Virus record (IMG/VR): IMGVR_UViG_3300024283_000005
Span: 1-47,908 of that record
Origin: a virus
Taxonomy: Duplodnaviria; Caudoviricetes
Length of the DNA stretch: 47,908 nt
Direction: 5' to 3' (one strand)
Shown here piece by piece: positions 1-47,908 of this stretch (the first letter of the stretch is position 1; each line of letters opens with the position of its first letter). The translations under genes were made by a program, and so were the position numbers. Under the pieces are notes generated by a model. The model did not search any database, was not told the origin of the DNA, and saw only the letters and a list, made by a program, of their open reading frames with translations.

Positions 1-127
1 GCGCGCCGACCACGTGCACGCCATGCCCGCAGTCGCGACCGGCTCCGTCGACGGCTTCATGGCGGCGCTCGATAAGTTCCAGTTCGACATCATGCGAACC
101 GGCACGCCGTGGGCCATCGCGCCGAGC
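1..127. repeat. Terminal direct repeat (copy 1), identical to 47782-47908; circular-assembly overlap
   Basis: Exact 127-bp match with the window end; reading frame runs continuously across the junction. Confidence 0.95.
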
Positions 128-1300
128 CCCTCTGCGCCTACCGCCGGCTCGATATCCGTGGTCGCAGCCGCGGGCGTCGCGATCAACTTCCCGACGTCAC
201 CTGCGAACGGCGACAAGGTCTCAGTGCTGTGCATCCCCGGCACGGCCTTCACCTATAGCGTCGCGGGCGGCACCAAGCTCATCCGCGACGTCGGGGGCCG
301 CGCCGCTGCGATAGGCCTCACCTTCAACTCGACAGATGGCTGCATCACGTGGATGTATGCAACCAACGCGGGCGCGTGGGAGGTCTTCTCAGTCTATGAG
401 CCGTACGCGGGCGGGCTCGCCGCAGATCCGCAGACAAACGGTTACCGCCTCGCCCCAAACGTTGACGACACGTTTGCGGGAGACGGCAACTACGGCGTCG
501 TGTACCTCGCGCCAGTCAAAGGCGACCGCATCGCGCTCTACGACACCACGACGAGCTCGTGGCGTCTATTTACGGCCTCGTCGCTCTTGTACTCGCTCAG
601 CGGACGATCGTCCGGCATACCGTTCGACCTGTTCGCCTATCAGACGGGCGGCGTCGTCGCGCTCGAGGCGCAGAACTGGTCAACCCCGACAGGCCGCTCA
701 GCCAGCATCGGACGCCGCAACGGCGTCTGGGTAAAGAACAGCGACAATACGCGCCGCTATCTCGGCACCGTGCGCCCGCGCAGCTCGACCACGTATGGCA
801 TACGTCGCAACATTGCGTACGACACTGGCCCCGCGGGCGTCGATATCTGGAACGTCGACAACAGACAGCAAACCGCCGTCACACTCCAAGGCCTCGGATC
901 GCCAACCTCCTACGCATACACGGCTACGTCGTACCGCCAGGCCAACGCATCCGCCAACGCGCAGATCGATGTGATTACGGGCATCACCGGCGACCCCGTC
1001 GCCGTTGACCTCGTCGCAAGCTGCAACACAAGCAGCACAACCTCCGTCTCGCCGTCTGTCGGTATTGGCTTCAACAGCACCTCTAGCCCGAGCAGCTCGC
1101 GCGGCGCGTTGCAGATATGCCGACCAACAGCCGAGGCCAAGCCCGACACCGCGCTGCTCACTGCGAAGCTAACAAACACACCGCAGGTCGGTGTCAACGC
1201 CTACACGTGGCTCGAATGCGGCGGCGCCGGAGTCACGTTTTTTGGAACCTCGCTCGACTTCCGACAGTTCCCGGCCATGACCGCGCTCGTTTGGTACTGA
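1..1300 (+). CDS. C-terminal part of the giant fibre protein that starts at 43379 (probable receptor-binding region)
   Basis: ORF 14..1300 is in frame with 43379 once the 127-bp overlap is removed ((47781+14-43379)/3=1472); beta-rich Thr/Ser/Gly domain with RRYLGTVR and WNVDNR motifs resembling phage fibre domains. Confidence 0.8.
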   Translation, partial: RADHVHAMPAVATGSVDGFMAALDKFQFDIMRTGTPWAIAPSPSAPTAGSISVVAAAGVAINFPTSPANGDKVSVLCIPGTAFTYSVAGGTKLIRDVGGRAAAIGLTFNSTDGCITWMYATNAGAWEVFSVYEPYAGGLAADPQTNGYRLAPNVDDTFAGDGNYGVVYLAPVKGDRIALYDTTTSSWRLFTASSLLYSLSGRSSGIPFDLFAYQTGGVVALEAQNWSTPTGRSASIGRRNGVWVKNSDNTRRYLGTVRPRSSTTYGIRRNIAYDTGPAGVDIWNVDNRQQTAVTLQGLGSPTSYAYTATSYRQANASANAQIDVITGITGDPVAVDLVASCNTSSTTSVSPSVGIGFNSTSSPSSSRGALQICRPTAEAKPDTALLTAKLTNTPQVGVNAYTWLECGGAGVTFFGTSLDFRQFPAMTALVWY

Positions 1301-1325
1301 CCATCAACCGCCAAGAGGTGCAGCC

Positions 1326-1733
1326 GTGAGCGACATCTTGCAACCGCGTTTCACCGACCGCCGCGTGGGCTCGACTAACGAGCCGATGCGTTACCGCGTC
1401 ATGTACGGCCAATGCCCGGCGCAGTTCCCGTACGACATCGACCCCGACGACGGCACCGACCAAGGGGCCGCCGTCAGCGCGACGCTGCTATGCTTCGACT
1501 CGAGCGTGCTCAAGCTCGGCACCGGCGAGGGGCACATCGAGCCCAACGGGTGGATCGTGTATCAGCCGAGCGCCGCCGACGTGGACACCCCCGGGCTTTG
1601 GTACGTCGAGCTAACAGTCATCGTCAGCGCCGTCAGCGTCTACAAGTCCCCATCCATCGCGCTGCGTCTCATCCAAAACGACCCCTACTATGAGATCCCG
1701 CCCGCGCCGCCCATCACCCCGCCGGGCCCATGA
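1326..1733 (+). CDS. Hypothetical virion-associated protein (BppU/Ig-like beta domain)
   Basis: GAGGTG RBS upstream; GWIVYQPSAADVDTPGLWYVELTV resembles BppU N-terminal-like domains; follows the fibre gene. Confidence 0.5.
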   Translation: MSDILQPRFTDRRVGSTNEPMRYRVMYGQCPAQFPYDIDPDDGTDQGAAVSATLLCFDSSVLKLGTGEGHIEPNGWIVYQPSAADVDTPGLWYVELTVIVSAVSVYKSPSIALRLIQNDPYYEIPPAPPITPPGP

Positions 1734-2032
1734 CCCGCAAGCGCAAATCAAGCTACACTCAGATCGTGGGGCCAAACACCGCGACCGCTCGCTCGTCTGA
1801 CGTCGCGCAGGTTTACGCCACCTTCCGCGCCGCCGCCGACCACCTGACCAGCGCAGGCTACAGATACGACCGCGAGCGGCTCGCGTGGCTGCATGCGTCG
1901 CTGCGCCCCCAGCGCATCGAGCGGCGCGAGGGCGAGCGCCGCAGAGGCAGCGGGGGGCCCCGAGAGCCGTCCGTCTACGTCGTGGTGATGCTGCCCGACC
2001 CTCGCGGCAAACCGCCGCCCGCGCGCATCTAA
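1730..2032 (+). CDS. Hypothetical protein
   Basis: ATGA overlap with the upstream stop; 100 aa. Confidence 0.5.
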   Translation: MTRKRKSSYTQIVGPNTATARSSDVAQVYATFRAAADHLTSAGYRYDRERLAWLHASLRPQRIERREGERRRGSGGPREPSVYVVVMLPDPRGKPPPARI

Positions 2033-2427
2033 GAGCCCGTGCGGGCCCGCTTGCGCTCGAGCTCGGGCGCGTGCTCGCCCACGAGCGGCAGAAAGAGCTG
2101 CCGATCCTCGCCCGCCGCCTCGCGCTTGAGACGCCGCCGAGCTCGGCCAGCCACCGACGGCGCGAGCTCGACCCCGGTCTGCATGAGCGACCACAGCCGG
2201 GCCCGCAGCGCGTAGCTCGGCGGGCGCTCGCCGCGCTCGACCTCGCCGATCGTTCCGACGCTCACCCCGACGAGCTGCGCGAGCTCGCGCTGCGACAGCA
2301 CCCCGCCGCTCGAGCCGCGCTGCGCGAGCCGCCACGCCCGCACAACCGCCATCTCGCCCGAGATACCCGTGCGCCACCGCTCGAGGTCGTCGGGCCCGTG
2401 CCCGCGCTTGCTGCGTCGTCTCGTCAT
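2029..2427 (-). CDS. XRE/Cro-C1 helix-turn-helix regulator
   Basis: LSQRELAQLVGVSVGTIGEVERGERPPS is a canonical HTH_3 motif; start placed at ATG 2427. Confidence 0.8.
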   Translation of the reverse strand: MTRRRSKRGHGPDDLERWRTGISGEMAVVRAWRLAQRGSSGGVLSQRELAQLVGVSVGTIGEVERGERPPSYALRARLWSLMQTGVELAPSVAGRARRRLKREAAGEDRQLFLPLVGEHAPELERKRARTGS

Positions 2428-2439
2428 GCTCTCACCGCC

Positions 2440-2479
2440 TGCGTGACGCTTGCGCGTCATGACATCGTGACGTCGTAAC
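2440..2479. promoter_or_regulatory. 8-bp-phased GTCnnGAC array 1
   Basis: TGCGTGAC GCTTGCGC GTCATGAC ATCGTGAC GTCGTAAC, immediately upstream of the XRE gene. Confidence 0.6.
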
Positions 2480-2589
2480 TCCCTGACACCCAAACTAACC
2501 ACGCCCGCCGGGCCCGTCGAGCGACAAGTGCAGCCCCGGGCGGCGCAAACGCGCTAGGCACGCCGCTGCTCGCGCGCTACGTCTCGCGC

Positions 2590-2937
2590 ATGACCGACCG
2601 CGGCATGGCCCGAGTGTGGCTACCCGACGAGCTCGCCGAGCGCGTGCGCCTCGCAGCGACCGCTCGAGGGCTGACCCTGCAGAAGCTCGGCGAGCAGCTC
2701 GTGCTCGAGGGGCTCGAGCAGCTGCGCCGCCAAGAGAAGCGCGAGCACAGCGCGGCCAACCGCGCGCGCCGCGCTGCCGCCGCCCACGACCTCGTCGGCT
2801 GTGACGCCTGCATCTGCCCCGCGCACGAGCACCCGGGCAGCCCCGCCCCCGGCGAGGGGCGTCACGACGTCGAGCCGTCCAGCGGTCACGACGTCGTGAC
2901 TCCTGACTGCGCCCCGGGCCCGCTCACCTGCCGATGA
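2590..2937 (+). CDS. Ribbon-helix-helix DNA-binding protein
   Basis: ARVWLPDELAERVRLAATARGLTLQKLGEQLVLEGL fits the RHH pattern; small Cys/His cluster in the C-terminal part. Confidence 0.65.
   Translation: MTDRGMARVWLPDELAERVRLAATARGLTLQKLGEQLVLEGLEQLRRQEKREHSAANRARRAAAAHDLVGCDACICPAHEHPGSPAPGEGRHDVEPSSGHDVVTPDCAPGPLTCR
2861..2900. promoter_or_regulatory. 8-bp-phased GTCnnGAC array 2 (downstream of the par operon)
   Basis: GTCACGAC GTCGAGCC GTCCAGCG GTCACGAC GTCGTGAC; includes the 16-bp palindrome GTCACGACGTCGTGAC at 2885-2900. Confidence 0.7.
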
Positions 2938-3430
2938 GCCGCCGCGCGACCTGCGACAGCGCGCTGCGCAGCTCGGCGCGGTCTTTGCCCCGCGCGACCG
3001 CGCGCTCGAGCTCGGGCAGCACTTCGGGCTCGAGCCACTGCTGCGACTCGGCGGCGAGATACCCGAGCACCGCCGCCGTCACCACGCCCGAGATCTCTAG
3101 GTCCGCGCCTTCGAGCCGCCGCCGCAGCACGTGCTGCCGCAGGGCGTCGCCGACCTCGACGGGCAAGTAGGCTTGTATGCGGTCAATCTCGCCGCCGTTT
3201 GCCCGCACACCGCGCCCCTTGCGCGAGCCCCGGGCGTTGGTGCGCGTGCGCTCGCGCTCGCGCGGCTCGAGCCCCTCGCTGCCCGCGAGCGGCATCTGCC
3301 GCGTTATGTCGCGACGCACTGCGACGTGCTCGGCGCCGCTCGTATCCACCGCCGGGCTCGGCACACGCACCTCGTCGACGCGCGCCGTGGCGGGCGCTCG
3401 GCGCAGGTTGCTGTTGACGGGCACGCTCAT
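2924..3430 (-). CDS. ParG/omega-like RHH centromere-binding partner of ParA (type Ib partition)
   Basis: Overlaps the parA stop; low-complexity N-terminus then IQAYLPVEVGDALRQHV...ISGVVTAAVLGYL RHH-like segment. Confidence 0.65.
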   Translation of the reverse strand: MSVPVNSNLRRAPATARVDEVRVPSPAVDTSGAEHVAVRRDITRQMPLAGSEGLEPRERERTRTNARGSRKGRGVRANGGEIDRIQAYLPVEVGDALRQHVLRRRLEGADLEISGVVTAAVLGYLAAESQQWLEPEVLPELERAVARGKDRAELRSALSQVARRLIGR

Positions 3431-4158
3431 CGAGCACCCGCCGACACTGCCTGCGCGCGCTGCGTGTCGCCCGACGCCGCCGGCAGCCGCAGCCGCGGGC
3501 CCGCGAGCGCCTCTATGTCACTCATGAGCCGCCACACTTCGAGCGCCGCAATGCTGCCCGGCCGACACACCGTCACACCCTGCCCGCGCGCAAACGCGTG
3601 CCCGTAGTCCGCGCGCCGCCGCAGCACCGCGTCGGCGACCGGCACGTGCAGCTGCGACCTGACATCACTCTGCAACGCCCGCGCGCCGCGCACGCGATCG
3701 TCGAGCCGCGTGATCAGCACCATCACGTCGAGGGGCTCGAGGCCGCGCTCACTGCGCGACCGCTGCGCAGCGCGTGCAATGTCCACCGAGCTCGAGAGCT
3801 CCATCTGCTCGGTTACCTCGTGCGACACCGGGATGAGCGCGAGGTCGCACTGCGAGAGCACCTCGGCTTGCACCTCATTCATGCGCGGCGGCGTGTCGAC
3901 CACGATCGCGTCGTACTGCCGCCGGGCGTCGATGAGCTCGCGGTGCAGCTGCACCACGCGCTGCCAGTGCTGCCCGTCGGGCCGCTCGCGCTTCTGCTCG
4001 CGCCCAATCTCGATCCACTGCGACGCCGACCCTTGCGGATCAGCGTCCACGAGTAGGGTATTGACCCCGCGCCGCTGCAGCTCGGCAGCCACGCTCACTG
4101 ACAAGGTCGTCTTACCCGACCCGCCTTTTTGCCCGCAAAACGCGATTACGTACGCCAT
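3427..4158 (-). CDS. parA: ParA family partition ATPase
   Basis: Deviant Walker A GQKGGSGKTT, LLVDADPQGS, Walker B YDAIVVDTPP; no N-terminal HTH (type Ib). Confidence 0.95.
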   Translation of the reverse strand: MAYVIAFCGQKGGSGKTTLSVSVAAELQRRGVNTLLVDADPQGSASQWIEIGREQKRERPDGQHWQRVVQLHRELIDARRQYDAIVVDTPPRMNEVQAEVLSQCDLALIPVSHEVTEQMELSSSVDIARAAQRSRSERGLEPLDVMVLITRLDDRVRGARALQSDVRSQLHVPVADAVLRRRADYGHAFARGQGVTVCRPGSIAALEVWRLMSDIEALAGPRLRLPAASGDTQRAQAVSAGAR

Positions 4159-4165
4159 GCTACGC

Positions 4166-4187
4166 AGTGAACGCTCGAGCGTTCACT
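4166..4187. promoter_or_regulatory. Perfect 22-bp palindrome (operator candidate) just upstream of parA
   Basis: AGTGAACGCTCGAGCGTTCACT; TTGACA on the minus strand at 4189-4194 is adjacent. Confidence 0.6.
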
Positions 4188-4194
4188 CTGTCAA

Positions 4195-4265
4195 GTTACG
4201 ACGTCAGAGCGGCCAGACGTCACGACGTCGGCGTGTGGAGTCAGACAGTCACGACGTCGTGACTG
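4195..4265. promoter_or_regulatory. 8-bp-phased GTCnnGAC array 3 (parC/parS candidate upstream of parA)
   Basis: GTTACGAC GTCAGAGC GGCCAGAC GTCACGAC ... GTCAGACA GTCACGAC GTCGTGAC; 20-bp palindrome CAGTCACGACGTCGTGACTG at 4246-4265. Confidence 0.7.
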
Positions 4266-4649
4266 CTCGACCGTTGCGCGTCAGACGCGACATATGTGCG
4301 CGCCAAAAGCGTTGCAGCTCGTCGCGCTCGCGGTTAGCGTGCACGTCACTGCGCCCCCAAAGCGCACGAAAGGCCGGTCAGCGTTGCAACCGCTGACCGG
4401 CCCGCAGAAACCCCTATCACAAGGCATCTCACCGTGAATCGTACCATAAAAACGCTCAGAATCGCACTCGTCACCGCGCTGCTCGCTGCGCATGCTTGGC
4501 TCGAGGACGCCTCGCCCGAGTACGACTGCGACCTCGTCGCAGAATGCGCACAGCCGCAGTAGGATCGCGCTCGAGCCGACTGCCCGCCGCGCCGCGCCAA
4601 CCCCACCCGGCAGCGCGGCGGGCCGACCGCTCCTGCGCCGTGCTCAGCC

Positions 4650-5021
4650 ATGACCACGCCCCGCAGCCGACCCCGTCGCCGACCCCAAGACGCCAAGCCC
4701 CGGACACCGATCACAGACTCCGAGCGCGTGCGCCGACTCTACGCTCGCGGCATGCCGCGCAAGGCCATCGAGAAAAAGCTGAAGCTCAGCCGGCAGACGG
4801 TCAACTCTGCGCTCATGCGCTCGAGCACGCGAGGCCGCCCACGTGGCGACCTGCACGCGAGGCTCACCGTCGTCACCGACGAGGCCACCGTCGAGTGGCT
4901 GCGCTCGCTCGCCCGCGAGCTGCGTGTGTCCATGGGCGAGGTGCTGCGACGCATGCGGCTCGCCATGACCGAGCTCGAGCACGACCGCGAGCCACGCGCT
5001 GCAGCCGACGGCGGCGGCTGA
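4650..5021 (+). CDS. HTH + RGRP + RHH DNA-binding protein
   Basis: VRRLYARGMPRKAIEKKLKLSRQTVNSAL (HTH), RGRPR, RLTVVTDEATVEWLRSLARELRVSMGEVLRR (RHH). Confidence 0.7.
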   Translation: MTTPRSRPRRRPQDAKPRTPITDSERVRRLYARGMPRKAIEKKLKLSRQTVNSALMRSSTRGRPRGDLHARLTVVTDEATVEWLRSLARELRVSMGEVLRRMRLAMTELEHDREPRAAADGGG

Positions 5022-5113
5022 TTTTGCCTGTACAATAAAGACTTGACGCGGCAGACCCTGCGAAACAAGCTACTCGCGCGCCCCGCGCAACGCCCACGAA
5101 GGAGCCGCAAACG

Positions 5114-5725
5114 ATGCCTGCGAAGTCCACCGCCGCACCCCGCGCCGCCACGATCCGACGCATCCTCGACCGCGGGGGCAGCCGCCCGCTCGCGGCCAAG
5201 CTCACCGGCGCGAGCCGCCAAGCCGTGGCAGAGGCCGCCAAGCAACGGCGACCGCGCGGGCGCCCACCCGTCGCGCTGCCCCGCGATCGGCTCACCGTCT
5301 ACGTGCGCCAGGTCACCGCGCTGCGCCTCTCCGACGCCGCGCACGAGCGCGAGCAGACCGTCGGCGAGGTCATCGACACGCTCAGCGAGCCGCTGCGCAA
5401 GCGCGAGCCATGGGCCCCTTGCAAGCTGTGCGGTGCGCAGATGTTTGTGCAAGACCCCGGCGAGGTGCCGCTCGAGCTCGAGCGCATCTTGACGCAGATG
5501 CTCACGCAGGAGACCCGCGATCGCACCGTCGCCGACTACCACAACAGCACCGCGATCGGCGCCCGCGTCGGGCTCGCCTACGTGCTCGACCGCATGGCGG
5601 GCCACTGCTCGACGTGCGGGCCATGGGTGAACCTCCTGCGCGCCGAGCGGGCCCAGCCCGTGACGTCAGAGCGTCAAGACGTCACGACGTCGCAACGTTC
5701 CGACGTCGGGGCAGCTCGGCCATGA
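5114..5725 (+). CDS. HTH + RGRP + RHH + CxxC protein, paralogue of 4650..5021
   Basis: AAGGAG RBS; LAAKLTGASRQAV, RPRGRPP, RLTVYVRQ...TVGEVIDTL, CKLC...CSTC. Confidence 0.7.
   Translation: MPAKSTAAPRAATIRRILDRGGSRPLAAKLTGASRQAVAEAAKQRRPRGRPPVALPRDRLTVYVRQVTALRLSDAAHEREQTVGEVIDTLSEPLRKREPWAPCKLCGAQMFVQDPGEVPLELERILTQMLTQETRDRTVADYHNSTAIGARVGLAYVLDRMAGHCSTCGPWVNLLRAERAQPVTSERQDVTTSQRSDVGAARP
5665..5712. promoter_or_regulatory. 8-bp-phased GTCnnGAC array 4
   Basis: GTCAGAGC GTCAAGAC GTCACGAC GTCGCAAC GTTCCGAC GTCGGGGC, just before ATG 5722. Confidence 0.7.
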
Positions 5726-5973
5726 GCGGCTTTTACGCGGCTATCGGCTCGCTCGGCACGCTCCCCGGGCGCGATCGCGTGCTCGGCGTCGGGCGCACCG
5801 AGGCCATCGCGCTCGAGGACGCCCGTCAGGGCGCGCTCGCTGACCCCGACGTGCCCCGGCGCGTCTACGCGCTCGTCGAGCTCACACCGGCCCAGCACAG
5901 CCGCGTGCTGTGCGGCGAGCTCGATGCCGTCGAGCTCGGCCTCGCGCCGCCCGCCAACCATCAACACCACTGA
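5722..5973 (+). CDS. Hypothetical protein
   Basis: ATGA-coupled to the previous gene; codon style typical of this genome. Confidence 0.6.
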   Translation: MSGFYAAIGSLGTLPGRDRVLGVGRTEAIALEDARQGALADPDVPRRVYALVELTPAQHSRVLCGELDAVELGLAPPANHQHH

Positions 5974-6052
5974 CCCCGAGACCGCTACCGTAAACGCGTC
6001 GACTTTTGCCACCATACGGCCCCTAACGAGGTCGAAAAAGAGGAACTGTCCC

Positions 6053-6637
6053 ATGACTGCACACCACCGCACCCCGCTCGAGCAGATACGCGACCTGCTG
6101 CCCGACCACACCCGCGCCGAGATTATCGCGGGCGAGCTCATCGTCTACCCGCCGCCGACGGCTCGGCACAACCTCGTCGAGCGCCACCTCGCCACGCAGC
6201 TCGACGACGCGCTTGGCGGCGGCACGCGCGGCAACGCCCGACGCTGGCTCATCCTGCAGGGCGCGGGCGTCTACCTGCCCGAGACCCTGCGTGAGAGCGA
6301 CGAGCGCGAGTATCTCGTGCCCGACGTCGTCGGGTGGCGCATCGTCAACGCCCCGCGCGACCTCGACGCGGGCATATTTTGGGAGCGCCCCGACTGGGTG
6401 TGTGAGGTGCTCTCGAGCAAGCCCGGGCGCGACCGCTCGAGCAAGCGCGAGCTCTATCAACGCATGGGCGTGCCGCACTATTGGATGGTTCACCCGCGCG
6501 AGCGTTGGATCGATGCATGCTCGCTGCCGAGCACGCAGCTCTACCAATGCCAGCGGCACGCCTACGCGCCCACGCTGCAGCTCGAGCCGTTCGACATCGA
6601 GCTCGACCTGCGCCGCATCTTCGACGTCGAGCTGTAG
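6053..6637 (+). CDS. Uma2/DUF820 family PD-(D/E)XK endonuclease
   Basis: AEIIAGEL, P..RH, LVPDVVGWR, PDWVCEVLS, K..LY...GVPHYWMVHP; GAGGA RBS before ATG 6053. Confidence 0.9.
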   Translation: MTAHHRTPLEQIRDLLPDHTRAEIIAGELIVYPPPTARHNLVERHLATQLDDALGGGTRGNARRWLILQGAGVYLPETLRESDEREYLVPDVVGWRIVNAPRDLDAGIFWERPDWVCEVLSSKPGRDRSSKRELYQRMGVPHYWMVHPRERWIDACSLPSTQLYQCQRHAYAPTLQLEPFDIELDLRRIFDVEL

Positions 6638-6717
6638 GGGGCTCGCGGCGTGCTGCGCCTACCGCGGGTTACGCGCCTCACGAGCAGCCGGCAGGCCGGC
6701 AGCTCGCTCGGGCGCGT

Positions 6718-7026
6718 CTAGCTGCCAGGCTCGATCTCGCGGATATCAATCTTGCTGACCGGCGCATCGAGCGTGCCCGCAAAGAGCTGCAGCACTCCGT
6801 CGAGCACCTCGCACAGCTTCTCGCGCTCGCCCATGGTCTGCCACTTGGCCGACAGCGAGCACGCGCCCCGGGCCTCGCGCTCGTAGACCACGAGCGCCAC
6901 CGCATAGCGCTCGAGCAGCGGGCCGCAATGCTTCTCGATCGTCTCGAGCAGCGCGTCGCCAAAGTCGGCGCATTCCTGCGACCGCCGCTGCATGTCCCGC
7001 ATATCCGGCATGGCGGCGCCCAGCAT
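6718..7026 (-). CDS. Hypothetical protein
   Basis: 102-aa ORF with protein-like composition; start uncertain. Confidence 0.55.
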   Translation of the reverse strand: MLGAAMPDMRDMQRRSQECADFGDALLETIEKHCGPLLERYAVALVVYEREARGACSLSAKWQTMGEREKLCEVLDGVLQLFAGTLDAPVSKIDIREIEPGS

Positions 7027-7089
7027 GCCCGAGCTCGCGGGGCGCGTAAAGCGCCTCTCGCGCGCGCGAGGGGGCCCGCGGGCGTCAGA

Positions 7090-7145
7090 GTCTAGGAGTC
7101 ACACAGTCAGACAGTCACGACGTCACAACTGTCAGGCGTCCAAGA
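7090..7145. promoter_or_regulatory. 8-bp-phased GTCnnGAC array 5 in a divergent intergenic region
   Basis: GTCTAGGA GTCACACA GTCAGACA GTCACGAC GTCACAAC TGTCAGGC GTCCAAGA. Confidence 0.7.
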
Positions 7146-7216
7146 GCAACGCCCGATAACGGTGTTTATGTCGACTCGTGCGCAGCGCCTGCACACCTGC
7201 TTTATGCTCGGGCCCC

Positions 7217-7453
7217 ATGCAATCCGCCACGTTCCGCCCCACGGACATCACGCTCGACTACGATGGCACCCTCTTGCGCGTGTGGGTTGCCGACCCCGAT
7301 GCACTCGGCGACGTGCACTGCGTGCTCGGGCACGCGAGCGACGCCAAGCTCGACGGCCCCATCGTGGGCATGTTCGCGGTGCACTCGTCGCTCGCTCACA
7401 CGCTGCCGGGCAAGCTCGCCAAGTATGCGCAGCACGCCGTCGACCGCCTCTGA
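7217..7453 (+). CDS. Hypothetical protein
   Basis: MQSATFRPTDITLDYDG...; TATGCT 8 nt upstream of the ATG. Confidence 0.6.
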   Translation: MQSATFRPTDITLDYDGTLLRVWVADPDALGDVHCVLGHASDAKLDGPIVGMFAVHSSLAHTLPGKLAKYAQHAVDRL

Positions 7454-7463
7454 GGGGCGCGCA

Positions 7464-7712
7464 TCACGCCTGCACGCGCCTCTTGTGCCCCTCAGCTATG
7501 GCCGCCTCGATCGCCGCCGCGTGCGGCTTCATCGCTGCCGCAAAGCGCGTTGCTTCGATTATCGCAACGACGTCACCGCGCTCGACCCCCGCACGCAGCT
7601 CGACCGCCCGCCGGTGCAGCTCCTCGAGCTGCTCGATCATCCACAAGCGCGTCGCGCGCACGTCGACCGGGTTGCCGTGCTCGTCGACCTCGGGCGGCTC
7701 TCTATCTGTCAT
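7464..7712 (-). CDS. Hypothetical helical protein
   Basis: MTDREPPEV...; GGAGG RBS; overlaps the upstream stop. Confidence 0.6.
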   Translation of the reverse strand: MTDREPPEVDEHGNPVDVRATRLWMIEQLEELHRRAVELRAGVERGDVVAIIEATRFAAAMKPHAAAIEAAIAEGHKRRVQA

Positions 7713-8002
7713 CGACGCCCCTCCCACGCTGCGTAGTCCTGCAGGGCGACCGCTTCCGTAGCGGCGCCAGGCCGCACCCCATCCGCGAGCAGCGTCTCGC
7801 CCACAGTGTTCATCAGCATCCCCCGCACGGCAGCGCGGCTGCCGAGCGTCGTCTGCAGGGCGAGCGCCTGCTCTGGCTCGCCTGCGGCGCCATGCACGAT
7901 AATCGTCACCGCGTCGCAGGGCCCGAGCAGCTCGAGCGCGTGCTCGAGCAGTGTGGACGCAATCAGATACCGCGCGCGTGAGCTTGTTGGTGAGTCTGCC
8001 AT
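7709..8002 (-). CDS. Hypothetical protein
   Basis: AAAGGA RBS upstream; 97 aa. Confidence 0.6.
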   Translation of the reverse strand: MADSPTSSRARYLIASTLLEHALELLGPCDAVTIIVHGAAGEPEQALALQTTLGSRAAVRGMLMNTVGETLLADGVRPGAATEAVALQDYAAWEGRR

Positions 8003-8042
8003 AGGCGTCCTTTGTCGCTCCTACCATCGAACACTCGTTGCG

Positions 8043-8942
8043 TCACTCGGCGGCGCGTGACTCGCGCATCAAGCGCAGAATCACGTGCCCTATCACCTCT
8101 GCGCACTGCGGGACGACTGCGTTTCCGAGGGCTGCGATGCGCGGTCTAGCTCTGTCCAGCCTGCCGGAAACCCCATGAACCACTCGCACCATTGGGGGCT
8201 GAGGTGACCCCCAGTGGCAAACGCGCTCAGCGACGGTGACTTGCGGTTCATCTCCGAGGGCGACGCGCCTTTTTCGTCGTGCTTTGTCAGCGTGGGCAAG
8301 CGGCGATGCGCGGGCCACTTCTGCATCGACGGGCTTAGCAGTTTCCCCTTTCGAGTTAGCGTCGGCATCAGGCCGTCGCGGGCCATGCGCTGCAGTGACA
8401 TGCGGACTTTTCCCGTTCTGCCCGCTGCCCCGCCCTGGTTCGTGCCATACGAGTGTCGCGTCAGCGTTGGCAGCAACGATGAAAACTCTTGCTCGCGCGT
8501 GCGGCGCTCCGACATCAGCTGCCGCAAGCGGGATCGGTAGGCACACGTACCCTTCGAGCTCCAGCCCTTCGACCACTGCGTCAACCCACGCAGCCGCTCC
8601 GCTGGCGACATTTTCGACCACGACCCAGGGCGGTCGTAGCTCGGAGACGATACGACGGTACTCAACCCAGAGGCCGCTACGAGTACCAGTGATGCCAACT
8701 CGCTTTCCAGCGCTGCTGACGTCCTGACAGGGAAATCCGCCGCAGATGAGGTCAACAGCGGAAAGAACGGAAGCGCCAACTGTGCGGACATCTTCAAACC
8801 TCTGCGCGTTGGGCCAATGCTTGGCGAGCGCCGCGCGGCAGTATGCGTCCTGCTCCACCTGCCAAACGGTTTCACCGATGCCGGCCCGCTCGAGCCCAAG
8901 CTCAAGCCCACCGATGCCAGAGAACAAGGAACCGATTCGCAT
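8043..8942 (-). CDS. DNA cytosine-C5 methyltransferase, main (alpha) chain
   Basis: Motif I SLFSGIGG, IV GGFPCQD, VI VENV, VIII PHARARVFIVA, X LGNAVVPQ; no canonical motif IX. Confidence 0.92.
   Translation of the reverse strand: MRIGSLFSGIGGLELGLERAGIGETVWQVEQDAYCRAALAKHWPNAQRFEDVRTVGASVLSAVDLICGGFPCQDVSSAGKRVGITGTRSGLWVEYRRIVSELRPPWVVVENVASGAAAWVDAVVEGLELEGYVCLPIPLAAADVGAPHARARVFIVAANADATLVWHEPGRGSGQNGKSPHVTAAHGPRRPDADANSKGETAKPVDAEVARASPLAHADKARRKRRVALGDEPQVTVAERVCHWGSPQPPMVRVVHGVSGRLDRARPRIAALGNAVVPQCAEVIGHVILRLMRESRAAE
8093..8791 (-). CDS. Nested alternative-frame ORF, putative MTase beta subunit carrying motif IX
   Basis: 232-aa ORF wholly inside the MTase; GAGG RBS; LLPTLT/LMPTLT/LPTLT repeats and LSPQWCEWFMGFPAGWT (motif IX-like). 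Confidence 0.7.
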   Translation of the reverse strand: MSAQLALPFFPLLTSSAADFPVRTSAALESELASLVLVAASGLSTVVSSPSYDRPGSWSKMSPAERLRGLTQWSKGWSSKGTCAYRSRLRQLMSERRTREQEFSSLLPTLTRHSYGTNQGGAAGRTGKVRMSLQRMARDGLMPTLTRKGKLLSPSMQKWPAHRRLPTLTKHDEKGASPSEMNRKSPSLSAFATGGHLSPQWCEWFMGFPAGWTELDRASQPSETQSSRSAQR

Positions 8943-9007
8943 GGGGCCACGGCGACGCTCGTGGGCGAGCGCGCGCCGAGTCAAGCTCGCTCGGCAACCG
9001 ACCCCTG

Positions 9008-9286
9008 CTACCGCTCGCCGAGTTTCTTTGCGCGCCCCATGTAGCCTGCGATTCTGCCTCGCTGCACTCGCCGCGAGCGGCTGTGCTCGTCACACATTTG
9101 CAGCACCACAGACGGCTGCACGACTTCGAGGACGCTGACCATGAGCGCCGTGTAGGCGTCGGTGCACTCGCCCGACTCCGCGTCAAGCAGGCCCTTCGAC
9201 GCTTCGAGCCCCTGCTCGAGGTGACAGTATAGGCAAACCGTCACAAACCGCTCGCCATGGTACCCGCTGCCGCTCACGGCTGCCAT
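9008..9286 (-). CDS. Hypothetical protein with CxxC...CxxH
   Basis: CLYC and CDEH; directly follows the stop of 9288..9554. Confidence 0.55.
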   Translation of the reverse strand: MAAVSGSGYHGERFVTVCLYCHLEQGLEASKGLLDAESGECTDAYTALMVSVLEVVQPSVVLQMCDEHSRSRRVQRGRIAGYMGRAKKLGER

Positions 9287-9287
9287 G

Positions 9288-9554
9288 TCACCCCGCGAGC
9301 ACGGCGCGAACCGCCGCGTCCTTGCCTTCGAGCAGCTTGCGCAGCGCCACCGTGAGCTCGGGATTGTGCGGGCAGTGCAGCACGAGCCACGCCGCGAGCT
9401 CGCAGAACGGCTCAGACACCTCGCGCAGATGCGCGGGCAGATGCTCGTAATGGAAAAACTGCATCACGTGCCCGATTGGCTGCGGTAGCGACCGCTCGGG
9501 CTTGGCAGCTGTCGGCGGCGGCGCGGGCTCGGTTGCTGGCTTGTCTTCGCTCAT
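9288..9554 (-). CDS. Small conserved phage helical-hairpin protein (possibly Acb2/Tad1-hairpin related)
   Basis: FFHYEHLPAHLREVSEPFCELA...PELTVALRKLLEGKDAAVRA, a motif I recognise from many phage proteins; function inferred only. Confidence 0.75.
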   Translation of the reverse strand: MSEDKPATEPAPPPTAAKPERSLPQPIGHVMQFFHYEHLPAHLREVSEPFCELAAWLVLHCPHNPELTVALRKLLEGKDAAVRAVLAG

Positions 9555-9604
9555 GGGGCCTCGTGCGTTGGGCAACCTATCAGCCGGGCTTACAGGTTGC
9601 GTTG

Positions 9605-10018
9605 TCAGATCTGCCCGCGAATGCGGAAGTCGGGCACTACGTCGCCGTCGACGCACGCCCATAGGTGCAGCACGTTGGGCGATAGGTTGACGTACTTGTC
9701 GACCGTCGGCAGCACCTGCAGCGCCGTGAGGTCGGGCAAAAACGTCTGTTTGACGAGCTTGAGATCGTACCAGTCAGGCACCCGATCGCGACGCGACGCC
9801 GACACGTGCAGCCACCGCCGGCCGTCGGCCTCGACGCGCCCCGTGCAGATGACAAGCATGCTCAGCATGCGCCGCGCGGCTATCTGCCGGTACACCCACG
9901 GCCCAAAGTCGCGATCGGGCTCGCGCGCGAACGCCACCGGCGCGTCGGGGAAACGACCGTATACCCACGCGGGGATCTCAACCGTGAGGGGCTCGAGCCC
10001 CGCTCGCTCGCTCGTCAT
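9605..10018 (-). CDS. Conserved phage protein (DUF7694-like)
   Basis: WLHVSASRRDRVPDWYDL..VK..F...ALQVLP...YVN..PNVLHLW pattern. Confidence 0.75.
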   Translation of the reverse strand: MTSERAGLEPLTVEIPAWVYGRFPDAPVAFAREPDRDFGPWVYRQIAARRMLSMLVICTGRVEADGRRWLHVSASRRDRVPDWYDLKLVKQTFLPDLTALQVLPTVDKYVNLSPNVLHLWACVDGDVVPDFRIRGQI

Positions 10019-10051
10019 GGCGTCGACCCTCGCGCACGAGCTCGAGCGGCG

Positions 10052-10366
10052 TCAAGCATCGCGGTAGCGCAGCCCGGTCCAAAACGTGTCGCTCTCGAGG
10101 TCAGCCCAGCGCTCAGTTAGCGCCCGCGCCTGCAGCCACAGCGCGACCGCGACGCGCTGCAGCTCTGCCTCGTCGCAGCGCTCGACCTCGCCGAGCGCCC
10201 ATGCGCCGTCACCGCTCGGCTCGCCGATCGCAAGCGCCCAGTCGCCATCATCGCGCACCCGCAGCCAGACCGCGATTGACTGCGCGGGCCCGAGCCCCAG
10301 GCGCACGCCATCGAGCGCCTCGACAAACCCGCTGCTCTGCGCCTCGCCCATGTCTGCAGTCATCAT
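10052..10366 (-). CDS. Hypothetical protein
   Basis: Coupled to the upstream ORF; GGAGG RBS. Confidence 0.55.
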   Translation of the reverse strand: MMTADMGEAQSSGFVEALDGVRLGLGPAQSIAVWLRVRDDGDWALAIGEPSGDGAWALGEVERCDEAELQRVAVALWLQARALTERWADLESDTFWTGLRYRDA

Positions 10367-10656
10367 TGCCCGCCTCCGTCAGCTGCCATCCGCTCACGGC
10401 AGCGCGCGCACGTCACAGCGGCGCCGACGTCGCCGCCCCATTGGATGCTAGGCCGCGCGCCACACAGCGCCCGCCGCGTGTAGTCGTACGCGCGGGGCAC
10501 CGCATGCCAGCGCATCACGCCGCGCCTTCCTGCGCCGCTCGTGCAGCCGCCCGCCATCGCGAGCGCCTCGACTGTTGTCTGTGCAGTTGTGTCCACCGTT
10601 GCTACCTCGCAGACGCGCCTCGCCGATCGCGAGCCCGCGTGCCCCAACGCTACCAC
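10363..10656 (-). CDS. Hypothetical zinc-finger-like protein
   Basis: WHAV...ALCG...VTCARC; start uncertain. Confidence 0.5.
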   Translation of the reverse strand: MVALGHAGSRSARRVCEVATVDTTAQTTVEALAMAGGCTSGAGRRGVMRWHAVPRAYDYTRRALCGARPSIQWGGDVGAAVTCARCRERMAADGGGQ

Positions 10657-10713
10657 CGCGGGCGGCAGCAGAGCAAACGCTTTCCATACGCGAGAAAAGC
10701 GTTTCGTTTCGTG

Positions 10714-10769
10714 GTCTAAGAGTCACGCCGTCAGAACGTCACGCCGTCACGACCGCGAGACGTCTCACA
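10714..10769. promoter_or_regulatory. 8-bp-phased GTCnnGAC array 6 in a divergent intergenic region
   Basis: GTCTAAGA GTCACGCC GTCAGAAC GTCACGCC GTCACGAC CGCGAGAC GTCTCACA; inverted repeat AAACGCTTT/AAAGCGTTT at 10675-10704 is adjacent. Confidence 0.7.
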
Positions 10770-10811
10770 ACCCCTACCCCGACGCCCGCCACCTGCCGTA
10801 GTGTGGCGGCC

Positions 10812-11279
10812 ATGCCGAGCACGAAGGCCCCACCCGCCGCCCACCCGCTGCCCCCGCCGCCCGCCGCGCCCGGCGCCGAGCAGCTCTACGAGACGCTCGA
10901 GGCGCTCTCAGGCGCTCTAACCGGCGCCGTCGGGGCATTTATCTGCCTCTACACGCCCACGGCCATCGTGTGGCTCGACGGGCCGCCTAGTTGGGCCACG
11001 CTGCGCTCGCCCGACGAGGGGCTCGCAGAGGCCGCCCCCGAGGGCGCGACCGCCGACCAGATAGCGATCACCGCTGCCGCCTGTCGCTCGCTCGCCCGCC
11101 TGCACACCTCGCTCGGCGCGCACTACGGCAAGCTCACCCGCGAGCTGCTCGAGCACCACCACCCCGGGCCCGGCGACCGCGTCGAGCTCTACGACCCCGA
11201 GCCCGACGGCATCATGTCAGGCTGCGACGCGAGCTGCCCAGACTGTGCCGATCGCCGTCGGCAGACCGCCGACCACTAG
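10812..11279 (+). CDS. Hypothetical protein
   Basis: MPSTKAPP...; TAGTGT 7 nt upstream; C-terminal CxxxCxxC. Confidence 0.6.
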   Translation: MPSTKAPPAAHPLPPPPAAPGAEQLYETLEALSGALTGAVGAFICLYTPTAIVWLDGPPSWATLRSPDEGLAEAAPEGATADQIAITAAACRSLARLHTSLGAHYGKLTRELLEHHHPGPGDRVELYDPEPDGIMSGCDASCPDCADRRRQTADH

Positions 11280-11286
11280 CAGCGCG

Positions 11287-11628
11287 CTAGTCGACCTCAC
11301 CGACCCCGGGCCCGTCGGCGCACGTCACGCACCCGGGCGGCGCCTTCGGCGTCGGCGGCGCTTCGACCTCGCCCGCCCGCTCGAGCACGTCGGGCACGAC
11401 CTCGTCGATGCGCAGCGCGAGGTCACGCAGCTCGAGCTGCCGCGACCGCTCGAGCTCGAGATAGACAATCGCGACGCTAAGCGCCTGTTTCATCGGGTCA
11501 GTGTCGAGCGACAGACCCTTGCGCACGCACGCCCAGATCCGCACCTGCAGCGCGAGACTCAGCTGCCGAATGTGCGCGCTCATCTCATCCGCGCGCTCGC
11601 TCGCGAGCTTCTCAAGCGCGCTCGTCAC
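11287..11628 (-). CDS. Hypothetical protein
   Basis: 113-aa helical ORF with a C-terminal CxxC. Confidence 0.55.
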   Translation of the reverse strand: MTSALEKLASERADEMSAHIRQLSLALQVRIWACVRKGLSLDTDPMKQALSVAIVYLELERSRQLELRDLALRIDEVVPDVLERAGEVEAPPTPKAPPGCVTCADGPGVGEVD

Positions 11629-11727
11629 GTGCCGCCATCCATGCCCGCGCGTCTACCGCGACGCCCCGCCGCTCGTCCAGCCCCGGCGCCCCTTGCAACC
11701 CGAGCAGCCCGCCCACGATAGGCCGGC

Positions 11728-12408
11728 ATGCCACCACGCCGCCTATGGCTCGAGGTGCGGCTCGAGTTCGACGCGCTCGTCGACCGCGCCTACGCCGAGC
11801 ACACCGAGCAGCTCGAGCTGCGCCACCAACGCGACGCCCAGCGCAACCGCGACAACGCCGCCAAGTGGCGCGTCGAGCAGCGCCTGCGCGGTATCAAGCA
11901 GCCACCACTGACGGCAGACCAGCGCGAGCGCCGCCGCGTGCAGCGGGCCGCCATCCGGGCCGCCGACCCCGAGCTGCACCGCGCCACCCGACGCGACGAG
12001 CATGCCGCCCGCGTCGCCCGCGAGCTCGAGGCGACCGCCCGCGTGCGTGCTGCCCACGGCATGGGGCTCGAGCCGACCGCCGCTGACCTCGCACTCGCCA
12101 ACCGGCGACGCGCACGCCTCGACCGCATCAGCGCTCGCGCGCGCGCCAAGCGGATAGCCGCCAAGGCCGCCGGCCTACGAGGCACCCCACGAGCCCCGAG
12201 GACGCCCGAGCAGCTCGCCCAAGCCCGAGCCCGCTACGCCGCCGACGCCGAGCGCCTGCGAGCCGTGGCGCGGCTGCGAGAACGGGCTGCACGCCAGCGC
12301 GACCCCGACGCCTACCGCCGCCGCCTCTACGCGTGGCGCAACGCCCACCGCGAGCACGTGCGGGCCCAAAACCGCGGCTATGCGGCCAAGCGCCGCCGCA
12401 AGCGCTGA
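11728..12408 (+). CDS. Arg-rich helical protein resembling the N-terminal repeats of phage HNH proteins, with no HNH domain
   Basis: RARYAADAERLR, RDPDAYRRRLYAWRNAHREHVRAQNRGY. Confidence 0.6.
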   Translation: MPPRRLWLEVRLEFDALVDRAYAEHTEQLELRHQRDAQRNRDNAAKWRVEQRLRGIKQPPLTADQRERRRVQRAAIRAADPELHRATRRDEHAARVARELEATARVRAAHGMGLEPTAADLALANRRRARLDRISARARAKRIAAKAAGLRGTPRAPRTPEQLAQARARYAADAERLRAVARLRERAARQRDPDAYRRRLYAWRNAHREHVRAQNRGYAAKRRRKR

Positions 12409-12472
12409 CCTGCCCGGCAGCCGCCCGCATTCCGTAGCCTCTCGCTCGCCCCTCGACGCTGCGACAAATTGC

Positions 12473-12502
12473 TTGACAGCCTGTTTTGGCCATCGATACG
12501 CT
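12473..12502 (+). promoter_or_regulatory. Sigma70-type promoter
   Basis: TTGACA (12473-12478) N18 TACGCT (12497-12502); no convincing CDS downstream. Confidence 0.55.
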
Positions 12503-12721
12503 CGCGCTCGCGCGTTTTCAGGTAACGCAGCGACTAGGCTGACAGCGTCTACTTAGAACGCATCAAGAAAGAATCACTATCTGCTCTCCACAGATAGTGA
12601 GCATGAATGCGCTACAGACGCCGATAACGCGCGCGCGAGGACGTGTCAGCGAATAATCTTTGATTCCGCGTGGTTACGCGTCGAGTCAAGAGTGTGCTTT
12701 ACCGTCCCGTGATCGGGTAAA
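12501..12721 (+). other. AT-richer structured region: DNA-unwinding element and/or ncRNA
   Basis: Perfect hairpin TCACTATCTG/CAGATAGTGA (12574-12600), nested in CGCAT/ATGCG, GCGTCT/AGACGC and GCTGACA/TGTCAGC. Confidence 0.45.
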
Positions 12722-12737
12722 CCGGCCTCGCGAGGGC

Positions 12738-12850
12738 CCGCGCCGACGTACCCCTCACCCCGCTCGAGGCCGCGCCGACGTACCCAAAACGCCGAGCACC
12801 CCGCGCGCTGCCGTACCCCGACCCGCTCGAGCCCGCGCGCACGCGTACCT
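12738..12850. repeat. Iteron-like direct repeats, 32-33 bp period (putative plasmid origin)
   Basis: CGTACC cores at 12747, 12779, 12812, 12844; CCGCGCCGACGTACCC exact at 12738 and 12770. Confidence 0.6.
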
Positions 12851-13169
12851 GCACACGCGCACGACACGCACGCGCGCGCACGCGCGAGGCGCCACCAAGC
12901 AGGCATTGCACACGCCATGCCGCGACCGCCGCTGCCGCCATGCGATCCGTCGAGCAGGCGCTAGCAAGTTACTTGCTCGCGGGCGGCGGCAGATAGTTGG
13001 CGCAGCGCACCTCGCGCTCGAGCTCGGCGCGCTGCGCATCGGCGACGAGGGGCTCGAGCCACGGCGCGCGCGCGCCCGCGCAGCCGCGCGACCCTGCTAT
13101 GGTCGCGCGGGGGCTGACGCAGACATCGCGCTCTTTCCGGCCCCTGCAGTTCCGCTCACCGTCGCGAGC

Positions 13170-14123
13170 TCACGGCGGGCACGTTGTCGTCACGCAGCTC
13201 GTCGCCGCCGGGCCCGCGAGCCACTGCATGCACGACCGTCGCCGCACGTACCAGTTGCCGCACGGCAGCGCCGTCTCGCGCACGCTGCCCGCGCGGGCGA
13301 GCCGATCAGCACGTACCCCGGGCCCGCGCTGCAGCTCGAGCTGCTCGCCGCCCGCAGCCGCGAGCGCTCGCACCGCGTGCGTAAGGTTGCGTCGCGCGTC
13401 GCGCGTCGAGATGCCGAGCCCGACGAGCTCGCCGACAGTCTCAGGCCGGCAGCCCGCAGCCGCGAGCATGTCGAGCCACCCCGCGAGCGGGTTCAAACGC
13501 AGCGCCCAGCGTCGCGGCGCGTCGAGCGTCGCCGTGCCCGTCGCGAGCTCGCGGGCGAGCGCTGGCAAATTGTAGAGCTCGAATGGTGCACGCGCGTCGC
13601 CCGTCGACCGCACAAACCCGCCGACGTGCTCGTGCTCGGCGAGCTCACCGAGCAGCCGGCGCAGCTGCCGCCGCTCGCGGCTCGCGAGCCCGACCCGCTC
13701 GAGCCGCCGCCGCAGGTCACACAGCCGCAGCGGCACGACCCCGTCGCCCGAGTGCCCGCTCGCCAGCGCCACCGCTGCGCCGAGCACGTCGAGGTGCGAC
13801 TGCCCGAGTTCGCCTGCCCCGACCCGCTGCCGATAGCTGAACATGCCGTCAGTGACCCAGGCGCGAGGCACCGTGAGCGACCTCGCGGCGGCGACGGGCA
13901 CGGGTAGGGGCTCGACGCGGTCAACGAAGCTATTGATTCGGGCTATAGCGGGCGGTATACGTGGGGGCACGTGGCCTTCGACTGGTGATTGCAGTTGCTG
14001 GCTTCCGGGCTCGCCCTGACAGATTGGCGTCTGTCGCGAGTCCAAGGGTCCCAAGCCGCTGATACGGCGCGGGACTGGTCTATGTGGCGTAGGTGGGTTA
14101 GCTCGTGGCTCCTGCGCTACCAC
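13170..14123 (-). CDS. Putative plasmid-type replication initiator (TrfA/RepA winged-helix-like)
   Basis: GELGQSHLDVLGAAVALA...VVPLRLCDLRRRL...RERRQLRRLLGEL resembles the TrfA/RepA_C LxQxDLDV...el...lg...l...L pattern; adjacent to iterons; start uncertain. Confidence 0.45.
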   Translation of the reverse strand: MVAQEPRANPPTPHRPVPRRISGLGPLDSRQTPICQGEPGSQQLQSPVEGHVPPRIPPAIARINSFVDRVEPLPVPVAAARSLTVPRAWVTDGMFSYRQRVGAGELGQSHLDVLGAAVALASGHSGDGVVPLRLCDLRRRLERVGLASRERRQLRRLLGELAEHEHVGGFVRSTGDARAPFELYNLPALARELATGTATLDAPRRWALRLNPLAGWLDMLAAAGCRPETVGELVGLGISTRDARRNLTHAVRALAAAGGEQLELQRGPGVRADRLARAGSVRETALPCGNWYVRRRSCMQWLAGPAATSCVTTTCPP

Positions 14124-14179
14124 GCTCTCGCGCCAGGCGTCCAGCCATTTGCGGCACGAGAGCGCCGCTCGTCCACACT

Positions 14180-14851
14180 TTATCCCCGGGCCCGCGCCGA
14201 GCGTCTGACTGTTAGCCGATCGGCGACAGCGTCGACCGCGAGCCGACGCGCTCGCTCCATGCGCGTGTGCCGAGTGAATGACAGCGCCCAGCTCGGCGGG
14301 TTACACGCCCATGCGCTCGAGGTGCCGCCATACCGACGATCCCACTGCTCGGCAAACGCCTCGCGGTGCAGCTGGCAACCGTTGCCCAAGCAGATCGTGC
14401 TCGCCGTGTCATGTGCTGGACAGCTGACACCCTGCGATCGCAAGTCGAGATCGCCTGCGTCATGCAAGCGCACGAGCCGCAGCCTGTAGAGCAAGAGCCA
14501 CAGCCGGGCATGTTGCTCGGGCATCGACCGCGCCGAGCACCACTGCTGACCCGCGGGCAGCGTGCCGCCGTCTCGCCGATAGCGCGTGCGCCCGTCGCTC
14601 GCCGTTGCCCATTGCTCACGAACGTAAAGCCAATCGCCGACTCGCCCAAACGGACAGCGCCCCCGCTTGAGTACGTCGCTATCGTTGGCTCGCACAACCA
14701 CCAACGCGGGGCCCGGCGACACCTCGCCGCACTGCACTTGCTCGAGCTCGTGCCCGTCGGGCACACGCACCGGCAGCCACAGCTGCGAGCGCTGACCCGC
14801 TGCGAGCTGCCGCAATACGCCGCGCGAAACCGTGATTCCTAAGTCAGCCAT
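14180..14851 (-). CDS. ASCH/PUA-like phage protein
   Basis: CPFGRVGDWLYVREQW, W.SARSMP..ARLWL, RLHD, FAEQWD..YG...W..NP..W.LSF. Confidence 0.8.
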   Translation of the reverse strand: MADLGITVSRGVLRQLAAGQRSQLWLPVRVPDGHELEQVQCGEVSPGPALVVVRANDSDVLKRGRCPFGRVGDWLYVREQWATASDGRTRYRRDGGTLPAGQQWCSARSMPEQHARLWLLLYRLRLVRLHDAGDLDLRSQGVSCPAHDTASTICLGNGCQLHREAFAEQWDRRYGGTSSAWACNPPSWALSFTRHTRMERARRLAVDAVADRLTVRRSARARG

Positions 14852-15025
14852 GTAGACCCTTACAGCCCACTAGCATACCTTAGCGACCTTACGGTCTTGG
14901 CATGCGGCTACATCCGCATTCTGCCCCGTAGGAGTCTTTTCGCACCTACACTCAACCACTCACTTTAGGGCTAGGCCACCGACACCACGAGACGCGCGTC
15001 GCACAGTGTGGCACTACGGTGCACC

Positions 15026-15412
15026 ATGCGAGGGGCAGCCATCGAAGCGCAGCGGCACTACTATATTGTGTGGTCCGACTTCCATGAGGCCACAACGCCC
15101 ACCCCGCGCGACGTCGACCCGACGCGGCTAGTGGCCATACTCGCACGCACCACACGTGCCAAAACCCTGCCCGAGCTCGCAGGGCACCTCGGCATGCTCG
15201 AGCCGTGTGAGAATTTCAGTTATGACGACGCGGGGCAACGTGTCCTCTGCAACGTCGACCGCTATCACACAGCGGCGCTCTCACTAGGTCTCGCCCGCGC
15301 CATCGTCGAGCGGTTCACGCTCGCCTGCTCATACTCGCGTATGATGCACGCGCTGCTCGCCCGCTACCATCCCGAGATGGCCAACGCATACCGGCCTAGC
15401 GCCGCGTCCTAG
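15026..15412 (+). CDS. Hypothetical protein
   Basis: Protein-like ORF; TACGGT 5 nt upstream of the ATG. Confidence 0.55.
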   Translation: MRGAAIEAQRHYYIVWSDFHEATTPTPRDVDPTRLVAILARTTRAKTLPELAGHLGMLEPCENFSYDDAGQRVLCNVDRYHTAALSLGLARAIVERFTLACSYSRMMHALLARYHPEMANAYRPSAAS

Positions 15413-16694
15413 ACCCCGGCGTGTTGCCCCGCGTGGGCCCGGGCTTGTCACTCGGCGGCACCGCGGGCGCCTTCGGCACAGCTCGCCACCGCGACACCTG
15501 CGACACCTCGCGCGCAATCAACGCGTCTATCTCCTCGTCGGACAGCGACCGCCCGCCCCCGGCGCGGCTCGCATCCATCATGCGGTTGTAGGCCTCTCGC
15601 GCCCGCCCGAGCCCGCCGGGCTGCGAGCTGTCCGGCGCTGCCGGATCGGGCGCCGCAGGCGTTGGGGGCGCTGCAGGCCGCCGCTGCGACGCCGCCGCCG
15701 CCGGCTCGGGCGCTGCCGGCTCGGGCGTTGCAGGCGTTGCAGGCGTTGCAGGCCGGCGCTGTGACGCCACCGGCGAGGGGCGCCACCGCACGAGCTGCTG
15801 CGCGTCGTGCTCGAGCTCGTCGGCCTCGCGCTCGTCGTCGGCCTCGTCGCCGTCGTCGGCCTCGTCGGCTGTCGCTGCGCCCGTCTCGCCTGCGAGCGCC
15901 TCGGCTGCATCCATCGCCGCAAACACCCGGCGCCGCTCGGCGGCACCCGTGAGCTCGTCGACCACCTCGCGCACGCACGCTGCCCATGCATCCGCGTCGT
16001 CGTCTGTCGCGAGCTCGATAAGTCGCTGCCCGACGCGCAGCGCGAGCGCCGCATCGTCACGCACACCGCGCTCGAGCGCCTCGCGCAAGTGGCCATGCGC
16101 CGCCGCATTCGCCCAGCCACGCAGCGCCCGCTGCGCCGTCTCTCTGCCGGGCCCATGTTTGGGTATGTCGAGGTCAGGCCCCCGCCGCAGCGCGAGCAAC
16201 GAGTGGGCCATCGCCACGTCGAGCGGCATCTTGCCGAGCCCCGTCGATGCGTCGGCATCGTCGCCGCCTGACCAACGCTCGGCGGCAATGTGCGCGAGAC
16301 GCGGCGGCACCATCGACGAGCCGTAAACCGTCGAGCTGCCGATCAGCACCACAAACGAGCGCACCACAGCGCGCAGCGTCTCGTCGCTCGGCGGCACTCG
16401 CCCCTCGACCACCGCCCGCGCGCCCGCCTGCCCGGGCCGCCCGAAGACAACCTGCTCGAGCGGATAGTCAAGCAGCAGCGCGACCGCGATCAGCTGCCGC
16501 AAGTCGGGATCACGCTCACCCGTGCACCACGTCACCACCGTCGAGCCGTGCACGCCCAACGAGCGCGCAAACTTGTGCCGACTAAACCCCCGGCTCATGT
16601 ACGCCGCCCATATGCGGCGCTGCAGCGTCGGCTCGCCCATCGGGTCGTCGGGTGTAGGTGCTTCGAGGTCTGAGATTCTAAGCCGTAGCGCCAT
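15396..16694 (-). CDS. CI-like repressor (XRE HTH) with a long non-peptidase C-terminal region
   Basis: FSRHKFARSLGVHGSTVVTWCTGERDPDLRQLIAVALLLDYPLEQVVFG; divergent from the Cro-like gene. Confidence 0.75.
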   Translation of the reverse strand: MALRLRISDLEAPTPDDPMGEPTLQRRIWAAYMSRGFSRHKFARSLGVHGSTVVTWCTGERDPDLRQLIAVALLLDYPLEQVVFGRPGQAGARAVVEGRVPPSDETLRAVVRSFVVLIGSSTVYGSSMVPPRLAHIAAERWSGGDDADASTGLGKMPLDVAMAHSLLALRRGPDLDIPKHGPGRETAQRALRGWANAAAHGHLREALERGVRDDAALALRVGQRLIELATDDDADAWAACVREVVDELTGAAERRRVFAAMDAAEALAGETGAATADEADDGDEADDEREADELEHDAQQLVRWRPSPVASQRRPATPATPATPEPAAPEPAAAASQRRPAAPPTPAAPDPAAPDSSQPGGLGRAREAYNRMMDASRAGGGRSLSDEEIDALIAREVSQVSRWRAVPKAPAVPPSDKPGPTRGNTPGSRTRR

Positions 16695-16924
16695 GAGCGA
16701 GCCCCTTGCACGAGCGTTGCAGCATCTGCTCGAGCGGATAGACCGCCCGCGCGTCGTAGGTCAACAGGTTATGCCCGACTAAACGCTCTAAGGCTAGCCA
16801 GCGCAGGCTACAGCACGTCAAAAACGACTAGTCACGCCGCCACCCATGGCGGCGCCTACATGTGCGCAGCGGACGCTCGAGCGTGCGCTCGCTGTATATC
16901 TAACTGTTAGGTGTGGATAGAAGC

Positions 16925-16954
16925 TTGTGCGTTTGCTCGGCGAGCCCGTAGGCT
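16925..16954 (+). promoter_or_regulatory. Rightward (PR-like) promoter
   Basis: TTGTGC N18 TAGGCT, 9 nt before the cro-like ATG. Confidence 0.45.
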
Positions 16955-16963
16955 CGGCGGTCT

Positions 16964-17203
16964 ATGACGCTCCGCGAATGGTTCGACGCCAACGGACTGG
17001 GAAGCATCTCGCGACTGCATGGCCACACCGGCATCGCGTGCTCGACGCTGCGACGCATCGCAGCGGGCTCGAGCTACCCGCACCGCTCGACGGCGCGCAG
17101 CATCGCAGAGGCCACGGAACACGCAGTGTCCGTCGATGCGATCTATCGCGTGTGCAAGCGCCGCCGCCGCGAGCGCGAGCGCGAGCTGCTCGCTGCCACC
17201 TAA
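16964..17203 (+). CDS. Cro-like HTH regulator
   Basis: MTLREWF...ISRLHGHTGIACSTLRRIAAGSSYP...ARSIAEATEHAVSVDAI. Confidence 0.8.
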   Translation: MTLREWFDANGLGSISRLHGHTGIACSTLRRIAAGSSYPHRSTARSIAEATEHAVSVDAIYRVCKRRRRERERELLAAT

Positions 17204-17279
17204 CGCCGCACGCCTCGCTGCGCGTGCGCGCCGCTGCTCGCTCGCGTTGTCGGGGCTCGCCGCTCGAGCTCACTCCCCT

Positions 17280-18275
17280 ATGCACGACTACGTCAAAGTA
17301 CACGACACGTACTATGGGCCCGACTCGCCGCTCGACGGACTCGGGCGAGCGCTCCTAACCGCGCTCTTACACCTCGCCCGCCTGCACGCCCAGCGCATGC
17401 GCGCTGCGAGCGTCGCGCGCACTGCAACCGTGACAGTCACGCGCGACGCTTGCGTGACTGTCACGCCCAACGAGCAGCACGAGCCCGTGCCCATTGCGTG
17501 GTGCAACGGCGCACCGCTCAGCGTCCGTCAGATTGCAGCAGCAGCCGGGCTCACCACGCGTCAGACCAAACGCGGGCTCGAGCGCCTGCAGGCCATCGGC
17601 GAGATCGCCCCGCTGCCGGGCGGCGGCGTAGCTCTGCTCGGCTATTGGCGCACGCAAGAGACGCCCGCAGCCGCCCGCAAGCGCCGCTCGCGTGCCCGAG
17701 CTCGAGCCCGCGACGCTCGCGCAGACGCAGCCCGCGATCGCCCCAGCTCGGCGCTAGACCACGTCGAGCAGAATCAAGCAAACGAGACGCCGTCAGGGCG
17801 TGACAGTCACACACTAAGTCACACCGACAGTCACGCAGCCAGTCACGCAGCCAGTCACGCCCCCGGTCACGCGCACAGTCACGCCCGCGTCGCGCCCCTG
17901 CCCACCGCTGCAGCGGCGCACGACGTCGACATCGACCGCGGGCGTACGTGGCTCGACCTGCTTTGTCAGACCCTGTTTACGCGCCCCGCGCCCTACCCGA
18001 GCACGCACCACGAGCGCAACGCCTATGCCGAGCTCGGGCGCAAACCGCCGCGCGACCTCGCCCGCGTCGCAGCCACCATCACGCGGCTCGTGCGCGCTCG
18101 CCCCGACGTGCAGGCGTCGCGCTACTACACCGCCGGGCACGTGCTGCGGTATTGGCCCGACTATCTCGCGGGCGAGCCGCCCAGCGGGCGAGCTAAGCCG
18201 CTCGAGCAGCCCGGCCGCCCCGCGCCGCTGCGACCCGCTACCGCCGCCGAGCTCGCGGCAGAGGCCGTGTTATGA
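17280..18275 (+). CDS. Lambdoid-type replication initiator (replisome organizer)
   Basis: MHDYVKVH N-terminus; wHTH LSVRQIAAAAGLTTRQTKRGLERLQAIGEI; internal iterons; followed by a DnaC-like gene. Confidence 0.7.
   Translation: MHDYVKVHDTYYGPDSPLDGLGRALLTALLHLARLHAQRMRAASVARTATVTVTRDACVTVTPNEQHEPVPIAWCNGAPLSVRQIAAAAGLTTRQTKRGLERLQAIGEIAPLPGGGVALLGYWRTQETPAAARKRRSRARARARDARADAARDRPSSALDHVEQNQANETPSGRDSHTLSHTDSHAASHAASHAPGHAHSHARVAPLPTAAAAHDVDIDRGRTWLDLLCQTLFTRPAPYPSTHHERNAYAELGRKPPRDLARVAATITRLVRARPDVQASRYYTAGHVLRYWPDYLAGEPPSGRAKPLEQPGRPAPLRPATAAELAAEAVL
17805..17888. repeat. Seven 12-bp tandem repeats (AGTCACnnnnnn) within the initiator gene; putative lytic-origin iterons
   Basis: (A/G)GTCAC at 17805, 17817, 17829, 17841, 17853, 17865, 17877; GTGAC(A/T)GTCAC palindromes at 17430, 17454, 17800. 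Confidence 0.75.
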
Positions 18276-18988
18276 CCTCGCGCCGCGACGCCCCGCCGGC
18301 CTCTGTCGCATCGCTCATGCCGACCGCCAAGCAGCGGCTGCGTGAGGTCATCGAGCAGTGCGCCCGCGTGGTCGCCAGCGGCGGGCAGCGACCGCCGAGC
18401 CCACCCGGGCCGCCCCCCGACCCCGTCGCCCGAGCTCGCGACCGCAAGCTCGCTCGCCGCCGGCAGCTCGAGCAGCTCGGCGTCGGGCTCACGCCTCGTG
18501 TGCTCGAGCTGCTCGCTGCCGAGCAGCTGCCCCGCAGCTTGCCGCTCGATGCCGTGCGTGACTGGTACCGCGACCCCGAGCGGCGCCGCGTGCTCGTGCT
18601 GTGCGCGAGCGTCGGCTCGGGCAAGACCGTTGCAGGCGCCGCGCTCGCGCTCGAGCACCCCGCGAGTCTATGGGCGACCCCGCGCGCGCTCCTGCAGGCG
18701 CACGGCACGCTATACGGCGACGAGGGCGCGCGCTGGCAACGTCTCGCGCAGGCGCCGCTGCTCATCGTCGACGGGCTCGGCGGCGAGGAAACCCGCCACC
18801 ATGCGCAAGTGTCGCTCGCGCTGCGCGAGCTGCTCGAGGCGCGCGCGTCGCGCGACACGCTCGTCACGAGCTACGTCTCGCAAGGGCAGCTCAAGACCAC
18901 CTACGCGCACGGCGCGCTCGGCTCGCTGCTCGACGAGCTCGCGCTGCAGCGCACTGTCGCGGGCCCCAACTTGCGAGACAAGCCGTGA
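18272..18988 (+). CDS. DnaC/IstB-like AAA+ helicase loader (degenerate motifs)
   Basis: Walker A ASVGSGKT, Walker B LLIVDGLGGE, ELLEAR..RDTLVTS. Confidence 0.75.
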   Translation: MTSRRDAPPASVASLMPTAKQRLREVIEQCARVVASGGQRPPSPPGPPPDPVARARDRKLARRRQLEQLGVGLTPRVLELLAAEQLPRSLPLDAVRDWYRDPERRRVLVLCASVGSGKTVAGAALALEHPASLWATPRALLQAHGTLYGDEGARWQRLAQAPLLIVDGLGGEETRHHAQVSLALRELLEARASRDTLVTSYVSQGQLKTTYAHGALGSLLDELALQRTVAGPNLRDKP

Positions 18989-19230
18989 GCCGCGTGTGCC
19001 CGCGTTGCCTCCTGCGCAGCGGGCAGCGCGTCGCCATGCGCGTCGCGCACAGCTGCCCCGACCTCGACCGCGTCTGCGCGCGCTGCCGCCGCTGCCTCTA
19101 CGTCGACGTCCAGCGCGCCGACGAGCTCGGCACGCTCTCAGTCTGCAACCCGTGCGGCTGTTTCTACGCGCCCAGCGCCCCGCCCAACGCCCCGCCCCGC
19201 CCAACCCCTGCCCCCGTGAGCCGACCATGA
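18985..19230 (+). CDS. Small Cys-rich zinc-finger protein
   Basis: CPRC, CARCRRC, CNPCGC; GTGA and ATGA overlaps on both sides. Confidence 0.6.
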   Translation: MSRVCPRCLLRSGQRVAMRVAHSCPDLDRVCARCRRCLYVDVQRADELGTLSVCNPCGCFYAPSAPPNAPPRPTPAPVSRP

Positions 19231-19841
19231 CTGCACGCCTGCTGCCGTTCCTGCGCCCCTCGCGCACCTCGCGTCGGGGGCTGCACTTCAAGCGCTCCGA
19301 GCCGCGCGACTTCCCCACCCCTCGCCCGCTCGAGCTCGTGCTGCTCGCCGTCGACGTCGCGAGTACGTCGGGCACCGCCCGCTACACGCGCGGCAAGCTC
19401 CACGACTACGGCGAGCTCGACATCGACGCCGACGAGCACCGGCACGTGCTCATGCGCTCGACGCGCGACCTCGCCGAGCAGCTCGGGCTGCCGCTCGCGC
19501 TCGCGCTCGAGGTGCCCTACGGCGGGCCGCTCAGCTCCGTCGTACGTCTGCGCGAGCACGTCGCTGTGTGGCGCGCTGCGTGGCGCTACAGCGGCGGGCC
19601 CGCGCACCACGTAATCGAGTACACCGCGGCAGAGTGGCGCTCGCGCTGCTTTGGGCTCGGCACACTCAAGCGCGAGGACGCGCGGCGGCTCGAGCTGCGC
19701 GCAGCCTACGGGCTCTTAGAGCGGGCGCGGCTGCCCATCACGCCGCTCACCAACGACGCCGCCGCGGCCATCTGTCTAGGCCACGTCGCGTCAACGAGCG
19801 GCATCCTGCACGCGCGCACCAAGTGCCGCATTACCTCATGA
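19227..19841 (+). CDS. RuvC-like Holliday junction resolvase
   Basis: LLAVDVASTSG, ALEVPY, EYTAAEWRS, NDAAAAICLG (the second acidic residue of DxxD appears replaced). Confidence 0.7.
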   Translation: MTARLLPFLRPSRTSRRGLHFKRSEPRDFPTPRPLELVLLAVDVASTSGTARYTRGKLHDYGELDIDADEHRHVLMRSTRDLAEQLGLPLALALEVPYGGPLSSVVRLREHVAVWRAAWRYSGGPAHHVIEYTAAEWRSRCFGLGTLKREDARRLELRAAYGLLERARLPITPLTNDAAAAICLGHVASTSGILHARTKCRITS

Positions 19842-19851
19842 GGCGCTCGCC

Positions 19852-20172
19852 GTGGCGTCTCCCAAGCCGATCCCGGACACACCGACGCACTGCCGCTGCG
19901 GGGCTCTACTGCCGCCGCTGCGCCGCTATGGGGGGCTGTGCAGCGCGTGCTTGCCGTCCGCGCCGCCGTCGCGCCTGCCCGACCCCATGGCGACAGCTTG
20001 GACGATAGTCAGTGCGTTTGTGAGGCAGCGCAGCGCGGGCCCCGAAAACTGGTTTGTAGTGCGCTGCCGTTGCGGAACCGTGCGCGAGATGAGCTCGAGC
20101 AAGTGGCGCAGCCGGCACTCGACGCAGTGCGACGCGTGCCGCCGCTCGGCGACGCGGGGCCCAACCTACTAA
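19852..20172 (+). CDS. Cys-rich hypothetical protein
   Basis: CRCG, CSAC, WFVVRCRCG, CDAC. Confidence 0.6.
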   Translation: MASPKPIPDTPTHCRCGALLPPLRRYGGLCSACLPSAPPSRLPDPMATAWTIVSAFVRQRSAGPENWFVVRCRCGTVREMSSSKWRSRHSTQCDACRRSATRGPTY

Positions 20173-20192
20173 CACACCCTGTTTGACTGTCT

Positions 20193-20861
20193 ATGCCGCC
20201 CAAGCAGCGCACACGACCTGCACCCAAAAAAGCAGCCATCAGCAGCAAAACCCGGCGCTCGCGCCCGCGCGCGCGCGAAACAGACAAGCCCAAGAAACGA
20301 GCTCGCCCGACTGTCGAGCTTTACGAGCGCGCAGTGGTGCTCGGCGACCTCGCAGGGCGCGGCGTCAACATCCCCGACATGACACTGCAACAGTCAGATC
20401 GGCGCGTCGTCTATAACCGCGTGCTGCATGAGCGCCTCTGCGCCATGGTCGCCGTCGGCGTGCCCATCGCCACCGCATGCCAGGCCGAGTCAATCAACCG
20501 CTCGACCTACTACGAGTGGCGCAAGCGCGGTCAGGCCGGCGAGCAACCGTTTGCCACGTTCTGGGATGACATGCAGGCCTCGCTTGCTCGAGCAGAGGCG
20601 AGCGTCGTGCAGCGCGTCACGTCGGCCTCGCTCGAGGATTGGCGCGCGGGCGCTTGGTATCTCGAGCGGCGCTTTCCGCAGCGCTACCGGCAAAAGCAGA
20701 CTGTCACTGTCACTAAGGGCCCCTCTGACATGAGCGACGCCGAGCTCGACGCGGCCATCGCTAAGTACGGATTCACGCGCGCGCCCGACGCGCTCACCGA
20801 CCCGCAACCCTCACCGACCACCGACGCACCCGGCACACAAGGACCATCACCGCATGCCTAG
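20193..20861 (+). CDS. terS: Terminase small subunit
   Basis: HTH ACQAESINRSTYYEW and DWRAGAWYLERRFP; upstream of terL. Confidence 0.7.
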   Translation: MPPKQRTRPAPKKAAISSKTRRSRPRARETDKPKKRARPTVELYERAVVLGDLAGRGVNIPDMTLQQSDRRVVYNRVLHERLCAMVAVGVPIATACQAESINRSTYYEWRKRGQAGEQPFATFWDDMQASLARAEASVVQRVTSASLEDWRAGAWYLERRFPQRYRQKQTVTVTKGPSDMSDAELDAAIAKYGFTRAPDALTDPQPSPTTDAPGTQGPSPHA

Positions 20862-22065
20862 ACCAACAGTCACGATCCCCACGTGGGCAACCACCGGCAC
20901 CAAGCTCGAGCCGCCAACAGGCAAGCGCGCGCTAGGCTGGATTGTCGACGAGCCGCCGCCCGCCGAGTGGTGGAACCATCTGCAGTATGCCACTGGCGAG
21001 TGGTTGACGTTTCTAAACGCTGTGATCCTCGGCGAGGCCACCGCCGACCTCGCGCTGCGCTTCGCTCAATCGAGCGCCGCCGCTGACATCGTGCCGCTAC
21101 TAGCTGCGACGAGCGTGCCCAACGGCGCATACCGCCTCGTCGCGCGCTTCCCGACCACCTCGCCTACCGTGTTCGCAAGTCTCTACGTAGGCGGCAGCGC
21201 TACGCGCAAGCTCATGCTGGTTTATAACGCCAGCTGGAACGGCACGCAGTGGGCACAGAATAGCGCCGCCGTGGCGCAGGCCATCGCGATCAACACCGTC
21301 AACGCGCTCGAGGTGCTCACGCACGCCGCGAGCCCGGCAAGCTGGAACGACTCGGCATGGGCGTCGGGCGCATTCGACACCATCAACGTCACGACGCTCA
21401 ACGCGACGTCGGTGATAGCGACATCCGGCAACTTCTCGGCAGTCCTAACCGGGAAAAACATCACATGCGAAACCGTCACCTCGACCATCAACGGCTCGTT
21501 CAAAGACGTGAAAATCGAGACGGAGCTGCACCTCACGGGCCCCATCGATATCGAGTACGAGTTAGCGGCAGCCGCGATCCCTATGCGGCACCTGCAGCTC
21601 GACATCATGCGCCCGATTCATTGGAACGTGTCACCGCCCGAGCCGCTCGGCTCGCTCACCATCTACGGCAGCCAGGGCTGCGTCGGCAACACGCACGCCA
21701 CCAACTCCGTCTGGGTTGAGTACCCCGTCGCTGTGCCGCGCGGCACGCAGAAAGTTACTCTCGAAATCACGTGGCGCGCATTCGGGCCCACCGTCTACAA
21801 CCAAGCAAAGCTCGTGTGGTGGCCCCGCGCCATGGGAGCCACAAACCCGCAGCCGCCACCCGCAAGCACCTACAGTCAGATCGGCGCTGACATCGACTTG
21901 CCAGGTTTCACCGCGTCAGACGTGTATCTCACAAGCGCGACCTTTACCGGGCTGCTCGTGATCAACGGCGAGAGCCGCTACAGCGTGCTCGTCAAGCTCG
22001 CCCCGGGCTCTGTACTATGGGGCATCAGACTCGGCTTCGCAGACCCCGGCGCACGCAACGGCTAA
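20854..22065 (+). CDS. Tail-fibre-like virion protein located between terS and terL
   Basis: N-terminal PTWATTGTKLEPPTGKRALGW..EPPPAEWWNHL...GEW resembles fibre baseplate-attachment segments; beta-rich remainder. Confidence 0.6.
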   Translation: MPRPTVTIPTWATTGTKLEPPTGKRALGWIVDEPPPAEWWNHLQYATGEWLTFLNAVILGEATADLALRFAQSSAAADIVPLLAATSVPNGAYRLVARFPTTSPTVFASLYVGGSATRKLMLVYNASWNGTQWAQNSAAVAQAIAINTVNALEVLTHAASPASWNDSAWASGAFDTINVTTLNATSVIATSGNFSAVLTGKNITCETVTSTINGSFKDVKIETELHLTGPIDIEYELAAAAIPMRHLQLDIMRPIHWNVSPPEPLGSLTIYGSQGCVGNTHATNSVWVEYPVAVPRGTQKVTLEITWRAFGPTVYNQAKLVWWPRAMGATNPQPPPASTYSQIGADIDLPGFTASDVYLTSATFTGLLVINGESRYSVLVKLAPGSVLWGIRLGFADPGARNG

Positions 22066-22068
22066 GCC

Positions 22069-23556
22069 GTGGCTGCGCGCATCGAGGACAACCGCTATCT
22101 CGAGCGGCTCATGGCGGAACGTGCCCGCCGCCATGAGCTGCATAGGCGCGTGCGCGATCGCCCCGTCAAGCTGCACGACTTCGTGCGGGCTGCGTGGCCT
22201 TTGGTGGTACCTAACGCCGCATTTGTCGACAACTGGCATGTGGGGGCCATCTGCGAGCACCTCACCGCTCAGAGCGAGGGGCAGCTGCCTCGACTCTGCA
22301 TCAACGTGCCGCCGGGCAGCTCGAAAAGCACGACCGTTTGCGTGCTCTGGCCCGCGTGGGAGTGGACGCTGCGCCCCGGTATACAGTGGCAGTTTTCGGC
22401 CTACGCCGACACGCTCGCGGTGCGTGACTCGCTGCGCTGCAGGCTGCTCGTAGAACAAATGTGGTATCGCGAGCTCTACGGCGACGTGTGGCAGCCCAAC
22501 CGCCGCGCGTGGCTCGCCGATCGCTTCGAGAATGATAAGGGCGGCATACGGCAGAGTGTCAGCGTCGGCGGCTCGCCTACAGGCTTTCACTGCCACCGTC
22601 AGATCGTCGATGACCCCATCAAGCCCATCGACGCGCACAGCACGCTCGCGCTCGCGCGCTGCCGTATGTGGTGGTGGGAAACGATGGCCTCGCGCGTGCT
22701 GCCGGGCCCGACTAACACCCGCACCATCATCATGCAACGCCTGCACGACCGCGACCTCGCGGGCGAGGCCGCCGAGCAGGATTACGCAGTGCTGTCTATC
22801 CCGATGGTCTACAGCCGCAAGGCGACGCGCGCCGCCACGCCCCTCGGGTGGCTCGACCCGCGCAAGTCCGACGGCGAGCTGCTGTGCGCTGCTCGATGGT
22901 CTGACGTCGAGGTCGCGCGACGAAAGCGCGAGTTTGGTCCTGAAGGTTGGAGCGCCCAAGACCAGCAAGACCCCATCCCCGAGGGCGGCGCAATCTATCG
23001 CGACGAGTGGATGCAGCACAGATACCACGTGCTGCCGCGCCTCGACGCGGCGCTCATCGTGCTCACGTTTGACTGTGCGTTCAAAGCTGACGAGACGAGC
23101 TCATACGTCGCGGGCCAAGCATGGGCCTATCTCGCGCCGCGCTTCTACTTGCTCGACGAGGTGCGCGATCACTTAGACTTTCTCGGCACCATCGCCGCCA
23201 TCGAGACGCTCTACCGCAAGTGGCCCGCGTGCTCTGCCGTGCTCATCGAGGACAAAGCCAACGGTCCGGCCGTAATGGACGTTTTGCGCAACCGCATCCC
23301 GGGCATCATTCCCATCGAGCCCGAGGGCAGCAAGATCGCGAGGGCCTACAGCACGCAGCCCATCTTCGCGTCGGGCTCGGTTCACCTGCCTCACCACACC
23401 ATCGCCCCATGGATCGAAGACTGGGTGCTCGAGCATAAACGCTTCCCGCGCGGGGCTGCCAACGACCGCGTCGACGCGCAGAGCCAGGCTTTGCGCTGGC
23501 TCACCGCGGGCATTGCGTCGGGTTACCTGCAGGCGCTCGACGAGATCTCACTCTAA
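22069..23556 (+). CDS. terL: Terminase large subunit
   Basis: LCINVPPGSSKS, IVDDP, IIMQRLHDRDLAG, RNase H-like FDCAFK, IEDKANG, NDRVDA. Confidence 0.95.
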   Translation: MAARIEDNRYLERLMAERARRHELHRRVRDRPVKLHDFVRAAWPLVVPNAAFVDNWHVGAICEHLTAQSEGQLPRLCINVPPGSSKSTTVCVLWPAWEWTLRPGIQWQFSAYADTLAVRDSLRCRLLVEQMWYRELYGDVWQPNRRAWLADRFENDKGGIRQSVSVGGSPTGFHCHRQIVDDPIKPIDAHSTLALARCRMWWWETMASRVLPGPTNTRTIIMQRLHDRDLAGEAAEQDYAVLSIPMVYSRKATRAATPLGWLDPRKSDGELLCAARWSDVEVARRKREFGPEGWSAQDQQDPIPEGGAIYRDEWMQHRYHVLPRLDAALIVLTFDCAFKADETSSYVAGQAWAYLAPRFYLLDEVRDHLDFLGTIAAIETLYRKWPACSAVLIEDKANGPAVMDVLRNRIPGIIPIEPEGSKIARAYSTQPIFASGSVHLPHHTIAPWIEDWVLEHKRFPRGAANDRVDAQSQALRWLTAGIASGYLQALDEISL

Positions 23557-23596
23557 GCCCGTAGACAGCTCGAGCGCTCGCCCGCTACGCGCCCCC

Positions 23597-25036
23597 ATGA
23601 CCGAGCGGCTCGACGGCTGGGAAAACGTGATCACGGGGCTCGGCAGTCTGCGCGACAAGCTCACGCACCACGCCCCGCAGCTACGGCAGCCGCTGCGCGA
23701 CTCGACGCTCGAGGCGCTGCACAGTGACGACGACATCGCCGCCCGCATCGTCGAGAAGCTGCCCGACGACGCACTGCGCGCGGGCTTCTGCATCACCCTG
23801 CCGGCAGACGAGGACAACAGCGCGACGCTCGGCGCAGACCTCACGAGCGCGCTGCAGGCGCTCGGCGCCGACACGGCGCTGCATCAAGCGTGGTGTTGGG
23901 CTCGGCTCTACGGGCTCGGCGCGGTGCTGCTCGGCGTCGATGACGGGCTCGACACACGCGAGCCGCTCGACTTGGGCCGCGTCGTGCGCCTCTCGCACCT
24001 CACCGTGCTCCGTCGCACGCAGCTGCAGCCCGAGACGTATTACAACGAGCCGCTCGCGCCGCGTTTCGGCGAGGTTGAAAGCTATCGGCTCATGCGGCTC
24101 GCCATACCGCGCGGCTCGGCTGTCACTGTGCGCAGCTACGAAAAGCTCGACGCCATCGTGCACGAGTCTCGCCTCCTGCAGTTCCGCGGTGTGCTGACCT
24201 CGCGTTGGGGCGCCGCGAGCGAGCAGTTTTTCGACGATAGCGTGCTGCAGCGCGCATACGACGCCATGCAGGCGAGCTCAAGCGCGTGGATGAGCGTCGG
24301 GCACCTGCTCACCGACGCGTCGCAGGGCGTGTTCCGCGTCAAGAATCTGTTGCAGCTGCTCGCGGCCAACGGCGAGGAAAAGCTGCGCAAGCGCGTGCAG
24401 ATTATGGACCTCGTGCGCAGCGTCTGCCGAGCGTTGCTCATCGACGCCGACGCCGAGTCATTCGAGCGCGTTGCGACCAGCTTCACGGGCATGCCCGACT
24501 TGCTCGACCGCTACATGCTGCGCGTCTCTGCCGCGGCTGAGATGCCGGCGACTGTCCTATGGGGGCGCTCGCCCGCCGGCATGAACGCGACCGGCGAGAG
24601 TGACGTGCGCAACTGGTACGACAAAGTCGGCTCAGAGCGCACCAAGATCCTCACCCCTCGCATCGAGCAGCTCACACGCGTCTTGATGGCGGCAGACGAC
24701 AGCCCGACCAAGGGGCAAGTCCTCGACGAGTTCGAGGTCGAATATCCGCCGCTATGGCAGCCCAGCGCCAAAGAGGCCGCCGAGACGTTCAATCTGCGCG
24801 CGCAGGCGCTCGTCTCGCTCGTCAACGCCCGCATCATCCGCCCCGAGGAAGCGGCACTTAACATCGCGCAGGCCGGCGAGCTCGACGAGATAGACACCGA
24901 CGCGCGCGAGGCCATGCTCGAGCTCGACATCGAGGCCGAGCTCGAGCGGCTGCGCCAGGGCGGCACGAGCGAGCCGCGGGCGCTGCCGCCCGACAACCCG
25001 CCGCCGCCCGACGAGCCCGCGCCCGAGCCGAGCTAA
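23597..25036 (+). CDS. Portal protein (DUF1073 type)
   Basis: IAARIVEKLPDDALR, ARLYG, IVHESRL, PATVLWGRSPAGMNATGESD..NWYD, PLWQPS. Confidence 0.9.
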   Translation: MTERLDGWENVITGLGSLRDKLTHHAPQLRQPLRDSTLEALHSDDDIAARIVEKLPDDALRAGFCITLPADEDNSATLGADLTSALQALGADTALHQAWCWARLYGLGAVLLGVDDGLDTREPLDLGRVVRLSHLTVLRRTQLQPETYYNEPLAPRFGEVESYRLMRLAIPRGSAVTVRSYEKLDAIVHESRLLQFRGVLTSRWGAASEQFFDDSVLQRAYDAMQASSSAWMSVGHLLTDASQGVFRVKNLLQLLAANGEEKLRKRVQIMDLVRSVCRALLIDADAESFERVATSFTGMPDLLDRYMLRVSAAAEMPATVLWGRSPAGMNATGESDVRNWYDKVGSERTKILTPRIEQLTRVLMAADDSPTKGQVLDEFEVEYPPLWQPSAKEAAETFNLRAQALVSLVNARIIRPEEAALNIAQAGELDEIDTDAREAMLELDIEAELERLRQGGTSEPRALPPDNPPPPDEPAPEPS

Positions 25037-25039
25037 CGC

Positions 25040-27802
25040 ATGGCAGCCCGCTCGAGCGCAGACCGAGCCCGCAACCGTGCGCGCCTCGCCCAACGGCAGC
25101 GGCGCATGCTCGGCGCCGAGCGGCGCAACATGGCGGCAGCTCGCCCGCACGCCGAGCCCTTCCCCGAGGCCGCGCTCGAGCGCTACACGCGCATGCTTGT
25201 CGAGCACGTCACCGCGATCTACGCATCCGCGCGCGCCGCCATCCGCCCGCACCTCGCCGCGTGGTCGCGCATCTACGCCAAGCCCAAGCGCACCGACGCT
25301 GCGCTCGATAACGGCTACCACGGGCCCCGCATCGCGATTGTGGGCCCGCCTCGTGCGGGCAAGTCGACGCTCTCCGAGCAGCTCGCAACGATGCTGCGCG
25401 CGCCCGTCGTGCACGCCGACCACTATGCCTACCTCGGGTGGTCGCAGGCGAGCGACGCGCTTGCCGACCGCATGCTCGAGGGCCCGGCTATCTTCGAGGG
25501 CGTCGCGGTCAGCCGGGCGCTGCGCAAGGTGCTCGCGCGCACGCCTCGCTCGGCTCGCCCACCCGTCGACGCTGTGATCGTGCTCGGCACGCCGCTCGAG
25601 CCGCTCGAGCACGGACAGCGCGTCATGGCGCTAGGGCACGACCGCGTGCTCTCCGAGGTGCTGCCCGAGCTCGCGCGGCGCGGTGTGCTCATCATCCGAG
25701 GCGAGCGCAACGCGCTTGCGTCGATGCGACAAGCGCGCACCGACGCGGAAAAGCAGCCGCCTAACACGCCGTCGGGGCTCATCGACGGCGCTGCCGTCAC
25801 GCTGCCGGTTGACTTCAAGATCCCCGACATCCGCGCGGGCTCGCTCGAGGCCGCCGTCGGCGTCAGCGTCAACGTCGACAATACGCTGCGCAGGCAAGTC
25901 GAGGCCGTGACGGGCATTGATCCTCACCTGCCGCAGTCAGGCATCGCCGAGTCTCTCGAGGCCTTCACCGAGGCATCGATCCTGCGTGTGAGCAACCTCA
26001 CCGACGAGACTTACGCCGACATCAAAAAGCTCGTCATGGCCGAGCTCGAGGAGGGCGCGCGCCCCGACGAGATAGCGGCCAAGCTCGAGGCGCAGTTTCA
26101 AGTCGCCAAGCGTCACGCGCAGCTCATCGCCAACGACGCGATCGGCAAATACCACGGCGAGCAGACGCGGCTGCGTCAGACGCAGCTCGGCATCACTGAC
26201 TACACGTGGGCCACGAGCAAAGATCGCAAGGTGCGCCCCTATCACCGTGCGCTCGAGGGCACGCAACAGAAGTGGGCAGAGCCACCCGTCGTCAACCCGA
26301 CCACGGGCAAGCGGGCGCACCCGGGCTTCGACACGCATTTTTATGCCTGCCGCTGCTCTGCCATCCCGATCATTGACGACGCCGTGATTGACGCCGAGCC
26401 GCCGCCCGAGCCCGCGCCGCCGCGCCCGCCCGCGTCGCCGCTCGCTCGCCCGCTGCCGCCGCCCCTCGCCCCGCAGGCACCGCAGCAGCTGCCGCTGCCG
26501 GGCTTACCCGCGGGCCCGAGCTCGGGCCCCATCACCGCGCCGCCACGTCGACGCGTGCGCATCCAACCGCGCGGCGCTGCACCCACGCAGCCGACGCTGC
26601 CGGGCTTGCCGACCGCGCCACCCGCGCCGCCATTGGCTGCGCCGACGCTGCCGACGCCGACCGCTGCGCCGACCCCGCTGCCCCCGTTGCCCGCGCCCGC
26701 GCCGCCGACGCCGCTGCCCACGCTGCCCGTCGAGCCGCCGCCCGCGCCGCTGCCACGACCCGCGCCGACGCCGCTGCCCGTCGAGCCGCCGCCCGCGCCG
26801 CTGCCGCGACCCGCGCCGACGCCGCTGCCCACGCTGCCCGTCGAGCCGCCCGCGCCCGCGCGCCTGCCGCGCCCGCAGCCGGGCATCACCGAGCCGCCCG
26901 CGCCGCTGCCCCGCGTCGAGCCGCCCGCGCCACCCGCAGCCCCACCGGCAGCGCCCGCCGCTATCCCGCCGGCCATCGAGCTGACGCCCGAGCAGCGCGA
27001 CCAGCTCGCCACCGAGCTCGCCACGGCCATCGACCAACTGCTGCGCGGGCTCGATGACGGCTCAGCCGCGCGGGCGCTCATCGCTGCGTGGTACGAGCGC
27101 GAGACCTTCACGCACTGCGAGCTATGGGGCCCCGACGTCCCGCAAGTCGAGACCATCGAGCTCAAAGCGCGGCTCAACCGCGCGGGCACGGTCTACGGCG
27201 AGATGCAGCCGGCGACGGGTCACATACGGCTCGTCAAGTCGCGCACGCAGAACGCGCTCGCGGGGCTGCGCTCAATCGCTGCCGGCGAGACGCCGCAACG
27301 CGACCAGCTCGCGGGGCTCAAGACGCTATTCCATGAGGTCGCCCACGGCTACGGGCCCACCATGCGCTACCCGACGTGGGGCGCGACTCGGCTGTTCTAT
27401 GACGAGATCGCCACCGAGGTCAGCGCGCGCGGGTTTACGGCGACGCTCGCGGGGCTCGAGCTCGAGGCGCTGCCGCCGCAGCACATTCTCGCGCTGCCCA
27501 AGCAGACGGACACGGGCTGGACGTTCGACCCGTTCCGCTCTTACGACCGCATGATCGCTGCGATGCTGCAGGCCATCACCGACAACACCACGCTCACCGC
27601 GGCAGAGGCTCGAGCGCAGCTGCTCGAGGGCGCGCTCGATTGGAAGTCTCGCAACGACGTGCCCGCCACCGCGCAGGCCATCGCCGATGAGTTCTGGCTC
27701 TCCATGCGCAAGCTCACGCCCGAGCAGCGCGTGGCCATCAAGTCGCAGCTGCGCAACCCCAAGGCCGCGACCAAGGCCGTTCCGTTCATCCCGCACGACT
27801 GA
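25040..27802 (+). CDS. MuF/SPP1 gp7 minor head protein with an inserted P-loop kinase-like domain, Pro-rich linker and C-terminal HEXXH domain
   Basis: GPPRAGKST (25343-25369); MuF core AQLIANDA..K, YTWATSKDRKVRPYH, HPG...CRC; HEVAH (27332-27346) with a downstream E. Confidence 0.85.
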   Translation: MAARSSADRARNRARLAQRQRRMLGAERRNMAAARPHAEPFPEAALERYTRMLVEHVTAIYASARAAIRPHLAAWSRIYAKPKRTDAALDNGYHGPRIAIVGPPRAGKSTLSEQLATMLRAPVVHADHYAYLGWSQASDALADRMLEGPAIFEGVAVSRALRKVLARTPRSARPPVDAVIVLGTPLEPLEHGQRVMALGHDRVLSEVLPELARRGVLIIRGERNALASMRQARTDAEKQPPNTPSGLIDGAAVTLPVDFKIPDIRAGSLEAAVGVSVNVDNTLRRQVEAVTGIDPHLPQSGIAESLEAFTEASILRVSNLTDETYADIKKLVMAELEEGARPDEIAAKLEAQFQVAKRHAQLIANDAIGKYHGEQTRLRQTQLGITDYTWATSKDRKVRPYHRALEGTQQKWAEPPVVNPTTGKRAHPGFDTHFYACRCSAIPIIDDAVIDAEPPPEPAPPRPPASPLARPLPPPLAPQAPQQLPLPGLPAGPSSGPITAPPRRRVRIQPRGAAPTQPTLPGLPTAPPAPPLAAPTLPTPTAAPTPLPPLPAPAPPTPLPTLPVEPPPAPLPRPAPTPLPVEPPPAPLPRPAPTPLPTLPVEPPAPARLPRPQPGITEPPAPLPRVEPPAPPAAPPAAPAAIPPAIELTPEQRDQLATELATAIDQLLRGLDDGSAARALIAAWYERETFTHCELWGPDVPQVETIELKARLNRAGTVYGEMQPATGHIRLVKSRTQNALAGLRSIAAGETPQRDQLAGLKTLFHEVAHGYGPTMRYPTWGATRLFYDEIATEVSARGFTATLAGLELEALPPQHILALPKQTDTGWTFDPFRSYDRMIAAMLQAITDNTTLTAAEARAQLLEGALDWKSRNDVPATAQAIADEFWLSMRKLTPEQRVAIKSQLRNPKAATKAVPFIPHD
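26400..26965 (+). repeat. Proline-rich repeat linker in MuF
   Basis: Repeated PTPLP(TLP)VEPPPAPLPRPA units. Confidence 0.85.
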
Positions 27803-27870
27803 CGAGCTCGCCGCCGGGCGCCTCTCAGCCGGGCGCCAACGGCTCGCGCACCGTCGACGAGCGGGCGCGC

Positions 27871-27990
27871 ATACGCATCGATTACGCACGCAAGCTCATA
27901 CACTACGACTGCAAACGACTACACTACGCATCACATCGATTACACTACGAGTGTAGTGTGTGCGTAACGTATTCACATCGTACTCACGCA
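27871..27990. repeat. AT-richer 21-bp-phased repeat block
   Basis: TACACTACG at 27899, 27920, 27941; TCACATCG at 27931, 27973; ACACTAC/GTAGTGT inverted repeat at 27942-27959. Confidence 0.7.
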
Positions 27991-28094
27991 CCGCCGGCGC
28001 GCGGGCCGCCGCCGGCGCACGGGCCCGGCGCAGGCCTCGTCGAGCCCCCCGGCGCGGCGCAGGGGCCCGGCGCGGCTGCGTGGTAGGCTGCGCC

Positions 28095-28358
28095 ATGGCC
28101 ACCCAATCCGCCGCCGAGCTGCTCGCCGTGCGCCTCTACCCATGGAGCGCCGCCGACATCCGCGAAATCGCCGCCGCCTACCTCGCCGACCCGGCGCATG
28201 GCGACTTCACTGACCTCGACCTGCACGAGCACACGCGCGGCGCCGAGCTCGCCGACGCCGAGCTCGAGCAGCTCGAGCAGGACGTGCACCGCCTGCGCTT
28301 CGAGCACTTCCGCCGGCTCGGGCAAGACCCGCCCCCGCAGCCCACCGCCATCGAATAA
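28095..28358 (+). CDS. Small acidic protein, candidate immunity protein for the MuF C-terminal domain
   Basis: 87 aa; first gene after MuF; TAGGCT 5 nt upstream of the ATG. Confidence 0.6.
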   Translation: MATQSAAELLAVRLYPWSAADIREIAAAYLADPAHGDFTDLDLHEHTRGAELADAELEQLEQDVHRLRFEHFRRLGQDPPPQPTAIE

Positions 28359-28397
28359 CCGGGCTTTCCCCGGGCTGCCCCCGCCCCGCGCTCGGCA

Positions 28398-28446
28398 GTC
28401 ATGGAGTCACGCAGTCGCGCCGTCATGCCTGCGTGACGTCTTGACA
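28398..28446. promoter_or_regulatory. 8-bp-phased GTCnnGAC array 7 overlapping a TTGACA box upstream of the head genes
   Basis: GTCATGGA GTCACGCA GTCGCGCC GTCATGCC TGCGTGAC GTCTTGAC(A). Confidence 0.65.
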
Positions 28447-28476
28447 CGCTCAAAACTCGCCCAGTACGGGCCCCTT

Positions 28477-29673
28477 GTGCAGCCTGTCGAGCGCTACGAT
28501 GCCGCGACCCTTGGCGAGGTCACCCGCACCCCGCAGGGGTTTCTCAGGGCGCCCGCCCGCGTCACGCGCACAGGCGTGCTGACCTACCGCCGAGCCGACG
28601 GCACGCTGCGCCGCGAGCTGCGCCGACCCGAGCAGGTGTTTGCGGGCGGCTCGCTCGCCACGCTCGCCGACGCTCCGATCACTGACCTGCACCCGCGCGA
28701 GATGGTCAGCGCCACCAACGCCCGCGAGCTCGCACTCGGGCACGTCACCGGCGACGCTCGCGCAGACGGCAAGCGTTACGTCGAGGCAACGCTGCTCATC
28801 ACTGACGCCAAGCTTATCGCCGCCGTCGAGCGGCGCGACCGCGTCGAGGCGAGCTGCGGTTACACGTGCACGCTCATCGAGCAGCCCGGCACCTACCAGG
28901 GCGAGCGCTACGACGCCGAGCAGACCGGCATCGTCTACAACCACGTCGGACTCGGGCCGCGTGGTTGGGGCCGCGCAGGCGCCGACGTCGCGCTGCGCCT
29001 CGACGGCAAGCCCGCCGAGCTCACCGACAACCCGCTCGCCGCGACGCTTGCGCTCGACCCGCTCGAGCCGCCCGAGACCGCACCACCGCACAAAGGACCC
29101 GCCCGCATGGATCTAGTTACCGTCCGCATAGATGGCATCGACGCGCAAGTCACCCCGCAGGCCGAGCAGCTCGTGCGCAAGGTCACCGCGCAGCTCGAGA
29201 CTGCAACCGCGTCAAGCGCAGACCTGCAGAAGCGCCTCGACGCCAAAACCGCCGAGCTCGACGCGACCGCCAAGCAGCTCGCAGCTGCGAGCGACACCAA
29301 GCGCCTCGATTCACTCGTCGCAGAACGCGTCGCGCTGTTCGACGCAGCCCGCGCCGTGCTCGGCGCAGGCGTCGAGCTCACGGGGCTCACGAGCCGTCAG
29401 ATCCAAGAGAAGGCCATAGCGCACCTCGACTCGGCTGCGAGCATGACCGGCCAGTCTGACGAGTACGTCGCCGCCTACTTCACAGCGACCACCAAGCAGA
29501 TCAAGCCCGCGGGCGGCGGCAAAGACCCGCACCGACGCGCCGACGGATTCCCACCCGGCACGAGCGCCGCCGACGTGGTGCGCGCGCAGCTCAAGTCACG
29601 CGAGCCCGCGGGCGCGCCCACGGCCTACGAGCCGCCCGCATGGCGGCAGCCGCTCACGGTCACTCGCACCTAA
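28477..29673 (+). CDS. DUF2213 prohead protease/scaffold
   Basis: TPQGFL...VTRTGVLTY, PITDLHP, SCGY, YDAEQ...NHV, GRAG; coiled-coil C-terminus; GTG start inferred. Confidence 0.88.
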   Translation: MQPVERYDAATLGEVTRTPQGFLRAPARVTRTGVLTYRRADGTLRRELRRPEQVFAGGSLATLADAPITDLHPREMVSATNARELALGHVTGDARADGKRYVEATLLITDAKLIAAVERRDRVEASCGYTCTLIEQPGTYQGERYDAEQTGIVYNHVGLGPRGWGRAGADVALRLDGKPAELTDNPLAATLALDPLEPPETAPPHKGPARMDLVTVRIDGIDAQVTPQAEQLVRKVTAQLETATASSADLQKRLDAKTAELDATAKQLAAASDTKRLDSLVAERVALFDAARAVLGAGVELTGLTSRQIQEKAIAHLDSAASMTGQSDEYVAAYFTATTKQIKPAGGGKDPHRRADGFPPGTSAADVVRAQLKSREPAGAPTAYEPPAWRQPLTVTRT

Positions 29674-29730
29674 CAAGCCCACACAACCACGCTCGACGCC
29701 GTCAACACTCAACGAAAGCGATACGACCGT

Positions 29731-30222
29731 ATGCCAGGGCAACTGATCTACAACTACGAGCACCCGATCGGAGTCAACGGGCAGCTCATCGAGAACTACT
29801 CGCACGCCGCAGTCACGGGGCTCGCAGTGGCCACCGCGATCCCCGTCGGCGTCGTGGTCTGCTACGACACCACCGCGGGCAAACCGCCCAAGGCCGTGCG
29901 CAGCCCGGCGCTTAGCGCCGACGTCACCACGCTGCTCGGCGTCACCGGGATCACGCAGTGGGACCCGTCCTATCCCGAGCCGCCTTACAGAATCGGCGCT
30001 CTGCTGCCAGTGCTGCGCAAGGGCCGCATTGCCATCATCGCTGAAACCGCGCTCGCGTCGCACACGACGCCGTTTGTGCGGTTTAGCCCCGTCGGCGCGG
30101 GCAACGTGCTCGGCGCGCTGCGTGCTGACGCAGACGCGGGCAACGCAGTCGCAGCCCCGTACCTCACCGTAGTGCAGGGCGCAGCCATTGGCGGCGTCGC
30201 CATCGTCGAGATCAACCTCTGA
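29731..30222 (+). CDS. Head decoration/cement protein
   Basis: Between scaffold and capsid genes; IPVG, VLRKGRI, G.AIVEINL end. Confidence 0.75.
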   Translation: MPGQLIYNYEHPIGVNGQLIENYSHAAVTGLAVATAIPVGVVVCYDTTAGKPPKAVRSPALSADVTTLLGVTGITQWDPSYPEPPYRIGALLPVLRKGRIAIIAETALASHTTPFVRFSPVGAGNVLGALRADADAGNAVAAPYLTVVQGAAIGGVAIVEINL

Positions 30223-30270
30223 CCCGAGCCGCTCGCACCTACCGCGCGCCCTAAAGGAAACACCACCGCT

Positions 30271-31335
30271 ATGCACTCACTGCTCGCGCCCATCGACCCC
30301 AACCGCCTAACCAACAGTCTCGAGCAAATCGGCTTGCGGCTCGATGCAGGCGAGCTCGACCGTTTCTGCGCATCGTTCGCGCTCACCCGCGCCGCGACGC
30401 ACGGGCTCGAGCGGCTCGACGCGAATGACACCGCGTTTTTTAGAACGCAGCTCGAGTACATCTCGCAGCGGCTGCGTGAGATCCGTTATCCGGCGCTGAA
30501 GTGGCGCCTGTTCGTACCCGTGACGAGCGAGGCACCCGCGGGCGCTGACACGTGGTCTTATTACGCGTGGGACTCGGCGGGCATCGCCGAGCTCATCGCG
30601 AACTACGCCGACGACGTGCGCCGCGTCGCTGTGACCAGCACCAAGGTCACCTATGACATTCTCTCGTACGCGCTCGCGTATGACTGGTCTGTGCTCGACG
30701 TCAAGCGCGCCAGCATGGCGGGCGTCGACTACCGCAACCGCAAGGCAGACGCCGTGCGTCGCGGTTTCGAGCAGCGCTTCGAGCGCCTCGCTGCACTCGG
30801 CGAGCCCGGCAGCACGATCCGCGGGCTGCTCAACAATGCCAACGTGCCCGTCGTCGCCGCAGCCAACGTCGGCGGCACGACTGCATGGGGCTCGGGCACG
30901 AAGACGCCGCAAGACGTGCTCAACGACTTGCTCGCGGGCGAGACTGCGATCCTCGTCGCCACCAAGGGCGTCGAGTCACCTGACACGCTGCTCTTGCCGC
31001 TCGCCAAGCTGCGCTACATTCAAAACACCTCGCTCTACACCGGCGCAGGCGCCGACCCGAGCGACACGATCCTGTCCGTCTATCTCGAGCGCACGCAGTA
31101 CGTGCGGAACGTGGATTGGTGGCAGTACCTCGACCTCGCAGACGCCGCCGGCACCGGGCCTCGCGCTGTGTGGTACCGCCGCGACGAGGAGCACGTGCAC
31201 TTCGAGCTCACCGAAGCGCCAAACGAGCAGGCGCCGCAGCAGCAAAATTTCGCGCTCGTCGTGAATAGCATGGCCCGCGCGGGCGGCGTCGCGTGGGAGC
31301 TGCCGCTCTCGGGCGTCTACATGGACGGCATCTAG
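30271..31335 (+). CDS. Major capsid protein (DUF2184, HK97 fold)
   Basis: QLEYI...YP.L, GIAELIANYADD, GLLN..NVP, PDTLLLP, GGV....PLS.VYMDGI; AAAGGA RBS. Confidence 0.92.
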   Translation: MHSLLAPIDPNRLTNSLEQIGLRLDAGELDRFCASFALTRAATHGLERLDANDTAFFRTQLEYISQRLREIRYPALKWRLFVPVTSEAPAGADTWSYYAWDSAGIAELIANYADDVRRVAVTSTKVTYDILSYALAYDWSVLDVKRASMAGVDYRNRKADAVRRGFEQRFERLAALGEPGSTIRGLLNNANVPVVAAANVGGTTAWGSGTKTPQDVLNDLLAGETAILVATKGVESPDTLLLPLAKLRYIQNTSLYTGAGADPSDTILSVYLERTQYVRNVDWWQYLDLADAAGTGPRAVWYRRDEEHVHFELTEAPNEQAPQQQNFALVVNSMARAGGVAWELPLSGVYMDGI

Positions 31336-31452
31336 CAGCGCCCCTCTCGCGCAGCACACATCGCTCGCACCGCTACTGCCCGCGCGCCGCTCACGGCGGC
31401 GCAGCGGCACCCTTGCGCCTCGCTCAAGCTCTACTCGCCACGTCGGTAAACC

Positions 31453-31926
31453 ATGCACATCGCCAACACTGGACCGCAGATCGTCAGCTTCCTGCTCACC
31501 GCGGCGGGTGGCATTCAGCAGTTCCGCAAGCTCGGGCAAGTGCCTAACAACGGACTGCTCTATCAGTACATGGGCACCGACGTCGACGCTGTAAACGCAG
31601 CGCTCGCGGGCCCGCTCGCTCCGTTTGTGGCTGCGGGATACCTCAAAACGAGCAGGCAAGCGCAGACGGTACCGTACGCCACCGACCCGCTCACCAACCG
31701 CGTGCTCACGGTCCCCGAGCTCGGGCCCGGCGAGCACGAAGACCCCTATGCACCCGAGCCCGAGCCAGAACCGGAACCCGAGCCCGAGCCAGAACCCGAG
31801 CCCGAGCCAGAACCCGAGCCCGAGCCAGAACCCGAGCCCGAGCCAGAACCCGAGGCCGCGCCCGCGCCCGAGCTCGAGCACCACCGACACCACCGCCGCG
31901 CCAAGCGCCACGAGCCGACCTCATGA
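31453..31926 (+). CDS. Hypothetical head-associated protein with a (PE)17 tract
   Basis: PE repeat at 31753-31854; shares AV.AALAGPL.PFVA.G.L with the next gene. Confidence 0.7.
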
Positions 31927-32336
31927 ACATCACCAACCGCTCACCGCGTCTGTTGTCCATCGCTGCGCCAGGCCAAGGGCTCGGCATCTTGATGCTCGTG
32001 CCGCTCGACCGCGTCGAGGTGCCGCCCGAGCTCGAGCAGGCTGTGCGCGCCGCGCTCGCGGGCCCCTTGCGCCCGTTCGTCGCCAAGGGCGAGCTCGACA
32101 TCGAGGCCACGCCGCCCGCAGCTGCACCGGCGCTCGTCGGCGAGCCCGCCGGCATCGCGGGGCCCGTCGCGCTCAGCGATTGTGTGCACCCGCCGCCGAC
32201 CGCCGCCGAGCTCGAGCAGCCCCGCGTCGTCACGCTCGAGGTCACCCCCGAGCTCGAGCCCGAGCCGACAGACGAGCCCGCCGCCGAGCTCGAGCCGACA
32301 CCCGCACCCGCCGCGAGCAAAGCCAAACGCCGCTAA
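31923..32336 (+). CDS. Hypothetical head-associated protein, paralogue of 31453..31926
   Basis: MNITNRSP vs MHIANTGP N-termini; shared AALAGPL.PFVA motif; ATGA overlap. Confidence 0.7.
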
Positions 32337-32338
32337 CC

Positions 32339-32770
32339 ATGGTCACCGTCGAGCACATCTTTGCCGCCTTCCCCGAGTTTCGCCGCGCCGACCCTCTGCT
32401 CGTCGCGCACAAGCTCTACGAGGCCGAGCTGCAAATTGCGCCCGACTACGGCGCGAGCGCCTGCGCGTGCTCGTTCGACGGCGGCATGAGCGAGAACGCT
32501 CTGCGCCTCTACAAGCTGCTCGAGCCGCGCGACCCTACGTTTCCACCGCCCGACCCGCTCGCGCCCCTCGTACGCCCGCAGCCGTCGGCGCAAGAGGCCG
32601 TGCGCGACATGGTCGTGAGCAACCTCACGGCGGCGCTGCTCGTGCTCACGCCCGCGGGCGAGTTCGCGCGGCTCGACCCCAGCAAAGAGGCCGACGGCGC
32701 GCGCTCGATCTATGAGCGCCGCGTCAACGAGCTGCACGCCTCTTACCTGCCGCGGGTGCTCGCGCTGTGA
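32339..32770 (+). CDS. Head-tail adaptor (DUF4054-like)
   Basis: MVTVEHIFAAFPEF, LTAALL; synteny. Confidence 0.75.
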   Translation: MVTVEHIFAAFPEFRRADPLLVAHKLYEAELQIAPDYGASACACSFDGGMSENALRLYKLLEPRDPTFPPPDPLAPLVRPQPSAQEAVRDMVVSNLTAALLVLTPAGEFARLDPSKEADGARSIYERRVNELHASYLPRVLAL

Positions 32771-33324
32771 TCACCATCGACGACATCGACAAGGGCTGGG
32801 CTGCGACGGAGGCCGCCGCGAAAGCTGCCGACACCGGCAACCCTGCAAACGGCCCCCACGTGCTCATCGGCGTGCAGGGCAAGTCGGGGCAACGCAAGCA
32901 CCCCGACCCCGACGGCGAGGGCAGCGGGCTCACCAACGTCGAGCTCGCCACGATCCACGAGTTCGGCTTGAACGTGCCGCAACGCTCGTTCATCCGCGCG
33001 ACCATCGACCAATACGCGCCCGCGATAGGCGAGCGCGCAGGGCGCTACCTGCAGCGCTGGGAGAAAAACCAGGGCGACAGCAAAGAGCTCGACCGCGGGC
33101 TGCGCCTGCTCGGCGAGTACATCGTTGGGCTCATCAAGCAGCGCATCGACAACCACATCCCGCCGCCTAACAGCAAGATCACCATCGCCATCAAGGGCTC
33201 GGCAACACCGCTCATCCGTTACGGGCATCTCAAGCGCAGCATCACGTATGAGGTCTACATGGGCGGCGGCGTCTCGGCGCCGAGCTCGAGCGGCGGCTTC
33301 CCACCCGCAGCAGCGGGGGACTAA
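32767..33324 (+). CDS. Neck/head-tail completion protein
   Basis: LATIHEFG..VPQRSFIR, PPNS..TI..KGS..PLI..GHL..SITY. Confidence 0.85.
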   Translation: MITIDDIDKGWAATEAAAKAADTGNPANGPHVLIGVQGKSGQRKHPDPDGEGSGLTNVELATIHEFGLNVPQRSFIRATIDQYAPAIGERAGRYLQRWEKNQGDSKELDRGLRLLGEYIVGLIKQRIDNHIPPPNSKITIAIKGSATPLIRYGHLKRSITYEVYMGGGVSAPSSSGGFPPAAAGD

Positions 33325-34016
33325 TGGACTGGCAACTATACGCCGACAGCATGCGGTGCTGGATTGCCGAGCGCTCGCGCATCCCCGTCGATGACGTGAC
33401 GTGGGAGGGCGAGCCCGTCGGCATGCTCGGCACGCCTAACGCCTCGCTGCGCCTGCTCGGCAACTCGGGCCCATACTCGCAGCTGCTCACGAGCGACGAG
33501 ACGCGCTATCTGTCAGCCACCGACCCGGCAAACCCGACCGGCATGCCGATCGTGCAGATCATCGGCAACCGCGCATTCACGCTGTCAATCGTGGTCACCA
33601 CGCGCGACTACACGCCGTGGGGCCGTGCGTTTCGCTATCTCGAGCGCGTGCGTGACTCGCTCTCACTGCCGAGCACGCTCTCGCTCTTTTCGTCGCTCGG
33701 CGTGTCGCTCGACTCGCCCGCCGAGCTCGTCGACCTGCAGCGCGTGTTCGACATGCGCCAGGAGTCACAAGCGTCGCTCGACCTCTATATGCAGTATGCG
33801 TTCGACACGCTCTGCGAGTGTCAGGCCGACGGCAGCGACGTCGAGACCATCGACACCATCGAGCACGTGATTGTCAGCGGCTCCGTCTGCTCTCACACGC
33901 AAGGCCGCCCCGATTCACCGTTCGCCGTCGGGCCCGACACCATCGACAAGCCCCCCGTGCCGACTCCGATCCTGACTGCTCGCAAAGGAATGCAAAGCTA
34001 TGGGCGTAGAAGCTGA
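33324..34016 (+). CDS. Tail terminator/neck protein
   Basis: Position immediately before the sheath; TIEHVIVSG-type C-terminal motif. Confidence 0.7.
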   Translation: MDWQLYADSMRCWIAERSRIPVDDVTWEGEPVGMLGTPNASLRLLGNSGPYSQLLTSDETRYLSATDPANPTGMPIVQIIGNRAFTLSIVVTTRDYTPWGRAFRYLERVRDSLSLPSTLSLFSSLGVSLDSPAELVDLQRVFDMRQESQASLDLYMQYAFDTLCECQADGSDVETIDTIEHVIVSGSVCSHTQGRPDSPFAVGPDTIDKPPVPTPILTARKGMQSYGRRS

Positions 34017-35316
34017 GGTCATTACACACTCGTTTGTCGTGCAGGATGCCACTGTCACGCAGCAGGGGTTTGGCATCGGGCTCATCGCCGCGGTGCATAA
34101 CTACTGGCCCGAGCTCGTGCGGACATTCAACGACGCGAGCGAGCTCACCAAGGCACCCTACAGCGTGCCCGTCACCTCGCCCGTCTACCTGCGAGCTCGA
34201 GCGCTCAAGTCGCAGACGCCGAGCCCGCCGAGTTTCAAGATCGGAAAACTCACCGGCACATTCTCGCAGACCGTCACGCTCACCGTCGCGGCGCCGACCG
34301 CGGCCAACGAGCAATACCGCATCACCGTCGACGGCAGCCCCGTGCTCGTCACGAGTTCGCCGCCGGCACTCGTCGACACCGTCACCGGGCTGCTCGTCGC
34401 AGCGCTCAACGTGATCACCGACATCACAGCCACGGCAACAGGGGCCGTGATCACCATCGTCGGCGACACGTCCAGCGTCGTGCACGCCTACACCGCGATT
34501 AGCAGCAACATGCACCTCGCCGACACGACCGCAGCGCCGAGCGTGCTGCCGTCGGCCGACCTGACAGCCATCCGCTCGTATGACGGCGACTGGTATGGCC
34601 TCGACCTCGTCACCCCGGGCAAGCAGGCGCAGCTCGACGCGGCAGCGTGGGCAGAGTCCGAGGTCGTGCTTTACCTCGCGCAGACGGGCGACTATGAGGT
34701 CAGCTCGCCAGGCGCCACCACCGACGTCGCTTCGACGGCCATGGCGTCGGGTTATAACCGCTCGTCGTGGTGGTACCACCAACCCGTCGGCGAGCCGCTC
34801 GTCGCGGGGCTGCTCGGCGTCATGCTGCCCAAGCTGCCGGGCCCGGCGACGTGGGCCCACAAAGAGATCGCCACGATCACCAAGGTCCCCTACGACGCGA
34901 CCACGCGGGGCACGGTCAAAGCTAAGAGCGCCAACTACTACACCAACATGAAGGGCCAAGGCTGGACCCTCTACGGGTGGGCCGCGAGCGGGCGTTTCCT
35001 CGACGTCACCGTTGCGATCGACTGGTTCACCATCGGCGTGCAGTCACGCGTCATTCTCCTGCTCGGCAGCAACGACGTCGTGCCCTACACGACCGCGGGC
35101 ATCGAGCTCGTGCGCACGCAGATCCTCGCGCAGATTCAAGAGGGCATTGCGCAGGGGCTCATCGACGGCGAGCAAGACTATGCCGTGACTGCGCCAGTGC
35201 TAGGCGCCATCGACCCCAACCTGAAGCGGCAGCGCATTCTGCCCGACATGAAATACAGCTATTGCCTGTCGGGCGCCATCCATCACGTGCGCATCAACGG
35301 CACGGTGCAGGTCTAA
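34000..35316 (+). CDS. Contractile tail sheath protein (DUF3383)
   Basis: QQGFG, DWY, PGPATWAHK, G.FLDV...DW, VPYT..GI, GAIHHV.ING.V. Confidence 0.92.
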   Translation: MGVEAEVITHSFVVQDATVTQQGFGIGLIAAVHNYWPELVRTFNDASELTKAPYSVPVTSPVYLRARALKSQTPSPPSFKIGKLTGTFSQTVTLTVAAPTAANEQYRITVDGSPVLVTSSPPALVDTVTGLLVAALNVITDITATATGAVITIVGDTSSVVHAYTAISSNMHLADTTAAPSVLPSADLTAIRSYDGDWYGLDLVTPGKQAQLDAAAWAESEVVLYLAQTGDYEVSSPGATTDVASTAMASGYNRSSWWYHQPVGEPLVAGLLGVMLPKLPGPATWAHKEIATITKVPYDATTRGTVKAKSANYYTNMKGQGWTLYGWAASGRFLDVTVAIDWFTIGVQSRVILLLGSNDVVPYTTAGIELVRTQILAQIQEGIAQGLIDGEQDYAVTAPVLGAIDPNLKRQRILPDMKYSYCLSGAIHHVRINGTVQV

Positions 35317-35338
35317 CAGTCAGACGAGGAGGTGTGCC

Positions 35339-35776
35339 GTGGGATTCAAGGCGTGGAACATCAACGAAATGACCGTCTCGCTCAATGCGATTCTGCTGTC
35401 AAACGGCGGCTATGCCGAGGACGAGGTTGTTACCGTCGAGTGGGATGACGACTGGTTTAGCGCCTACGTCGGCGCAGACGGCGAGGTCACCCGCGTCAGA
35501 ACTAACAACTTTTCGGCCATCGCGACGCTCAAGTACGCGCAGACCGCAGGCGCAAACGACCTGCTCAGCGGCATTCTGCTCGCTGACATCAAGACCGTAA
35601 ACGGCGGCGGCGCGGGCGCATTCGCTGTGCGCGACACGGGCGGCAAAACCATCGTCGGCAGCTCGCGCGCATGGATCATCGGGCCGCCTGAAATCAAGCT
35701 CGGCAAAACCGTCAACGTCAACGAGTGGCGCATCAAGCTCGCCGACGCGCGCACTGCGTTTGTGGGTGGTCGCTAG
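35339..35776 (+). CDS. Tail tube protein (DUF3277-like)
   Basis: GGAGG RBS; VGADGEVTR, N.LLS, W.I; follows the sheath. Confidence 0.85.
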   Translation: MGFKAWNINEMTVSLNAILLSNGGYAEDEVVTVEWDDDWFSAYVGADGEVTRVRTNNFSAIATLKYAQTAGANDLLSGILLADIKTVNGGGAGAFAVRDTGGKTIVGSSRAWIIGPPEIKLGKTVNVNEWRIKLADARTAFVGGR

Positions 35777-35777
35777 G

Positions 35778-36314
35778 ATGCGCACCCCGCAAGAGAAGCT
35801 CATATGCGGCACCGTCTATCGCGTCACGCCGCTCGGCGCGAAAGCGGGCCGCGTTATGGCTGTGCGCCTGCTCAAGCTGCTCGGGCCCATGACTGCCAGC
35901 TTTGTCGACGGCGTCGTGCGCGACCCGTCTGACGGCACCGGCGCGCTCGCCATCGGCGCGAGCGACGCGATACGCGAGCTCACGCAGCGCATCGCCACCG
36001 CCGACGTCGAGACCATCAGTGACGAGCTCGCCAAGACAACCGTGCTCGTGCTCGACGGCGACCGCGAGCCCCTCTTGAGCTCGCTGCTCGATGACCATTT
36101 TGCGGCGCGGTATGACGCCTACTCGCAGTGGCTCGGGTTTGCTCTCACGGTCAACTTTGCCTCTTTTTTCGGCGTCTCCGCAGCGGAACCAGGCGCCGCA
36201 GCGGGCCTTTGGCAGCGCCTGTCGCAGCTAGTCGAGTCTCTGTCGACGTCCCCGAGGGCGTCGACTGGCATATCCACCGCATCGCCACCTCTGGAAAGTA
36301 CGCCGACAGCCTGA
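35778..36314 (+). CDS. Tail assembly chaperone (short product)
   Basis: Between tube and tape measure; DDHFA, VNFASFF; slippery TTTTTTC at 36164-36170. Confidence 0.8.
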   Translation: MRTPQEKLICGTVYRVTPLGAKAGRVMAVRLLKLLGPMTASFVDGVVRDPSDGTGALAIGASDAIRELTQRIATADVETISDELAKTTVLVLDGDREPLLSSLLDDHFAARYDAYSQWLGFALTVNFASFFGVSAAEPGAAAGLWQRLSQLVESLSTSPRASTGISTASPPLESTPTA

Positions 36315-36454
36315 CCGAGATCTGCATGCACTGGTCACTCGACGAGCTCTACGAAGCGCATAGCGTGCTCGACATGTATGACGAGCTCGAGGGCATGCGC
36401 GCGCAGGCAGAGTACGAAGCAAGCGCCAGCATCGCCCGCAGGGGGCACAAGTGA
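36164..36454 (+). CDS. -1 frameshift extension of the tail chaperone (gpGT-like)
   Basis: T TTT TTC heptamer leads into the -1 frame ending ...SLTEICMHWSLDELYEAHSVLD..., which overlaps the tape measure start. Confidence 0.7.
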   Translation, partial: FFRRLRSGTRRRSGPLAAPVAASRVSVDVPEGVDWHIHRIATSGKYADSLTEICMHWSLDELYEAHSVLDMYDELEGMRAQAEYEASASIARRGHK

Positions 36455-38205
36455 CGACCACGGTATTGCGCGACCTCGTCGCGCGGCTCGGCTTTCAGAG
36501 CGACGCCAAGGGCTTCGACGAGGCCGACCGGCGCATCGAGAAAATCAAGCGCGAGCTGCTCGGGCTCAACAGCGCCACGACCAAGGGCGAGCGCGCAGTG
36601 ACACGCGGCGGGCGCAACGCAGCGGTCGCCGTCGAGCGTGCCTCGCGCCGCGCGCAAGCCACGGCTAGCAGCAGCAGCGGCGGCGGCGGGCTGCTCGGCA
36701 CACTCGGGCAGTTTTTTGCTGCCGGCACGATCGCTGCGTTCATCAAGGGCAGCGTCGAGCTCGCGAGCGCCGTCACTGAAGTCGACAACGTGCTCGAAGC
36801 CGTGTTTGGGCAGCAGGGGCTCGAGAAGATCCGCGAGTGGAGTGTAGGCGTCGCAGCCGAAACAGGGCGCTCGCGGTTCACCCTGCAGAAATACGCGTCA
36901 GAGGTCGGCACGCTGCTCAGCACGATCATCAAAGACCCCGCCAAGCTCATCGAGATGAGCACGGGGCTCTCGCGGCTCGCCGTCGACCTCGCATCGTTCA
37001 AAGACACCTCGCCCGAAGAAGCCATACAGGCCATCTCGTCGGGGCTCGCATCGCAGAGCGAGCCGCTGCGCCGCTATGCCGTCGACATCCGCGACGCTGC
37101 GCTGCAAGAGTTCGCGCTGACGAAGGGCATCCACGGCAAAGTGGAAAAGATGAAGCTCGCGGAGAAAACCGAGCTCATCTACGCCAAGGTCGTGCGCGAC
37201 ACGGCGCTCATGCAGGGCGACGCGACCAAGACCGCCAAGACATTCGCCAACCGCATGCGCGCGCTTGCCGAGGCCGTCAAAGATCTGCGGATCAGCATCG
37301 GGCGCGGGCTCATGCCCGAGGCCAACAAGCTGCTCGCGTGGCTGATACGAGCGTCAGAGTGGTTCGTCACTCTCAACGAGAAAACCGACGGGCTCAAAAC
37401 CGCGCTCATCGCGCTCGGCGCTGCGTTTGCCATCATGTGGGGCCGCGCCATGCTCGGCGCGCTGCCGATGCTCGCGCTCATCGCTGCGCTCTACATCGCA
37501 TTCGATGACATCTATACGCTCGCCCACGGCGGCGACACGCTAATCGGCGACTTCCTCAAAGAGCTCTACGGCGCAGACGAGGGGCAGCGGAAAGTCGACC
37601 AGCTACGCGAGTCCATTCATTCGCTCGGCGAGTCCATCGCGTGGGTGGGTGAGCAGATCCACAAGCTGCCAAGCTTGCCCGACTGGTTTAGGTGGGCCGC
37701 TATCGCGCTGAAAGGCGACCAGCCAAGCAAGCCCGACGTCGAGAAGCAGAAGGCCATCGACGAGATCAACCGCTCACGCCGCGCCGCCATCCAGCGCAAC
37801 GCCTGGAACGCCAAGCTGCGCGCAGAGGGCCGCACCGACGTGCCCGACGATATGGAGGTGCCCGACTACGTGCCGAGTCTCGCCGAGCAGAAAGTGCTCG
37901 ACGCCGCCGAGAGAACGCGGCGGTTTCGCGAGGCGCAGGCAGAGCGGGCCATCGCGGGGCTCGCAGCCGCCGACGGGCTCATCGTCGGCGGCGCTTACGC
38001 TGGCAACTTCAACCCGCAGGTTGCGCCGCCATCCGCTGCCGTGCAGGGCGCGCAGAGCGTCACCATCAACGAGGCGCCTATCACCGTCAACATCGGCACA
38101 GACAGCAACGGCGAGGTCGCAGGCCGCACCGTGCGCCAAGCCGGCATCGACGCTCGCAACACCCGCCGCACAGTCACGCGCAACGCCCCGGCGCCTAAAC
38201 CCTGA
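36451..38205 (+). CDS. Tape measure protein
   Basis: VLRDLVARLGF start, LAVDLASF, EPLRRY, hydrophobic segment; helical Ala-rich. Confidence 0.9.
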   Translation: MTTTVLRDLVARLGFQSDAKGFDEADRRIEKIKRELLGLNSATTKGERAVTRGGRNAAVAVERASRRAQATASSSSGGGGLLGTLGQFFAAGTIAAFIKGSVELASAVTEVDNVLEAVFGQQGLEKIREWSVGVAAETGRSRFTLQKYASEVGTLLSTIIKDPAKLIEMSTGLSRLAVDLASFKDTSPEEAIQAISSGLASQSEPLRRYAVDIRDAALQEFALTKGIHGKVEKMKLAEKTELIYAKVVRDTALMQGDATKTAKTFANRMRALAEAVKDLRISIGRGLMPEANKLLAWLIRASEWFVTLNEKTDGLKTALIALGAAFAIMWGRAMLGALPMLALIAALYIAFDDIYTLAHGGDTLIGDFLKELYGADEGQRKVDQLRESIHSLGESIAWVGEQIHKLPSLPDWFRWAAIALKGDQPSKPDVEKQKAIDEINRSRRAAIQRNAWNAKLRAEGRTDVPDDMEVPDYVPSLAEQKVLDAAERTRRFREAQAERAIAGLAAADGLIVGGAYAGNFNPQVAPPSAAVQGAQSVTINEAPITVNIGTDSNGEVAGRTVRQAGIDARNTRRTVTRNAPAPKP

Positions 38206-38207
38206 CC

Positions 38208-39020
38208 ATGCCCACGCATCTCACCATCAACGGCATCTGGATCGACGTGTCGCTGCGTGAGACGCACGGCATAAGCGCCGAGCTCACGCAGCACGCCGTC
38301 GAGGATGGCGCAGACATCACCGACCACGTGCGGGCCATGCCGCCCAAGCTCACGCTCGAGGGCGTCGTGAGCAACCAACCCATCGAGCAGCCCGGCAGCC
38401 ACACCAACGCGCTCGCCAGCGAGCTCGGGTTTATGGTGCTCACTAACACCTATTACGACTGGGGCACCAAGAAGCTCGAGCTCGTGGGCCCGCAAAACTC
38501 GGCGCCGCCTTACATCGGCAACATCCCCATCATCGGCAACGTCGCGTCACTGCTCGACGCGTTCGCGCCAGGTTGGAAGCCAAACAAAAAGATCTTCATG
38601 GTCGTGCCCGACCGCGCACCCGTGCCGCTCGGGCAAGCGCGCAGCGTGTCGCTCACGTTCGATCGGCCATTCAACCGCGTAGAGCAAGTCGAGACCGCGC
38701 TGCGAAACACGGTCAACGCTCGAGCGCCCGTCACCATCGTCACCGCGCTGCGCAAGTACGAAAACGTCGTGCTCAGCGACTTGTCAATCGAGCGCAACTC
38801 GGGCACCGGCGCGGGGCTGCACTTCGGGTGCACCGGGCAAGTCATCCGCACCGTCGCCAGCGAGCTCGCCACCGACCCCGACCCCTCGCAGACGCGCGCC
38901 GTGTCACCCAAGGACAAGGGCAGTCAGAACACGCAAAAGAAGTCCCCGTCACCCGAGGTCAAAGCCAAGTCGCAGAGCGTCGGAAAACTACTATTCAACC
39001 CCAACCCGCCCGAGCCCTAG
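38208..39020 (+). CDS. Baseplate/tube-initiator protein
   Basis: ETH...TQHAVEDGADITDH...P.LTLEGVVS, VT.LRKYENVVL. Confidence 0.8.
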   Translation: MPTHLTINGIWIDVSLRETHGISAELTQHAVEDGADITDHVRAMPPKLTLEGVVSNQPIEQPGSHTNALASELGFMVLTNTYYDWGTKKLELVGPQNSAPPYIGNIPIIGNVASLLDAFAPGWKPNKKIFMVVPDRAPVPLGQARSVSLTFDRPFNRVEQVETALRNTVNARAPVTIVTALRKYENVVLSDLSIERNSGTGAGLHFGCTGQVIRTVASELATDPDPSQTRAVSPKDKGSQNTQKKSPSPEVKAKSQSVGKLLFNPNPPEP

Positions 39021-39023
39021 CCG

Positions 39024-39353
39024 ATGGCCTCGCAGCTCATCCCCACGACCCCGCAGCCCGACACCACGATCCGCGTCGTGCTCGGCGTCAATGTCTACTC
39101 GCTGCGCATCATCTGGTCGCAGCGTGGCGAGGTGTTCCGCCTATGGATCGCCGACTCTGCAGGCGTGCCGCTGCTCGATGGCGTACGCATGGTCACCATG
39201 TACCCGCTGCTCGTGCGGTTCCACTACAAGCCCGAGCTGCCCCCGGGCGAGCTCTGGTTTGTGGATGAGAAAAACCAAGCAGCACGCCCCACGCTGCAGG
39301 ACATGGGCACGCGCTTTACACTCTACTACGCGCCCAACGGCTATCTCGACTAA
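39024..39353 (+). CDS. Small baseplate protein
   Basis: YSLRIIWSQRGE..., LLDGVRMV, FTLYY; synteny. Confidence 0.75.
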   Translation: MASQLIPTTPQPDTTIRVVLGVNVYSLRIIWSQRGEVFRLWIADSAGVPLLDGVRMVTMYPLLVRFHYKPELPPGELWFVDEKNQAARPTLQDMGTRFTLYYAPNGYLD

Positions 39354-39356
39354 CCC

Positions 39357-40214
39357 ATGAGCGACCCTGCCACATTCGTCGTCGAGCCCGGCATCGCGCT
39401 ATTCGACCGCCGCTACAAGCTGCAGGTTGCTGACACCGTGATCACGGGGCTCAACATCCGATTCAACGTCAAGCGCTCGCTCGTCGGCAAGCGCCCCGGC
39501 ACGTGCGACATCGATATCATCAACCTCGCCGAGCCGACGCGTAAACGCCTGCACGGCACGAAACAGATATTCTGCTCGCTCGAGGCCGGCTACGTCGGCG
39601 GCATGAGCGTGCTCTTTCGAGGCGAGCTGCTCGAGGCATGGTCAAAGCGCGAGGGCACCGAATGGGTAACCACCGTGAGCAGCACCGACGGCGGCACCAA
39701 GCTCAAGCGCTCGCGCGTCAGCGCCACCTACGGCCCCAAGGTGCCGATCCGCGACGTGCTCATCGGCATCGCCAAGACGCTCGGGCTCGGGCCCGGAAAC
39801 CTCCTGCAGGCGTCATTCTCGGCCGAGATCTGGGATAAGCTGTCTAACAAGTTCGCGCAGGGGTTTGCCGCGTCGGGCGACTCTGCCGGCGAGCTCGACC
39901 GCGTCATGCGCACCGCGGGGCTCGAGTGGTCAGTGCAAGAGGGGCAGCTGCAAGTGCTCGCGCTACGTCAGGCGCTGTCAGACGCGCCCATTCTGCTCAC
40001 GCCCCGCACCGGGCTGCTCGACTCCGTCGAGCTCGGGCGCGACCAAGTGCTGCGCTTGTCGACGCTGCTTGCGCCAGGCCTCTACCCCGGGCGCAAAATC
40101 CAGATCAAGTCACGCTATGTGCAAGGCTTCTACCGCATCGAGTCAACTGTGCATCAGGGCGAGTTCGACGGCGGGCACTGGACCGTCGGCATAGAAGCTC
40201 GCGCCGTCACGTGA
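39357..40214 (+). CDS. Baseplate hub protein
   Basis: LFDRRY.L, I.F.VKRS, INL, LEAGY, WSVQEGQL, G.Y.I....H.G. Confidence 0.85.
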   Translation: MSDPATFVVEPGIALFDRRYKLQVADTVITGLNIRFNVKRSLVGKRPGTCDIDIINLAEPTRKRLHGTKQIFCSLEAGYVGGMSVLFRGELLEAWSKREGTEWVTTVSSTDGGTKLKRSRVSATYGPKVPIRDVLIGIAKTLGLGPGNLLQASFSAEIWDKLSNKFAQGFAASGDSAGELDRVMRTAGLEWSVQEGQLQVLALRQALSDAPILLTPRTGLLDSVELGRDQVLRLSTLLAPGLYPGRKIQIKSRYVQGFYRIESTVHQGEFDGGHWTVGIEARAVT

Positions 40215-40221
40215 GGCCACC

Positions 40222-41025
40222 ATGACAGTCGCAACGCCCGAGCTCTCCGAGCTGCTGCAGTACGCCGCCGAGCAGGCCGCCTTCGAGCTGCACACGTCTA
40301 TCCCCGGGCAGATCGTCGCGCTCTACACCGACGCCTCGACGCGCAGGCAATACGCCGACGTGCTGCCGATGCTCAAGCGCGCGCTCGCCGTCGACCCCGA
40401 AGACGACGCGATCGCGAACGTCGACCGGCCCCCGTTTGTCGACGAGGCGCTGCCCATCCTGCCCATGGTCCCCATCGCATACCCGCAGGGCGGCGGATTC
40501 TTTGCCGCGTGGCCCCTCGTGCCCGGCGACCACGTGCTCGTGGTCTTTGCAGAGCGCAGCATCGATCGCTGGGTGACGACCGCGCGGCGCAACTCTCAGA
40601 AACCGCTCGGCACCGGCGACGTCGGCACGCACACGCTCGCGGGCGCAATCGCGCTGCCGCTCGGGCCCGCGCCGCTGCCCGACCTCCTGCAGAGCGTCTA
40701 TGCCGACGCCATGACGCTCGGGCATGATGCGGGCGCGCAGATTGCCATCAAGCAGCACACGGTCAACTTGGGCAGCTACAGCCCCGGCGACGCAGTCGCG
40801 CTCGCGTCCAAAACCAACACGGCGCTCACGAGCGGCGAGACGGACACGGGCAAAGTGAAAACCGCGACCGCTACCGCCATCTCGTCAATCGAGACCATCC
40901 TAGCGGGCCTTACAGGCGCCGTGCCGCCCGCGAACACTGCGATCCGCGTCGCCTTCGACGCCGCGACCGCAGGCGTCCCGCACGCCCACACAAGCGTCGC
41001 GTCGACCGTTGTGCTGTCCGACTAG
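40222..41025 (+). CDS. Baseplate spike (gpV/Gp138-like)
   Basis: HTSIPGQIV, VPI.YP.GGGF, P..PGD.VLVVFAERSID.W. Confidence 0.85.
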   Translation: MTVATPELSELLQYAAEQAAFELHTSIPGQIVALYTDASTRRQYADVLPMLKRALAVDPEDDAIANVDRPPFVDEALPILPMVPIAYPQGGGFFAAWPLVPGDHVLVVFAERSIDRWVTTARRNSQKPLGTGDVGTHTLAGAIALPLGPAPLPDLLQSVYADAMTLGHDAGAQIAIKQHTVNLGSYSPGDAVALASKTNTALTSGETDTGKVKTATATAISSIETILAGLTGAVPPANTAIRVAFDAATAGVPHAHTSVASTVVLSD

Positions 41026-41081
41026 CCGCGCGGGGCTCGAGCCCCTTGCCATGGCGCTCGCTCGCCCACTACCGCCGGCTC

Positions 41082-41576
41082 GTGGCTGACCTCCTGCTCG
41101 ACGCGACCGGCGACATCACGATTGACTCGACGGGCGACCTGCCGCTCGTCACCGGCCCCGCCGCCATCGCGCAGGATGCCAACTTGCGCGTCGCGCTTTT
41201 CCTCGGCGAGTGGCCCCTCGATCGCCGCGTCGGCATCGACTACCGAAACCTCATATTCTCGCGCAAACCGCCCGACGCGGTCATCAGGTCCATCTACGAC
41301 CAAGTTCTGCGCGAGACCGCGGGCGTCACCGCCATCAACCAACTCGCGATCGCTTTCAACCGCAAAACTCGAGCGCTCGAGGTGCGCGCCATCGTGCAGA
41401 CCAAAGAGGGCACCGCGCTCGTGTTCCGCGACATCCTGCTAGGCGTCGGCACCACGACTGCAGGCCCCACGCAGCCCGCCAACGGCAGCACGCAGCTCGT
41501 AAGCCCGACGCCGACCTCGCAGCCGCTCGGCGTCTTCTCGCCCCGCCAGTGGCCCGGCGACGAGGTGCCATCATGA
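41082..41576 (+). CDS. Baseplate wedge/sheath initiator (gp25/gp46-like)
   Basis: DLLLD.TGDI, AIAQ, LFLGEW.LD...GIDY. Confidence 0.8.
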   Translation: MADLLLDATGDITIDSTGDLPLVTGPAAIAQDANLRVALFLGEWPLDRRVGIDYRNLIFSRKPPDAVIRSIYDQVLRETAGVTAINQLAIAFNRKTRALEVRAIVQTKEGTALVFRDILLGVGTTTAGPTQPANGSTQLVSPTPTSQPLGVFSPRQWPGDEVPS

Positions 41577-42769
41577 CAGCCGGCCTCAGCCTGCTCGGGT
41601 TCACGAGCAAAACCGTGCAGGAGATTATCGGCGACCTGCAGGCCTACCAGGCAGCCAACATCGCGAGCGGGCTCAACACGTCGAGCACGGGCGTCTTGGC
41701 GAACATCAACATGTCCGTCGCGCTGCAGCTCGGGCAGTTGTGGGAGCTCGCCGCTGAGATCTACGACGCGCACGACCCGGCCAGCGCAGAGGGCGTCGCA
41801 GCCGATCACAACGGCTCACTGACGGGCGTCACGCGCCTACCCGCGACGTCGAGCACCGCGACGCTCACGCTCACCATGACCGAGAACGTCACCGTACCCA
41901 CGGGCTCCGTCGTGAGCGACCCGCTGCGCCCGACTGTGCGCTTTGTCACGCTCGCCGACGTCACGAGCAGCAGCGTCGTCGGCACCTACAACAACCTCAC
42001 CGTCGCAGCCAAGGCAGAAACCACGGGCCCGACCACCGCTGCGAGCGGCGCGCTGACCAAGATTGAATCGCCGGTGTCGGGCTGGCTCGCGGTTACCAAC
42101 ACCGGGCCCGCGATCGCAGGCAGCGACGTCGAGACGGACGAGGACTACCGCGCGCGCCGCAACGAGGTGCTCGCAGAGGAGGGCGGCTCAACGCTCGCAG
42201 GCATCGTCGCCGACGTGCGCGTGCTGCCCGGCGTGCTCACCGCAGCGGGCCGCGAGAACGTCACCGAGGTCACCGACCCGACGGGCATGCCCCCGCATAC
42301 GTTCGAGGTCATCGTGCGCGGCGGCGACGATAGCGCCATCGCAAACAGCATCTGGAAAAACAAGCCCGCGGGCGTCGACTCCTACGGCACCACAGCGATC
42401 AACGTGCTCGACGAGGCCGGCATCACGCAGCTCGTGCGCTTCTCTCGCCCGACGCTCAAGACCATCAACGTCAACGTCAGCGCGACCACCGACGGGCACT
42501 ACGTCGCGGGCAGTCTGCGCGTCGCGCTCGAGCTCGCCAGCGTCGACCCTAAGAGTGACATCGTGTTCAAAGTAGGCGAGCCCGTCTACCTCGTGCGCCT
42601 GCTCTCCGAGGCGAGCGAGGTGCCCGGCGTCGTCAACGTGACGCTCGACGTCGACCTTGCACCCACAGTGCCCGCAGATGCAGTACCCACAACGCCAGCG
42701 AAAACGCTAGTGATTGGCGTACGTGAGATCGCGTCATTCTCGGGCTCGACATGGGTGGGGGCACCGTAA
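41573..42769 (+). CDS. Baseplate J/gp47 family protein
   Basis: DP.SAEG, G..RLPAT.S, ETDEDYRARR, PPH.FE.IV.GG, IA..IW..KPAG, FSRP. Confidence 0.9.
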   Translation: MTAGLSLLGFTSKTVQEIIGDLQAYQAANIASGLNTSSTGVLANINMSVALQLGQLWELAAEIYDAHDPASAEGVAADHNGSLTGVTRLPATSSTATLTLTMTENVTVPTGSVVSDPLRPTVRFVTLADVTSSSVVGTYNNLTVAAKAETTGPTTAASGALTKIESPVSGWLAVTNTGPAIAGSDVETDEDYRARRNEVLAEEGGSTLAGIVADVRVLPGVLTAAGRENVTEVTDPTGMPPHTFEVIVRGGDDSAIANSIWKNKPAGVDSYGTTAINVLDEAGITQLVRFSRPTLKTINVNVSATTDGHYVAGSLRVALELASVDPKSDIVFKVGEPVYLVRLLSEASEVPGVVNVTLDVDLAPTVPADAVPTTPAKTLVIGVREIASFSGSTWVGAP

Positions 42770-42772
42770 CAC

Positions 42773-43369
42773 GTGGCGCTCGAGCTCAACACCAAGCACG
42801 TCGAGCAGGGCCAAGAGCTGCCGATCTACGACTTGCGGCAGCCGCTCTTTCTCAAGGTGCTCGCGAGCTACCTCACCGAAGTGCAGGCGCTCGAGCAGGC
42901 GCTTTGGGATCTGTACATCGGCACCATGCTGCCCAACGCCAAGGGCGACGCGCTCGACATGATCGGCGCGCTCGTCGGCCAAGCGCGCGAGGGGCGCACC
43001 GACGCGCAATACATCCTATGGATTCAGTCACGCATAACGGTGCTGCGCTCGAGCGGGCGACCGCGCGACATATACGCGGCAGTGCTGCCACTGCTGCCCG
43101 CGGGCTCAACCGCGCGGCTCATCGAGTACGGCGACGCATCGTTTACGGTTACGTTTTCGGCGACGCTCACGGCGGCGCAAGCGCGCTCGCTCGGCGACCT
43201 CCTGCGCCAGGCAAAGGCCGCCGCCGTCCGCTTCGACGGCGTATGGAGTCCGAGCCCCTCTACGCTTTGGTTCCGCTACGGCACGGCGGCTGCGCCCACG
43301 CTCGACGCAACGCGTGGCTTTGGCGACGTCACGCAGACTACGGGCGGGCGTCTTGTTGGCATCGTGTGA
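42773..43369 (+). CDS. Baseplate wedge protein (DUF2612/gpI-like)
   Basis: AKGDALDMIGALVGQAR.GRTD..Y. Confidence 0.8.
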   Translation: MALELNTKHVEQGQELPIYDLRQPLFLKVLASYLTEVQALEQALWDLYIGTMLPNAKGDALDMIGALVGQAREGRTDAQYILWIQSRITVLRSSGRPRDIYAAVLPLLPAGSTARLIEYGDASFTVTFSATLTAAQARSLGDLLRQAKAAAVRFDGVWSPSPSTLWFRYGTAAAPTLDATRGFGDVTQTTGGRLVGIV

Positions 43370-43378
43370 GGTGACACA

Positions 43379-46300
43379 ATGGCACTGACACTCACGTTCA
43401 ATCAGCCAGGCATACCAGCGGGCGACCTCGACCGCGGGCGCACCGACATCCTCACCACAGACGCGGGCGGCGGGCGCTCGCCTGTTGTCACCATCGACAT
43501 CGGAGACGTGCCCGCGGGCTCTGTCGTGCTCGTGCAGGCCATCGACGAGCCGCCCGCGAGCTCTCCGATGCTCACGCAAGTGTCAGACACGCATTGGACG
43601 CTCGAGTTCAATGCGGGCGCGTGGGGCCCGTTCCGCATCCAGGCTACCGCGTCAATCGGCACCGAGGTCGTCTCGAGCGTCACGCGCCGCATCTCCGTGC
43701 GCTCGCCCACGTTCCACCTCGCTTACCCCGCGTTGTCGGAACGGTACGACCCCAACGCCCATCTCGTGCCGACTGTGCCCAGCGTGCAGCTCACCGAGAT
43801 GAATGAGCACAGCACCAACCGCGCGCTCGTCGACTTCCACCGCGAGGTCGTGCAGGCCATCGACACACTCAGCGCGGGCGGCATCGACTCGATCCCCGAC
43901 GGCTCGATCACCGAGGCCAAGCTCGACCCCGCGCTCGTCGCGCAGCTCGTGCTCACCGACGGATCGCACGCCATGGTTGGCGAGCTCGACATGAGCGGCT
44001 CGCGCATCGTCGACTTAGGGCAGCCGACGCTGCCCACCGATGCCGCGCGCCTCGCCGACGCCGACTACACCGCAGGCGCGGGCCTCCTGCGTACTGACCA
44101 CACGCTCGACGTCGTCGCGCACGTCGACGGCAGCATCGTCGTCGGCACTGACAGTGTGCAGGTAGGCGTGCTCGCCAGCGACGCGCAGCACGGCACGCGC
44201 GGCGGCGGCACGCTGCACGCCACCGTCACGCCGAGCTCGGCGGGCTTTGCCAGCGCCGCCGACAAAACAAAGCTCGACGGCATCGCCCCGGGCGCCGACG
44301 TCACCATCGCCGCGCTCGCGGCGGCAGCGGTACCCGTCAGCGTCAACGGTCAGCGCATCACGAATCTAGGGGCCCCGATCGCCGCCACCGACGCCGTGCG
44401 CACGCAGGACCTCACCGCCGCCGCAGTCGTAGCGGGCGCAGGCCTCGTGCGCGCGGGCACCACGCTCGACGTCGTCGCGCACGCAGACGGCTCAATCGTG
44501 GTCGCCGCTGACAGCGTGCAAGTCGGCGTGCTCGCCACCGACGCCCAGCACGGCACGCGCGGCGGCGCAGCGCTACACGCCATCGTCACCCCGACAGTCG
44601 CGGGCTTTTCCAGTGCCGCCGACAAAACCAAGCTCGACGGCATCGCCCCGGGCGCCGACGTCACCATCGCCGCGCTCGCGGCGGCAGCGGTACCCGTCAG
44701 CGTCAACGCCAAACGCATCACGAATCTAGGCACCCCGACAGCTGCCACCGACGCCGCGACCAAGGCATACGTCGACGCAGCGCCGCCAGTGCCGCACGCG
44801 AGCACGCACGCAGACGGCGGCTCAGACGAGCTCAACGTTGCGGGCTTGTCGGGGCTGCTCGCCGACCCGCAGACGGCGGGCAGCATCAAGACAGCCACCA
44901 CCACCGTCGCCGTCGCTGCAGCCGCTGCGCCCGCCGCAAATCAAGCGCTCATGGCGACGAGCTCGACGGCGGCGGCGTGGCGCGTGCCGCCCGACGCTAC
45001 GACCAGCCTGCCCGGCTACATGAGCGCCGCCGACAAACTCAAGCTCGACGGCGTCGCGAGCTCGGCTGCAGCCGTCGGCAGCGCTGCCGCGTCGCAGGTC
45101 ACTGTCACGACCGCGGGCCCGGGCATAGCGGCGACCGCTGCCCGTAGCGACCACGTGCACAGCGTCGCCACCGCCGCGCCGTCGGCGCTCACCGTCGGCG
45201 GCACGCAGGCCCCCGGCACGTCGAGCTCGCTTGCGCGCGCCGACCACGTGCACGCCATGCCCGCGCTCGTCACCACGAGCGTCGACGGGTTCATGAGCGC
45301 CGCCGACAAAACCCGGCTCGACGGCATGGCGACCGCTGCTGCAGCCGTCGGCAGCACCGCCGCGTCGCAGGTCACTGTCGCCACTGCCGCGTCGGGCGCA
45401 GCGACCACCGCTGCCCGTAGCGACCACGTGCACAGCGTTGCCACCGCCGCGCCGTCGGCGCTCACTGTCGGCGCCGCGCAGAACGCGGGCACGTCGACGT
45501 CGCTTGTGCGCGCCGACCACGTGCACGCCATGCCGGCAGCCGGCACGCCCGTCGCGCTCACGCTCGCGGGCGCCAATGCCCCCGGCAGCGCTGCCACGCT
45601 CGCGCTCTCCGACCACGTGCACGCGCTGCCGGCGACTGCCGCACCCGCTGCGCTCACCGTAGGCGCCGCGAGCTCGGCGGGCGTCGCCGTCACGCTGCCG
45701 CGCTCAGACCACGTGCACGCCATGCCCGCGCTCGTCACCACGAGCGTCGACGGCTTCATGTCCGCAGCTGACAAAGCGCGGCTCGACAACCTGCGCTGGA
45801 AACAACCCGTGCGCGCGGCCACGACCGGCACAAGCATCACGCTCGCGGGCGGCGCACCTAACGTGCTCGATGGCGTGACGCTCGCGGTCAACGACCGCTT
45901 GCTCATCAAAAACAATCTGTCGTGGCAAGAGAACGGGATCTATTCCGTCACAACACTCGGCACAGGCAGCAACGGCACCTGGACACGCGCCACCGACGCG
46001 GACACTAACGCCGAGCTCACGAGCGGCACGACTGTCTTTGTCTCCGAGGGCACGGCGCACGGCGGCTCTGTGTGGACGCTCTACAGCGCCGACCCCATCT
46101 CGATCGGCTCGACGATCATCGGGTGGGCGCTCATCGGCGGCAAGAGTTTCATTGCAGGGTTAGCCGCTAACAGCGGGCTCGTTCAGACACCACAGACGTC
46201 GGGCAGTGCCATCGCAGGCACAACCCTCGCCGTCGGCGCGAATGCTGACGGCAGCATCGTCGTCAACTCCAACAACGTCCAAGTGGGAGTGCTCGCGACC

Positions 46301-47908
46301 GACGCGCAGCATGGCGCTCGAGCGGGCGGCACGACGCACGCAGCGGTCATCGCCGCAGGCGCGTCGGGCTTCATGACCGGCAGCGACAAAACCAAGCTCG
46401 ACGGCGTCGAGGCCGGCGCGCAGGTTACGTCATTCGCTCGCGTGCAGACTGCGCTCGCAGCTGCGACGAGCGCCGTCAGCTTCAACGCGCAACGCCTCTC
46501 GAGCGTACTCGACCCTAGCGCCGCGCAGGATGCAGCGACCAAGGCATACGTCGACGCCATCGCGCAGGGGTTGGATATCAAGGCATCCGTGCGCCTCGTC
46601 GCGACGAGCAACGTGGCGGCGCTCACGGGCAACGTTTCCATCGACGGCAGCACGACAGCCCCCGGGCAGCGTGTGCTGCTCGTCGGGCAGACGACCGCGA
46701 GCGCGAACGGCCTATACCTCACGGCTGCCGGCGCATGGGCCCGCACCACCGACGCCGACACGAGCGCGAAAGTCACATCGGGCATGTATACGTTTGTGAG
46801 CGAGGGCACCGCCAACGCTGACAGCGGGTGGGCTCTCATCACCCTCGACCCGATCGTGCTCGGCACCACCGCGCTCACGTTCACTCAGGTCACCGGCGCG
46901 GGGCAGATCACCGCGGGCGCGGGCATGACTAAGTCGGGCAACACGCTCGACGTCGTCGCCCACGCCGACGGCAGCATCATCGTCGCCGCCGACAGCGTGC
47001 AGCTCGGCGTCATTGCCACCGACGCGCAACATGGCGCTCGAGCGGGCGGCACGACGCACGCAGCTGCCATCGCGGGCGGCGCGTCGGGCTTCCTCACCGG
47101 CGCCGACAAAACCAAGCTCGACGGCATCTCGACCAGCGCTGCCGCGCTCACGAGCACCGCGCCGCTCGAGAATACCGGCGCCGCAGCCGTCGGCGTCGCG
47201 ACCACTGCCGCGCGTGGCGACCACCAACACCCGTCCGCATGGAAAGCTATATGTGTCGCCGTGCACGAGAGCGTCGGCTTCGACGCTGCCGCGCCACCCG
47301 CGACCGTCGACGGCATAACCATCGTCGCGGGCGACCTCATACTCGTCGACGGCACACTCGCGCCGCTCGGCGACCCCGAAGACCCCGCGCCCCTCGCGGG
47401 CGAGCTGCTCGGCATCTTTCGCAGCCTTGGCAGCACGTGGCAATTTCTCGAGGTGCTCGAGCGGGGCGACGTCGCCTACGTGCTCAGCACGGATTCGCTT
47501 TGGACGTATGACGGCGGCCAATACGTCGAGGTGTACCCCGACGCGAACTACAGCAACCGCGGGCTGCTTTCGTCCGCCGACTACACCAAGCTCGCCGCCA
47601 TTCAAGCCAACGCCGCCGCAGTCACGAGCACAGCGCCGACGCAGATCACCGTCACGACCGCAGCCGCCGGCAGCAGCTCGAGCGCTGCGCGAGGCGACCA
47701 CGTGCACAGCGTCGCGACCGCTGCGCCGTCGGCGCTCACCGTCGGCGGCGCGCAGGCTGCGGGCTCGTCCACGTCGCTCGCGCGCGCCGACCACGTGCAC
47801 GCCATGCCCGCAGTCGCGACCGGCTCCGTCGACGGCTTCATGGCGGCGCTCGATAAGTTCCAGTTCGACATCATGCGAACCGGCACGCCGTGGGCCATCG
47901 CGCCGAGC
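43379..47908 (+). CDS. Giant repeat-rich fibre protein (about 1,900 aa, continuing through the junction to 1300)
   Basis: GAGGTG RBS, ATG at 43379 (MALTLTFNQPG...); no ORF-track stop in this frame to the window end; repeated DKTKLDG, RITNLG.P...TDA, DAATKAYVD and RxDHVH motifs. Confidence 0.85.
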   Translation, partial: MALTLTFNQPGIPAGDLDRGRTDILTTDAGGGRSPVVTIDIGDVPAGSVVLVQAIDEPPASSPMLTQVSDTHWTLEFNAGAWGPFRIQATASIGTEVVSSVTRRISVRSPTFHLAYPALSERYDPNAHLVPTVPSVQLTEMNEHSTNRALVDFHREVVQAIDTLSAGGIDSIPDGSITEAKLDPALVAQLVLTDGSHAMVGELDMSGSRIVDLGQPTLPTDAARLADADYTAGAGLLRTDHTLDVVAHVDGSIVVGTDSVQVGVLASDAQHGTRGGGTLHATVTPSSAGFASAADKTKLDGIAPGADVTIAALAAAAVPVSVNGQRITNLGAPIAATDAVRTQDLTAAAVVAGAGLVRAGTTLDVVAHADGSIVVAADSVQVGVLATDAQHGTRGGAALHAIVTPTVAGFSSAADKTKLDGIAPGADVTIAALAAAAVPVSVNAKRITNLGTPTAATDAATKAYVDAAPPVPHASTHADGGSDELNVAGLSGLLADPQTAGSIKTATTTVAVAAAAAPAANQALMATSSTAAAWRVPPDATTSLPGYMSAADKLKLDGVASSAAAVGSAAASQVTVTTAGPGIAATAARSDHVHSVATAAPSALTVGGTQAPGTSSSLARADHVHAMPALVTTSVDGFMSAADKTRLDGMATAAAAVGSTAASQVTVATAASGAATTAARSDHVHSVATAAPSALTVGAAQNAGTSTSLVRADHVHAMPAAGTPVALTLAGANAPGSAATLALSDHVHALPATAAPAALTVGAASSAGVAVTLPRSDHVHAMPALVTTSVDGFMSAADKARLDNLRWKQPVRAATTGTSITLAGGAPNVLDGVTLAVNDRLLIKNNLSWQENGIYSVTTLGTGSNGTWTRATDADTNAELTSGTTVFVSEGTAHGGSVWTLYSADPISIGSTIIGWALIGGKSFIAGLAANSGLVQTPQTSGSAIAGTTLAVGANADGSIVVNSNNVQVGVLATDAQHGARAGGTTHAAVIAAGASGFMTGSDKTKLDGVEAGAQVTSFARVQTALAAATSAVSFNAQRLSSVLDPSAAQDAATKAYVDAIAQGLDIKASVRLVATSNVAALTGNVSIDGSTTAPGQRVLLVGQTTASANGLYLTAAGAWARTTDADTSAKVTSGMYTFVSEGTANADSGWALITLDPIVLGTTALTFTQVTGAGQITAGAGMTKSGNTLDVVAHADGSIIVAADSVQLGVIATDAQHGARAGGTTHAAAIAGGASGFLTGADKTKLDGISTSAAALTSTAPLENTGAAAVGVATTAARGDHQHPSAWKAICVAVHESVGFDAAAPPATVDGITIVAGDLILVDGTLAPLGDPEDPAPLAGELLGIFRSLGSTWQFLEVLERGDVAYVLSTDSLWTYDGGQYVEVYPDANYSNRGLLSSADYTKLAAIQANAAAVTSTAPTQITVTTAAAGSSSSAARGDHVHSVATAAPSALTVGGAQAAGSSTSLARADHVHAMPAVATGSVDGFMAALDKFQFDIMRTGTPWAIAPS
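44070..44760 (+). repeat. 360-bp tandem duplication inside the fibre gene
   Basis: About 95 bp nearly identical at 44254-44348 and 44614-44708; further diverged copies near 46230 and 46930. Confidence 0.85.
47782..47908. repeat. Terminal direct repeat (copy 2)
   Basis: Identical to 1-127. Confidence 0.95.

Follow-up and report, generated by a model that had tools for sequence, protein, structure and literature searches.

The DNA analysed here, a window of 47,908 nt, is the complete circular genome of a myovirus. We infer that this phage is temperate and that it probably does not integrate but is kept in its lysogens as a circular plasmid of low copy number, in a host that probably belongs to the Polyangiales. 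A plasmid lifestyle is likely because the genome lacks an integration enzyme and combines a plasmid replication initiator (Rep) and a segregation system with a copy of a dif site (Table 1). Virion and packaging genes, a plasmid initiator and a partition system, which are among the features used to recognise phage-plasmids (PMC7969092), are present. The original prediction of a P1-style phage-plasmid describes how the phage would work (plasmid replicon, partition system and separate lytic replicon), but it does not hold as membership of the P1 group.

Table 1. Positions in the window of the features discussed in the text.
Feature	Position	Strand	Basis or remark
GTCA/GTC array of 8-bp period, candidate centromere	2853..2903		just downstream of partition operon
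Ribbon-helix-helix (RHH) partner of ParA, putative type Ib centromere-binding protein	2924..3430	-	
ParA ATPase, short, no N-terminal HTH	3427..4158	-	PHROG 164, E 3e-38
GTCA-box array in parA promoter region, candidate operator/centromere	4195..4271		kept in relative G002
GTCA array of 8-bp period	5657..5707		
GTCA array of 8-bp period	7084..7135		directly adjoins dif-like site
dif-like 28-mer (11-bp XerC arm, 6-bp core, 11-bp XerD arm)	7149..7176	+	predicted target of host XerCD
GTCA array of 8-bp period	10714..10756		
Promoter-like motif TTGACA-18-TACGCT at origin edge	12472..12507	+	kept in relatives (alignment with five)
Candidate unwinding element	12551..12645		most AT-rich segment of genome, 42% GC
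Palindrome with 10-bp arms	12573..12601		inside AT-rich segment
Four iteron-like repeats, CGTACC core	12733..12849		cores at 12747, 12779, 12812, 12844
Rep, predicted divergent TrfA-related initiator, tandem winged helix	13170..13901	-	
Conserved gene of unknown function	14180..14851	-	PHROG 874; always adjoins rep
CI-like repressor, N-terminal HTH, long low-complexity tail	15396..16694	-	HTH_3, E 5.5e-6
Cro-like regulator, divergent from CI	16964..17203	+	PHROG 3557, E 1e-4
Replisome-organizer-type initiator, likely lytic origin	17280..18275	+	internal 12-bp repeats, 17804..17884
DnaC-like helicase loader	18272..18988	+	PHROG 3277, E 2e-4
Virion module: terminase, portal, head, contractile tail, baseplate, tail fibre	20193..47908, on across junction to 1300	+	

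The window ends in a 127-bp terminal repeat, which leaves a circle of 47,781 bp; the IMG/VR record is classed as direct-terminal-repeat, and a second contig (L022) spans the circular junction. Recognised packaging and virion genes comprise terminase, portal, protease, capsid, sheath, tube, tape measure and baseplate. No endolysin or holin was recognised among 64 scanned ORFs, and the window contains no tRNA. HMM searches of the window identified no tyrosine or serine recombinase, rve-type transposase or protelomerase: PF00589 gave no match at E ≤10 (control detected in 14 of 14 genomes), and PF00239, PF16684 and PF00665 gave none at E ≤1 (controls detected in 13, 3 and 11 of 14). Other transposase families were covered only through Pfam and PHROG scans, run on selections of 30 and 64 ORFs. 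The protelomerase family PF16684, a mark of N15-like linear phage-plasmids, was found in none of five genomes, and the Cre-like protein of a relative aligned to the window over only 26 residues (E 0.21). These results bear out the claim of a circular genome without such enzymes; the original prediction was to fall if an integrase or a Rep ORF lacking an initiator fold came to light, and neither outcome occurred.

ParA has its Walker A motif within the first 20 of its 243 residues and scores 145.7 bits against NF041546, under the cut-off of 180. The RHH partner (168 aa, with a C-terminal extension) has no Pfam match on its own, and its family profile weakly matches the CopG-family RHH structure 9kkd (E 0.004). 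Both genes had been predicted, and the RHH gene follows parA in all relatives that cover both; the pair is present in both complete relatives as well as in G002, G007, G012 and L156. The motif GTCA-N4-GTCA occurs 13 times (2.1 expected), and GTCA arrays are scattered over at least six intergenic or gene-end positions; strains vary by 8-bp indels in the array beside the dif-like site. Based on sequence and on analogy, ParA, its partner and the arrays would form a type Ib partition system, in which binding of the partner to the arrays is predicted. In TP228, parH/OF is laid out as tetramer boxes with 4-bp spacers, and one of its arrays is upstream of the operon (PMC3130281). The window resembles TP228 ParF/ParG/parH in its short ParA, its RHH partner, its tetramer boxes with 4-bp spacers and the one array upstream, whereas its GTCA boxes, GC-rich spacers, short arrays spread over 8 kb and extended partner differ.

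Several lines of sequence evidence indirectly support the predicted myxobacterial host, and we consider Myxococcota the probable host phylum. Among plasmids, Sandaracinus pSa001 ranked first for the ParA of the window and for that of relative G008; for the window, the matches were pSa001 at E 1e-24 and pMF1 at E 4e-19, and pMF1 ranked third for G008. ParA identities are only 35-39%. The RHH partner was also compared with the ORFs of three myxobacterial plasmid loci (1105 in total), and its best match was the gene after pSa001 parA (E 1.5e-5). The syntenic relatives of the phage have about 70% identity in TerL, and a TerL cluster at 70% identity includes a sequence from a Polyangiaceae MAG (2-kb contig); among cultured phages, the best TerL match is Aeromonas phage 56 (39%). 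The high GC content (69%) and the soil source were also counted toward this host. Compared by eye with Table 1 of PMC2731167, the arms of the dif-like site are nearest to the two Myxococcales rows, with 4 of 22 differences, but the Geobacter and Desulfovibrio rows, with 5 of 22, are only one base further. This proximity, together with best plasmid matches of Uma2 that are not myxobacterial, would fit the same phage-plasmid in another high-GC soil host, such as a different former deltaproteobacterium or a member of the Acidobacteriota. We regard such a host as unlikely, given that ParA, the RHH partner, the TerL cluster label and the dif arms all indicate Myxococcota.

The original prediction had missed the dif-like site, which is a new finding here. 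Its layout is 11-6-11, its inner ATAA and TTATGT are conserved, and one of 200 simulated genomes contained the core. The XerC arm is not diagnostic of host, because a one-base variant of it occurs in 116 of 119 scanned viral loci (109 of the 119 have GC ≤60%); the dif pattern scan yielded these 119 loci from 25 of 64 parts, and no new clade member appeared among the matches listed (GC >60% or at least two gene matches). Relatives G008 and L156 carry near-identical arms. The XerD arm is non-canonical in the window: A at position 25 is highly conserved (PMC2731167) and is present in G008 and L156, whereas the window has G.

Among seven informative clade members, three have the dif-like site and no recombinase, and four have a Cre-like recombinase and no dif-like site; this mutual exclusion (7/7) was counted without G002, G006 and G011, in which the interval is missing. 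The Cre-like recombinase has 17 PDB matches, all of them to Cre or to Tre, which derives from Cre. A search around the Cre-like genes gave no inverted repeat resembling lox. Because dif and the Cre-like gene alternate across all seven members, dimer resolution in dif carriers likely falls to host XerCD instead of Cre, as judged from these sequences.

A dif mimic also marks elements that integrate by XerCD, as filamentous phages and the gonococcal island do (PMC2731167), so the phage might instead integrate at the host dif in the manner of IMEX, with its plasmid functions serving a transient or alternative state. The lack of an integrase of its own and the non-canonical XerD arm would fit such a lifestyle. 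We consider it quite improbable, since the site occurs only in members without the Cre-like gene and in the same rep-parA interval, the 6-bp cores vary among the three carriers, and a full replicon and partition system are retained. Contigs over positions 1000-20000 from four runs show no joint or loose end at the site among the rows listed. The 26 closest TerL clusters all lie on contigs ≤48 kb, and a pattern-based scan, limited in its reach, detected none of them in GTDB genomes. Four clade records (G007, G009, G011 and G012) carry the label provirus in IMG/VR. We rejected these labels as proof of integration: the four records break off at four different positions, each within a phage gene or at the edge of one. 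A recombinase lies at the end of the record in two of the four, and it is internal in G001 and G012. No longer parent contigs of G007 and G009 were matched by protein identity. All counts exclude G010, which has TrfA and ParA at 57% GC but lacks clade genes.

On the preferred reading, that of a plasmid lysogen, Rep has the central role. The predicted TrfA/RepA-like ORF does have an initiator fold, although its start is most likely at 13901, which gives 243 aa and agrees with the gene calls of P0006 and P0007, and not at 14123. A single-sequence model (pLDDT 46) had no meaningful fold match and was replaced by one from a 23-sequence alignment (pLDDT 80.8), which is confident across both winged-helix domains. 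Using this model, Foldseek placed RepE at the top (E 9e-4, prob 1.00, TM 0.51) and also listed Pi and RctB; VIA placed Pi first (Z 11.1, rmsd 3.3 over 187 residues), followed by RctB (Z 9.1). The modelled protein thus has the tandem winged-helix fold of Rep3/TrfA iteron-binding initiators. In profile comparisons, the window Rep group matched the clade Rep (97.6%, E 3e-12) and the clade Rep matched PF07042 TrfA proteins (99.3%, E 1e-20), whereas the window Rep compared directly with TrfA reached only 46% (E 2e-4). The clade Rep matches 11 plasmid records, nine of them annotated trfA. The window Rep has no Pfam or NCBIfam match, the TrfA HMM PF07042 matches neither it nor the G001 Rep, and a PDB sequence search with the Rep profile returned nothing relevant. 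Relatives of the window Rep were found in neither viral contigs nor plasmids, and relatives of the clade Rep were not found in cultured phages. Modelling and sequence profiles identify the protein as a divergent TrfA-related initiator by prediction, and we class it as TrfA-related because the relation was found through profiles only. It is the most divergent of the family and lacks ~20 residues present in every clade Rep and every TrfA.

Iterons had been predicted beside this ORF; four spaced repeats are indeed present, but they are degenerate (6-bp core) and the window genome has no perfect DnaA box anywhere. The repeats are direct and helically phased, 140 bp from the AT-richest stretch, and are the only such repeat tile in the genome. 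Their spacing of 32/33/32 was obtained in 0 of 2000 simulations (any spacing, 4 of 300), and the cores are unchanged across other alleles. The AT-rich segment contains a conserved (GC)n-ATCGGCG block. In all seven relatives with the DNA present (G001, G006, G008, G009, G011, G012 and L156), rep is followed by a perfect DnaA box and by three repeats spaced 21-22 bp apart. Scanning with the origin-edge pattern identified 20 loci: six known clade records, one new member (L156) and 13 unrelated loci. That the replicon has decayed, leaving an effectively lytic or pseudolysogenic phage with ParA and the RHH protein mainly as regulators, would fit the divergent Rep, the origin without DnaA box or exact iterons and the operator-like scatter of the arrays, but it is very improbable given that the rep frame is intact in 8/8 cluster members, its allele differences are 7/7 synonymous (28% expected), one allele has five of its 27 differences in the 732-bp rep and 22 in the adjoining 690 bp, the deletions are common to P0160 at 50% identity, and both domains are confidently modelled.

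The predicted CI/Cro pair was recovered, as was a separate initiator with internal iterons beside a DnaC-like loader. The initiator has a language-model match of 0.95 to Phage_rep_org_N clusters, and its gene holds seven RGTCAC repeats of 12-bp period. Together these genes likely form a second, lytic replicon. During lysogeny, CI would silence the rightward lytic operon, while Rep would bind the repeats just downstream of its own gene and open the adjacent AT-rich segment. The RHH protein may coat the GTCA arrays and pass the plasmid to ParA, with the operon autorepressed via the array upstream of parA. Host XerCD would resolve plasmid dimers at the dif-like site, a job that the Cre-like recombinase may do in sister phages. 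Upon induction, Cro, the replisome-organizer initiator (acting on its internal repeats) and the loader would start lytic replication, after which the terminase would package the DNA into a virion with a contractile tail.

P1 has a RepA/RepFIB initiator, an HTH ParB and a genome about twice that of the window. Both phages are myoviruses with an iteron plasmid replicon, a partition system and a separate lytic replicon, and some relatives of the window phage share with P1 a Cre-like resolvase and a toxin gene (G001 carries a ParE toxin gene). Unlike P1, the window has no Cre (the Cre-like gene is in four relatives), and it has a TrfA-related initiator, RHH type Ib partition, lambdoid CI/Cro-O/DnaC lytic control and about half the size. 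Replicase swaps at one locus resemble those of P1 subgroup 1 (PMC7969092). Compared with RK2/IncP-1 trfA-oriV, the initiator is homologous through the clade Rep, and the relatives' origins likewise combine a DnaA box, iterons and an AT-rich segment; the window Rep, however, falls under all HMM thresholds, the replicon is on a phage, and the origin is directly downstream of rep with three repeats (relatives) or four degenerate ones (window). The closest-ranked ParAs are those of pSa001 (Sandaracinus) and pMF1 (Myxococcus fulvus), and pSa001, compared over 24.6 of its 209.7 kb, has parA and an RHH gene with an 8-bp-period array upstream, as in the window. In contrast, no plasmid has a TrfA-like match to the window Rep, and pMF1 is annotated without virion genes. 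Like Xer-dependent elements (cer/psi plasmid sites; IMEX such as CTXphi and TLCphi), the phage would rely on a dif-like site and host XerCD in the absence of a recombinase of its own, but here the site is on a dsDNA phage that has a tail and a separate replicon, and it alternates with a Cre-like gene in sister phages.

According to a 2024 paper (PMC11705834), plasmids are known from only two myxobacteria; PLSDB holds a third myxobacterial plasmid record, pYRE, which we rejected as a phage-plasmid since no virion genes are annotated. The main text of the main phage-plasmid survey leaves Myxococcales and Deltaproteobacteria unmentioned (PMC7969092), and our literature search, with most subscription papers outside it, found no description of the clade or of a myxobacterial phage-plasmid. 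With slightly more doubt than confidence, we suggest a broader reading: a widespread soil family of 44-48-kb Polyangiales phage-plasmids, the first for Myxococcota, with an exchangeable TrfA-type replicon and a flip between Cre-like recombinase and XerCD-dif. Under this reading, the dif mimic adjoins the array of the partition protein, so the partition complex may steer recombination. Lifestyle tools would call clade phages virulent (no integrase) or integrating (Cre-like gene), and the alternation of Cre and dif is a natural experiment on whether recombinases of this kind act as resolvases. The 1.5-kb candidate replicon is of interest for myxobacteria, which are valued for natural products; if the broader reading is true, the mini-replicon would be an autonomous vector for Sorangium-type myxobacteria. 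A phage-borne replicon and partition unit would alter the view of myxobacterial lysogeny and gene flow.

The ORF predicted to encode the plasmid initiator (Rep) had no match in Pfam, PHROG or NCBIfam; language-model features suggested Rep3, TrfA and RctB clusters (0.89-0.90), a lead only. Searching 1.84 billion representatives with the window Rep identified two further homologues aligned over most of its length (P0160 and P0163), along with two short repeat matches. The complete genome of a related phage (G001) carries a homologue at the corresponding position, and a search with that protein returned 14 clade proteins and five PF07042 TrfA proteins (E 1e-8 to 1e-6). Based on profile comparison, the window Rep matched the clade Rep at 97.6% and the clade Rep matched TrfA at 99.3%, whereas the direct link between the window Rep and TrfA was weak (46%). 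The Rep model, built with a 23-sequence alignment, had a pLDDT of 80.8. Foldseek ranked F RepE first, with Pi and RctB among the listed matches, and VIA ranked Pi first (Z 11.1), bearing out the initiator fold proposed for this ORF in the original prediction. We also compared alleles on contigs from other sequencing runs, tabulating every difference (27 in one allele, 11 in another); all seven distinct differences inside rep were synonymous. Judged from sequence, rep is a real gene under selection.

Features of the window and of the records compared with it (G001, G007, G008, G011 and G012 are related phages)
Feature	Record	Coordinates	Observation
RHH partner	window	2924-3430	
ParA	window	3427-4158	
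Two paralogous small HTH/RHH-type regulators	window	4650-5021; 5114-5725	Upstream of parA; one homologue each in G001, G007 and G012
dif-like site	window	7149-7176	
C5 cytosine methyltransferase	window	8043-8943	Absent from one run X13 contig (joint 8056-8963); G008 homologue lies between TerL and portal
Conserved promoter-like motif (12472-12507) and adjoining origin segment	window	12472-12645	Motif directed into origin; 12495-12519 can pair with 12623-12647; possible small RNA
Rep, TrfA-related initiator	window	13170-13901 (- strand)	
CI	window	15396-16694	
Cro	window	16964-17203	
Probable lytic initiator	window	17280-18275	
DnaC-like loader	window	18272-18988	
Contractile-tail module	window	20193 onward	Complete
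403-aa gene	window	20854-22065	N-terminus tail-fibre-like; between small and large terminase genes, the same place in all relatives covered
GTC array	window	28398-28445	Extra 8-bp-period array; head region, distant from partition genes
Tail fibre	window	43370-47908 + 1-1300	Single open frame of 1903 codons across the circle junction; repeat-rich; distal part varies between relatives
Box array	pSa001 (L018)	11122-11960	Run of about 75 boxes with an 8-bp period, located upstream of parA
ParE toxin gene and small upstream partner	G001	46881-47134 and 163-423	Between rep and recombinase; fragment also in G011
TrfA-like and ParA genes	G010 (unrelated viral record, 57% GC)	2639-4954	Adjacent

In seven relatives, the DNA 3' of the rep stop codon contains a DnaA box and then three repeats at 21-22-bp spacing, the sequence of which varies from phage to phage; beyond these come a (GC)n-ATCGGCG block, a stretch of lower GC content and a promoter-like motif. 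The window origin retains the right-hand half of this layout, where its AT-richest 60 bases fall. The prediction of rep beside iterons therefore holds in that repeats adjoin the gene, but the window is the odd member of the clade: the DnaA box and iterons of its relatives are replaced by four repeats with a CGTACC core, spaced by three helical turns, an arrangement that none of 2000 simulations reproduced at this spacing and 4 of 300 reproduced at any spacing. Because contigs from three sequencing runs (X13, X16 and X17) diverge to other sequence at the conserved promoter-like motif at the origin edge, the alignments suggest exchange of the replicon module among close kin; alternatively, the switching contigs may be more distant phages.

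The genes encoding CI and Cro are divergent, and cro precedes the genes for the probable lytic initiator and the DnaC-like loader. The lytic initiator matched phage replisome organizers based on language-model features (0.95-0.96), and its gene contains seven repeats with a 12-bp period. Within this gene, AGT encodes Ser in all six Ser-His pairs, compared with 11 of the 198 serines encoded by seven virion genes; similar repeat clusters occur in six relatives, and this codon bias and these clusters argue that the repeats are constrained as DNA. With CI/Cro control, an initiator gene carrying such repeats and a loader, alongside the TrfA-related plasmid replicon, the two replication systems originally predicted are well supported.

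The window encodes a short ParA, for which Sandaracinus pSa001 ranked first in a search of 72,556 plasmids; for the ParA of the relative G008, ranks 1-3 were two pSa001 records and pMF1. The family profile of the ParA partner matches an RHH structure, and it picked the gene neighboring parA in pSa001 from 1105 ORFs. GTCA boxes with an 8-bp period are sixfold enriched in the window; one cluster lies upstream of the parA gene, another follows its operon, and three more sites are found to the right. This layout is that described for TP228 parH and OF (PMC3130281). The 8-bp-period array upstream of parA in pSa001 is far longer and is likely, from its sequence, a centromere of that plasmid. Relatives whose RHH sequence differs carry other repeat motifs, and we infer that the RHH partner binds the GTCA arrays.

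Six-frame searches of the window found no tyrosine recombinase, serine resolvase, protelomerase or rve integrase core, in agreement with the prediction that it lacks an integrase. "Invertase" and "transposase" readings of the first small regulator upstream of parA and of the small terminase were weak matches confined to HTH segments.

A short pattern derived from the dif consensus identified one dif-like site in the window, one in G008 and a third in another relative (L156). Counted by eye against the 48 rows of Table 1 in PMC2731167, the window arms differ at 4 of 22 positions from those of A. dehalogenans and M. xanthus, at 5 of 22 from those of Geobacter and Desulfovibrio, and at no fewer than 6 from the remaining rows counted. 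The XerD arms of G008 and L156 are identical to that listed for M. xanthus; the window XerD arm is off consensus at position 25. Integration at the host dif is the main rival explanation for such a site. However, all three carriers lack a Cre-like gene, and four relatives (G001, G007, G009 and G012) have a Cre-like gene and no dif-like site was seen in them, G007 and G009 being incomplete. The chance of this split is 1 in 35 if members are independent; because clade members are related, that figure makes the association look stronger than it is. The site and the gene occupy the rep-parA interval alike, and the simplest reading is that they would share one job, dimer resolution, for which phage-plasmids may carry recombinases (PMC7969092). 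In the window, a GTCA array runs almost up to the XerC arm. G008 and L156 have their own repeat motif at a distance of ~120 bp from the dif-like site. A Myxococcus stipitatus plasmid, pYRE (NZ_CP102771.1; 49,970 bp), encodes a recombinase 40% identical to the clade Cre-like protein, and its annotation lists no virion genes. Seven GC-rich viral records (L171, L179, L180, L189, L208, L217 and L232) also have dif-like sites, the records including one of 245 kb and one of 297 kb; the pattern is estimated to occur in ~310 viral stretches.

The window covers an entire IMG/VR virus record of the direct-terminal-repeat type; 127 bases are identical at both ends, giving a circle of 47,781 bp (69% GC), and a second contig (L022) spans the junction. 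No endolysin or holin was recognized among the scanned ORFs. Matching DNA was present in at least 24 soil or rhizosphere runs among the matches listed, and eight of these were flagged as possible sources. The 26 closest TerL clusters (56-71% identity) are on contigs of ≤48 kb, and all seven relatives compared are syntenic with the window. One cluster has a member within a Polyangiaceae MAG; a pattern-based scan of GTDB, limited in reach, found no clade TerL. Several lines of evidence, all indirect, converge on a myxococcotal host, raised as a possibility in the original prediction, and we consider it probable.

Overall, the features first observed were confirmed and the phage-plasmid reading is supported. 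Phage-plasmids, as defined in PMC7969092, are an already known kind, and TrfA beside phage genes has precedent, since a study of Arsenophonus mentions TrfA-related genes and phage-plasmids (PMC13202766). For myxobacteria, PMC11705834 counts two plasmids. A myxophage preprint on 790 vOTUs (10.64898/2026.09.14.751636) describes six new groups, none termed a plasmid prophage in the part consulted, and its supplements could include this clade. What sets this one apart is the combination of the TrfA-related replicon, the type Ib partition system, the alternation of Cre-like gene or dif-like site, and the probable myxobacterial host.
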